From Isurus oxyrinchus (taxonomy: Eukaryota): 64,000 nucleotides of DNA. Below, piece after piece: positions 1-64,000 of this stretch (the first letter of the stretch is position 1; each line of letters starts with the position of its first letter). The notes under the pieces are model-generated. The model saw nothing but the letters and a program-made list of their open reading frames with translations. It was not told the origin of the DNA and searched no databases. The stretch lies in contig JANJGN010000026.1 in the NCBI GenBank assembly GCA_026770705.1, positions 37,758,001 through 37,822,000 of the forward strand, given 5' to 3'. Both the position numbers and the translations under genes were made by a program.

Positions 1-420
1 GAGATGGGGTTAAAGATTTTTTTTTATGGAATGGGTGATGATGGTGGATTAAAAGATAGAGGGATAGTACCAGGAGAGAGCGAGAGTTGAATGTCAGCAG
101 CTTAGTGGGAATAGGGTCAGTAGAGCAGAAAGTGGGTCTCATGGATAAGATGAGCACTGAAGGGAATGAGGGAGAGATAGAAGAGAAACTGGGGAAAGAT
201 GCGAGTTCAGGACTTGGACAAGGAAGAGCTTTAAAGACAGTTTTGCCCGATGGACCAGTGGAAGGGAGGGAAGCAGCAGAGTCAGCAGATGGGATTGTCT
301 CAATCTTAGTGACAAGGAAGCTCCATGAGCTCCTCACACTTGTTGGGGTGAGTATGGAGAAGAGAGAGGAGAGGGACAGCCCTTCAAAAGGAACTTGGTG
401 AGTTAGAGAGATTAAAAAGA
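1..420 (-). mobile_element. LINE (L2-like) internal fragment, decayed
   Basis: Purine-rich text resembling the antisense of L2-type ORF2; no intact ORF. Family recalled, not searched. Confidence 0.4.
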
Positions 421-580
421 TTCACCTCACTGTGTACTTTACACAAAACTAATCTTTTTTAAATTTCAACAATACTAAAACCTACAACTGGTTTGGAGTT
501 TACTAATATCAGCAGAAACAGACCCCAAAGAACATGGTTCAGTCCTGAATGTGATGAACAGCTAAATCCAATCACTGTAG

Positions 581-1450
581 TTACTTGTGAACTTGCTGGT
601 GTCTCATCAGGATGGATGACCGAGTGAATCTCTTCCCACACTCGGAGCAGGTGAATGGTCTCTCCCCAGTGTGAACTCGCTGGTGTACAGTGAGTTCAGA
701 TGATTGCCTGAACCCAGTCCCACAGTGGGAGCACCTGAACGGTCTCTCGTCAGTGTGAACACGTTGATGAAACATTAGTTCCCAGAACCTTTTGTAGCAT
801 TTCCCACATTCTGGACAATTAAAAGGTCTCTCATCAGTGTGAACACGCTGATGGGACATCAGATCCCCAGAACTTTTAAAGCACTTCCCACAGTCTGGGC
901 ATTTAAAAGGTCTCTTGTCAGTGTGAACTCGCTGGTGTCTCAACAGGTTGGATGCATCAGTGAATCCTATCCCACATGCAGAGCAGGTGAATGGCCTCTC
1001 TCCTGTGTGAACTCGCTGATGTTTCAGCAGGTTGGATGAATCAGTGAATCCTTTCTCACATGCAGAGCAGATGAATGGCCTCTCTCCAGTGTGAACTCGC
1101 TGGTGTCTCAGCAGGGACGATAAATGAGTGAATCCCTTCCCACACTCAGAGCAGGTGAACGGTCTCTCCCCAGTGTGAACGCGCTGGTGTGTCAGCAAGT
1201 TTGCTGACCAAATGAATCCCTTCCCACATATGGAGCAGATGAATGGCTTCTCCCCAGTGTGAGTGCGTTGATGAGTATCCAACTCAGAAGGGGATCTGAA
1301 TCCCTTCCCACAGTCTCCACATTTCCATGGTTTCTCCCCTGCATGACTGCACTTGTGTTTCGACAGGCCAGATGATCGGCTGAAGCCTCGTCCACACACA
1401 GGACACGTGTGCGGTTTCTCACTGCTGTGAATGGTGCTTTCTCCTTCCAT
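581..1450 (-). CDS. C2H2 zinc-finger protein, 10 tandem fingers (shark multicopy ZNF family)
   Basis: ORF from ATG at 1450 (MEGESTIHS...). Ten CxxC-x12-HxxxH fingers with TGEKP/TGERP/TDERP linkers. Splice acceptor ttgacag| at ~1560; in-frame TAA at 1475-1477 upstream of the ATG. Confidence 0.92.
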
Positions 1451-1994
1451 GTTCAAAATCCGATGATATTCAGGTTACGATAAATTGGGTGACTCTGTCA
1501 GATCCTGATGTGATGCTTGGTTTGAGTTTCCGGACTCGAAATCCTCCCCTTCTAAAAACCTGTCAAAATATTTTAAAATAGAAAAAAATGAGAGAGACCC
1601 CACAAAAACACAAAGACAGGTTGTGAAATTGAGCTGAATGAATCTGCTGATTTGTGGGGCCGACACTAGGAAAAAGTGACCATGAAAATTGCTGGACTGT
1701 CGTAAAACCCCAACTGGTTCACTAATGTGCTTCAGGGAAGGAAACATGCCACCCAGTCTGGTCCTATACAAGACTCTGGAATATGGGGGGAGAAGAGTGA
1801 AAGAGGCCTGGGAGCAGAAGCAGAGAACGAGAGGAATATTATTTATATTTGTGCAAATCGACCAGAACTTTGACAGAATCTCATGAATCCTCAATCTCCA
1901 CCACCTAGAAGGACCAGGGTAGCGGGTGTATGTGAACACCATCACCTCCAGGTTCTCCTCCAAGTCACACACCATCCTGACCTGCCCAACACCC

Positions 1995-2455
1995 AGCACT
2001 GGATGAGGAGAATTTTCCTCTGTTTAAATATTGAGAAGGCTGAAGCCGTTGACTTCAGTCCCCAGTACAAACTTCACTCCCTAGGCACCGACTCCAACCC
2101 CCTCCCTGTCAACTGCCTGAGGCTGAAAAAGATTGTTCAAAACAATGGTGTCATATTTGACTCCAAGGCAAGCTCCACCCACATACCTGCATCATCATGA
2201 AGACTGGATTCCACCTTACTAACATCGCCAGACTCCACCCCAGTCTCAGCTCATCTGCTGCTGAAACCATCATCCATTCCTTTGTTCCCTCTGAGATGTC
2301 TGCACTCTACTTCTGACTTACTGACAATTCCTGATTTCATTTGCTCCACATTTGGTACCTATAGCTGCCAAGGCCATAAACTCTGGGTTTTCATTACTAA
2401 TCCTGTCTGCCTCTCTATCTTCCTTTCCTCCTTTAAGATACTCCTTTAAAAAGAC
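1995..2455 (+). mobile_element. L2-like LINE 3' fragment
   Basis: Translation WMRRIFLCLNIEKAEAVDFSP...VQNNGVIFDS resembles L2 RT C-terminus (WM..N.LQLN..KTE...V.NLGV.FD). Confidence 0.65.
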
Positions 2456-2699
2456 CTTTGCTTCCGGTACCCCATGAGTTCATAGAAGCAATCACTATCA
2501 GTCCAGGATGGAAATTCAGAGGAGACAAATATTTTCTTGCTTTGAGTTTGCTGTGCATAAATCCTCCCCTTCTAACCCCCTGTAAAAGGAGTTTCCAAAA
2601 TCCATCCCAGCATAGAAATTCACAGCATTCTCTCCTCCTTCCTGGTCCAGGATGACCTCACATGTGTCCTCTGCACATTGTCCCTCATTGTCATCAGCA

Positions 2700-3005
2700 A
2701 TCCCTCGATTAGAGGGTGATGTCTACTCAGGGTTGTGAGTTTCTGCCATTGGTCTTCATGTGACTGAACAGACACACAGATCTTTGGACACATGGGGCAG
2801 GTCATCTATGAGGTAGTGAGATCAGGAGAGCAGGATTTTCTTCCTTTGCTTGCCTTCTCTGCTGCTGCTTTGCCTCATCAATAAGACATTATTGATCAGC
2901 TCAAAGGTTAATACAGCTTGATGGACAAGTTGTCATCATTTTGAACAATGGGTAACAAGCTCCTCCCAGTCATTAAAACATTGGCCCCTACAAAGATGCT
3001 GGTCA
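2700..3005 (-). mobile_element. RTE-clade LINE 3' end fragment
   Basis: Encodes CPMCPKIC...SH C-terminal motif; homologous to 8860-9170. Confidence 0.55.
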
Positions 3006-3009
3006 TGCA

Positions 3010-3335
3010 CGTGGCCATTGTGGTGACATAGTGGCATTGTGATGTACTCGTATTCAAGAGACCCAGGGTAATGCTCTGGGGATGTGGGTTCAATCCCCAC
3101 CACAGCAGATGGTGAAATTTGAATTCAATAAAAATCTGGAATTAAAAGTCTAAAGATGACGATGAAACCATTGTCGATTGTTATAAAAATCCTTACCTGG
3201 TCTGGCCTATCTGTGACCCCAGAGCCTACAGCAATGTGATGATTCTTAACTGCCCTCTGAACAAGGACACTTAGGAATGGCCAGTAATTGCTGGCCCCGC
3301 CACCAACACCCACATCCCAGGAATGAATAAAAAAT
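3010..3335 (+). mobile_element. tRNA-head SINE (SacSINE1-like shark SINE)
   Basis: A/B-box-like head (catagtgg...gggttcaatccc), conserved body aaatctggaattaaaagtctaa...ccttacctggtctggccta, A-rich tail; several homologous copies in this window. Confidence 0.7.
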
Positions 3336-3449
3336 GATGGGGCCTTTAGCCTGAGCCGAACACGGCTGCGGGTTTACACAACATGTCTCTGTCCATCGCT
3401 CCCTCTGCCCCGCCAACCCCTCTGCCTTCACCCATTGTGGACCCCCATT

Positions 3450-3560
3450 ATCCGCACTGCGCATGCTTCAGTCAGTCCCGCCTCCTCATTGGTTGCAGGG
3501 CCAGCCTCTCGCGTGCACGTGTCCCCCAGTCCCGCCCCCTTTTCCTATTGGTTTGGAGCA
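3450..3560 (-). promoter_or_regulatory. CpG-rich promoter of the zinc-finger gene (CCAAT, GC boxes, NRF1-like)
   Basis: Minus strand CCAAT-GGGGCGGG-CACGTG-CCAAT-GGCGGG-GCATGCGCA; homologous to 7746-7832. Confidence 0.6.
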
Positions 3561-3695
3561 ATTGTGACGGTTTCAGACGCTGAGAGCGGCCACAGACTCA
3601 GCCTGACTTGCTGATTCTTGACAGCATTTTCTGTTTGGGAATTAGAGCTAGAGATGGATGGTCAGTTCCCCTCTGTCCGGGGGGGATTCACACTC

Positions 3696-3766
3696 ATTTC
3701 CCCAGTGCAGTGATTATCACATTTACTTTACATGAGAGAGTCCCCGGTTCAATCCCGGCCGAAACT
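3696..3766 (+). pseudogene. tRNA-Val(TAC)-derived pseudogene
   Basis: tttccccagtgcagtgattatcac...tttaca...gtccccggttcaatcccggccgaaac aligns to vertebrate tRNA-Val; stems disrupted. Confidence 0.65.
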
Positions 3767-3839
3767 TTGTGTTTAAAATTATTACCAATGAGGAATTAAC
3801 AGTGAGTTTAGTTTTATGTCGAACAGGGTGACAATTACT

Positions 3840-4290
3840 AAAACAAAAACAAAAATACCTGGAAAAACTCAGCAGGTCTGGCAGCATTTGTGGAGAGGAG
3901 CACAGTTAATGGTTCGAGTCCGAATGACCCTTCAAGACAATTACTGCTGTCTCATTCTTTAAAAGCTCTTCTTCACCTTTATACAGGTAACGATAAGTGA
4001 GAGAATGTACAGTGACCCCAAAAAAAGATACTGCAGATGCTAGAAATCCAACCTCAAAACAGAAAATGTTGGAAACACTCAGCAGGTCAAACAGTATCTA
4101 TGGAGAGGTAAACAGATTGAATGTTTCACATCGGTGACCCTTTATCCAAACAGGAAAGAGTGAAAGATTTAATACTTTTCCAGAAAATATAGGGTCAGGT
4201 AAAAGAGAGGGGGAGAGGAGAAAAGAACAAACGGTCTGCGATAGGATGGAAGACTGAGTAAATGATCAAGGGGATGATGATTCAAAGCAA
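3840..4290 (-). mobile_element. Two Penelope-like terminal-repeat (pLTR) fragments
   Basis: ggaaaaactcagcaggtctggcagcat motif shared with the 3' ends of the GIY-YIG-bearing elements at 16990-17870 and 61450-62760. Confidence 0.6.
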
Positions 4291-4339
4291 AATTGAAGAC
4301 TGCGGTTGAGTACAATTCTGCTGCTGCTGATGGCTCACA

Positions 4340-5270
4340 GCACCTCATGGTTGCATGATCTGTTTGAGATCTAGGGTTGTAGTACCAGACAACACAATGG
4401 AGGGTATCCTCAATGTGAAGAGGAGACTTTGTCTCCACAAGAACTATGGTTCCGTGAATATGAGTATGTCAGGTTGTTGCTTAACTCCTCTGTGAGACAG
4501 CTCTCTCATTCTTGGCACCAGCCTGCAGATGTTAGTATGGAGGACTTCATTGGGTTGACAGGGCTGAGTTTGCCTTTGTTGCTTCTGGTGCCTGGGCCGA
4601 TGCTGAGTGGTCTGGTTTCATTTCTTAATCATTTTCCGGTCGTGGTTTGATACAACTGAGGGCATTTCAGAGTCAACCACATTCTTGTGAGTCTGGAGTC
4701 ACACGTAGGCCAGACCAGGTAAGGATGGCAGATTTCCTCCCCTAAAGGACATTAGTGAACTAGATGGGCTTTTACGACTATCGACAATGGTTTTGTTGCC
4801 AACATTAGACTTTTCATTGAAATTTAATTCCACCATCTGTCTTGTAAACTTTTTTTTTCACTCATGGGCTTCGCTGGCTGGGCCAGCGTTTATTCCCCAT
4901 TCCTAGTTTCCCTTGAGAAGATGGGGTGAGCTGCCTTCTTGAACCACTGCAGTCCATGTGGTGTAGGTACACCCACAGTGCTGTTACGTAGGGAGTTCCA
5001 GGATTTTGACCCAGTGACAGTGAAGAAATGGCAATATATTTCCAAGTCAGGATGGTGAGTTACTTGGAGGGGAACCTCCAGGTGGTGGTGTTCCCATCTA
5101 TCTGCTGCCCTTGTCCTTCTAGGTAGTTGTGGGTTTGGAAGGTGCTGTGTAACGTGTCTTGGTGAAAGCCTGATGTTGTGTCAGGATTTGAACCTGGGTC
5201 CCTCAAGCATTACCCTGATCTCTGGATTACTTGTCCAGTGACAATACCACTATGCCAATGTCTCCCCAAT
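4340..5270 (-). mobile_element. Nested LINE and SINE fragments
   Basis: SINE body (ccagaccaggtaaggatggcagatttcc) and LINE 3' tail (ccttgagaag...gagctgccttcttgaac) in antisense. Confidence 0.55.
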
Positions 5271-5419
5271 AACTGAAACCATTGTCTTCAGTCCCTTCTC
5301 CACTCCACAGCCACTGACTCCATCATCTCCCCAGCAACTGTCTGAGGCTGAACCAGACTTTTCACAACATTGGTGTCATGTTTCACCCCAAACTGACCTT
5401 CAAACCACATCTGCATCAT

Positions 5420-6620
5420 GTGAACATGCAAAATAGGAAAATACGTAGGTTATTCAGCCCCTCAGGGCCACTCCGCCATTCAATATAATCATGACTGATT
5501 ACTTGCATTTCAAATTCCACCTTCCCATCTACCCCTGAGAAACTTTGATTCCTGTGCCTAACAAGAATCTATCTACCTCTGCCTTAAAAATATTTAATGA
5601 CTCCACCACCACTGACTTCTGAGACAGGGAGTTCCAGAGTCCTCAGAGAAAAAAAATTCTCCTCATCTCTGTCCTAAAAGGGCGACTCCTAATTTCACAA
5701 CAATGCCCCTAGTTCTGGACTCACTAACAAGAGGAAACATCCTTTGCATATCCACCTTGTCAAGACCATTCAGAATCTTATATACTTCAATCAAGTCACC
5801 CCTCCCTTTTCTAAACTCCAGTGGAAACAAGCCCAGCCTGTCCAACCTATCCTCAAAAGACAATCCGTTCATCCAGGTATCAATCTAGTAAACCTCCTTT
5901 GAACCAGCTCCAATGCATTTACATCTTTCTTTAAATAAGGGGACCAAAAACTGCACACTGTATTCGATACGTGGTCTCACCAATGCCCTGTATAAGTGAA
6001 GCATAACATCCTTGCTTTGATGTTCAATCCCTCTCGTAATAAAGAAAAGCATTCCCTTAGCCTTCTTAACTACTTGCTATACCTGCATACTAACTTTTTG
6101 TGCCTCATGCACTAGAACACCTAGATCCCTCTGCACCTTGAAATTCTGCAGTCATTCTCCATTTAAGTAACATTCTGCTTTTTTATTCTTCCTGCCAAAG
6201 TGAACAACTTCACATTTTCCAACATTAAACTCCATTTGCCAGATCTCTGCCCAATCAGTCAGCCTATCTATATGCATCTGCAACCTCCTTATGTCCTCTT
6301 CACAACATACATTCCTACATATCTTCATGTCATCTGCAAGTTTAGCTACAATGGCTTCTCTCCCCTCATCTAAGTCATTGATATCAATTGTAAAAAGTTG
6401 ACGTGCCAGCACAGATCCTGTGGGACTCCACGCATCACATCCTGCCAATCAGACAAGACCAATTTATGCATACTCTCTGTTTTCTGCCAGCCAGTCAATA
6501 TTCTATCCATACTAACATGTTACATCCTACACCATGAGCTTTTATTTGTCGCGATAACCTTTGATGTGGCATCTTATCAAATGCCTTCTGGAAATCTAAG
6601 TACAGTATGTCGACAGGCTC
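5420..6620 (-). mobile_element. CR1-group LINE (HER1-like) 3' portion
   Basis: RT remnants GSVL...LFTIDINDLDEG...AKLADD, WQMEFNVGKCEVVHFG, RLDRLGLFPLEFRKGRGDLIEVYKIL; frameshifted. Confidence 0.85.
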
Positions 6621-6639
6621 CCCTTTATCATCACCAAGA

Positions 6640-7150
6640 CTGCCCATTTCCACCTCAGTATCATCCAACTCCATCCTAGTCTCAGTTGCTCTGCAGCTGA
6701 AATTCTTATCTATTCATTTGTTACCTATAGACTTAACTATCCTAACGCAATCCCAGCCGGCCTCCCACATTAAACCTCCTTGTGAGCTTGAGGTCATTCA
6801 AAACTCTGCTGCCCATGTGCTTACTCCACCAAGTCTTGTTCACTCATCACCATCATGGTCTCTGAGGTACAAAGTTTCCAGGCTAAGAAGCACTTAAATT
6901 TTAAATTTATCATTTTTGCTTTCAAATCTCTTCATGTTATCGCTCCTTCCTATTTCTGTGATCTTCTCCAGCCTCATAACCACCAAGATAATTCTTAAAA
7001 CCTATCTCTGACCAAACTTCTGGTCATCTAGTCAAACATCTCCGTCTGTGGGCTCAGTGGCAAAAGTTGCTTCATAAAACTCCTGTGAAACACTTTGGAG
7101 CTTTCTATTACACGAAAGGCACCATATAAACACACATTGTTGTTGTTGAT
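6640..7150 (+). mobile_element. L2-like LINE 3' fragment
   Basis: LEVIQNSAAHVLT motif and L2-type tail ending in gttgttgttg. Confidence 0.6.
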
Positions 7151-7479
7151 TTGGACATGTCACCATTCCTTCATCATCACTGAGTGAAATTCCTGTAACT
7201 CCTTATCTCACAGAAATGTGGTAGCAGTTTACCACACAGACTGCAAAGGTTCAAGGTCAAGCATCATCTTCTTCTCTGGTAACAGTGTTATACAATTCTA
7301 TGACTCAATGATTCTTTACAGACATTCCCTGTTCATCAGCACGTTCCCTTGCTTTTTAAGCACTCCATGCTCAGTCATCATGTCCTTCATTTGCAGACAT
7401 TTCCCGAAATCACCATTTTTAGAGACGCTCCCTAACCTTTATCACTTTCTCTACATTTACAGACGCTTCCTGAATGAGC

Positions 7480-7860
7480 TGACATTGCACATGCGCTGGG
7501 GCCTCGTCGGACTCACTCCAAAGTCAGACCTGAGCGGGAGAAACCGGGGAGTCAGGGATAATGTTTACGGTTTCTAGTCGCGTCCTAAATAGAAAATGTT
7601 GCAGGTTATATTTTGGGTTCTGGATCCGCATTTGGTCTTTGTAAACCCTCCATTTTAAGAGAGCTCGAGCTCTCTTACCGTCCGTTGCCATGGCCTGCAC
7701 ATGCTCAGATCACAATGCCCGAGACTGATTGACGGCAACTCGCGACCAATAGGAAGACGGGGCGGGACTGGAGGACCACGCGAAAGTGGCTGGTCCTCCA
7801 AGCAATTGGAGTGAATGAGGGGCGGGGCTGAGTCCGGATCTCCCTCATTGCCAGAAACTG
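7480..7860 (+). promoter_or_regulatory. Second CpG-rich promoter module (CCAAT/GC boxes, NRF1-like), probable promoter of the + strand ZNF copy
   Basis: ccaataggaagacggggcgggactgg...ggggcggggctga matches the reverse complement of 3472-3555; gcacatgcgc at ~7487. Confidence 0.55.
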
Positions 7861-8859
7861 CATCATTTTGAAAGTTGATTCGTCTCAAACTCCAAGAGAA
7901 AACTGGACCTTTCTGTTTGAGGCTTTAAACAGATGAAACTGTCTACATCTCTGGGTGTGGAGCAAACATTTCAACATTTGCTGCTGAAATGGATTCAGAC
8001 AGGACAGGCAACAGGAATTATTTCGGGAAATGACAGGGCGTAGTGATTGTTTCTCTTTGAATTCATCCCTTGGAGAACAGTGTGAATTAGTGGAAGAATT
8101 CGCAGGCTGCTTAACCCCACTTCCGTGTCTGGAAGCATTTAATTCCAGCCGATTTGTTGTTCCGGCATTAGCCGGGAGAGTTTGATCAGCTCACACAGTG
8201 GGAGAGAACAGCCAGACCCGCCGGATACACCTATCCTGCCTGATGTCAACCCAGAATGAGCTGGAGAGCCGTCTTCACTCACCAGGACTGTCTGCAGAGG
8301 AGTTTCTGGCTCAGAGGCGGGAATGTTTCATTTTTATTAATGACCCTAAATCCCTCAAGTTCCATTGAACCGACAGAGCCTCTTCATTTCCATATCCATT
8401 TCATTGCTTAAATAAAGCCTTGATTTTATGTTTGCAGCTTAATGGGGACACTTGCATAATCTAACCACCTCCGTCCTTGTGAGAGTGCAGAACTACAGAA
8501 GCTGCAGAAGCCACACCATTTGTCTATCCTCTACCAAGCCTCTCCTCAACCCCTCAGAATCAAACTATTCCTATCTTTGTCCAGTATTTTCATTATCCTA
8601 CAATGAAAGGCCTCTGTTTATTATGCATAGTTATTGTGAATCTAATAAAGCTGCTCCAATGGTGATTCTAATTCAGTTTGCATTATGTTTAATCTTGGGC
8701 TATTATGTCTGCCGCTATTTCTGCCTCATCTTCATGTTCAGTCTGGCTTCACTGGAATGAACTTTCTGTGGTCAGAATTCTGTTAAACAACCTGTTCATC
8801 TGTGTGTATTCTCTCAGTCCCCAAGTGCCTGTGTTAGTTGTTGTTTAATACTGCGTCAG

Positions 8860-9170
8860 CAGCCTCTCGATTCAAGGATGATGTCTACTCAGGGTGGTGA
8901 GTTTCTGCCATGGGTCTTCTTGTGACTGAACAGATTGATTCTTGACCTGCAGATATTTGGACTCATGGGGCAGGACATCCATGAAGTATTGGAATCTGGA
9001 GCACAGCATCTGATTCCACTTCTTTGCTGCTGCTGTGCCTCATCATGAAGACACTGTGACTCAAAGTGTGATGCTGCTTGATGGATAAGTTGTCGCCATT
9101 CTGAACAGTTGGTAGAAAGCTCCTCCAGGTCATTAAAGTCAATGCTGTTGCACTTCAAGGTGAACAGGCT
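8860..9170 (-). mobile_element. RTE-clade LINE 3' end fragment
   Basis: EWRQLIHQAASHFE...CPMSPNICRSRINLFSHKKTH, typical RTE C-terminus. Confidence 0.65.
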
Positions 9171-9219
9171 GCAGAAAATAGGTTTGTATTTCATGAAATA
9201 TTGAAGTTTCAGTGGTGAT

Positions 9220-9580
9220 ATGATGCTGTTTTTTTTAAATGATCAATGTGTTTGTGAGGGTAGATACAGGGAAAACATTTGCTCTGCTGGGGAATCGAGA
9301 ACAAGGGGGCAGAATGAAAACGGTAGAACCTGGAGTGAAATCAGGAACGACGTGTTCAGACAATGGTTGTGGGAATCAGGACCAACCTCCCCAAAAAGCT
9401 GTGAATGCTGGGGGTCAATTGAATTTTTCAAGACATGAATAGATTGAATTTTGTTAAGCAAAGATATAAAAGTAATTTGATCAAAGATGGGAAAAGGGGG
9501 TTGTGGTACAGATCAGCATCAATCAAATAGAATGGTGGAGCAGGTTTGAGGGGCTGAATGGCCTGCTTCTGTTCCTATGT
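9220..9580 (+). mobile_element. CR1/HER1-like LINE 3' end
   Basis: GESRTRG motif and tail gaatggtggagcagg...gggctgaatggcct...cctatg. Confidence 0.6.
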
Positions 9581-9929
9581 GCAGCAAGAAAGGGGGCAGT
9601 TTGTAATGTCCGTGTGGGCTGCAGTGTGTTCAGCATCTGACTCTGTGTTGCCTCCTCTCATCCAGCTCTCGGGAGCAGTCACTTTCCTCTCAGATGGAGT
9701 TTAAAGGAAGGACTGCCCCATCTGACACAGGTGTACCTTGAGATTTCAGTGCCATTAACAAGACCTGCAGCGGATATTGCCCATCCCCATTTACCTGTGG
9801 GGAAGATGATGTTTGACCTTCTTGAACCTCTGCAACCCGTGTGAAGGTGCTCCCACAATGTTGTTAGATAGGGAGTTACAGAACGTTTCACCCTGTAGTG
9901 ATGAAGGAACAGTAATATGTATCCAAACC

Positions 9930-10780
9930 AACAATAATTTGTATTTATATAGCATCTTTCATGTAATTATATGTTCCAAAGCATTTTGTAGAAATATTAC
10001 AAAGCAACATTTGACACCGAGCCACATAAGGGCAGGTGACCAAAGGCTTGGTGAAAGAGTAAGGCTAAGGAGTATCTTAAAGGAAGAAAGTGAATAGAGA
10101 TGTGGGCAGGTTTAGGGAGGAAATTTCAGAGCTTGGGGCCTTAGAAACTTAAAGAATGGTAACCAGTGATGGAGTGATTAATTGAGAATGGTCGAGAGAT
10201 CAGGATTAGATCAGCGCAGTGATCCCAAAGGGTTGTGGGCTTGGAGGAGATCACAGAGAAAGGGGTGATTGCAGCCACAGAGGGATTTGAAAACAAGGAT
10301 GAGAATTTTAAAATGTTGATGCTTCTTAAACGTGAGCCTTTTTAGGTCAGCGAGCACAGAGGTGATGAGTGAGCAAGACTTACTGCAAACAAACACATGG
10401 GTAGCAGGGTGTTGCATTACCTCAAGTTTACTGGGGAGGTGAATGTGGGATGTGGCCTGGGGTGCGTTAGGGTAGTTAAGTCTAGAGTTAATAAAGGCAT
10501 AGATGAGAGTTTCAGAATTGGGTGAGCTGAGACTAGGACAGGGTTCGGTGATGTTACAGAAGTGGGAATCGGCAGTCTTTGTGATGATACAGATATGTTT
10601 GAAGCATGACACCAATTTGAGAAGAATCTGGTTCAGCCTCAGACAGTTGCAGCAGAGAGGAGAGGAGCCAGTGGCTAAGGAGTGACGTTTGTATGGGGGA
10701 CTAAAGACAATGGCTTTAATTTTTCCAATATTTAATTGGAGGACATTTCTGTTCACGCGGCACTGGATGCCAGACAAATG
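9930..10780 (-). mobile_element. L2-like LINE 3' portion
   Basis: ORF 10211-10777: LQLNIGKIKAIVF...SETLIYAFINSRLNY...FKILILVFKSL. Confidence 0.8.
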
Positions 10781-10909
10781 AGGATGGTGTGTGCGTTTGC
10801 ATACACCTGTTACCCTGCTCCTTCTAGATGGTGTAGATTCAGGGTTTGGGACGTTCTGTCAAAGTTCTGGTCAAGTTGATATGAAATCCCTCTCTTCCAC
10901 CCCTGCCAC

Positions 10910-10912
10910 TCT

Positions 10913-10951
<39 letters not shown>

Positions 10952-11070
10952 CTCTCTCTCTCTCTATCTCTCTCTCTCCCTCTGAACCTTACCCTCTCAC
11001 GTCATTCTCCCTCTCTCCTTTTGCATATTTCCCTCATTTTCTCTCTCTATTTCCATCTTTATCTCCCCCT
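10910..11070. repeat. (CT)n microsatellite / polypyrimidine tract
   Basis: Direct observation. Confidence 0.9.
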
Positions 11071-11074
11071 CACT

Positions 11075-11505
11075 GGGTATTAGGAGGGGAAGATTTGCAG
11101 TCAGGAAACTCAAACCAAACATCACACTAGGATCTGACTGAGTCGCCCAATTTATCGTAGCCTGAATATCATCAGAGTTTGAACATGGAAGGAAAAAGCA
11201 CCGTTTACAGTGGGGAGAAACTGTACACGTGTCCTGTGTGTGGATGAGGATTCACGGGATCATCTGGCCTGTCGAAATACAAGCGCGGTTACACTGATGA
11301 GAATCTGTGGAAATGTGGGGAATGTGAGGAAGGACTGAGCCACCGATCTTAGCTGGAAACTCACCAATGCAGTCACACTGGTGGTAAGTTATTAACCTGC
11401 TCCATGTGTGGGAAGGGATTCATTCACTCATGCATCCATTGGCTGAGACACCAGCAAGTTCACACTGGGGAGAGGCCATTAACCTGCTCTGAGTGTGGGA
11501 AGGGA
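11075..11505 (+). pseudogene. C2H2 zinc-finger pseudogene, paralogue of 581-1450
   Basis: ATG 11185 MEGKSTVYSGEKLYTCPVCG*GF...; in-frame stops, lost His residues, a frameshift, and truncation in finger 4 (CSECGKG). Confidence 0.88.
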
Positions 11506-12424
11506 AAACATCACAGCAAGTTAACTGTCTGAATGCAATGGGAGAGAAGGGAATTGACTACCAGAAGCCCAAGGGTCCAATGCTTTCCCATCAATCATCA
11601 ATAACATCATTCACAGATTCCATTTCTTAGCTGCACCTCCTTCCAAACATTGTGATCTATTTTCCTCAGGATGTGTTCCTGGATTTAATATTGACCTGCT
11701 TTGTGACCTCGTTCTGATATCAGATTCGCTTCAATCTCCAATACAAATTGAGTAGCAAACCTGACAGACAAACAATGGAAAACAAGTCATCAGTAACACA
11801 AATCCCATGGTGCTCATTTTCAGATGCACAACTGTCAGTTTTTAAATAAAAAGATGGAATTTCACAGTGAAAAGATTTAGAAAGTTGTTGTGTTTATTTG
11901 TGACTCCCTTACTAGGGTATTTTGTAAATGGTGCTCGGAGGCTTAGTGAACGGGATATAATTTACCTGCCTTTCCCTGAGCCTGTGCTCAGTGTATTGGG
12001 AAGTTTAGCCCGTGTTGGAGTATCTTGCATCCCAGGGATGGGCAGTAAGCCGCTGATTGAAGCTACTGTCGCTGCTTTCTGCTGGCAGCGGGTGATTGGA
12101 GAGTGTGGGGCCGGAATATTGCTGCTTCTCCGCACTTCCCTGTCCCACTCACTGTGGAGCTGAAGAAGGGAGAATCACTGATGGGTTTGTTTGAATCTCA
12201 TAACTTCATATCTTTCCAATGGATTAGATATAGGTAATTGGCAGGTCTGATCATTTTCTCTTTACATTTGAAATATTCATAAGAAAGCGACTGTTTGTGT
12301 GGGATCACTGAATAACAGAAACATGTGCCTCGATTGTGGATTATTTTTTTGAAGCCAATATGCACCTTGACAACCCAGAGTTGTGGGGTGATGAATGTGA
12401 TGGGCTGACAAACAGTGAAAGCTT

Positions 12425-12502
12425 CGTCGGCGGGTGGTCTTGCTCGAATCACCAACCTTCCGGTTAACAGCCGAACACGCTGACCAATTGCACCACAGAA
12501 AA
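12425..12502 (-). pseudogene. tRNA-Asn(GTT) pseudogene
   Basis: Minus strand tctgtggtgcaattggtcagcgtgttcggctGTTaaccggaaggttggtgattcgagc is near-identical to vertebrate tRNA-Asn; 3' end altered. Confidence 0.8.
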
Positions 12503-14282
12503 AGTCGCAAGATATGTACTTAAAGGTTCAGATGCCGCTATTAGAATGATCATTGTTCTCTACGAGTTTTACTTTTCCAAAATAAAGGGTGAGGCATTGA
12601 TTTGGATATATGGAAACAGTCTGATCCCACCCACTGCAGACACATCCATGTCACCTGGAACCAGCTCTCCTACAGTCTCCCTTCGATCCGTTTGGTGCCT
12701 TGTCTGTCACCAAGTGCTCTGATTGTCCCGAAACCAATATTCGGCTTGAATTGCTGATGTGCAGTGAGGAGAATCCTTTCCAAGTCTCAGATCAGTTAAT
12801 TTCAATGATAACATCAGAGTCAATGTTCCAGTACCTTAAAGAAGGGAACGGTACCTTGAACGGTCAGTCGGACAGTTCACCCTTCGTTCTCCTCTGATCC
12901 CGGTTCCCAAAGAATTTCGAAAGCTTCGCAAAGCTGGAGACTGGGTTTTTTGCTTTGGTTCCTTTTCCATCTTCCTAACTGCTAGCTGGCAATATTTTCT
13001 AAAATCTCATTGCAAATTTTCACCTTGCATCATGTCCATAGATGAGGAAATTCAGCTTTGTGGAGAGATTATAGAGGCCGCGATTGTTCTCTTTAGAACA
13101 AAGGAGGTTAAACAGAGATTTCATGGAGCTTATGAAAGTTATGGAACAATATTGAAAGAGTTGCAGGAGTTTCTGCAGTGCCCATGCACACTGTGTGATC
13201 ATCAACAAAATTTCCCTGACCCAATGACATCAAGAGTTGGTCTTTAGATTCCGATATAGTTTTTGAACCATAAATGTATTTATGCAGCTGATTTCATACC
13301 AAACTTTCCAAAGAGATTGATTCAGATCAAGCATGTCCTCGTTTTTCTCAGTTGCCTTATACAATCTAATTCCTCTTGCTGTACAACCTGTTACAGAGAC
13401 TGTTATAGAAAAGAGGGAAAGGTTTGCTGCAGCTATACAAAGCCCTGGTTAGGTCACACCTGGAGGACTGTGTATAGTTCTGGGAACGGCATCTGATAAA
13501 GGATCAATATTTGCCTTGAAAGTTTCTGAGGAGCCACACTGATTCTGTTGGTGGGTTTGGAAATTGAACGTTGTACATCCGCAGCTTGTGGCACTATTTC
13601 CCCTCACTGTTCACTTCATGTTCATGTTGAACACACTCGATGCAGTTATTGGCTGAACAAGTCTTCTATGTTTTAACTAAACAGGCTGTTATTTGGCGCT
13701 CCCGCTCCTGCCGCCCTGGTTTGGCCCTCATCAGGGAATGTTGTTTCCTTGTTGCTGTGTGAACTGTCACAATGAACTGATCCTGGAATCTCTTTCCCCC
13801 GGGATCTACAAAACCCGTCACGTCTCTTCTTTCATTCTCACTCTTTCATTCCCAGTTTGAGTCGGTTCTCCTTTCGGGCCCTTCAACAAATCCATTTGGA
13901 CAGACAAGTGGCAGCTGAAATTTAATGTCTGGAAGTGTGAAGTGATTCATTTTGGTCAGAGAGGAGAGGAAACTGAAAATAATAGTTACAGTTTTAAAGG
14001 GGCTTCTATGTTGCACAACGAGTGGTTCGGATCAGGAATGTATCAAAGCGGTTCGGTTCCATGAGGGGATGGGCCCATTTTTACCATCGCAAACTTCACT
14101 CACATTAGTTGTGTAGCTTTACATTAAAAAGGGTCAGAAAGAAAAAGCAGGTTGGAAAGATGCAAGAGGAGAATGTTTCTTTCTGTATGTTTTTTCAGTG
14201 GAGACCGTTCAGTTACTGAATGTTACAACGTGGAGAGTGATTGAAAATTTCAGTCATGGCAAGGACAATTTTTGACACTAGC

Positions 14283-14364
14283 GGTTGCGTGGCCGAGTGG
14301 TCCAAGATGCTGGAGTTAGGTTCTACTTTTTGTGGAAGCGTGGGTTCAAATCTCTCCATTGTCA
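14283..14364 (+). pseudogene. tRNA-Leu(TAG) pseudogene
   Basis: ggttgcgtggccgagtggtccaagatgctggagtTAGgttc...gcgtgggttcaaatc aligns to tRNA-Leu with a variable arm; many stem mismatches. Confidence 0.75.
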
Positions 14365-14414
14365 GAGTTTCAGACGGTTCATATTTTCAATCAATTTTGC
14401 CAAACCCTTCAGTT

Positions 14415-14790
14415 ATAGAGTCATAGAGGCCTATAGCACAGAAAAAGGCCCTTCGGCCCATCGAGTCTGTGCCCGTCAAACAAGTGCCTAAATATTCTAA
14501 TCCCATTTTCCAGCACTAGGCCCATAGCCTTGTATACCATGGCATCGCAAGTGCACATACAAATACTTCTTTAACGTTTTGAGGGTTTCTGGCTCTACCA
14601 CTCTTTCAGGCAGTGTGTTCCAGATTCCCACCACCCTCTGGGTGAAAAAATTCTTCCTTGCATCCCCTCTAAACCTTTTGCCCCTTGTCTTAAATCTACG
14701 CCCCCTGGTTATTGATCCCTCCACTAAGGGGAAAAGCTCCTTCCTGTCTACCCTACCTATACCTCATATAATTTTATGCACCTCAATCAC
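14415..14790 (-). mobile_element. CR1-like LINE 3' end
   Basis: RGKRFRGDARKNFFTQRVVGIWNTLPERVV motif. Confidence 0.85.
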
Positions 14791-14947
14791 ATGTGTGTTC
14801 CTGTGCACGTTCAGTGTACAGTGCTCCATTCTGGAGGAAAGATCGAGGAGAGACAGCAGAAATTGCAGGGCAGCCAGGAATAGATGGGGCTACATGTCTT
14901 CATTCTCAGCTGTAACCACTCTGTCGCTTTATGTACAAAGCATTAAA

Positions 14948-15030
14948 AGGTAGATGGCAGCAAGTTGCTTATGTAATGGGCTTGAAACCATTTTATGTTC
15001 CCTGATACAAGTTCAAATCCTACATATTGA
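14948..15030 (+). pseudogene. Highly decayed tRNA-Ser(TGA)-like relic
   Basis: gatggc...aatgggctTGAaaccatt...ttccc...caagttcaaatccta is colinear with tRNA-Ser-TGA. Confidence 0.4.
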
Positions 15031-15434
15031 ACCTGCAAACTACATTTAGTAGTTTACATTTCTCACTGTTCCTGCTTTAAGAATGAGTTACAGAATTAAT
15101 TATCTATTAAAAAAATATTTCAAATGCTTCCCAGTATTTTTCATTTCTGTTCATCCGCAGGCATTCACCAAATTTGCAGTTGGAAATGGAACAAAAACGG
15201 AGCCAATCTGGTGACATCCTTGCTTTCTGGACATTTTTCTTTCCTTAGACAGCTGTCACTATCGGTGTGTGTGTGTGTGTGTGTTCCTCTGCGTGTGTCA
15301 ATGTGCTTTAGTTCCCTGAGAGGGATAAACGCATTTTTACCATCGGAAACTTTATTCACTTTAGTTATGTGTCTTCATGGTAAATGGTACAGAGAATAAT
15401 AGTAGTTTTAAAAGTTGCAAGAGGACCTTTGCTG

Positions 15435-15506
15435 TGTTGGGGCAACCCAGTGGTTAAAACAGTGGATTTACCAAATCGGGTGCTGAGTTCGACCCTCGCT
15501 GGTGCA
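15435..15506 (+). pseudogene. tRNA-like relic (isotype uncertain)
   Basis: A-box-like cagtggttaa and B-box gagttcgaccctc at tRNA-like spacing. Confidence 0.3.
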
Positions 15507-15519
15507 TGTAGACAAAAAT

Positions 15520-16300
15520 TAGTTGATGAAAATGATGCAAATGTAAGCTGTGAGGAGTATATCGGCTGTGAAGAGATTTAGACATGTCAGGGTAACAGGG
15601 ATGGAACATGAGAGAATAATTTCCACATGTGCATAGCTATTCAGGAGGTCTGAAAAAATTTGATAAATAAGTGGAACTATTTAGGCACAACAAGTAATTA
15701 GGAAAGCTGATTGAACGTTATCATTCACTGTGAGGGGAATTGAAGTAAGGAGGTTATAGTTCAGTTGTACAGGACACCGGTGTGACCATATCTGGAGTAC
15801 TGTGGAGAGTGTTGGCCTCCTTATTTAAGGAAAGATGTAAATGCATTAGAAGTCATTCAGGGAAGGCTTACTGGACTAATATCAAGGATAGGCGGGCTGT
15901 CTCATGAGGAAAGGGTGGACCGGCTAGGCCTGTATCTGCTGGAATTTAGAAAGCTAAGAGGTGACTTGATCGAAATCTTTCAGATCCTTAGGGGTTTTGA
16001 CAGGGTGGGTGTGAAGAGGATCTTTCCTCTTGTGGGAGAATCTGGAAATAGGTGTCACTGTTTAAAAATTGGGGTTCGCTCATTTAAGACAGAGATGAGA
16101 GAATTCTTTTTCTCTCAGAGTGTCGTAAGTGGAAGCAGAGTCTTTGAATCTTTTTAAGGCAGAGATAGGTATATTTAACAAGAGGCTGAAAGATTCATGG
16201 GGATTGGTCGGAAGTTAGAAACAGATCAGCCATGATCTTATTAAATGGCGGAACAGGCTTGAAGGGCCGAGTGGCCTAATCCTGCTCCTAATTCGTATGT
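15520..16300 (+). mobile_element. CR1/HER1-like LINE 3' portion
   Basis: DRLGLYLLEFRKLRGDLIEIFQIL motif and tail gatcagccatgatcttattaaatggcgg...cctaattcgtatg. Confidence 0.85.
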
Positions 16301-16479
16301 TCACATGCCCTTTGAGTACAGACTGCTTACCGATTCAGTACCCGAATGCCACAAAGTCAAGGATGATTGAAATTTTCACTGAGCAACATGTAAACAGACA
16401 ACGGATTCACTCGGTGCGATGGTGTGTTCCACTTCTATATGTGCAATCACAGAATCAATTTCTATTTGAGAGTCTATTC

Positions 16480-16570
16480 AAAGAGTCATCCGGACTCGAA
16501 ACGTCAACTGTGTTCCTCTCCGCAGATGCTGTCAGACCCGCTGAGTTTTTCCAGCTATTTTTGTTTCTGT
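16480..16570 (+). mobile_element. Penelope pLTR fragment
   Basis: aagagtcatccggactcgaaacgtcaactg...cagatgctgtcagacccgctgagtttttccagc. Confidence 0.65.
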
Positions 16571-16798
16571 ATCAATTTATATTTGTTGCTTTGAACCCAA
16601 CGAGTTGGATGTTATGCACATGTTTGCTCTAATTTATCTAATTTTCTTTGAAATAAAAATTCATATAACTATTTGCCTGGGAACTTACTGGATAACAGCA
16701 GGGCTGGAAAAGTTAGGGCAACATTTCCTTGTAACCAAAGGACTAAAAGCAGAACTGTGTCTGTAATATAAGTAGAAGCAGGAATAGAGAGAATCTAC

Positions 16799-16870
16799 TG
16801 GCCCTAGATGGTGTCAAACCACCAATGTTCTGGTTGACAGCTGAATTCTCTAAACAGGATGATTCACAAG
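16799..16870 (-). pseudogene. Decayed tRNA-Asn-like relic
   Basis: Minus strand ttcagctgtcaaccagaacattggtggtttgacaccatctagggcc vs tRNA-Asn TTCGGCTGTTAACCGAAAGGTTGGTGGTTCGAGCCCACCCAGGGAC. Confidence 0.5.
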
Positions 16871-16871
16871 C

Positions 16872-16936
16872 ACCCTGGTGACCTGGTGGTTAGGATTCGG
16901 TGCTTTCATCGCCCAGGTTTGATTCCCGGTCTCGCT
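16872..16936 (+). pseudogene. tRNA-Glu(TTC) pseudogene with internal deletion
   Basis: ccctggtgacctggtggttaggattcggtgctTTCatcgcccaggtttgattcccggt matches tRNA-Glu. Confidence 0.75.
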
Positions 16937-16989
16937 GTTGGGCAAAATATCACAACCAGAAACCAATTTCTGATCCAAAAAACACTATC

Positions 16990-17870
16990 ACCCCCAACAT
17001 CTCATCCCCTTCCCACGGCACCTTCCAATGCAATTGCAGGAGGTGTAACACCTGTCCCTTTACTTCCTCCCACCTCCCTCCAAGATCCCAAACTCTCCTT
17101 CCAGATGAAGCAGAGATTTATTTGCACTTCATGCAATTCAGGCTGCTGCATTCACTGCCCTCAAGGTGGTCTCCTCTACACTGGGGAGAGTAAACACAGA
17201 CTGACTGTCCGCTTTGTGGAACACTTTCACTCAGTCCACAAGCATAACCCAGACCTGCCCGTCACCATCTGGCTCACACTCACATTTCTGTCCTCGGCTT
17301 TCTACAATGTTCCAGTGAAGCTCAATGCAAACTGGAGGAACAGCACCTCATCTTCTCAATAGGCACTCTACAGCCTTCTGGACTCAACATTGAGGTCAAC
17401 AGATTCACACTATGAACTCCATCCTCCATTTTAATTTCCCTGCAGCCTCCCAACCCCCAAGTGCCAGTTTGCATCTTGTTCTCATGTTTTGCTTTCAGAC
17501 AGCACCGACCCTTTTTCTGCTATTAACACATTCTGCTATTTTGCTTCCAGTCAGTGCTGACCTTTGTCTAAATATTAACACCTGCTTTCATAATTAATAA
17601 TATCATTCCCTTTGCCTTTGACTTGTGTTCCATGATATCTTTGTCATTTAATCTCTCCTGACCTCCAACCTATCCCTGAACATTTTTGCTCCATTTTCTA
17701 AACCGCCCCCCCCCACCCCCACCCGCCCCGTCAGCAGCATAAAATCCATCACATTTCTATCTCCCTTCAGTTCTGAAGAAGAGCCATATGGCCTGAAAAC
17801 ATTCAACCTGTTTCTGTCTCCACAGATGCTGCCAGACCTGCTGGGAACTTCAGCACCCCTGTTTTTATTA
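16990..17870 (+). mobile_element. Penelope-like element, 3' part (GIY-YIG endonuclease + pLTR)
   Basis: FQMKQRFICTSCNSGCCIHCPQGGLLYTGESKHRLTVRFVEH is a degenerate PLE GIY-YIG domain; ends in the pLTR motif. Confidence 0.8.
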
Positions 17871-18306
17871 GAGCACAAATTCCTGGCTTTATTATAATAT
17901 AAAATGCATAGCAAGTCGGCCAAAATCTGTGGAACGAGGAGCAGAGTTAAAGTTCCACGTGGGTATTAAATAGAACTGGAAATGACTGAGGTGGAGGTTA
18001 GGAGTTAGAAGATGTAACATAAAAGTGGAAAACTTTTATGTCGGTCAATTACTTACAGTGATGAATGTCTGTCGTGTGTTGCCTTGCAAGTTGCACAGGA
18101 GCCGCAGCGATTAGATTGGTGGGTTTTGAAAATTGAATTTTGCAATTCACCGCTTTTGGCACTATTTCACCACACTGTCAATTTCATGTTCCAGCCAATG
18201 GCAATGGTTGTTTAGTTGCCTGAATAGGCCATTTTGTCTCTGGATAAAGCAGTCTGAAATGAAAATAAAAGGCAAAAGTATCATTTATCAAAACACAAGG
18301 ATAATG

Positions 18307-18378
18307 TCCCTGGTGACCATGTGGTTAGAATTCAGCCCTTTCAACGCTGCGGCCTGGATTACATTTCTGGTTTGGGAA
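18307..18378 (+). pseudogene. tRNA-Glu(TTC) pseudogene
   Basis: tccctggtgaccatgtggttagaattcagccctTTCaacgctgcggcctggattacatttctggtttgggaa; full length but mutated T-loop. Confidence 0.7.
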
Positions 18379-18502
18379 TGAGGGTTCTTTGCTCATGTCA
18401 CACTGCTTAAACAGAGAGTTCTTTTTATTGGTTTAAAACTGAAAATGCATAACAGCCTCTGCCAGAATCAGTGGAGTGAGAGTTGAAGCTTCCCATCAGA
18501 GC

Positions 18503-18950
18503 TGGTATCAGAGGGAATGGAGCAGGAAGGGAGGATCCCTGGGGCAAAGTTCAGCGAGTTCAGGAGGATGGTATCAGAGGGAATGGAGCCGGGAGAGAGG
18601 ATCCCTGGGGTGATGTTCGGTGAGTTCAGGAGGATGGTATCAGAGGGAATGGAGCAGGGAGAGAGGATCCCTGGGGTGATGTTCAGTGAGTTCAGGAGGA
18701 TGGTATCAGAGGGAATGGAGCTGGGAGAGAGGACCCCTGGGGCGATGTTCAGGAGGATGGTATCAGAGAGAATGAAGCCGGGAGAGAGGATCCCTGGGGC
18801 GATGTTCAGTGAGTTCAGGAGGATGGTATCAGAGGGAATGGAGCAGGGAGAGAGGATCCCTGGGGTGATGCTCAGTGAGTCCAGGAGAATGGTGTCAGAT
18901 GGAATGGAACAGGAAGAGAGGATCCCTGGGGCGATGCTTCGTGAGTTCAT
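18503..18950. repeat. 66-bp minisatellite, ~7 copies
   Basis: Unit atggagcagggagagaggatccctggggtgatgttcagtgagttcaggaggatggtatcagaggga; unit starts at 18517 and 18583; one copy lacks 9 bp. Confidence 0.95.
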
Positions 18951-19239
18951 TTGTTTGTTGCGTAGGGCAGGCCGCAGGGCCTGGGAATTTCCACGATTTG
19001 TGCTCCCTGGTGTCCCTGATAAGCCCCAAACTGTAGTAATAATTTTGCAGAATTACTCTTCGATAATGTTTCTGTGTCAGATCGGCCCTAGTCTCTAGGA
19101 ATCATCCAATGGTTTGTATCAACTGTACCGTCTGTAGTATATATGTATTTTTTTGTTATTCGTTTATGCAATGCGGGTGTGGCTGTCTGGGCCAGCATTT
19201 ATTGCCCATCCCTAATAGACTTGAGAAGGCGGCCTGTGA

Positions 19240-19605
19240 CGTTCTGCCTTGTGAGTATTTAATCGGACAAGGTAGAGAGAGTCCAGGCGAATGCTCTCGG
19301 GGCGGGGGTTCAAATCCCAACATGGCAGCTGCTGGAATGTGAGTTCAATTAATAAAATCTGGGATTGAAAACTGGCCTCAGTGATGGTGACCATGACAAC
19401 TATCACCGATTGTCGTAAAAACCCATCTGCTGCACTCAAGTCCTTTCGGGGAGGAAATCTGTCATCTTCATCTGGCCTGGCCGACATGTGATTCCAGGTC
19501 CACAGCAATGCGGTTGACAGTTAACTACCCTCTGAAATGGCCTCGGAAGGCGGACTGTTCAGAGCAGCCTTGCCAGCGACACCCATATCTCATGAAAGGA
19601 TAAAG
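19240..19605 (+). mobile_element. SacSINE1-like SINE
   Basis: gggttcaaatcccaacatggcagctg...gtcgtaaaaacccatctg...ctggcctggccgacatgtga; same family as 3010-3335. Confidence 0.7.
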
Positions 19606-19917
19606 AGGGAAAAACAAAACTTTTTCTCTCTATCTAAACCCTGCTGCACCGACGCTGGGAGTGATTAATGGGACAGTGTAAAGGAAACTTTCATCCTCCC
19701 TATACTGTCCTGTATGGGCCTCTGATGAACAGCCCCTGCTGTTTACAATTACCTGACATGTGACTGTGACAGGCCTGAGTATGAGTGAAATCACCAAGAT
19801 TCTCCTCGCTGTGCAATCATTCTGCCTCTGGAATTTGCCATAAAAAGGCAGAGGTAAAGGTGTATTAACACCGATGGGTCGCTGGGTGGCGCGATGACTC
19901 TTTCACTGAAGGATCTC

Positions 19918-20028
19918 GGGCTCTGAAGAAGTCATGAGGACTCGAAACGTAAACTCAGTTTTTTGTCTCCACAGATGCTGTGAGACCTGCTGAGTTTTTC
20001 CAACATTTTCTGTTTTTGTTTCAGATCC
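19918..20028 (+). mobile_element. Penelope pLTR fragment with hammerhead-like motif
   Basis: ctgaagaagtcatgaggactcgaaacgtaaactc...cagatgctgtgagacctgctgagtttttcc. Confidence 0.65.
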
Positions 20029-20177
20029 CAGACAAGTCTGGTTAAAAATGCCTGCCTGGGAAAGGGGGCGGGGGGGGGGGGGGGGGGGGGGCGGGAAACA
20101 CTGTAATAGGGAAAATGGAGCGATGTCGATGGGTCTGAGAGAAAGTTCAGCAAAGTCAGTTCGTTTCACATTCATGA

Positions 20178-20219
20178 TTTATTAACAATTTCAGGGAACA
20201 TTTTACAGAAAAGTTTATT
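20178..20219 (-). terminator. Candidate poly(A) signals for membrane IgM mRNA
   Basis: AATAAA on minus at 20214-20219 and 20178-20183, ~420 nt after the TM2 stop. Confidence 0.55.
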
Positions 20220-20634
20220 TTAAAGTTAACTGAAGTGAATATAATCACTGAGAGTCACATTGAGAACAGAGCACATTCGCTCTGAGCTGCCAACTTTGTG
20301 TACAACTGTAACAGACACCAGAAAGAGAAAACAGGAGCTCAATATCAAGGGAAGGGATTAATTGTGAATGAGGAATGAGAAAAGTTACTTATTTACACAG
20401 GGAATTCAAACTACTAGGAAATTATTAGCTGCTGTTGCAATGAATCATAATTATCTCGCACATTTGAAACAGAGAAACGGAAATACTGTTCATAATTGTC
20501 TCAGTTACAAATTCGGAAACATAAACTGAAGGTATTTCATCTTTACAGTCACCGAGAGGATATATTTTAAATTCGGAATACAGAGGTCTCAATAAAGAGC
20601 TGAGGAAAATCTACGGTGTCCAAAATTCAATCGG

Positions 20635-20643
20635 TCACTTGAT
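20635..20643 (-). CDS. IGHM: IgM TM2 exon (IK-stop)
   Basis: tttacag|ATC AAG TGA, phase 0 after TM1; gives cytoplasmic tail KIK. Confidence 0.85.
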   Translation of the reverse strand: MK

Positions 20644-20781
20644 CTGTAAAAGAGGATGAAATAATGAAGCAGATGTTTATAATCTGGGACATTTATGTTA
20701 GAGTTCTAATCAATGAAACATTGAGAGATTTTTCAAACCGCTTCTGTCAGTTTGAAGTGTGAGTGGATTGAATCTTCTCAC

Positions 20782-20909
20782 CTTTGCCAGAGTGACGGCA
20801 GTGCTGTAGAAAATGCTCAGGAAGAATAGGATGATGAATGTGGAAGCGGTTGTCCAGATGTTGCCGTTATCATCCTCAGAGTCTTCAATCCAGATGCGGT
20901 CTGTGGAAT
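20782..20909 (-). CDS. IGHM: IgM TM1 exon
   Basis: ag|(G)AT...AAG|gtgag; DSTDRIWIEDSEDDNGNIWTTASTFIILFFLSIFYSTAVTLAK with the antigen-receptor TM motif (F..LF.LS..YS..VT). Not in the ORF track (too short). Confidence 0.95.
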
Positions 20910-21449
20910 CTACGGGGATAAAGCCGAGGAAATATAATTAGGTTGTTTATTAATCTAGGGTATCATTTAAAAAAATTCCTTTACTCTTTCATAAGTTATT
21001 AATGTATTCAATGTTCAAGGTATATCTACTATTAAGGGACACTCAGTAACCCATCTCTGTAACTATCTCTACAGCTATTCTCCCTTTACAATCTTTGTAC
21101 AGTCCATGTCGGAAAAAATTGCAAATTTTCTCCAGTATCAGGTTATTTTCGAACAATTTCGTATGATCTATTATTGGAGAATATTATGATGGGTATCGGG
21201 AAAGATTCACTGAGCTACTTATTTGGAAACTGTGAACGTTGCTTTTTAAAAGCTCGGATGTGAGTTCCCATCTTGATTGTCTATTTGTGATATGGGAATG
21301 TTTGGTGCATCATTAATTTAAATCAGTTTCTCAGTAAGAGCATTGTTTCAGTGTGTTTATTGGGTTATTATGTAATAGAGACAATTGCCAGAGGATATGC
21401 CCATTAAAAAAGTACATTTGAATTATACTTTATTCAATAGCCTGGCCTC

Positions 21450-22460
21450 TGTGTTGTGCTTTAGCTTTTGTGTGTGTCTGCATGAGTATCTCGCACTTTG
21501 CATTACTGGTTGATTGTGTGTCCATCGGTGTTAATGTGTGTGTTCATGTGCCAATGAGTGCTGATTTGTGTATTTTTGTGTCTGCATCTGTACGTATATT
21601 TGGTTTTTCTGCCAATGTGTATGTATGAGTGTGTTATTGCGTGTGTTTGTGTAATGATGTCTATGTTGACTTATTACTGTCTGTGTTAATGTGTGTTTAC
21701 GCATTCCTGCCTGCTAATGTGAGTGTTAATGTTTCTTTTTGTGTTCCACTGTGTGTCAGCATTTTAAAGTCTGTGTCACAGGGTCTGTGTGTGTGTATGT
21801 GTGCGTGTGTGTGTGTGTGTATGACACAGCGAGAGAGAGATAAAGTTTTTAATGTGTGCATTTGTGTGTTGATTGATATTTAGAACTATGTATCAATGCG
21901 TGTTTATGTTTTCATATGTACCAACGTGTGTTTTTTGTGTTCTACTGTGTATGAGTATGTTCATGTTTGTGTCCACATGGGTGTCTGTGAATGTGTTAGT
22001 CGGTTCCTCTGTGTTTTTGTATCTGGGTGTCGTCTGCTCATGTGTGTGCATGTGTTAATGTATGTCCATGCATTGTTTTAATGTGTACGATAGTGTGTGT
22101 CTTTCTGTCTGTATTTCTGTCATTGTGAACATGTGATAATGCATATGCGAAAAGTTACATTTGTGCTTTGTATCCTTGTATGAGTCTGCTTGTCTGGTTT
22201 TATCTGTTTGTGTGTGTGTGATTGTGTATATATGTGTGAGCGAGTGTGTCTGTGTGTGTATTCCTGTATGTGTGTGTATTTGTGAATGTGTGTGTTTGTG
22301 CGTGTGTATTTGTCTATGTGTTTCTGCCTGTGTTTGTGTGGGTGCGCATGTGTGGGTGTACATGTGTCTGCTTGTACCTGTGTGTGTTTGTGTCTGTGTG
22401 TCTGTGCCTATGTGTGTGTGTGTACGCATGTTTGTGTCTGTCAATTTGTATCAGTTGTGT
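21450..22460. repeat. Degenerate (TG)n-rich tract
   Basis: Direct observation; source of the spurious Cys/Val and His/Thr ORFs. Confidence 0.9.
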
Positions 22461-23019
22461 GTATTTTTACTATTTTTCCAAATTTCACCAGGTACCAATG
22501 ATCGAGTCTGAACTTGATGGTGAAAAATTTGGTGAATATTTTCAATGTTCTGTGTATAAACATGTTTTCTGTGAGATGCAAGGTGATATCAGATGAACGA
22601 ATGCAAACAATCAACCATGTGCCTAATAAAAATTCAGGGACAGAACCTTGAACAACCCAAGGAGGATTCAATCACCAATTTAGATTTGGATGATGGGAAA
22701 TCAATCTTAGCATAAGCTTAACAGGGACAAGAGTGTTAAAACATCTTCAAGTTATGTTGCACAAATAGATGTTTTTACAACATCCAAAGCATGATGGGAG
22801 TTTAAAATCTGTGGCCAGTAAGCTAGAAGCTGACTTCGACTGTTGGTAACTGAGTCTTTATAATAGAGACCCATTCTCTTCCAGATTCTCTGCTTGGGGC
22901 CTGAGTGTCCTGTGAGTTAATAGTTTTGCTCTGTCTGGTTGTCTAAGCAATTTCCCTTTCGGTTCTCTCTGCTGAGAAGGTGGAGACACACCGGGTTAAC
23001 CGATGAACTTCCTCATCTT

Positions 23020-23600
23020 TTTGTTTAGCAAGTGGAGGTAAAATTGGCTTAAAATTTTCCTTTCAGTTTTCTCTGCCGGGTAAGTGGAGGTACAGTGGGT
23101 TACCAGTTTGCCTTCCCCTCTCTCTGTTGGGAAAGTGGGGGTACAGTGGTTAAATAATTCCCCCCCCCCACCTGTTGTTGTGGAAGTGAAGGTGCAGTGG
23201 TTTAACAATGTCCCCTTCCCCTCTCTCTGTTGGGGAAGTGGGGGTACATTGGGTTAACAATTTCCCCTCCCCTCTCTCTGTTGGAGAAGTCGAGTTACAG
23301 TGCTTTAACAATGTCCCCTTCCCCTCTCTCTGTTGGGGAAGTGGGGGTACATTGGGTTAACAATTTCCCTTCCCCTCTCTCTGTTGGAGAAGTCGGGGTA
23401 CAGTGGGTTAGCAATTTCCACTCCCCCTCTCTCTGTTGGAGAAGTCGGGGTACAGTGGGTTAGCAATTTCCACTCCCCCTCTCTCTGTTGAGGAGGTGGA
23501 GGTACAGTGGGTTAACAATTTCCGCTCCCCCTCTCTCTGTTGGGGAGGTGGAGGTGCAGTGGGGTAACAATTTCCCTTCCCCCTCTCTCTGGTGGGGGAT
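23020..23600. repeat. 51-bp minisatellite, ~11 copies
   Basis: Unit ctctctctgttggggaagtgggggtacagtgggttaacaatttcccctccc; unit starts at 23221 and 23272. Confidence 0.92.
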
Positions 23601-23997
23601 TGTTGGGACATATTTCTGCGTGACCCTCACTTCAGTTCCCAGTGAGTGTGGTGCAGAAGCTTAAAGCTGGCATCCATTTTAAAGGGATGGACGACAAAAG
23701 AGGCAGGAACACCGAGATCTAAATGTGCTGTGTTTGTTTTCTCAGAAATGAGAAATTGTCAGATTTCTCCTCAGCGGGAGGAGAGCTGGTGAAGCTATTT
23801 TGCAGAATTCTGTAATGAATGAACTTTACTCTGTCTCTAACCCAGGGTGTATCTGAGCTGGGAGCACTGGATGTACATGACTTGGGTATGAGCCCTGTGA
23901 GTATCCGATTTTAACAAAACACATCTAAAATGATCAAAAGTGGAAAACAACATTAATTAAATGATTGTGCATTTAAATCACGATTGGAGAAAAGGAC

Positions 23998-24013
23998 TTT
24001 ATTATTTTTTATT
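23998..24013 (-). terminator. Secretory IgM poly(A) signals (two AATAAA)
   Basis: tttatt on + at 23998-24003 and 24008-24013, ~30-40 nt after the tailpiece stop. Confidence 0.8.
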
Positions 24014-24040
24014 GTAGTTTGAAATGGAACCGAGAGATTC

Positions 24041-24432
24041 TCATTGACATGAATTAACGGTGTCCATCAGTGCAAGGGAAATGTTCACAAAACTCGGTTT
24101 ACCGCTGGATTTATCAACCGTTCTGTTGATGATCTTCAAGGGGATCGCTTCATGTCCCACCACACAGGAGTAAGAAGCGCCGCTGGCCCACTCCTCCGCT
24201 GCAATGGATAACAGGCTGTACATGAAGAAGGAGCGATTGCCGTTCTCCGCCACCACCTCGGTGTTCTTGTAGTTTCCGGGAGCCACTGGCTTGTCATTGA
24301 CGGTCCACTTGACGAAGATCTCTCGGGGGGAGAAACCTCTCACTAAGCAGCTGAGGGAGACGGACCTCTGAGCGGAGACATCTTCTGCCGAGGGCAGGAG
24401 GACAGACACGGAAGGTTCCCGCGGGTCTTTAA
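24041..24432 (-). CDS. IGHM: IgM CH4 exon plus secretory tailpiece (internal donor after 24103 for the TM form)
   Basis: [14 protein letters not shown]...[16 protein letters not shown]...[24 protein letters not shown]|[20 protein letters not shown]; G|GTAAA donor, N-glycan site and penultimate Cys in tail. Confidence 0.98.
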
Positions 24433-24559
24433 CTGCAGAAAATGTACAATAAATGTCAATAAGCTGCATACTTTCGTAGACAATGAAATGGCTGGTTAGA
24501 TGTGAGAGAAACGTGTTTTGTGATGAATATTAAGGTTTTTCATTATCCACTTCTAGGAA

Positions 24560-24760
24560 ATATATCACCGATTCTTCACTATAGCTGAATCAAAATCCTG
24601 GAACACCCTCCCTAACAGCACTGTGAGTGTATCTACACCACATGGACTGCAGCGATTCAAGAAGGCAGCTCACCACCACCTTGTCAAGGGCAATTAGGGA
24701 TGGGCAATAACTCTGGCCCAGCCAGCGACGCCCACATCCCATGAATTAATAAATAAAATA
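24560..24760 (+). mobile_element. LINE/SINE shared 3' tail fragment
   Basis: ttcaagaaggcagctcaccaccacc...caattagggatgggcaataa...cccacatcccatgaat. Confidence 0.65.
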
Positions 24761-25136
24761 CTTTGGGATCTGTCCGGCTTTCCAGCTCGGAGCAAAGGTG
24801 GCACAATCCTTTTCCCTGGAGTTGGACGAGAAAGTTTCTCAAAGTTTACAGCACAGAAACAGGCCATTCTGCCCAACTGGTCTATGTTGGTGTTTTAGCT
24901 TCGCACCAGGCTCCTCCCATCTTGCTTCATCTAAACCCAATGGCACAACCTTCAATTCATTGTTCATTCATCTACTTATCAATTTCCCCCTGAAAGTCCA
25001 CAGGCCCAGGGCGTTTAGTTGGCGAAATTGCTAATCAGAGTAGACCATGAATACAATGAATAGTAAATATTGATCCTTACACTTAGACTGGAAATAGACA
25101 CGTTGAACTACTTATTGCTTCAATCTCACCGCTCAC

Positions 25137-25448
25137 CTGATTCCTTGTGGATGGAACTTCTTAAAGGAGTCGGCAGATCCTGATGGCTCACCACGCAGTA
25201 GAACTCAGCCCCACTCAGCCAGGCTTGTGTCGAGATGTTTACGTTGCTGACCACGCTGTTGGGATCCTCTCCAGGTTGGACGGCGATTTCTGATTTCAAA
25301 GGCTTCTTCTCTTGTGTCCAGGACACGAGGACTCCATAAGGAGCATTAGAAACGATGCAGGTTAAGGTCACGGTCGCTTCCAGTAAGACTTGTTCTATTG
25401 GAGGTGGCAATAGAGTAATTGTGGGATCGTTGTGGCATTGGTGATCAC
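25137..25448 (-). CDS. IGHM: IgM CH3 exon
   Basis: cag|GT...TCA G|gtgag, phase 1/1; [16 protein letters not shown]...TLTCIV...VSW...[22 protein letters not shown]. Confidence 0.97.
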
Positions 25449-26064
25449 CTGTGAGACAGAAATGAAAATCAACCAAAGTTTCACCTTCAGGAGCAGGACA
25501 GCAGTATTCAGCTTTCACTCTCTGAAGGAGAATAAATCACCTTGGACATATCAACCTCTAACTATCGTTTTTAATCTTCTTTACACAATGGAAAACCAGC
25601 TTGGTCTGTGTACATTGTTCTCAAAATTTAAGTCGTTCAGCCCCGGTAACATTCTCATGAATCTGCGTTGCCCCAGTCCCAATACAAATGTATCATTCAT
25701 GGGCCCTGGAATGCAGGACTGAAAGCTGTTTTATAAATAGCACTTTCCAACACTCTATCTCGAAGCTGTTACCAGTGAAGGGTTCCAGACACCTTCTGCC
25801 TCTCCAAATATGATCAGCTGACTCAAGGTAAAGCTGATATCAAGTCCACCTCACTCACTCTATGACGTCAATGCAGAGACGTGATGTGATCAAATCCTGA
25901 ATGGTGAATAATCCGAATGCAGCACTTACATTGGAATGAAACACCAACTATATGATAGTAAATTAGAAGTTGTTCTGTGCTTTCTACTAACTCCAATAAA
26001 TTCCTGATTTGATTAACATTGGAGTGCAGAATGCTCTATTGCTTCCACGGTTTGTATTTCTTAC

Positions 26065-26379
26065 CCTCACACTTGGTGGCGTTTCGACTTTGGGTGACCC
26101 CTTGGTGAGTGACCTGACAGGTATACACTGCGTCGCTGAACCATTCCCCAGCGGAGACTTTCAGCCGACTGGTCGCCGAGAAGTTCCCGTTCACTTCAAA
26201 GGCGGGAGGGGTGATAATTCCTGAACTCATGGGTTGTCCATTTTTCAGCCACTTCACGGTGATTGGCTTCGGACGGAAATCGATGATTGAACAGACGGCG
26301 GTTGCAAATTTGTTCGTTGTGATTTCTTCCTTGGAGCTCACGGTGAGGAGAACAGTTGGATGTAAGATGTCAGGAGGAC
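26065..26379 (-). CDS. IGHM: IgM CH2 exon
   Basis: aag|GT...GAG G|gtaag; [12 protein letters not shown]...[21 protein letters not shown]...YTCQVTH...KCE. Confidence 0.97.
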
Positions 26380-26593
26380 CTTCAAAAAACACAGGTTAGC
26401 CATTTCTTGCAGAAGAAATTGATAACAGATACAATGAGTTCTTATATTTTAACAGGTTCTTTGCAGTCAATGGACACTAACCTGGAATTTCCAGGGATCA
26501 GAACTATGCAGAGCACTATTAATGCGTTATAACCAAGGCCCTATACAGGTCAATCACAGCCTTTCTGTTTCTCACAGGTTCCCCAACACTTAC

Positions 26594-26893
26594 ATTGCAT
26601 TTCAACGCTCTTGTCTGAGACGCTGTGTCGAACCTCACACTTGATTTTGCTGCACTCTCCCTCTGACTCAGTGATGGTTAACTGGCTGCTCAGAGTGTAG
26701 GTTCCCTTCTGGTTTCTCACTGACGGATAAGTCTTAAATCCAGTGGTAATCTGCTGCCCATCTTTCTTCCATGTCAAGCTTGTGATTTCTGGGGAGTAGT
26801 CCATCGCCAAACAGCCGTAGGTGACGGAGCCGTCGGTGTTTTGTTGTTGACAGGAGGAGACCAGGCTGTAGAGAGTGGGCGAAGACGGTGTCA
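26594..26893 (-). CDS. IGHM: IgM CH1 exon
   Basis: cag|TG...CAA T|gtaagt; [15 protein letters not shown]...[10 protein letters not shown]...TWKKDG...KTYPSV...CEVRH; early Cys for light-chain linkage. Confidence 0.97.
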
Positions 26894-27434
26894 CTGGGAA
26901 AGAATGGCCGATTGAACAAGTTAGACTCTGTGAATTGTGATCATTAAGTAACCAAACAACTTGAAATTAAACTATAACTATAAACATATCCAAATATATT
27001 CCAACTAAAACCCACATCCACATTTCATCATTTATTATTTCCATCATTTGGTGATCCTCGCCTGTCGGTTCCCTCTTTAGAAACCCACACCTCTTTATCC
27101 GCTTCTATCCCATTACTAAAAGAGAACATTTTGATGTCATCTGAATGACGTACCTTTCAGTGGATTAAAATGGAAGAGCAGAGCATCTTCCCCATTATTT
27201 TGGCACCATTTATTTCTCAATCAACAGCACTTGGTGATAGAGAAATTGTCTCGTCATTTATATCATTGCAGTTTGGAAACTGGCTATGTTCAAATTTACT
27301 CCCCGCTCCATGACCCCCAAAACAAAGAATAGCAACGACTCTCCGAAGGTACCTTTGCAATGGTACCTTACTAGTGACCATAGAGCTCTAAATTGAATAC
27401 CAGTTACAGAAAGTACGACGTTTTCCAATCGTAT

Positions 27435-28985
27435 GTACATGTGAACATGTGGATCAGTAGCAGGAGTAGGCTATTCGGCCTCTCGAGCCTCCTCCACCAT
27501 TCACTCCGATCATAGCTGATCTGATTGTGGCGTTAACTCCCGCCTACTCTCCGCTCATCTTTGACTCACTTGTCAATGAAGAATCTCTCTACTTCTGCCT
27601 TGAAATATTAATGACTCCTCCTCCATCGCTCTCTGGGAAAGACAGTTCCAAACTTTCACTACCCTTAGAGAAAAATATAAAATCTCCTCATTTCCGCCAG
27701 AATGGGAGACCTATTTTTAAACTCTGTTGCCTATCGTTAGTCTCTCCCACAAGCGGAAACATCCTTTCAGCATCCACCCTGTCATTTTCCTCCAGGATCT
27801 TATATGTTTCAATAAAATCAGTTCTTATTTTTCTAAACTCCAATAGATACAGGCCTATCCAAACTTTCCTCATAAGATAACCGACGACACTTCCCAGTAT
27901 CAGTTGAATGAACATTCTCTGAACAGCTTCTAATGCTTTTATATCCTTTCTTAAAGGAGACTAAATCTGTACACAGTAATTCAGACGAGGCCGCATTGAC
28001 GCCTCGTTAAACTGTTACAAACCATCTTTACTTTTATATTATTTTCTATTATTAAGGATCCTATCACGGGTCATTAAGAAAATCCAAATGCAATTACGTA
28101 GATCCATCATGGTTTTGTGACAAGCAGAGTTCCACAGGGATCAATGCTGTGGCCTCAACTATTTACAATTTACATCAATGACTTTAATGAAAGGACTGAA
28201 TGAATTTGCTAAATTTGCTGATGACACAAAGATAGATAGGAGAGTAAGTGGTGAAGAGGGCATAAAGGTCAGCAAAGGGATACAGATAGGTTATAGGAGT
28301 GGGCAAAAAAATGACAGAGTATAAATTCCCCTTGTAATAAATGACAACATTCCCTTTGCCTTCCTCATTACTTGCTGTTCCTGCATTATAACTTTTTGTG
28401 ATTCATGCAGCAAGGGATCCGCATCCCTCTGTACCTCAGAGTTCAGCAATCTCTCTCCCTTTCAATAATATGCAGCTTTTGTATTCTTCCTGCCAAAGTG
28501 GGCACGTTTATATTTTCCCACGTTATACTCTGTCATTTTTTTGCCCACTCCTATAACCTATCTATGTCCCTTTGCTGACCTTTATCCCCTCTTCACCACT
28601 TACTCTCTTATCTGTGTGTCATCAGCAAACTTAGCAAATTCATTCAGTCCTTTCATTTAAGTCATTGATGTAAATTGTAAATAGTTGAGGCCGCAGCATT
28701 GATCCCTGTGGCACTCCACTTGTCACAAAACCATGATGGATCTACGTAATTGCATTTGGATTTCCTTAGTGACCCGTGATAGGATCCTTAATAATAGATT
28801 CCATCATTTTCGCTCGGACAGATGTTAAGCTAACTGGCCTGTCGGTTCTTGCTTTCCCGTTACCTCTTTTATTTGATATAAAAGCCTCATTCTCTATTTT
28901 CCAATCTGATGAGACTTTTCCAGAATCCAGGGGAGTTTGGAAAATTAAACCAATGCCTCTGCTATTTTAGTAACCACCTCGTTAA
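27435..28985 (-). mobile_element. CR1/HER1-like LINE containing an internal inverted duplication
   Basis: GLYLLEFRKIRTDFIETYKIL motif; RT remnants ...FADD; see finding on the inverted arms. Confidence 0.8.
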
Positions 28986-29489
28986 GGCCAAAATATTTGG
29001 CCAACTTCTCCGCCCATTTCCTTATTTTCCTTCATTACAGGCTTGTCCAATCCTTGTCCTGTGGCTGGATAAGAGCCCCCGAAGCCCCTCCATATGGCCC
29101 CCGGAGATGTTGTTCAAAATGCTGGTCAGGCAGGTACGTGGAGTTGAAGATATCTGGAAGGAGCTGCTCCTCCAATCACAGGTGAGTCTTCTACCCGTTA
29201 ACTGCTGATAGGCTGACTGGTGGGCCTATCAGCAGTAAAAGTGGGAGGCAAACAGGTTGTGATTGGAGGGGCAGCGAGCACCTGCTGGAGAAATGCGCAG
29301 GGAGCCGGGGGGAAGCGCACAGAGACATTGTCTTCCTTCTATCCCAGGCACTGAGTCCCTTTCCCTGGGAATGGAAAGGATTTCAGGAGGAGGAGAGACA
29401 ATGAGAGAGAGAGATAGAGAGAGTGGGGCCCAGGGCGCCTGGGGCCTCGGCTCGCAACTGCTGACGCCCTGATCTCCCCGCTATAGCCC

Positions 29490-31200
29490 GCCTCGCTGCC
29501 CTTCGCCCACCCTCCGGCCTCTCTGCCTTTCCACCCCCCACCACCCCCCCCGCCACTTTGCCCTTTGCCTCTTGCCTCTCTGCCCTTTCCACCCCCCGCC
29601 TCCCTGTCCTTCCTCCTCCTGCCTCTCTGTCCTCCACTGCCTCTCTGCCCTTCCCCCTGCCCTTTCCCCTTCTGCCCCTCTGCCTTCCCCCCTCCCACCT
29701 CTCTGCCCTTCGGCCTCCCGCCTCTCTGCCCTTTCCCCCTCCGTCTCTCTGCCCTTTCCCCCTCCCTCCTGTCTGCCCTTTCCACCACCGGCTCCCTGCC
29801 CTTCCCCCTCCCGTTTCCCTGCCCTTCCCCCTCCCGCCTCCCTGCCCTTCCCCCTCCCGCCTCCCTGTCTTTTCCCCCTCTGCCTCCCTGCCCTTCCCCC
29901 TCTAGCTCCCTGTGCTTTCCTCTCTGCCTCTCTGCCCTTCGCACCTCTGCCTCTCTGCCCTTCGTACCTCTGCCCTTCCCCTGTCTCTCTGCCCTTTCCA
30001 CCCGCCTCTCTCCTTTCCACCCCTGCCCTTCCCCCCTCTACCTCCCTTCCCTTTTCCCTTCTGGCCTCTCTGCCCTTTCCCTCCTCTACCTCCATTCCCT
30101 TTCCCCCTCCCGCCTCTATGCTTTTTCCCCCTCCCACATCTCTGCCCTTTCCCCCTCCCACCTCTCTGCCCTTCCCACCTCTGCCCCTCTGCCCTTCCCC
30201 TTCGGACTCTCTGCCCTTACCCCTCCTGACTCTCTATCCTTTCCCTCTCTGCCTCTCTGCATTATCCACTCCTCGCTTCCCTACCCTTCCCCTCCTGCCT
30301 CTCTGCCCTTCCCCCTCCCGCCTCTCTGCCCTTCCCCCTCCCGCCTCTCTGCCCTTCCCCCTCCCGCCTCTCTGACCTTCCCCCTCCCGCCTCTCTGCCC
30401 TTCCCCCTCCCGCCTCTCTGCCCTTCCCCTTCCGACTCTCTGTCCCTTCTCCTTCTGCCTCTCTGCCCTTTCCAACCCTCGCCTCCCTGCTCTTCCTCTC
30501 CTGCCTCTCTGCCCGTTCTCCCCCAGTTCTCTGCACCTACTCCACGGCTCCCTGTGCTTTTGCTCCGCTCTCTGACCTTTCCCACTGGCTTTATGATCTT
30601 TCCCCCAGCTATCTGCCCTTCCCATCACCTCTCTGCCTTTCCCCCTCCCAGCTCCCTGCCCCTTCCTCCTCCCGCCTCTCTGCCCTTTCCCCCTCTGCCT
30701 CTCTAGCCTTTCCCCCTCTGCCCTCCTCCCCCCGCCTCTCTGCCCTCCCCCCTCTGCCCATCCCCCGCCTCTCTGCCCTCCCCCCTCCCGCCTCTCTGCC
30801 CTTCCCCCCTCTACCTCTCTGCCCTTTCCCCCTCCCGCCTCTCTGCCCTTTCTCCCCCAGTTCTCTGCACCTACTCCACAGCTCTCTGTGCTTTTGCTCC
30901 GCTCTCTGACCTTTTCCACTGGCTTTACAATCTTTCCCCCGGCTCTCTGCCCTTCCCATTGCCTCTCTGCCCTTTCCTGCCTCGTTGCCTTTCCCCCTCC
31001 CACCTCCCTGCCCTTTCTCCCCCCACCTCTCTGCCCTTTCCCCCTCCCCTCTCTGCCCTTTCCCCATCCGCCTCTCTGCCCCTTACTCCACTTCTCACTG
31101 ACCTTTCCCCAGCTCTCTGCCCTTCCTACCAGGCTGCTCTGCCATGTCCTCCCCCTCCCCCTCCCCTCTGCCGTGCTGCCCCCTCTATGCCCTATCTCCC
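29490..31200 (-). repeat. G-rich (sense strand) 23-bp tandem repeat in the J-CH1 intron
   Basis: + strand unit cctctctgcccttccccctcccg (cleanest at 30295-30430); near-pure polypyrimidine/polypurine asymmetry. Confidence 0.95.
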
Positions 31201-31399
31201 ACGCCTCTTTGTCCTTTCCCCAAGCCAACTGCACTTACTCTAAGTGTCCCTGTGCTTTCGCCTGTCTCTCTGGCCTTTCCACTGATGCTCATCACTCCCT
31301 TCGGCCATACTCCACTTTCTGACACTGTGAGACCTCAGGCCTCGCTTCTAAGTCTCTCTTCCCCGTAGTTCCCGCCCTCCCACACACTGAATTAGAAAA

Positions 31400-32392
31400 G
31401 TGATCGAGTGAGTGAGCATGTGCATGATTGACAGAGTGAGAGTGGCTGAGTGACAGAGTGGGGGTGGGTGGCTGAGTGCGTGAGGGTGCGTGGGTGAGTG
31501 AAGGAGTGAGTGAGGGTGGGTAGTGAGTGAGCGTGGGTGGGTGTCTAATTGTGGGAGAGTAAGAATGGATGACTGAGTGAGGTCAGGTGTTTGAATGAGG
31601 GTAGATGAGTGGGTGATTGAGGGTTAGTGGGTATGTGAGGGTGCGTATGTGAGTGACGGTGAGTGGGTATATCAGGGTGGGTGGATGAATGTGAATGAGG
31701 CTGGGTGGGTGAGGGTGAGTAAGGGTGTGTGAGTGAGGGTGAGTAATTGATGGTGAGTGACTGAGGGTGAGTGAATGAGGGTGTGGTAGGGGGTGAGTGT
31801 GTGAGGGTGAGTGAGGGTGTGTGAGTGAGGGTGGATGTGGCTGGGTGGGTAAGGGTGAGTAAGAGTGAGTGAGTGGTAGTGAGGAGTGAGGTTGAGTGAG
31901 GGTGAGTGAGGATGGTGAGGGTGCATGAGTGATGGGTGAGAGAGTGATGGGTGAGAGAGTGAGGGGTGTGAGTGAGGAGTGAGTGAGTGAAGGTGAGTGA
32001 GTAATTGATGGTGAGTCAAGGAGGGTGTGTGAAGGTGGGTGAGGGTGGATGATTGAGGGTGCCTGAGTGAGGGTGAGTGAGGGTGAGTGTGTGAGGGTGG
32101 GTGTGTGAGGGTGGGTGAGTGAGGGTGGGTGAGTGAGAGTGGGTGAGCGAGAGAGTGCGAGTGAGTAAGGGTGAGGGAGTGAGGGTGAGGGAGTGAGGCT
32201 GAGTGAGTGACGATGGGTGAGTGAGGGTGGCTGAGGGCCAGTGAGTGAGGGTGAAGAAATGATGGTGAGGGAGTGAGTGTGAGGGAGTGAGGGTGAGTGA
32301 GTGAGTGAGATTGAGTGAGGGTGAGTGATTGTGGGTAGTGAGGGTGAGTGAGTGAGGGTGAGTGAGGGTGAGTGATTGTGGGTAGTGAGGGT
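31400..32392. repeat. (GAGTGAGGGT)-like low-complexity tract
   Basis: Direct observation. Confidence 0.9.
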
Positions 32393-32572
32393 GCCCAGGT
32401 GCTGTAGGCTCATCAAGGTGATGTTTTTCCAGATGATTTTCTGCTCCGGCTCAGCTTTCCATTGCCTGTTGTCCACAGCCGAGCTGGGGGCTCCTCCATT
32501 TGGCTCCACCACTTCCACCTCCTCCTCTTCATCTCCATCGATCCTGTCCCGATTCTCCAGATTGATCAGCTT
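32393..32572 (-). pseudogene. Stearoyl-CoA desaturase (SCD/SCD5-like) N-terminal fragment
   Basis: ...EQKIIWKNITLMSLQHLG matches the SCD motif (V/I)WRN..LMSLLHLG; stop upstream, ends in a microsatellite. Confidence 0.6.
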
Positions 32573-32964
32573 TCAGTAACACCGGCTGTGTAAAGTCAGG
32601 CAGCAGTGTAGATCGCTGGCCACTTGCTTTAATGCCGATGCATTTCTTTGAGAAACCCATGTCAGTACACAAACAGGCAGACTGAGGGGTCTGGAGGGGA
32701 AGGTTACAGCAAAACCAGGATGTGCCATGCAGGTATCTTGCACCAACTGTGCACTGGTATTGGGGATCCAGCCGGCTGTGGTCTCTGTCACATCCCTCCC
32801 CTTTTCTTGCTTCTTTGTGTTTGGTTCAACACTTGGAAATTCTCCACATATATAGTGATGTCACCTGTGTAATTTCATTTTACACAAAAAGGCATCAGAA
32901 ATGGAACAATGAACATGCATGCAGCTTAACGGATTTTCATTCTGCAGTTAGCATTTTCAGCCCA

Positions 32965-33965
32965 CTTCTGTGTGTGAGAATGTGTGTGTGTCTGCGTGAT
33001 AAAGAGAGAGAGAGTGCATGCAAGTGTTTGTGTGTTTTTAAGAGAGAGAGAGAGACAGAGACAGAGAGAGACGGAGTGTGTGTGAGAGAGAGAGTGTGTG
33101 TGTGTGTGAGATAGGGAGTATAAGCGTGAGAGTGTGTGAAATGGAGAATGTGTGTGTGGGAGAGAAAGAGTGCGTGTGTGTGTGTGAGAGAGAGAGAGTG
33201 TGTGTGTGTGTGAGAGGGGGAAAGTGTGTTTTTCTGTGCAAGTCATAGGGAGTATAAGTGTGAGAGTGTCTGAGATAGAGAAATGTATGTATAAGAGAGA
33301 GCTGCTGTGTGTGTGTGAGAGTTAGAGAGAGAAAGAGAGAGAGAAAGAGAATGTGTAGGGGTGTGAGTGATTGGTCGTATAAATGTGTGAGAGAAAGTGT
33401 GTGAGAGAGTGAACGTGTGTGTGGGAGAGAAAGAGTGTGTGAAAGAGAGAGCCAATGTTTGTATCAGAGAGAAAGAATGAGAGAGAGCGCAGGTGTGAGA
33501 GAAATTGTGTGTGAGAGGGAATGTGTTTGTGTTTCTGTGTGAGAGAGAGAGAATGGAGAGTGTGTACATGTGTGAGAGTGTGTATGTGTGTGGGAGAGAG
33601 GATGCATGTATGTGAGAGAGAGAGAGTGGGTGTGCGTAAAAGTGAGGGAGTGTGCATATGTTTGTGAATGTGAGAGAGAGTGCATGTGTGAGAAAGAAAG
33701 AGTGCATGTATGTGTGAGAGAGATAGTGTGCACGTGTGTTAGAGTGTGTATATTTGAGAGAGCATGTGTATGAGAGAATGTGAGTGTCTGTGTGAGAGTG
33801 TGTGTGAAAGAGAGAGGCAATGTGTGAGAGACAGAATGTGTACATGTTAAAGAGAATTTGTGTGTGAGAGGGAAAATGTGAGAGTGTGTGTGTGTGACAA
33901 AGAGAGCCGGTGTGACAGAGAGAGTGAGCGAGTGAGGGTCTGTGGTAAAGACACTGAGTGTGTTG
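32965..33965. repeat. (GA)n/(GT)n compound degenerate microsatellite
   Basis: Direct observation. Confidence 0.9.
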
Positions 33966-34709
33966 AGGTAGAGTAGCCATGATCTTACTGAATGGAGGGC
34001 AGGATCGAAGGGCCGAATGTCCTCTTGGTCCCTTATTTCTGTCATTCATTCCTCCCCCTGCAGGCGACAATCCAATGACTCAGTTTTTGATGGCTGCTCC
34101 TTTTCCCCAAATCCCCCGCGGCTGGCTATTTGGAGCGGGAGGATGGTCATTGTCCATTTCAATCGTTTAAATAACTCACAGCCCCTGATCAGATCAGAAC
34201 AGGCGCTGCCCTCTGGAAATTCACTGTCCCTCCCTGATTCTGTTTGTTCTGAAATTGTGCTCAAGTTCAGCTCACTCACATTCAATGATTTTCTGATACT
34301 CAAAATGCTGAAACATAATTAATTCATTAAAATTTATACATATTCGCTCCAGAAATATGGTTAAAAACAATTAATGTGTGTCATTTCAAGCGAGCAATGG
34401 AGCAATTTATTTTCACAGATCTGGCTAGAGGACTCACAGCCAATTACTGATTCAGTTTGTTTGACATCTGCGGGGAAAAGACTGTCTGGTCAGTAACAGG
34501 ACAAGTTAAGATATGGATTAAATCCCCCACTCCTCCTCCGGTACACTCCTGTCATCAGCTGCAAGGGTGGGATTCAACAGAAAGCCAACTCTCCACTGAA
34601 CTGCCAAACACTCCGGGGCAGGTACAGTACTGGTTTGATATAAAATAAAACTCCCTCTACATTGTCCTATGAAATATGCCCAGAAGAGGGTTCAATCCAG
34701 TTTCGATAT

Positions 34710-35310
34710 AAATGCTGTGGCTGCAAGAGGTGGTCAGAGGCTGGGAATTCACTGGCGAGTAATTCACCCAAAGACAACCCACCATCTACATGTCACAAGT
34801 CTGGACTGGGATTGAATAGTTTTCACTTGCCTCAATGAGTGAAACTTCAACAAACCCCAAGAAACCCGAAACTATCCAGGACAAAGCAGCCCACAGAATT
34901 GGTAGCCCATCCACTTAAACATTCACACCCTCCCCCACAGACGCACAGTGAGAGCAGTATGTACCATATACAGGATGCACTGCAGCAACTCGCCAAGGCT
35001 CCTTCAGCAGCACCGTCAAAACCTGCAACCTCTCCTAACTAGAAGGACAAGGGCAGCAAGTGCTTGGGAACACTACCACCTGTACGCGCCCCTCCAAGGC
35101 ACCCACCATCCTGACTTGGAATGATATCACCGTGTCTTCACTCTCAATATGTCAAAATCCTGGAAATCCTTTCCTAACAGCACTGTGAGTGAACCTGCAG
35201 CTATTCAAGGAGGCGGCATTTCAACACTTCCTCAAGGGGTAATTAGGGATGGACAACAAATGCTGGCCTTGCCAGCGACCCCAACATCCTATGACAGGAT
35301 TAAAAATAAG
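34710..35310 (+). mobile_element. LINE 3' fragment (CR1/L2 group, second family)
   Basis: caggatgcactgcagcaactcgccaaggctccttc...aattagggatggacaacaaatgctggcc tail; antisense homologue at 47310-48430. Confidence 0.65.
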
Positions 35311-38300
35311 ATACAGGCTAATTTCTTATTCCATATTGTCCAACCAAATAGGTCAAGGACTGCTACAGCACGGATTAAAAGAGGATAAAACTCTCTCTGC
35401 ATTGCCTAACCGAACACTCCCAAGACAGATATATCACTGGTTTACAATCAACCAAATCTCCTTCAACAGTTTGTCTGTCGTTTCTGAATTGTCCTTTCTG
35501 ACTGTCACAATGGGTTGGGCATCTCATTTCTGAGGTGCCTGGTCAAAAAGTCAAACTTTCACATTTCTCACAGATACAAGTTTTTTGAAGAAATAAATCA
35601 AATTACACTTCCTGAAATACAGGAGAGTGAACCAGACGGTTTTCAACCAGTCAGGAAGATTCTTGGTCCCAGCACAATGAGCACACGCACTGAAACAGAA
35701 CAGACACAAATGGTGCAACAAGCGAGTTCCCAGCAGAGAGATCTGTTCAATCTGTCCATTTCACTCAAGCTGTTTGATTCTAATTGATCAAAGGTCAATT
35801 TACTACAATTATTCTATAACTTCTTTGAAATTAATCTGATTTTCATTTCAAACTTCCCTTTTAAGTCCATCTAATTCTCTCTGATCTGTCTCGAATCTCC
35901 AAATAATATAGGATTTAAGTTACCCTGAAAATGAGCACAGCAAAAATTACAGGTTCAAGATAAATTGGTGTCCATAACAGAGACTCAATGACAGGGTAAG
36001 AATTAAACAAATCAGGAAACATTCATATTGAAAACCGATTACCCGCTGATTTGATTTGATTTTAGGTATGAATAGAACCAATAAAAACATCAAGGCGGAA
36101 TTCCTTACCGATCTGAGCACAGCTGAGTAAGAAAAGTATTCTTTTCTAAATTAATTTCGGATTCAATTAAAAATTCTCTCCATTGAGATTTTGCATTCAT
36201 TATAATGACCATTATACTATTTAGTTGTTGGAGCACATTTATGTTGAATTAATTATCACTAATATTATATTGTAAGCTAATGATCTTGTTATTGCCGACT
36301 CATTTTCTTGTCAGCTGATTTCTACTCTATAATATTAAAAATGGTTTTCAAAAATTGAAAATTTGTTTCTCCCTGGTACTTAGTGAAATAATTGGGGTTT
36401 ATTTAAATCAACCTGACACTGAAACAATGTTAAACAATAAACTGCAAATTGCTAGATGGTAACATTCAGGCAAGTGTATCAATTTTACTTAAATCTAAGC
36501 ACAATATACGATTTTGCTTCTACTTCTACTGCTCTGATTTAACCAACAATATTGCAAGCTATGCGTGTTTCCGAACGCATTGAGAAATCATAAATTCCAT
36601 CTATTCTCATCGAGTAATTCACAGGGTGAATTTATCAGTGGAATATTGGAAATACTTTCAAATCTGGCCGGGTTCACATCGCATTAAGTGTCGATGAGCT
36701 GTAATATCATCTGTTTGCTAAAGGAAACTTTTCTTAACTCCAAACTATATGTAAGAAAATGTTCCTGGCAGTTACTTATTATCAGTAAAATGTTTCCTTG
36801 ATAAAAATCCCTATTCGTTAATTGTTACATTTTTGTTCATTGAAAGAAGATCCAAACTGATCAATATAAAACTTGATGAGAACAGTTCATTCATATCATC
36901 TGTGACACTGAAATATAATCAGCAAATTGAATCGAGATTTTGTTCTTCAATTTAATATTTAATAAGAATTAAGCATGAATCTCAGATATAATCTGTTCTT
37001 CTCCTATAATCCTAACCTGTGCACAGTACAGCTCTGATAGACAGGATGTTGTTATTAAAATCAAAACTAACATTAATGTTTGCAATTAAATTAATTTGTT
37101 CTAATTTCAAGCCTTTCCTTGTCAATCTCTATTCATATGCAATCTGCACCTTCCTACAGTTCAAAAAAACGTAAGAACAATTCATTTACTGCCAGCGAAT
37201 TCCACCCCTCACCCCCACCAACCCCAGAAAACTGTTTAAGATTAGATTAGTGACAATTGTCTCGCTATCCAAATCCCAATGACATTGAAGGAATAATATG
37301 GTTACAGTTGCACAGAAAGAACGTAACAACCGGATAGACACATTGCCAAACTGAAATGTCAAACTCCTCTTTAAGTCAATGCAACCGTTATCAGCGATAT
37401 AACAAATAATTCAAAATCCCATGTGAAATTGACCAAATTTGTAGAATCAGTATATTCTTATTGAAATTGTTTCATTAATAAATCACAAAATGTTTCCAGC
37501 CTAAAAACTTTCCCGAGCATGTTAATTGTGCGCAGTGCCCAACAAAATTATGAAAGGCCGATTAATGATCAATTATGTTAATATGAAAGCTGTTCAGTTA
37601 ATATAGAGAAATATTACCACATTATAATTGTTTGAATTGTATTAGTTTTACTCTACAACTTGAAAATGTGGTAATTATATAGTTTCTGATTGCATTAACG
37701 AATTATATTCTGAATGAGCGCCATAATCCATGGTTTAGTTTAATCTGCAATTATCACTTAAAATAAAGACAACATGTTCTAACACATCTTTAAGAGCTTT
37801 TTTCCCATTTCTGAAACCTGTCTGTTTTCTGCCTACAATCGCGCTTCAAGCAGATACGAACGCGGAGGCTGCTTCGATTCAATCGCAAAACGTGTAACCG
37901 CTCAATATCACCGAGTTTAAACAAAGCAGAAACAATGCAGAACCGCCAAACCGTTTCATAAATTCTACTTGTTCAAAGTCACCCAGACACACAATCTCCT
38001 CAGCAGAAAAACACCAAATCACATCACTGAGGGGCTGAAACCCGTTTCATGGAGAAGCAGCTCAATTCTACAAACACTTCCAACAGAATCCAATGTAATA
38101 TTGCAAGAAAATCTCAATATCGAATCCAGACAACCGCTCGTCACCAAATGAATGAATAATTAAACTAAACAGAAATATGGAATAATGTCAACAGCATTGT
38201 GAGTAGGCGGAACATGTTCAATAAATTAATATTGAAACTTAAGCATATTTTGTTAACATTGGGTTTGATTTCAAACTTGTTTAAACCCTTGTGCAACAGA

Positions 38301-38643
38301 TGGTAAAACCCGCAGCCATTAGATGTCACCGAGATTAAACATTGCAGAAACGTCAAACTGTTTTTACAAACGTTAGATATTTCAAGAAGCCCGGCCACAC
38401 AGTATCCTCAGCAGATAAATACCAAATCACAACAACCAGGGTCTCAATCCCTCAGCAACATTTTTTATCAAGACACAGCGGAATTACATAACTCAATTTC
38501 AGCAGAATCACATGAAACATTGTAAAAATTCTGCATACAGAATCCATCAAACCCAGGTTTCGTTGGCTGAATGAATTATTAAAATAGACAAAAAAAACAA
38601 ACACTCAAATAAAACAGTTACTAAATAAATGTGTGGTTCTTAC

Positions 38644-38691
38644 CTGCAGTCACCGTCACCATGGTCCCTTGTCCCCAGTAGTCCATCCCGT
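38644..38691 (-). CDS. IGHJ: JH gene segment
   Basis: AC GGG ATG GAC TAC TGG GGA CAA GGG ACC ATG GTG ACG GTG ACT GCA G|gtaag = GMDYWGQGTMVTVTA (WGxG motif). Confidence 0.97.
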
Positions 38692-38730
38692 CACAGTGTT
38701 ACATTCCCTGGGCTGTGCCATACAATAACT
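38692..38730 (+). promoter_or_regulatory. JH RSS, 23-bp spacer
   Basis: CACAGTG (38692-98), 23 nt, ACAATAACT (38722-30). Confidence 0.93.
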
Positions 38731-39059
38731 GTCCCTGCACCAAAAAGACAGAAATCCACCATTATTTTAAATATTCCTAAGTCAGAGGCAAAGGGAGGTC
38801 ACGATGAATCTTCGCGAAATTATATTTGCGTTTGTAGATATCTGTAGCTACTCATCAATGATCCTCGAGTTTTATAATTCACAGAATAACACATGAACAT
38901 GTTATTGAATTCACCAATTGATGAATGGATAATTATCACAGCTTTTCCATCTTAAACCAGGTTTTTTGGGCAGTGCTGGACAAAAATAATACTTCATTGT
39001 AAATATAGCAGGATTGTAAAAGCGAGCACTGACCCAGGCAGACTCAATTAGTGCTGAGG

Positions 39060-39128
39060 GGTTTTTGTATTGACAGTAACTGCTGTGCCATCCAGCATAT
39101 CACAGTGAGAGACACCATGTCAAATACT
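39060..39128 (-). other. IGHD: DH2 segment (39088-39100, ATATGCTGGATGG) with 12/12 RSSs
   Basis: + strand GGTTTTTGT-12-TGCTGTG-[13 nt]-CACAGTG-12-TCAAATACT. Confidence 0.93.
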
Positions 39129-39437
39129 GCGGCAGACTGTTAACTGTAAATACAGAGATTTAATTTCACTGCGCTCTCAAAAACCTGATTCCGACTCACC
39201 TAAGTGTGAATCAGTGAGGTATTTCAGCCTGTGCTGGTCATTATATTTTAAATGTGACTGGAGGTCTTTAAAAGCCTCTGTGAAGATTTAGCGTGTCCGT
39301 AAACACAAACAAAGCGGAATACTTTTATATATTTTTGCAAACCAATATTACTTATACCCATTATTTTATTTAGCTCCCATTTTCTTTGACTTTTCCTGTT
39401 GTGATAGTGATCACCAATTTGAACAAACTCCTTCTGA

Positions 39438-39517
39438 AGTTTTTGTAAGAGGATGTCGCTGTGCACAGCACTGTGACCCCCTGTAGTATCACAGTGAAAT
39501 ACACCCGCACAAAAACT
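39438..39517 (-). other. IGHD: DH1 segment (39476-39489, ATACTACAGGGGGT) with 12 (V-facing) / 22 (D2-facing) RSSs
   Basis: + strand AGTTTTTGT-22-CACTGTG-[14 nt]-CACAGTG-12-ACAAAAACT; the classic shark D1 layout. Confidence 0.95.
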
Positions 39518-39887
39518 GCACCCACTCTCTGTTCAGTGCTGCCTCGCAATATTTACTTCAAATAGACGTTTACTTCTGATCTAGTTTAGTATTTATGCAG
39601 CAATTTACAAAACTCAATGAATAGTGATCCCGTCCAAGTATCAGACATATTAAAATGAACATTATATCTATGTCTGTAATTGTGGAAACTATTAACAGTA
39701 AATGTAAGCACAGCCAAAAGCTCAGCCCATTATATCAATTGGTTTGTTAGGTTTTATAGTTAAATTTGCTGCTTTACTTTGGTCAGAAGCGACTTGTTGT
39801 CGGGTTCTGATCATTACAGTTAATATTACATTTAAAACAAGTACTGACCGTCAGGTTACGATGGCAGTTGTTGAGTTTCTCTCGATC

Positions 39888-39926
39888 TGTTCTTGTTCGG
39901 GTCCAGCCCTGGTTCCTCTCGCTGTG
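39888..39926 (-). promoter_or_regulatory. VH RSS, 23-bp spacer
   Basis: Minus strand CACAGCG, 23 nt, ACAAGAACA directly after YYCARD. Confidence 0.9.
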
Positions 39927-40231
39927 GTCTCTTGCACAGTAATAGATGGCGGTGTCTTCAGTCTTCAGGCTCGTCATGTCCAAGGAGAAGATGTTCCTTG
40001 AAGTGTCTTTGGACGCAGTGAATCGATTCTTAATTGCTGGGGCATAGTTGTTGCTGGATGAACTATAGTAGTAAAGCAGCCACTCCAGCCCCTGTCCGGG
40101 AACCTGTCGGACCCAGTACATGTAAGCACTGCCAAGATTGAAGCCGCTGGTTTTACAGGTCAGTCTCAGGGAGCCTCCGGGACGCCCGGTCTCTGCCTCT
40201 GGCTGAGTCAAAACAACCTCCGACTGAACAC
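39927..40231 (-). CDS. IGHV: VH exon (germline, unjoined)
   Basis: cag|GT...: [31 protein letters not shown]...[13 protein letters not shown]...RFTASKD...DTAIYYCAR; canonical Cys/Trp/Cys, no stops. Confidence 0.98.
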
Positions 40232-40360
40232 CTGTAAAAATAAATCAAAAACCCCGAGGATTAATCCTGGTGAAATGATTTCTGACTCTGTAACATTCCA
40301 GAGAGAGACTAACACTGAGACAGTAACAGTGAGAGACTTGGACAATAAAAAACTACTCAC

Positions 40361-40406
40361 GGGATAAGAAAGTCAGCAACAAACTGAGAGAAATCGCCGA
40401 CCTCAT
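40361..40406 (-). CDS. IGHV: VH leader exon (in-frame upstream ATG at 40418)
   Basis: MRSAISLSLLLTFLS C|gtgagt, phase 1, 129-nt intron to the V exon. Confidence 0.93.
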
Positions 40407-40494
40407 CGTTTTGGTCATTTGGGGAAAATGGTTCTGTCCAGAACTCAGTGAACAAACCAGCTCCCGGACTGTTGGATTCCGGCCCCAGTGAGTG

Positions 40495-40550
40495 GCATTT
40501 AAATACCCGGCAGAAAGGGGCGGGTTTCCAGGCGCCGCCTGTTGATTCCC
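40495..40550 (-). promoter_or_regulatory. VH promoter: TATA-like TATTTAAAT and GC box
   Basis: atttaaata at 40497-40505 and ggggcggg at 40517-40524, ~80-110 nt upstream of the ATGs. Confidence 0.6.
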
Positions 40551-42329
40551 TGGTGGAGGCGGCGACTGGATCCATGCCCCACCTTCCAAATCCCCATCAG
40601 AATGGACTCGATATTTACAATAAGTTATTGTGAAAAGTGGAAATTTTATCTGTATCGGGATATTTGGCTGAATGGATTCATTGTAATGTCTCCATTGGTT
40701 CTAATGGCGAAATTGCATTTGAGCGTCTATTAATAAAAATCTAATTCCATTCTAAATTAAGTCCATTTATTTCTACACTACTGCCCCCGGGGTTGAGCCT
40801 AAAAAAATTACATTATCAGGGAATAAAGGTCAGTCTGTTTTGCAGCAACCCCGGGTCTATATCTCACTACAATAATTAAGCGTCATCAGTCATAGGAATT
40901 ATTATTGATTTTTGTAACTAAATGCGGGGGATGAACAAAGTGATTCTATTTACAGCCAGGGTGGCTATCGCTGTTCAATTTGGATCCGAAGATAAGAAGA
41001 ATCTCCTCACATTATACAATGCCTCTCCTTGCATTTCTCGATCTGCCCAGTTCCAAAGACAGTCCTGTGAAAATTAGCGATAAAAGAAGCCCGCCTGCCT
41101 GATAAGTCAACAGTAAGTTTACAGAGAAACGTAAAATTTACATCAACTTTTGACAAAGAAGTTAATGAATCAGAACAGACACGGAGATCAGAAAAGTTAT
41201 CCTTCAGCATCCAAATCATTGCAGCTGATTTTATTGGCCTCCCGCTGTCTACCATTCACTGGTATTGGGAACACAGGATATCAGGACTTTGCGGCATATT
41301 ACACAATATCACAAGAATAAATGTTTTATCTTCCACTGAAGCTGGTCACGAACTTATCATTTCTCCACTCATTGGCAGCTATGAGAGGGACTGTTAAATA
41401 ATCGAAATCATCACAAAGTAAACTGTGCAGTTCACGGTGCTAATGAGGTATAAGGGACACCACAGGCTAAATGAGGTGCACAACTGGAGGAATATTCAAG
41501 GAATTCCTGCAGGTTCAATACAATTCTATGATGTTCTTTTAATTTAATTTCTTTTAATTTTTTTCCATTCTACTTAACTCATTAGACTGGGGGATTGAGA
41601 CCATCAACATCGCTCTCTCGCACTCCATGAAGTTCTTAATAAACCGGCTTTAATAACTGGAATGCCCTTTACTTAGAAATAATATAAGTTAAGTAATATG
41701 TGGTGAATTTAATATTTTCTGATCGAGTTTAATTTCACAGTGAACACGGCATTCATTCAAATATTTCCTTTAATGAAGTACCATTTAAAATGTGCCTTTC
41801 CTGTGCCACAGAAATATTTATTGTTTGAATGGCTAAAGCCATTTTGTTCAATCATATCCCGGCTAATCCGACCCACACAGTATTTGGAAGCAAGCCAGCC
41901 AGCTGCAGTCAGGGAGGGTCGAATGTCCGATGTTGTTTACAGGAAGCATCTGGGGGGTTTGTGCAGTTAATCAAAGATCTGTTTCCTCAGAACTGGCCGC
42001 TTGGCTGCAAGCCAACTTCAAACCCTTAGTATTGTCAACAAAGCCTATTTATAAACAGATCTACCCAGCAACAATACTGGAGTCACTTTTATTTTTTAAG
42101 TTGTGAACCTATGTGAACTGTTCCCATCTCTCAGGGAAGAAAAGTTATCCAGCTTCTCTGACACCCTGTTAGCAACAATAGCTCATTGGAGGATCTCTCT
42201 AACACATCATAAAAGTCTGATGGATGGATGGAAAGAATTACAGACAGACTATTAGAGAGGACTCAGAGAGACATGTTTTTAACAGTCAAACATATACATT
42301 TGTGTGACTTTTTTGCCCCTTTACTCTTT

Positions 42330-42690
42330 CACGGTATTTGGGAGTCATTGGCAAGGCCAGCATTTGTTGCCTGTCCCTAATTGCCTTTGAACTGAGTGCC
42401 TTGCTCGGCCGTTTCAGAGGGCAGTTAGAGTCCATCATGTTGCTGCGGATCTGGAGTCACATGTAGGCCAGACTAGGTACAGTGGCAGATTTCCTTTCCT
42501 GAAGGACATTAGTGAATCAGATGAGTTTTTTTCCACAATCGATGGTGGTTTCACGGTTTCCTTCACTGGACCAGCTTTCAATTACAGATTTATTATTGAA
42601 TTTAAATTCCACCAGCTGCTATGGTGGGATTTGTATTCGTGTCTTTGTTGCTTATCCAGTGACATTAATGCAACACAACCATCTGCCAAA
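42330..42690 (-). mobile_element. SacSINE1-like SINE
   Basis: Antisense copy of the SINE body (ctggagtcacatgtaggccagac...gatttcctttcctgaaggacattagtgaa). Confidence 0.7.
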
Positions 42691-43409
42691 GAATGGAGGG
42701 ATGAATGGTAGTTGGATGCCTGAGTATTTTGATTAAGGAATCAATGAATGGGTTGACCGATGTATCGATCGGCGCACCTGAAAAATGCTGTTCTACCTTC
42801 CCATCTTGGTGCATGACTACTTTATATCTTGAAGCAGGTTCAGTATTTTATTTCTATCAGTCTAATACCTTCAGTGCCTCCAGATTTTCTGGATGTATTC
42901 CATCCCCAGGCTAACGAGCGAAACGTCACAAGAGAAGGCTGCAGATGTCCCTGCAGTACTGATGATTCTTCCCTGCTGATGGTAAATCATCATCTTTCAG
43001 ACAGAAAGCGGGTACATAATTCGGTTTAGGATGGAGGATTGTAATATTTGAAATATGTGGTCCTTGCATGTACAACAAAACATTCAACATATCCTCACCC
43101 AAATTAGTGAAGGTAACATATATTACTCACTGGAGAGACGCATTAACTTAGTCAGGTCCAGGTAGTTTTCTTTATACCATCACTTTACAAATCCTCACAC
43201 ACTCCAGTTACATATCAGGAGTTTCTGTGTGATGATGAGGTGATTACTTGTCAATAAAGCGCAGAGGCTGCTGGGTAGTTGCTCATTAACCTCGGTCTGA
43301 TTTAATTCCATTTCCCACTAAATTCTGGGACAGATGTAATTCATTGCTGACAGAATGGTCAATCAATGTTAATGATATTAAATGAATCGCAATTACATTT
43401 GAATGGAAT

Positions 43410-43685
43410 AAAATGCTGAAAATGATTGGTTCATGCAATTATTAATCTTTGTGAATGGATGATAATTTCTGAACTTAATTATTTGTCTTGTGAATTGATG
43501 GTAATTGGTGAATATAATTATTTATATTTGTGGGTTAATGATAATTGGTGAACATAATTATTTATCGTTGTGAATTGATGCTAATTGGTGAATATACTTA
43601 TTTATCTTTGCGAATTGATGATATTTCTTGAATATAATTATTCACCTTTGGGAATTGATAAAGGTTGGTGTTGATAATTATTTGC
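43410..43685. repeat. 40-bp AT-rich minisatellite, ~6-7 copies
   Basis: tgtgaattgatg.taattggtgaatataattattta recurring at 43489, 43529, 43569, 43609, 43649. Confidence 0.9.
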
Positions 43686-43939
43686 CTTTCTCCGCCTTTA
43701 CGACCTTCTTCTCTGTTGAAAGATAAGATTCATTCCACAGGAGGTGAATGATACAAAAATCACCACACTATCTGAAAACAAAGCTGGCAGGTGAGACTGC
43801 AACATCTACAGGGATATCTCACTCAGAGAGTCACGGAGAAGGCCATTGCTTGGGTCATGCTTTAAAGACATCATCTGGTTTCAGGCTGAAGCACAGTGTG
43901 ATGTTTGTGGCAGATGATAAACTCTGGTCATGATTTGCT

Positions 43940-45180
43940 CCATACCCTAGACACCGTCAGCAGAGCACCACTCTACAAGATTTTTGGGAAAATTGGCTGT
44001 TCACCAAAGCTCCCCAGTCTCATCCACTCCTTCCATGACAACATGCACTGCACTGCACAGATTGGTGATTCTTCTTCCAACAGATTCGGAGTGAAGAATG
44101 GAGTGAAACAGGCTTGTGTCCAACTCCCACTCTGTTGGGCAGCTTTTTCATGCAGCTGATCTTTGTCTTCCCTTTCGATATGGAAGGAGTCGACTTACAC
44201 ACTCGATCAGACCACAAGCTCCACAATCTTTTAGACAGAAAGCGAATACAAAAACACATTGAATCCTGATCAGAGAATTCCTCCACGCTGATAACTCTGT
44301 CATCAAAACGGAAACTTATCCACAAAGACTGATGAACTGACTGTTCCAAGCCTGTAACTTGTTCTCCCTGACTTTAAGCATGGAGAAAACTGTGATCATG
44401 GGAAAAGGTGTTGCATTTCCGTCACTGATCACACTAAATAACAAACGGATGGAAGTAAATTCCACTCCCTGGATTCCATGGTGATAGGCAGCCTGTTCCT
44501 TGATGAAGAACCTGATACCCACATGGGGAAAGCAGCTGCCACCTTTGCCTGACTCATGAAACGCCCCTGGAATAACATCAAACTGACCCTTAGGAACAAG
44601 CTGATGGCTTTTAAGGCTTGTGTACTCAGCACCTTGTTGAATGGCTGTGAAACATGGGCGATTTACCGTTATCAAGTAAAGAAGCTCCACAATTTCCATC
44701 TTCAATACCTGCTGCGCATTATGGGTATGTACTGGCTGGATAAAGTCACGAATGCAGTGATACTCTCAAAGGCAGAGCTCCTAAGGCTGAAGAACTCATC
44801 AAACAGAAGTGATTTTTGTGGCTTGTGAACATTCGCAGATGGAAGATGGTCACAGACACAAGGATTTTCTGTTTGGTGAGGGAGTTGGAGGCAGACAACC
44901 AGTGGGATGCCCAAAGCTCTGCTTCAAGGCTGTTTAAAGTGAAGGCCCTAAATATCGATTATCACAACTGAGTGTAACTAACTGACAACTGAGGAAAATG
45001 GCGACACCTCCTGTGGATTGGCATGAATCACCACGATGACCAGCGGCTAAAGCGGTTTGGAAATCGAGGCCAACACCGGGAAAAAAAACCTAGCCACAAC
45101 GACACTTTGTAGCTTCATGTGCAGCACTTGTGGCAGAGCCTGCCTCATAATGATTGAACTCCTTAGCAATCAGCAAATCT
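43940..45180 (+). mobile_element. RTE-clade LINE, decayed RT and C-terminus
   Basis: DTVSR..LYKIFGKIGCSPKL...FGVKNGVKQAC; FKACVLSTLLNGCETW...KVTNAVILSKA; terminal CSTCGR. Confidence 0.85.
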
Positions 45181-46104
45181 GAAATGGGTTTGTTTCCATT
45201 GTGTGTCTGTAACCTTTCATAGATGGAATGTTGTCCAGAATCTTCATGAATTTCAGTTGCAAACAATGTGATTTGCTTCTCGCTCTTTCTCTCCCTCCCA
45301 ATCTCCCTCACACACACACAGACCAAAATGGCATCTTGTGCTTCAACTTAAGATGCCACCTTGACTTCCTGGGAGGCTCCATAGCCCTTAACTATTGAAG
45401 AAAATTACCCTAACTGTCTATCAGGTGGTATCATGAACCAATAAACTCTTCCCAAGACTATATTTGTTGAGGTGGATATTAAAGCTCCCGCCAACTCTAT
45501 ACAGCTCCCTGGTCAACATCCCTCCCTTTGATCAAGATGAACAAAGTTACATGACCAGGAATTGGGCCACTTTATTCTGGTGCTGACTTTAACGTGCGTT
45601 AATCAAACACATTCAACTGTAATTAGTTGAATTTTGTTAAATTTTGACACCTCCCGCAGAAGGCGATGTGGTATTACATCTAGGGAAGTGGATTCTTGAT
45701 ACAATAATGTCAAAGATCTAACCTGTCAGCGACATTTTCACAGTAGCTACAATTGCAAGGTTTGGCCAGCAGATGGACATGAAATCTTGATGGACACATT
45801 CTATAGAACAGGCATTGACTCAGTTAATACTGCACGGGACCCTGTCTCTGTCTTTTTAAATTGGACTCCATTTATTTTTATGTTAGACCAAACACTCTCT
45901 CTTTATATTTCAATGTACCCTGTTTCAATTAATACTGCACCAGTCAGTACCAATATTTATATCACACAGTCCGGAAGTTCCTAATTCAAACCAATTGGAT
46001 TTACCTCTGCAGTCCTGTCACATCCAGTTGTAAATGGTGGTGGACAAGTAAACAAATAACTGGAGAATGGGGCTCCACAAAGTTGTGGCTCTGGAGTTAT
46101 ATGT

Positions 46105-46600
46105 ATGGGAGGCAGTGATGTGCTGCTATTCTCACTGGGCTAGTAAATCGTTGGGGGTCTGGGTTTGAATCCCACCACGGTATGTGGTGAAATTTGAAAC
46201 AAAAAATCTAATGATGACCATGAAACCATTGTCGTAAAAATCCAGCCTAACAAGCTGGTGTTCTCAAGGGGGCATTTAGGGACGGGCAATAAATGCTGGC
46301 CTAGCCAGCGCCGCCCCCATTCTCATGAACGAACAAACAAAAAAATGTAGTCCTGACTGGGTAAGGAGGGCAGATTACCTTACCTAAAGGACATCGGTGA
46401 ACCAGGTGGATATTTATGATAATTGATTATAGTTTCATGGTCACCATTATTTAGACGAGCTTTCAATTCCAGATTTATTAATTGAATTTGGATTCCACAT
46501 GCTGCCATAATGGGATTCAAACCCCTATCCCCAGGGGAAAGGCTTGGATCTCTGGGTTAATGATCCAGTGATGTTCCCACTGTACGATCGTCCCTCCCAT
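46105..46600. mobile_element. Two SacSINE1-like SINEs tail-to-tail (+ 46105-46345; - 46350-46600)
   Basis: Heads gggtttgaatcccaccac (+) and gggattcaaaccc (-). Confidence 0.6.
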
Positions 46601-46704
46601 GTTATACAGGATCCTGGTTCGATTATTAATTCCCTGAGAACTACATTATTTCTATTGTGCTGGATCAGGCCTCTGTTTGTATTAAAATAGACCCTATCTC
46701 ATTA

Positions 46705-47095
46705 ATAACAAAACAAAAACAGAATAACCTGGAAAAACTCAGCAGGTCTGGCAGCATCGGCGGAGAAGAAAAGAGTTGCCGTTTCGAGTCCTCATGACCC
46801 TTCTCATTAATGTTCCACTGGAAGCCATCCCAGTTTGTATTGCACTGGATTCTTTCTCTGTTTATATTACACTAGGCCCTGTCTCTGTTAATGTTATATT
46901 AAATCTTGACTATGTCTACATTATAGTGGTCATTGTAACTATGACACTAGGCTATGTTTCTGAAGAAGAGGCATATGGACTCGAAACATTAACTCTTTTT
47001 CTCTCTCCACAGATGCAGTCCAACCTGTTGAGTTTGTCCAGCATTTTCTGCCTTTATTTCAGATTTCCAGCATTTGCAGCATTTTGCTTTTATCT
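46705..47095. mobile_element. Two Penelope pLTR fragments in opposite orientation flanking 27-bp-satellite relics
   Basis: 46705-46803 (-) and 46958-47092 (+), both with the gtc...gactcgaaac hairpin. Confidence 0.65.
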
Positions 47096-47309
47096 ATGCC
47101 TCTGTTTAAATTATGGTCGCATTACTCCATGTTTCTGTGAGATGGAGAGATAATATGATAAATAAAGATGTTAGGCTAGAAATCAGTATCTGGCAGTAGC
47201 CTGAAAGGACAGTATCAGATTGGCCATATATGCTACACAGCACTTGATATTCATTTTCAGTGCAGTCAGCAGAATTAGATTTCAGATATCCCTTCTTTTC
47301 CGGCGCCAA

Positions 47310-49800
47310 ATGCCAATTTCCCACCTATGGAGTGGTATGTGTAGGCAGATGGAGGGCATTGTGTTCCCATATGCTTGTTGCCCTTGTTATTCTGGGAGGT
47401 GGAGGTCACAGGTATGGAAGGTGTTGTTGAAGAGGCCTTGGCGAGTTGCTGCAGTGCATCTTGTGGATGGTACACACTGCAGCCACTGTGTGTCGGTGGC
47501 TAAGAGAGTGAATGTTTAACTGCTGGATAAGGAGCTTATCAAGGGGTTGATTTCCCTTGGTTGGTGTGGAGGTTCTTGAGTATTGCTGCAGCGACATTCG
47601 TCAAGGAAAGGAAACAATTTCTAACAGGTATCTGACTTGCAGATTTGCAGATGGTGGAAAGGCTTCGGGGAATCCGGAGGTGAATTATTCGTCACAGGAT
47701 TCCCAACCTCTGACCTACTCTTGTAGCCACAGTATTTATATGGCTGGTCCAGTTCAGTTTCTGCTCAATGGCACCTGCACATCGTTGATGGTGGGTTTCA
47801 ACGACGGTAATGTCTTTTGAACATCAAGCGGAGATGTTTGGTTTCTTCATAGTTGGAGTTCATCATTGCCTGGCACTTGTATGCCACTAATATCACTTGC
47901 AACTTATCAATGCAAACTTGTCCAGTTCGAGAAGCAGTAAGTAAGGACGGTTTCATTATCTGAGAGGTCATAAATGGAACTGAACTCTGTGAAAATATGA
48001 GCAAACATCCCCACTCCTGACCCGGTGCTGAAGGGAAGGACATTGATCAAGCTGCTGAAGATGGTTGGACCAACAACACTTCTCTGAGAGACTCCTGGAA
48101 CTGGTGCTGAGATGATTAGTCTCCAACAACCACAACATCTTCATATGCGCTAGGTGTGACTCCAGCCAGTGGAGAGACTTGCTCCTGATTCCCGTTGACC
48201 TGACACTTTCCAAGCTTCTTATTGCCACACTCAGTTAATAGCTACTTTCACATCAAGTACTGAAACACTCATACATCATGTCTGGAAGTTCGCTCTCTTG
48301 TCCATGTTCAGACCAAGTTTGCAATGAGCTTTGATGCTGGCTGATCCGGGTGGATCCAGTCTGAGCTTTGGTGGGCAGGTCAGCGACACCTTCAGTCACT
48401 TTACTGATGATTGAGAGTAGACTGATTGAGCTGCAAGGAGACAGACCTGATCTGTTGTCCATTATGTACAGCGCTCTATCTTTACACTATGGTTCATCAT
48501 TTTCAGGTATGCCTGGTCTTGCTTCTGACCTGCTGGCCTACATTCCTCATTGTTCCTAGACTGGATGTTAGACTCATAGACTCATTGACGTTTACAGCGC
48601 AGATGGGGGCCATTCGGCCCATCATTTCCGCCCCGGTAAAAAAAGATCTGACTACACTAATCCCATTTTCCCGCGCTTGGCCCATAGCCCTGGAGCTATG
48701 GCAGCTTAAGTGAACATTTAAATCTTTCTTAAATGTTACTAGAGTTTCTGATTCAACCACCCTTTCGGGCAGTGAGTTCCAAATTTCTACCACCCTCTGG
48801 GTGAAAAAGATTCTCCTTAACTCCCCTCTTAGCTTTCTACCTCTTATCTAAAATCTCTGCTCTCTGGTTTTTGACCTCTCTACTAATGGAAAAGGTGCCT
48901 TCCTATCCACCCTACCTATGCCCTTCAACAGCCCGTCAACCATCGTTGCTCCAAGGAAAACAGCCCAGCCTATCCAATCTTTCCTCAGAGTTCAGATGTT
49001 CCAGCCCAGACAGCATCTAGGTAAATCTTCTCTGCACTCTCTCCAGTGCAGTCACATACTTCCTAGAACTGTGGTGACCAGAACTGCAGTAGTGCTCCAG
49101 TTGTGGCCTAACCAACGTTTTATACAGTTCCAGCATAAGCTCCCTGCTCTTGTGTTTTATGCCTCAGCTAATAAAGGCAAGTAACCCATATGCCTTCTTA
49201 ACCACCTCATCTACCTGCTCTGCTACCTTTAGGAATCCCTGGATATGCACACTAAGGTTTGAGTGAGGGATATTCTGGTCCATGAGGTTACAGGGTGTGA
49301 TTGAATGCAACTATCTTGCTGTAAATGACCAACAGTATCTCGTTGATGCTAAGTTTTGAGCTGCTAGATCTGTTCTGAATGTATCCCGTTTAGCACAGTG
49401 GCAGTGCCGCACAACACAATGGAGAATGTGCTCAGTGTGAATACCGGCCTGGGTTTCCGCAAGGACAGTGCAGGGGTCAATCACATTTATATCAATAGTG
49501 TGGTGGGACGGAGATCAGGTAAGGGTTTCCCTCGTGTTGGCTCTCTAACCATCTGTGGCAGATCCATCCTGCCAGATACATCATTCAGGACTCATCCAGC
49601 TCCGGCATTCTTGGTCTTGTCAAATGGTAATTGATTTTGCAAATTCACAGCATATTCGTTGCCCTTGCTACCCTCAGTGTTTCTTCCACGCAGTGCTAAA
49701 GATGAAGGAGTACAGATTCATCAGCTGAGGGAGGGCAATAGGTGGTAGTCACCAGGATGTATCTCCACCCAGATCTTATCTGGTTCTGTGGGACTTCAAT
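47310..49800 (-). mobile_element. LINE (second family) interrupted by a CR1-like insertion at ~48575-49260
   Basis: ISLLSIISKVTE and LHWLESHLAH RT remnants; EIWNSLPERVVESETL in the inserted CR1. Confidence 0.7.
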
Positions 49801-51200
49801 ATGGTGTCAATATTGCTGCATTCCACCGTGTTTCTGTTAATATTACACTCAGCCTATCTCATTGTTACTGCTCTAGTCCGTGATTCTGTTTCTGTAATAC
49901 TAGATCCTGTCTCAGTATTGCTGCTCTCCATCAAGCCTCTGTTGATACTACACTGGGCCTGTCTCATTGTTGCTGCTCTAGTTCATGTTTCTGTTTCTGT
50001 AACACTGGACTCTGTCTCAGTTATTGCTGCTCTCCACCATGTCTCTGGTAATATTTTACTGGGCCTGTCTCTTTGTTACTGTTCTAGTCCATGTTTCTGT
50101 TTCTGTAACATTAGGTCCTGTCTTAGATATTTATGTAATTGTCCTCTGTTTATATTACATTAGTGTATTCCCTTACTTTATTGCACTAGAGCCTGAAAAT
50201 AGGAGTTAAATGGTTTAATTTAAACAGCTGCAATATAAGAGAGGTCTGTGGATCATGAACACAAATCTGGGATGCAGGGAGGACAAGTCATAACATCTAA
50301 ACAGGCCCCCATGTTAATTGCTCCCACCATCTTGCTGCCTTATCTTCACTATTTCCACCCCAGCCAATTTCCACATTATGGCACGTGTGTAGTGCAGTAA
50401 TAACAGAGGCAGGGTCTAATGTAATTTAAATACAGATATGATCTAGCACAGAACTGAGACAGTGGCTACTGAAATACAGAGACAGTTCTAGATGAATATA
50501 TACAGAGACAGGTCAATTATAATATAAACAGAGACAAGGCCTTGTTTAATATAAGCAAAGACAGGATCTAGAGTAATATAAACAGAAATGGGGTCCAGTT
50601 TAATATAAATAGAGACAGAGTCTAGTGTATTATAAACATACAGAGCCCAGTTTAATATAAACAGCGGCATGACCTAGTGCAATATAAACAGAGACCGGAT
50701 CTAACGTAATATAAACAGATACAGCATCTAGTGCAAAATAAACAAAGGCATGTCGAGTATAATATTAACAGAGACATGCCGAGTGTAATATAAACACTGA
50801 CATATCAAGTGTACTACAAACAGGGGCAGAGACTAGTATAATATAAACAGAGACACGGTTTAATGTAATATAAACCAAAATAGGGATCAGTGCAACATAA
50901 ATAGAAACAGGGTCTAGTGTAATATAAACCAGGGCAGGGCCTAGTGCAATATAAACAGAGACAGCGTCTCATGCAATATAAACAGAGGCATGTCGAATAT
51001 AAGGAGACATGTTGAGTGTCATATAAACACGGGCAGGGCCAAGTGCAATGTAAACAGAGACACCATCTAGTGCAATATAAACAGATACATTTCAGATGCA
51101 ATATAAACAGGGACAGGGCCTAGTGCAATACAAACAGAGGCAGGGTCAACTGTAATATAAACAGAGACAGGGTCACGGTCGAATGCAATATCAAGACAGG
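49800..51200. repeat. 27-bp monomer satellite (+ sense 49800-50190; inverted 50390-51200)
   Basis: Unit ctagtgcaatataaacagagacagggt; its reverse complement matches the 53.4-63.4-kb satellite subunits. Confidence 0.85.
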
Positions 51201-51204
51201 GTCT

Positions 51205-52195
51205 ACTGTCCCATCAAACACTCCTAGGACAGGTGCAGCATGGGACTAGGCACTGAATTTAAAGCTACCTCTACATTGTCACATTGAACAGTCCCAGAGA
51301 AGTTGCAGCATGGGTTAGAGAGAGAGAAACTCCCTCGACACTGGGACCATGAAACATTCCCGGGGCAGGTACAGCAAAGGTTAGATACGGTTGGACACGG
51401 TCTAGTGTAATGCATAAACAAGGCCCACGGCTCCATCAAACAACCCCAGGACAGGTGTAGCATGGGGCTACATTAATGATGTAAAGTTCCCTCTACATTG
51501 CCACATGAAAATCTCCCAATGCAGGTATAGCACAGGTTAGATTCAGAGTGAATCTCCCTCGACACTGTCACCATCAAACATTTCCAGGACAGGTGCAGCA
51601 CAGTTCAGAAACAGGGTAAAACTTCCTCTACATTGTCTGCTCAAACACTGTTGAGGCATGTAAGGTTACATGCAGTGTAAGGTTTCCTCTGCACACTTCA
51701 TCAGACATTTCCCAGGTAGCTCGACACTGGGGACAGGTAAAGAGGAAAGCTGCCTCTGAACCATCACATCAGGTATTTCCAGGGCTTAGATAGGGGCAAA
51801 TCCCCGTTTACAGTGTCTACAGCCATGTCAAATATAGCGTAGTTTAGATGCAGAGTGAAGCTCCCTCTAAACGGCCCTATCAATCAGGTATAGCACAGTT
51901 TAGATACAGAGTAAATCTCCCTCTACACAGTCGTATCAAACACTCCCAGGGCTGTCACAGTGCAGGTTAGGTGCAAAGTAAAGCTCCCTCTACACTGTCC
52001 CATCAGACACGCCAAAGGCAGGAACAGCACGGGTTAGATACAGGGAAAGGTCCTTCGGCATGGCCACATCAAATCTACCCTCTTGGCTGCAACACAGGTT
52101 AGATACAGAGTAAAGTTTCATCTGCAGTTTCCCACCAAGCACTCTCAAGTCAGTGAATGCTCAAAACAGATTTAGAATAAAGTTCCCTCTACGGA
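51205..52195. repeat. ~66-67-bp satellite (degenerate copies also at ~34480-34710 and ~35330-35460)
   Basis: Unit caggtacagcacgggttagatacagagtaaagctccctctacactgtcccatcaaacactcccagg. Confidence 0.85.
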
Positions 52196-55100
52196 TTATA
52201 ATCCATTTCATTTGATCAATTTAGTTTGAAGTGTATGAATCGGGCTGATAAAATATATTGGCTAGACATTGACTTCATGTTGTGGAGTAAAGACAGTGAC
52301 CCATGGTGGAGAGACAAGACAAAGTACCAGAGAGGAGAGACAGAGAGAGAGTGAGGATACAGGACATCCCTACAAACACATTTGCCATGACATTATATTT
52401 CATGATCAGTGGGAATCTTACTTAATTCTGAACATAGATATCATCGTGACATAATTCTCATATAACTGATTTTAAAAATGCCCAAAAACAATTGCTACTG
52501 AAATCGGTTGATGTATTTGCATGTTTGACTCTATTTCTGTGCTCTATTGATGGGGAAATATTTGCTGTGCTTTTGTGTATCCAGAATCTAATCTGGGACT
52601 TCTATTTCTGTGTTTATTTACATAAATGCCTCATTGGTTTCAATGAAGTGTTCATGGCAGCAAAACCAGATAAACACAGACACTTATTGATTGGTTTCAA
52701 CTCAAAACAAAGGTTTATTTTAAGAATATTGACAGTTGGTATAAAATTAATAGAAACATTTTCAACATCCATTAGAACAGATGTTATTTATTTCAAATAA
52801 TTAAAAATACATTTAAATTAATAATTCAATTCTGAAAGTTCTACTGTCACAATCAATGATGAATATTTGAACAGGCTGGGATTACACTCAATGTCAATTT
52901 GTTGGAAGATTTAACTGATTAAAAATTGATAATTTAAAACAGCAGCCACAGGAGCGACCTATAATCATATTAATCTCAGCGTTTTCAACATATCACAACT
53001 AGCATTTTAAAATGTTAACATTTAGGAAGAATTTACATTTATAGAATGCAGCTTGTGACCCCAGGACGTCCTAAAGCCCTTGAAATTTGTTGATGTACAT
53101 TTGTTGAAGTTTTGTCACTGCTGTAATATTGGAAATCCATCCGGTGATTTGTGCACAGCAAGCTCCCACGAATAGAGCTGCGAAAAATGATGAGATAATA
53201 TGTGATTTTAGTTGAAGAATGAATACTGGACTAGGATAGTGGGGAGAACAGTCCTGCTCTATAGATTGGTACTAAGGGAGATGTTGCACCTGTCATCGGC
53301 CTGAACGTTTGACCTGTTTCTCTATCTATTGATGCCCACTGACCTGCTGAGTGGTTATTTTTTGCCCTGTCTTAGATTTCCCAAACATGCAGTATTTTGC
53401 AGTGTTTTAATTCGTTCTTGGGATATGGCGTCAATGATGAAGTAATTCTTGCACTTGGCCCTGTCTCAGTTTATTCTAGTCCAGACCATATATCAGGAAT
53501 CACTGCACTAGACACTGTCTCAGTTTATATTAATTTAGACCCTGTATCATTAATCGCTGCAGTGGACCCTGTCTCAGTTTACATTAATCTATACCCTGTG
53601 TCAGTCATTTCTGCACTGGACATTGAGTTTATATTAATCTACACCCTGCATCAGTTTATATTGATCAAGCCCCTTTTTCAGTAATCACTGCACTTGTCAC
53701 TGTTCTGGTTATAATAAACTGCACACTGAATCTATAATCACTGCACTTGGCCCTCTCTACAGTTTCTATTAACCTAGACCCTGTATCAGTAATCACTGCA
53801 GTAGGCCCTGCCTCAGTTCATATTTATCTTGGCCCTGTATCAGTAATCACTGCACTGGACATTGTCTGAGTTTATATTGATTGAGACCCTGTATCAGAAA
53901 TAACTGCACAAGAACCTGTCTCAGTTTATATTAAGCTAGATCCTGTGCTTGTAATCACTACACTAGAGCACGCCTCAGTTTACATTAATCTGGATCCTGT
54001 ATCAGTAATCACCGCCCTACGCTCTGTCTCAGTTTATATTAATCCAGACCCTGTATCAATAATGACTGCACTGGACACTGTTTCAGTTTATATTGATCCA
54101 GACCCTGTATCAGTAATCCTGGCATTGGAGCCTGTCTCATCTTAAATAAATCAAACCCTGTATAATAATCAGTGCAATGACCACCCTCACTTTATATTGT
54201 TCTAGACCCCGTATCAGTAATCACTGCACTAGCCGCTGTCCTCGATTTTATTTATCTTGGCCCTGCGACACTAGTCACTGCACTATGGCCTGCCTTAGTT
54301 TATATCAATCCAGGTCCTGTATCAGTAATAACTTCGCTGGACCCTGTCTCCATTTACATGAGTCCAGACCCTATACCAGTAATCACTGCACTGGCCCCTA
54401 TCCCAGTTTATATTTATGTCAACCGTGTATCAGTAATCACTGCATTCGTCCCTGTCTCTGTTTATATTGATCTGGACGCTGTGCCAGTAATCACTGCACT
54501 GGACCCAGCATCTGTTTATATCAATCCATATCCTGTATCAGTAATCACTGCACTAGACCTTATCTCAGTTTAAATGAGTCCAGAACCTGTATCAGTAATA
54601 ACAGATCTAGAGAATGCTTCCACTTATTTTAGTCCAAACACTGTAACAGTAATCACTGCACTAGCCCCTGTCCCAGTTTATAGTTATCTAGACCATAGAT
54701 CAGTAATCACTGCACAATGCCCAGTGTCAGCTTCTGTCAAGCTACAGCCTGTATCAGGAATCACTGCACTAGACCCCATCTCAGTTTATATTAATCAAGA
54801 CCCTGTATCAGTAATCACTCTACTGGACACTGCCTCAGTTTATGTTGATCGAGACCATGTATCAGTAATCACTGCACTAGACCCTGTCTCAGTGTATATT
54901 AGCCCTAGAGCCTTGTTCATTTATTACTGCAATATGGCCTGCTTCAGTTCAGTAATTACTTCAATGGACACTGTCTCAGTTTATATTGACCCTGATCCTG
55001 TATCATTAATCAATGCACTAGCCTCAGTCCTGCATTATATTTACCTTGGCCCTGCATCAGTAATCACTGCACTAGGCTCTGTCTCAGTTTACATTAATCT

Positions 55101-58100
55101 AGACCCTGTATCAGTAATCACTGAACTATGTCCTACCTCTGTTTTTATCGTCTAGACCCTATATCAGTAATCATCACACTAGGCTCTGTCTCAGTTTATA
55201 TTAATTTAGACCCTGTTTCGATAATCACTGCACTGGACACTGTTTCAGTTTATATTGAACCAGACCTTACTTCAGTTTTCATTGAACTGGACCCTGTCTC
55301 AGATTCTATTGATCTAGACCCTGTATTAGTAATGAATGCACTGGACATTGTCTGAGTTTATATTGATCAGGACCATGTATCAGTAAACACTGCACTAGAA
55401 CCTGTCTCAGTTTCTATTAATCTGGTCATCTATGTCGTTTATATAAATGACAAATAATAGGGGACCCAGCACAGATCCCTGTGCTACGCCACTGGACACT
55501 GGCTTCCAGTAACTAAAGCATCCTTCTGTCATCATCCTCTGTCTCCTACAACAAAGCCAATTTTTAAATTATATTCTGCCCTGTCTCAGTTTTTATTAAT
55601 CTAGACCCTGTATCAGTAAACACCCTACTAGGCCTTGTCTCAGTTTACATTAATTTAGAGCCTGCATCAGTAATCACTGCACTGTGCCCTCCGCAGTTTA
55701 TATTAATCAAGACCCTGTGTCAGTAATCACTGCTCTGGATACTGCCTCAATTTATATTGAGCGAGGCCATGTATCAGTCATCTCTACACTAGACCTGTCT
55801 CAGATTATATTAATCTAGACCCTGTATCTGTAATCTCTGTTCTTGAGGCTCTCTCAGTCAATATTAATCTAGCCTCTGTAACATTAATCGCTGCAGTAGG
55901 CCCTGTCTCAGTTTTTATTAATCAAGACCCTGTATCAGTATTCACTGCAGTAGAAACTGTCTCAGTTGATATTGATCTAGACCCTGTCTCAGTTCATATG
56001 GATCTTGGTCCCACATCTGTTATATCTGCACTAGACTCTGTCTCACTTTACATTAGCCCAGTCCTTCTATCAGTAATCACTGCACTAGATCCAGTCTCAG
56101 TTTATAGTAATTTAGTCCCTGCAGCAGTAATCACTGCAAGAGCTCCTGTCCCAGTTATATTTATCTAGGCCCTGCATCAATGAATACTTCACACTTTATG
56201 TTGGTTCAGACCCTGTATCAGTAATCACTGCACAAGAGCCTGTCTCAGTTTATATTAATCAAGACCCTGTTTCAGTAATCACTGCATTCAACCCTGTTCT
56301 AGCAATAATAATTTGCACCCTGAGCCTAAAAGCACTGCACTGGGCTGTTTCTCAGGTTCAATTAATTTGGACCCTGTATCAGTAATCACTGCATTAGACT
56401 CTGTTCCATTTTATATGCATCCAACCCTGTAACACAAATCATGGCACTCGGCCTTGTCTCAGTTTATATCAATCTAGGCTCTGTATCAGTAATCACTGCA
56501 CTAGATCCTATGTCATTTTATATCAATTTGGACCCTATATCAGCAATCACTGCACTTGAGCCTCTCTGTGTTTATATTAATCTCGGCCCAGTATCGGTAA
56601 TCCCTGCACCATGCCCTGCCTCAGCTTTTTTTTTGAATCTAGACCGTTTCAGTGATCACTGCACTAGGCCCCATCTCAATATCTATATTAACCTAGACCC
56701 TGTATCAGTAATCACTGCCCGAGTCCCTGTGCCAGTTATATTTATCTAGGCCCTGTATCAATGAACACTGCACCAGGCCCTGTCTCAGTTTATGTTAGTT
56801 CAGACCATGGATCAGTAATCACTGCACTCGTCCCTGTTCTGTTTATTATAAACTGCACCCTGAATCTATAATCACTGCACTTGGCCCTCTCTCAGTTTCT
56901 ATTAACCTAGACCCTGTATCAGTAATCACTGCAGTAGTCCCTGCCTCAATTTATATTTAACTCGGCCCGGTATCAGTAATCACTGCTTTGGACATTGTCT
57001 GAGTTTATATTGATTGAGACCCTGTATCAATAATTACTGCACAAGAATCTGTCTCAGTTTATATTAAGATAGATCCTGCATCTGTAATCACTGCACTAGA
57101 GCATGCCTCAGATTTTATAGATCTAGATCCTGTATCAGTAATCAGTGCACTCGGCATTGTCTGAATTTATATTGATTGAGACCCTGTATCAGTAAATGCT
57201 AGACTAGACCCTGTCTCAGTTTATATTAATTTAGTTCCTGTATCAGTAATGACTGCACTAGGCCCTGTCTCAGTTTATATTAATCCAGGCCCTGTATCAA
57301 TAATCGCGGCACTTGGACCTATCTCAGTTTATATTGATCTGGACACTGTATCAGTTATCACTGCACTAGACATTGCCTCAGTTTATATTAATCTAGGCTC
57401 TGTGTCAGTAATCACTGCACTGGACATTGTCTGAGTTAATATTGATTGAGACCATGTGTCAGTAATCACTGCACTGGGCCCTGTCTCAGTTTATATTGAT
57501 CCTGATTCTGTATCGGTAAGCACTGCACCAGACCATGTCTCAATTTAGATTAATCTCGACCCTGTATCAGTAATCCCTGCACTATGCCCTGCCTCAGTTT
57601 TTATTATTCTCGACCCTGCATCTGTAATCATTGCACTAGGCCTGGTCTCAGGTTATATTAATCTACACCCTGTGTCGATCATCAATGCATTAGACCCTGC
57701 ATCATTTTCTATTGATCTAGATTTTGCATCAGTTCTTTCTGCACTAGAGCCTGTCTCAGTTTATATTTATCTGGACCCAGTATCAGTAATCACTGACTAT
57801 GGTCTACCTCAGTTTATATCAGCCTAGACCCTGTATCTGTAATCACTGCACTTCGCAGTGTCTCAGTTTTCACTAATCAAGACCCTGCATCAGCAATCAC
57901 TGCAATGAACACTGTCTCCATATATATTGCTCTAGGCTATCACTGCAATATGCCCTCCCTCAGTTTATATCAAATAGACCCCGTGTCAGTAATCACTGCA
58001 TGAGACCCTGTCACATTTTATATTAACATAGAGCCTGCATTTGTCATCACTACACAATGCCCTGCCTCAGTTTATATCAATCAAGACCCTTTATCCGTAA

Positions 58101-60384
58101 TCACTGCACTAGGCCCTTTCTCCATTGATATTGATCTAGATCTTGTATCAGTAATCACTGCAAAGGACACTGTCTCAGTTTATATTGATCATGATCCTGT
58201 ATCATTAATCACTGCACTAGCCCTTGTCCTGGCTTATATTTATCTAGGCCCTGTCTCAGTTTATATTAATCTGTACCTTGTATCAGCAATCACTGCACTA
58301 TGCCTTGCCTCAGTTTTTTAAAATCAGTCTAGACCCTGTGTCAATAATCACTGCACTAGGCCCTATCAAAGTTTATATTAATTTAGCCCTTGCAGCGGTA
58401 ATCACTGCCCGAGCCCCTGTCCCTGTTATATTTATCTGGACCCTGTGTCAGTGAACAGTGCACCAGGCATTGTCTCAGGTTATGTTAGTTCAGACCGTGT
58501 ATCAGTGATTACTGCACAAGAGCCTGATTCAGTTTATATTAATCAAGGCCCTGTTTCAGTAATCACTGCACTCGTCCCTGTTCTGGTTATAATAATCACT
58601 GCACTTTTCCCTCTCTCAGTTTCTATTAACCTGGACCCTGCATCAGTAATCAATTCAATATGCCCTTTCTTAGTTTATATCAATCTAGTCCCTAAGTCAG
58701 TAATCGCTGCACTAGGCTGTGCTTCAGTTCATATTAATCTAGACCTTGTATCAGTAATCACTGCACTAGACATGATCTTAGTTTTATATTTATCAAGACC
58801 TTGGATCAGTAATCACTGCACTAGACACTGCCTCATGTTATATTAATCCAGACCCTGCATCATTAATCACTGCACTGGACCTTATCTCAGTTTATACTGA
58901 TGTACACCCTGTAACCATAATCACTTCAATGGACACTGTCTCAGTTTATATTGATCCTCATCCTCTATCATTAATCACAGTACTATCCCCTGACCTAGTT
59001 TATATTGCTCTCCTCCCTGTGTCAGTAATCACTGCACTAGGCCCTGCCTCACTTTATATCAACCTAGACCCTCTATTAGTAATCACTGCACTAATCCCTG
59101 TCTCAGTTTATATTGATCTAGACCCTGAATCAGTAATCACTGCACTATGGCCTGCCTCACTTCATATTAATCTGGTCCCTAAATCAGTAATCATTGCATT
59201 AGGCCCTGCCTCAGTTCATATTAATTTAGGCCATGTATCAGTAATCACTGCAATGGGCACTGCCTCAGTTTATACTGACCCTGATCCTGTATCATTAATC
59301 ACTGCACTAGCCTCTCTCCTGCTTTATATTCACCTTGTCCCTGTTTCAGTAATCTCTGCACAATGCCCTGCCTCAGTCTTTATCATCTGGACCCTGTATC
59401 AGTCATCATTGCACTAGGCTCTGTCTCAGTTTATATTAATCTAGACCCTGTATCAGTAATCACTGCACTAGGCTCTGTCTCAGTTTATATTAATCTAGAC
59501 CCTGTATCAGTAATCTCTGCACAATGCCCTGCCTCACTCTTTATCATCTGGACCCTGTATCAGTCATCATTGCACTAGGCTCTGTCTCAGTTTATATTGA
59601 TTCAGACACTGTATCAGTAATCATTGCACTATGGCCTGCCTCAGCTTATATCAATCCAGATTCTGTATAAGTTAACGCTTCGCTCGACCCTGTCTCAATT
59701 TATATTAGTCTACAACCTGTATCAATAATGACAGAGCTAGAAAATGCCTCAGTTTATGAGTCCAGACCATGTATCAGTAATCACTGCACTGGCCCCCATC
59801 CCAGTATATTTTTATATAGACCCTGGATCAGTAATCACTGCGCTAGCCCCTGTTTCTGTTTATATTGATCTAGACCCTGTGTCAGTAATCACTGCACTAG
59901 ACCCAGCATCAGTTTATATCAATCTAAACCCTCTAGCAGTAATCACTGCACTTGGCCTGTCTCAAGTTCTATTAATCTAGACCCTGTATCAGTAATCACT
60001 GCACTCGACCCTATCTCAGTTTATATTGATTTAGGCCATGCATCATAATCAGTGCAATGGACACTGTCGCATTTTATATTAATCGAGGCCCTGTATCAGT
60101 AATCACTGTACTATGCCAGGACTCCATTTATATCAATCCCTATCCTGTATCAGTAATCACTGCACTAGACCTTAACTCAGTTTATATTAGTCCAGAACCT
60201 GTATCAGTATTGACAGAACTAGGGAATGCCTCAGTTTATTTTAGTCCAGACACTGTAACAGTGATCATTGCACTAGCCCCTGTCCCAGTTTATATTTATC
60301 TAGACCCTGTATCAATGATCACTGCACAATGTCCTATCTCAGTTTATATCAAGTCAGAGCCTGTATCAGTAATCGCAGCACCAT

Positions 60385-60721
60385 AATAAAAGCAAAAAAC
60401 TGCGGATGCTGGAAATCCAAAACAAAAACAAAAATACCTGGAAAAACTCAGCAGAACAGGCAGCATCTGGGGAGAGGAACACAGTTAACGTTTCAAGTCC
60501 GCATGACTCTTCAACAGAACTAAGGAAAAATAGAAAAGGGGTGAAATATATCTTATTAGCTTATATCCCACCATACCCCCTTGAATCAGTTTATATTTCA
60601 CCCATTTTCTATTTTTCCTTTGTTCTGTTGAAGAGTCATGCAGACTTGAAACATTAACTGTGTTCCTCTCCACAGATGCTGCCAGACCTGCTGAGTTTTT
60701 CCAGATATTTTTGTTTTTGTT
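60385..60721. mobile_element. Penelope inverted pLTR pair inserted in the satellite
   Basis: Arms ~60419-60550 and ~60592-60721 are reverse complements. Confidence 0.8.
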
Positions 60722-61449
60722 ATCGTAGCACTATACTCCGTCTCAGTTTATATTAATCAAGACCCTGTTTCAGTAATCACTCTACTGGACACTGCCTCCT
60801 TTTATATTGATCTAGACCATGGATCAGTAATCATAGCACTTGGTCCTGTCTCAGTTTATATTAGTCTAGATCCTTTATGAGTAATCATTGCACTAGCCCT
60901 TGCATCAGTTTATATCAACCTAGACCCGGTAATAGTAATCACTGCACTTGGCTGCATCTCAAGTTTTATTAATCTAGACCCTGTATCACTAATCACTGCA
61001 CTGGACACTCTCTCAGTTTATATTGATCTACCCACTGTATCAGTAATCATTTCTCTAGTCCCTGTCCTAGTTTATTTTTATCTCAGCCCTCTATGAATAA
61101 TCACCGCACTATGGCTTGCCTCAATGTATATCAACCTAGACCCTGTATCAGGGCATTGTCTGAATTTATATTGATCAAGATCCTGTATCAATAAACACTG
61201 GATCAGACCTTTTCCCAGTTTATATTAATCTAAATCCTGTGTCTGTAATCACTGCACTCGAGCATGTCTCAGTTCATATTAATCTAGATCCTGTATCAGT
61301 TATCACTGCACGTGAGCCTGTCTCAGTTTACATTAATCTAGACAATGTATCAGTAAGCATTGCACTAGGCCCTGTCTCAGTTCATGATAATCTAGACCCT
61401 TCATTAGTAAGCACTGCACTAGGCACTGTCTCAGTTTATATCAATCTGG

Positions 61450-62760
61450 ATAAAAGCAAAATAGTGCGGATGCTGGAAATCTGAAAGAATAGCATAAAAT
61501 GCTGGGACATCACAGCAGGTCTGACAGCACCTGTGGTGAGAGAAGCAGAGCTAACTTTCTGAGACCGTATGACCTTCCTCAGAGCTAAAGAGAAGTCAAA
61601 ATGTGATGACATTTGCTGTTTAAGCGGGGTGGAGCAAGTCAGGCTGGATAGAAGACAAGCAATAGGGAGGAGTCAGGTGACACTGCCAAGCATATCGTAG
61701 GCAAACAGAAAAAGGGAGTGTTAATGGCAGTAGTAAGGCTAAAGTAGGTGTTAAAGAGTCATAAAGGTAAGAAAGCAGAATGTGTTAACAGCAGAGCCAG
61801 AATCAGCACACTGTGAAAGAACAACATGGGACAAGTAACTGATGGCCCTTTTGGGGGTGTGGTAGGGGTGGTTGGGGAAAAACAGTATAAAAATGAACAA
61901 AAAAGGGGATAAAAGAGGATAAAACAATGAATAAATGAATAAGGCTGTAAAGTGCATTATCGGAAGATGAGTTTCTGTTCCTCCAGTTTGCGCTGGGCTT
62001 CACTGGGGCAATGCAGCAGGTCAAAGAGGGACATGTGGGTATCAGAGAAGGATGGTGTGTTGAAATTGCAAGCGACAGGAAGGTCTAGGTCATGCTTGCA
62101 GATAGACCGAAGGTGTTCCTCAAAGCGGCCTGCCAGTCTGTGTTTGGTGTTCCCAATCTAGAGGAGACTGCATTGGGAGCATTGAATGCAGTCAACCAAA
62201 TTGAAGGAGGTGCAATGAAGCGGTGCTTCACCTGAAAGGAGTGTTTGGGCCCTTGGACGGTGAGGAGGGAGGAGGTAAATGGGCAGGTGTTGCATCTTCT
62301 CTGATTACTTGGGAATGTGCCATGGGAAGGTATGAGGTGTTGCGGATGATGGAGGAGTGGACCAGGGTGTCTCGGAGGGAATGGTCCCTGTGGAATGCTG
62401 ACAGGGGTGGGGGTGGAGTGGTGAGGGAAGGTATGTTTGGTGGTGGCATCATGTTGGAGTTGGCAGAAAAGTCGGAGGATGATCCTTCGAATGCTGGAGT
62501 GGTGGGATGAAATGTGAGGAAAAGGGGGACCTTATCATGATTCTGGGAGAGAGGGGAATGCGTGAAAGCAGAGACACAGAAGAGTGGTCAGACACGGTTG
62601 AGGGCCCTGTCAACCGCAGTGGGAGGGAAACCTTGGTTAAGGAAAAAGGAAGGCATGTCAGAAGCATCATTTTGGATAGTGGCATCATCGGAACAGATGC
62701 GAAGGAGGTGAACAAATTAAGAGAATGGAATGGCATTTTTCCAGCATTTTCTGTTTTATA
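61450..62760 (-). mobile_element. Penelope-like element (GIY-YIG region + pLTR; short inverted pLTR piece at 62738-62758)
   Basis: Minus strand ...CIQCSQCSLL*IGNTKHRLAGRFEEHLRSICKHD; FHRDHSLRDTLVHSS; homologous to 16990-17870. Confidence 0.8.
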
Positions 62761-63404
62761 TTACTGCATTGAACCCTTCCTCCGTTGACATTAGTCTCAG
62801 CCCTGTATAAGTAATTACTTCATTAGACCCTGTCTCAGTTTATATCAATCTAAACCCTGTATCGGTAATCACTGCACTAGGCCCTGTCTCAGCCTATAAT
62901 AATCCAGGCCCTGTATCAGGAATCACTGCACTAGACCCTGCCTCAGCTTATGTCAATCGAGGCCCTGTTTTAATAATTCCTATACATCCCCTGTTCAATT
63001 TATTTCACACCCTCATTTGTAACTGTAAACGCTAGATTACACTTAGCTTAAGTTATTGTTGTACAGGTGAACGTCACTGTTAATGGTACTATGGGCCTTA
63101 TCTTATTTATTATTACAGCCGTCCATATCTCTACTTGTGTTGCAATTGGTCCTTTCCCAGTTATCACTGCACCTGACGCTGCTGCTGTTTATATCATGCA
63201 TATCATGCGCCTGTTATTACTACATTAGGTCATGCTTCTGTGCACACTCCAATTAACCCTTTTCCAGTTCACACTGTAGTACAACCATGTTTTAATTTAT
63301 ATTTCACTGCAAATTGTGTTTCGTTATTTTATACTGAACCATGCTTCAGTTATCACTGCCCTTGACCTGCTGAACTTGTCTCACTGATGACTGTACCGGA
63401 CCAT

Positions 63405-64000
63405 ACGAACACACGAGTATACGAACAATGAGCATGAGTAGGCCATTCAGCCCCTCGAGCTTGCTCCACCATTTAATAATATCATGGCTAATCTGATAGT
63501 AACATGAAATCTGCATCCTGCTGACACCCGATAACTTATCACCCCCTTGCTTAGCAAGAATCTATCCACCTCTGCCTCAAGGCTCTGCTTCCACTGCCTT
63601 TTTAGGGAGCGAGTCCCAAAGACTGACAACCCTGAGAGTGAAAATATTCGCCTCATCTCTGTTTTACATGGCCGACACCTTATTTTTAAACAGTGACCCC
63701 TAGTTCTAGATTCTCCCACAAGAAGAAACATCCTCTCCACATCCACCCTGTAAAGGCCCCTCAGGATCTTATATATTTCAGTCAAGTCACCTCTTACTCT
63801 TCTAAACCCCAGAAGACATAAGACTAGCCTGTCCAACCATTCCTCAGTAGGCAACCCACCCATTCCAAGTGCTAATCTAATTAACCTTCTCTGAACCTCT
63901 TGCAACACATTTACATCCTTCCTTAAATAAAGTGACCAATACAGTGCACAATACACCAAACATGATCTCACTGGTGCCGTGTATAGCTGAAGCATAACTT
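63405..64000 (-). mobile_element. CR1/HER1-like LINE 3' portion
   Basis: ORF 63447-63995: LQLYTAPVRSCLVYC...RVRGDLTEIYKIL...GESRTRGH; HER1-type tail. Confidence 0.88.

What the first reader, a model, noticed from the sequence alone, without database searches (positions are those of the whole stretch)
17766..61585. Minimal type-I hammerhead ribozyme motifs in the Penelope terminal repeats
Seen: the recurring pLTR consensus is (C)AGTT-CTGAAGA-A-GAGTC-atNNg-GACTC-GAAACGT-(T/C)-AACT(G). This gives stem I (AGTT/AACT), the CUGANGA core, stem II (GAGTC/GACTC), GAAA, a palindromic ACGT mini-stem III and a UH cleavage site. Copies: 17768-17810(+), 19918-19956(+), 46957-46995(+), 60483-60521(-) and 60622-60660(+) (both with a CUGUUGA core variant), 61550-61585(-). 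Partial copies at 3905-3935, 16480-16510 and 46775-46803. Several short fragments end at or inside the motif. Established: Penelope-like elements in other animals carry minimal, dimer-dependent hammerheads. Inference: this shark PLE family encodes self-cleaving RNA; most individual copies here carry mutations.
Basis: partly seen in the sequence, partly recalled or inferred. Interest (0 to 1): 0.7.

Follow-up and report, generated by a model that had tools for sequence, protein, structure and literature searches.

The report
Shark transposon ribozyme with altered core
These motifs are mostly broken copies of a small self-cutting RNA already known from Penelope-type jumping genes; the notable point is that the youngest family, with about 97,000 copies, changed a normally fixed catalytic letter, so it likely spreads with little or no cutting.

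Summary
All nine motifs lie at the stated places and are minimal type-I hammerheads in the pseudo-LTRs of an endonuclease-bearing Penelope-like element (PLE). Two sit about 360 nt behind GIY-YIG remnants, and intact relatives have a 926-codon RT+GIY-YIG frame between two motif-bearing repeats. That arrangement is published (PMC4209133). Only one window copy passes a structural descriptor. Published mutagenesis predicts low activity for position-6 changes. Copies mostly start at the motif's 5' edge and keep the uncut site; starts at the cut site are about 0.5% and confounded by microhomology. Best reading: cleavage is weak and dispensable for insertion while the fold is largely kept; the evidence for that constraint is mixed. 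Nothing was assayed. I found no A6U hammerhead in the papers searched, but this scan already noted it elsewhere in this genome and noted the motif in other shark genomes.

The parts
3836..3935 (-). Solo pLTR stub of the older U6 type, 5'-truncated inside the core (starts near U6), with a 10-bp target-site duplication
4020..4165 (-).
16478..16570 (+). Solo pLTR stub starting inside the core (near A9), with a 15-bp target-site duplication (16454-16468 / 16571-16585)
16958..17406 (+). Broken linker and GIY-YIG endonuclease remnant of an old PLE copy
   Evidence: tblastn with P0001, E 1e-30; relatives
17768..17810 (+). Hammerhead motif with canonical CUGAAGA core and broken stem II and GAAA, about 365 nt after the EN remnant; pLTR homology ends near 17843
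19918..19956 (+). Hammerhead motif with A6 core and a 2-nt deletion at the start of stem II; stub extends to about 20026
46709..46803 (-). Stub of the youngest subfamily (98% identical to the intact element L082), starting at G8, so position 6 is absent; 10-bp target-site duplication
46957..46995 (+). Hammerhead motif with A6 core, mismatches in stems I and II and lost palindrome; stub extends to about 47109
60386..60550 (-). Left arm (with tail) of a head-to-head pLTR pair; contains the U6 motif 60483-60521, the only window copy passing the descriptor
   Evidence: (I8)
60592..60721 (+). Right arm (no tail); contains the U6 motif 60622-60660 with a stem I mismatch and lost palindrome. The pair is bounded by a 14-bp duplication with 2 mismatches (60372-60385 / 60722-60735)
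61449..61612 (-). Old pLTR with a decayed motif at 61550-61585 (CUGAGGA core, stem I AGCU/AGCU), about 360 nt after the EN remnant
61942..62740 (-). Frameshifted remnant of the C-terminal part of the PLE ORF (residues 651-914 of P0001: linker and GIY-YIG)
   Evidence: tblastn E 2e-60; blastn 79% over 797 nt

Best explanation
The motifs are minimal type-I hammerheads in the terminal repeats of one long-lived Penelope-like retrotransposon lineage, whose later subfamilies carry U in place of core A6 and likely cut themselves weakly or not at all, cleavage probably being dispensable for insertion. Shown: motif anatomy, linkage to RT+GIY-YIG elements, subfamily counts, and where copies start and end. 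Inferred mechanism: the RNA would begin at the 5' edge of stem I (about -42 to -33 from the cut site). The element's protein would prime cDNA at two internal sites (about +65 and about +100) and copy back through the uncut hammerhead. This yields 95-140-bp stubs with target-site duplications and head-to-head pairs, as in this window. In the A6 ancestors any cleavage would need a dimer through the ACGU palindrome and probably protein help. After A6U the fold is likely kept mainly as part of the 5' RNA structure that the protein recognises, with at most residual cleavage.
For: Intact elements: 926-codon open frame with RVT_1 and GIY-YIG, CUGUCGA motif in both pLTRs, tandem units 99.4% identical. 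Counts: U6 97,438, A6 6,917, C/G 2,770 of 107,125; a stem-free canonical pattern still finds only 16,310 A6 motifs (control 235). Copies chosen by downstream sequence alone: U6 in 24 of 24 readable young copies, A6 in 15 of 16 of an older subfamily. Tree of 56 EN segments: 37 rows (34 U6, 1 C6, 2 A6) form one nested group (support 82/77); the youngest group (100/99) has end branches of mostly 0-0.03. Of 28 young copies, 12 start at -42 to -33, 3 inside stem II, none at the cut; 12 end at +62 to +74 and 12 at or beyond +96. Only 695 of about 84,000 young copies pass a filter for loss of GAAA. Literature: all CUGA-region mutants except the C3-G8 swap had low activity (PMC9901934, passages); natural A6C is slow in Mg2+ (PMC3088659, PMC7151607); in Anolis Poseidon, RT starts at two internal sites that define the tail, and hammerhead mutants do not block insertion in vitro (PMC11167929).
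Against: No cleavage assay and no raw RNA reads; all runs were contigs. After U6 fixation the motif changed at 1 of 30 constrained positions (wobble-preserving) against 4 of 7 free positions (p=0.0025) and 21 of 42 near-flank positions, which is what a still-working ribozyme would also show; the catalytic G8 and G12 are kept. That constraint is not significant against EN third codon positions (14 of 110, p=0.19), and the +22 to +70 region is equally conserved (2 of 49). Support for a single origin of U6 is modest and the root is by midpoint. The transcription start is inferred from DNA ends only. I found no A6U-specific rate in the texts read.
Confidence: 0.6

Rival explanations
1. The U6 hammerhead is still a working but gated ribozyme. 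Dimerisation plus binding of the element's protein (or Mn2+) rescues it, and it trims tandem transcripts to unit length at a step that leaves few traces in inserted DNA.
For: All ten other core positions, both stems and the ACGU palindrome were kept after U6 fixation, while N7, loop II and H17 changed within allowed letters. The Anolis PLE hammerhead cleaves only with protein (PMC11167929). Natural A6C is active in Mn2+ (PMC7151607). Among young copies lacking GAAA, 16 of 100 listed start exactly at +1 (counted by eye; 6 of 30 by script).
Against: The +1 class is matched by a -3 class (15 of 100, by eye), and 5 of the 6 scripted +1 cases are inverted junctions, several with microhomology. It amounts to roughly 0.5% of copies. 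The A6 subfamily shows no clearer peak (4 of 26). In contexts longer than the bare motif the hammerhead fold is usually not the predicted minimum-energy structure.
Confidence: 0.25
2. The hammerhead likeness is now a relic. The stretch is conserved only because the subfamilies are close, or because it overlaps a promoter, initiator or splice acceptor.
For: Constraint is not significant against synonymous EN sites (p=0.19), and the downstream region is just as conserved. Older subfamilies have a pyrimidine tract and YAG overlapping stem I. One A6 subfamily carries a C-A mismatch in stem I in 9 of 22 copies.
Against: Changes fall on the positions a hammerhead leaves free (4 of 7 versus 1 of 30). 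An older sister subfamily has stem II AGGUC/GACCU (384 exact matches versus 2 with mixed arms). No GT-AG joint ending at stem I among the 15 of 29 joints shown.
Confidence: 0.1
3. The short copies are a separate non-autonomous SINE or retrozyme family that propagates through hammerhead-cut circles.
For: Many solo 95-140-bp units with their own target-site duplications; retrozymes derive from pLTRs (bioRxiv 10.64898/2026.07.22.740005).
Against: The stubs equal the ends of coding elements of each subfamily (98% to L082). Their 5' ends vary, they are not tandem arrays, and they contain the cut site internally rather than at their ends.
Confidence: 0.05

Closest known systems
Minimal hammerheads (min-HHR) in pLTRs of metazoan PLEs (Cervera & De la Pena 2014, PMC4209133; main text parts 1-2 of 4 and supplement parts 1-2 of 3 read)
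   Same: Type-I topology, 4-bp stem I, extra nucleotide between 9 and 10.1, G10.1-C11.1, palindromic 15.2-16.2 with no loop III, one motif per pLTR about 3.3 kb apart, mostly solo truncated copies.
   Different: All 56 motifs in their Fig. S3 have A6 (their descriptor required it) and none is from a cartilaginous fish. Here U6 is fixed in the dominant subfamilies, and the copy number (about 10^5) exceeds their highest (about 9,000).
EN+ PLEs of Neptune/Nematis type (Craig et al. 2021, PMC8557442; passages)
   Same: Single ORF with RT, a CX4CXXC linker, and C-terminal GIY-YIG with CCHH; partial tandems, inverted 5'-truncated copies, optional tail.
   Different: Neptune versus Nematis was not resolved by phylogeny here. 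That paper notes Naiads thrive without canonical hammerheads; here a hammerhead-bearing lineage thrives with an altered core.
Anolis Poseidon PAc (Frangieh et al. 2024, PMC11167929; parts 1-2 of 4)
   Same: Two 3' end classes about 35 nt apart; uncut RNA as the apparent template.
   Different: There the hammerhead overlaps the start codon, whereas here the first ATG lies about 139 nt after the cut site. Protein-assisted cleavage was shown there and is untested here.
Natural A6C hammerhead of phage Bcep176 (PMC3088659 section 8; PMC7151607 parts 1-2 of 4)
   Same: Natural substitution at core position 6.
   Different: A single phage motif with C6, assayed (slow in Mg2+, good in Mn2+). Here it is U6 in a minimal dimer-type motif, in about 97,000 genomic copies, unassayed.

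Membership tests
PLE minimal type-I hammerhead | Located in the pLTR of an RT+GIY-YIG element | tested here: met
PLE minimal type-I hammerhead | Stems I and II pair; extra nucleotide after A9; G10.1-C11.1; palindromic 15.2-16.2; U16.1-H17 | tested here: met
   Family majorities pair at 84-100% per position in F1, F2 and F4. Exceptions: C-A mismatch in stem I in 9 of 22 F3 copies; A-U at 10.1-11.1 in the old sister subfamily.
PLE minimal type-I hammerhead | Core CUGANGA with A6 | tested here: not met
   Met in the older subfamilies (28 of 31; 21 of 22) but not in the two younger ones (U in 33 of 37 and 67 of 70, some loci were selected on this letter). Genome counts. The U6 form is therefore filed as a variant, not a canonical member.
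PLE minimal type-I hammerhead | Covariation in stems across families | tested here: inconclusive
   Two compensatory pairs in stem II on one branch, one A-U to G-U change, and U-A to C-G in stem I in 2 copies against 9 uncompensated C-A. Few independent events.
PLE minimal type-I hammerhead | Self-cleavage after H17 as a dimer | not testable with these tools
   No assay. The genomic footprint at +1 is weak and confounded; only contigs were available for RNA.
EN+ PLE, Neptune/Nematis type | Single ORF: RT, CX2-5CXXC linker, GIY-YIG with CCHH | tested here: met
   P0001. RVT_1 E 7e-08 and GIY-YIG E 9e-04 for the L081 copy; GIY-YIG is below Pfam's curated cut-off. Linker and CCHH read directly from the sequence.
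EN+ PLE, Neptune/Nematis type | pLTRs, partial tandems, inverted truncated copies, tail, target-site duplication | tested here: met
Neptune clade specifically | Placement in an RT phylogeny with reference PLEs | not tested
   No reference PLE proteins were fetched; PDB search gave no hit.
Non-LTR retrozyme | Tandem units each with a complete canonical type-I hammerhead | tested here: not met
   Window copies are dispersed or inverted stubs; the tandems seen are full coding elements.

The most novel reading that the evidence does not exclude
The first natural A6U hammerhead: a retrotransposon lineage retuned its ribozyme into a switch that works only inside its own ribonucleoprotein (or with a specific metal), then expanded to about 100,000 copies. 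The genome holds matched A6 ancestors and U6 descendants that make the role of PLE hammerheads directly testable.
Probability: 0.25. Interest if true: 0.7.

Novelty: new variant of a known kind. Interest (0 to 1): 0.45.

Why it matters
What hammerheads do for Penelope-like elements is an open question: processing step, regulator or passenger (PMC8557442, PMC11167929). This genome offers a natural comparison within one lineage, before and after a change at an otherwise invariant core position, with intact young elements available. If U6 is dead, cleavage is dispensable even in a highly successful hammerhead-bearing PLE. If it is active, it widens the known catalytic core. Either way, searches that require CUGANGA would miss most intact motifs in this genome (16,310 versus at least 97,438).

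Tried and rejected
Rfam scan: no hammerhead model hit at E<=5. PDB sequence search with P0001: no hit. Cut-site footprint, a lead from earlier scan notes: looked for in the young U6 family (695 filtered matches, 100 listed, 30 scripted) and an A6 family (42 matches, 26 distinct scripted); no clean peak in either, so it cannot separate active from inactive cores. Intron ending at stem I, as in D. virilis: the candidate donor at the stop codon exists only in the youngest subfamily; no short ORF-to-motif junction in any locus held; no such joint among the 15 of 29 joints shown; not supported, not excluded. Read laying to see position 6 in other organisms: uninformative, because only contigs were available and even the known N7 polymorphism was not listed; one 86-nt contig piece of coded organism D matches the young U6 sequence without differences, unverified. 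The per-family divergence values are inflated by flanking DNA and were not used. The 'F5' and 'other' bins contain mis-parses and were not used for counts. Eleven of 67 EN segments were dropped before the tree as short or duplicate, and 28 loci from duplicated IgH clusters were left out of the family analyses. Literature searches without a relevant hit for A6U. Figure 5 of PMC3088659, the activity tables behind PMC9901934 and the bioRxiv supplements were not seen and could bear on the novelty claim.

Full report
Setting. The window is G000:C26:37758001-37822000 of a 4.98-Gb assembly. It holds a C2H2 zinc-finger gene and immunoglobulin V and C1-set exons. The PLE remnant at 16958-17843 recurs in many near-identical places on the same contig. 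That fits the clustered IgH organisation of cartilaginous fishes (recalled knowledge); 'shark' is an inference, and I did not identify the species.

Observation. All nine motifs are present as described. A relaxed motif hits 7 window sites and none in 20 shuffles. A structure-only descriptor with positions 6 and 7 free finds 6 motifs in 400 kb of evenly chosen genome (4 U6, 2 A6), none in 8 shuffles, and one in the window, at 60483-60521(-). The other window copies have broken stems, a lost ACGU palindrome, a 2-nt deletion or a 5' truncation. Rfam has no hit for them.

They belong to a Penelope-like element. The motifs at 17768(+) and 61550(-) lie about 360 nt downstream of GIY-YIG remnants on the same strand; in 66 other copies this spacing is mostly 360-450 nt. 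Same-strand motif pairs 3.3 kb apart led to intact elements. L082 and L081 have a 926-codon open frame with RVT_1 and GIY-YIG matches, a CX4CXXC linker and the CCHH residues. The tandem units in L081 are 99.4% identical, so the family was active recently. By the definition in PMC8557442 (passages) this is an EN+ PLE of Neptune/Nematis type; I did not resolve the clade. In the window, 60386-60721 is a head-to-head pLTR pair with a tail on one arm and a 14-bp duplication, and three solo stubs of 93-100 bp have 10-15-bp duplications. These layouts are described for PLEs (PMC3846280, passages).

The motif is the published minimal hammerhead. Reading the motif as AGUU, CUGNNGA, A, stem II, GAAA, CG, U, H, AACU reproduces the features listed by Cervera and De la Pena: extra nucleotide after A9, G10.1-C11.1, palindromic 15.2-16.2. 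They found no monomer activity and only low dimer activity for a Schistosoma example. Their Fig. S3 lists 56 motifs, all with A6 and none from a cartilaginous fish, though their descriptor required A6. A 2026 preprint reports tandem hammerhead repeats in one chondrichthyan genome (supplements not seen).

The position-6 change is the informative part. With stems fixed, the genome has 107,125 exact matches: 97,438 with U6, 6,917 with A6 and 2,770 with C or G. A stem-free canonical pattern gives 16,310 (control 235). Copies selected only by downstream sequence confirm the split: U6 in 24 of 24 readable young copies and A6 in 15 of 16 in an older subfamily. The subfamilies form a series: CUGAAGA, CUGAUGA, CUGUUGA, then CUGUCGA with a G-U pair in stem II and C17. 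A tree of 56 EN segments (11 dropped) is ladder-like. All 34 U6 rows fall, with one C6 and two A6 rows, in one group of modest support (82/77), and the youngest group (100/99) has the shortest end branches. The root is by midpoint, so a single origin is likely but not proven. An older sister subfamily has stem II AGGUC/GACCU with A6 (384 matches; 2 with mixed arms). That is compensatory change, but on one branch. Against tidy covariation, 9 of 22 copies of the CUGAAGA subfamily have a C-A mismatch in stem I and 2 have C-G.

Is the U6 motif still constrained? Between the older and the youngest U6 subfamily majorities, 1 of 30 core and stem positions changed (keeping the pair), against 4 of 7 free positions (p=0.0025) and 21 of 42 near-flank positions. 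But EN third codon positions differ at only 14 of 110 (p=0.19 against 1 of 30), and the +22 to +70 region is equally conserved (2 of 49). The test is post hoc and small: suggestive of a kept fold, not proof. Folding predicts stem II with probability 0.96-1.0 in the bare 39-mer. In longer contexts alternative pairings usually win, and the ACGU duplex is worth only -1.7 kcal/mol, consistent with a need for help from protein.

Is it cut? [quoted passage not shown] Natural A6C is slow in Mg2+ but works in Mn2+. In the genome, of 28 distinct young copies chosen by a downstream anchor, 12 continue upstream (3 of them recognised by eye as a sister subfamily), 12 start at -42 to -33, 3 start inside stem II, 1 is an indel case, and none starts at the cut site. 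Their 3' ends are at +62 to +74 (12) or at +96 and beyond (12; the reference stops at +99). A filter for loss of GAAA passes 695 young copies against 83,853 with the anchor. Of the 100 listed, 16 start at +1 and 15 at -3 (by eye). With an estimated filter pass rate of 0.28, +1 starts are about 0.5% of copies, and 5 of the 6 scripted cases are inverted junctions, several with microhomology. The A6 subfamily shows no clearer peak (4 of 26). So inserted DNA comes from uncut RNA in both. This matches the Anolis element, where RT starts at two internal sites, hammerhead mutants still insert in vitro, the ribozyme cleaves only with protein, and no RNA-seq reads end at the cut. RNA runs available here were contigs and could show neither ends nor strand.

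Verdict. The finding is real and of a known kind. I commit to weak or absent cleavage that is dispensable for insertion, with the fold kept as part of the 5' RNA structure (0.6), over a gated but working ribozyme (0.25). Six searches found no natural A6U hammerhead in the library, which lacks most subscription papers. Earlier AI notes of this scan saw the same core and the fixed 5' start elsewhere in this genome and the motif in other shark genomes. I had the U6 counts before reading them; they are not independent support.

Noticed in passing
window 24041-26966(-), 39783-40244(-): Immunoglobulin heavy-chain constant exons (C1-set) and a V exon; the neighbouring PLE remnant is duplicated with the cluster at many places on C26 and small contigs.
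   Followed up: partly
window 581-1474(-): C2H2 zinc-finger exon with about 10 fingers next to the IgH cluster.
   Followed up: no
window about 53400-63000: Long array of diverged 54-bp (27-bp-based) repeats between the V exon region and the window end, into which PLE pieces have inserted; related units near 46650-46940 and 50400-51200.
   Followed up: no
window 28045-28798: Inverted repeat with arms of 190 and 91 nt at 95-96% complementarity, not matched by the PLE pLTR.
   Followed up: no
L082:2070-2085 and other youngest-subfamily copies: The youngest subfamily gained, just 5' of stem I, a near copy of the 3' arm of stem II plus GAA; in L081 it is predicted to pair locally. It would be present in read-through RNA but mostly absent from RNA starting at stem I.
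   Followed up: partly
window 60600-60625(+); L020:1500-1534: In the older subfamilies the AG of stem I ends a pyrimidine tract, like a splice acceptor, echoing the D. virilis intron that ends at helix I; no donor or spliced junction was found.
   Followed up: partly
window 19918-19956(+); rows: The same 2-nt deletion at the start of stem II recurs in 8 of 100 listed A6 motifs; recurrent slippage or a small subfamily.
   Followed up: no
window 12431-12497(-): Weak tRNA-like match below Rfam's threshold (E 0.77), possibly a tRNA-derived SINE head.
   Followed up: no
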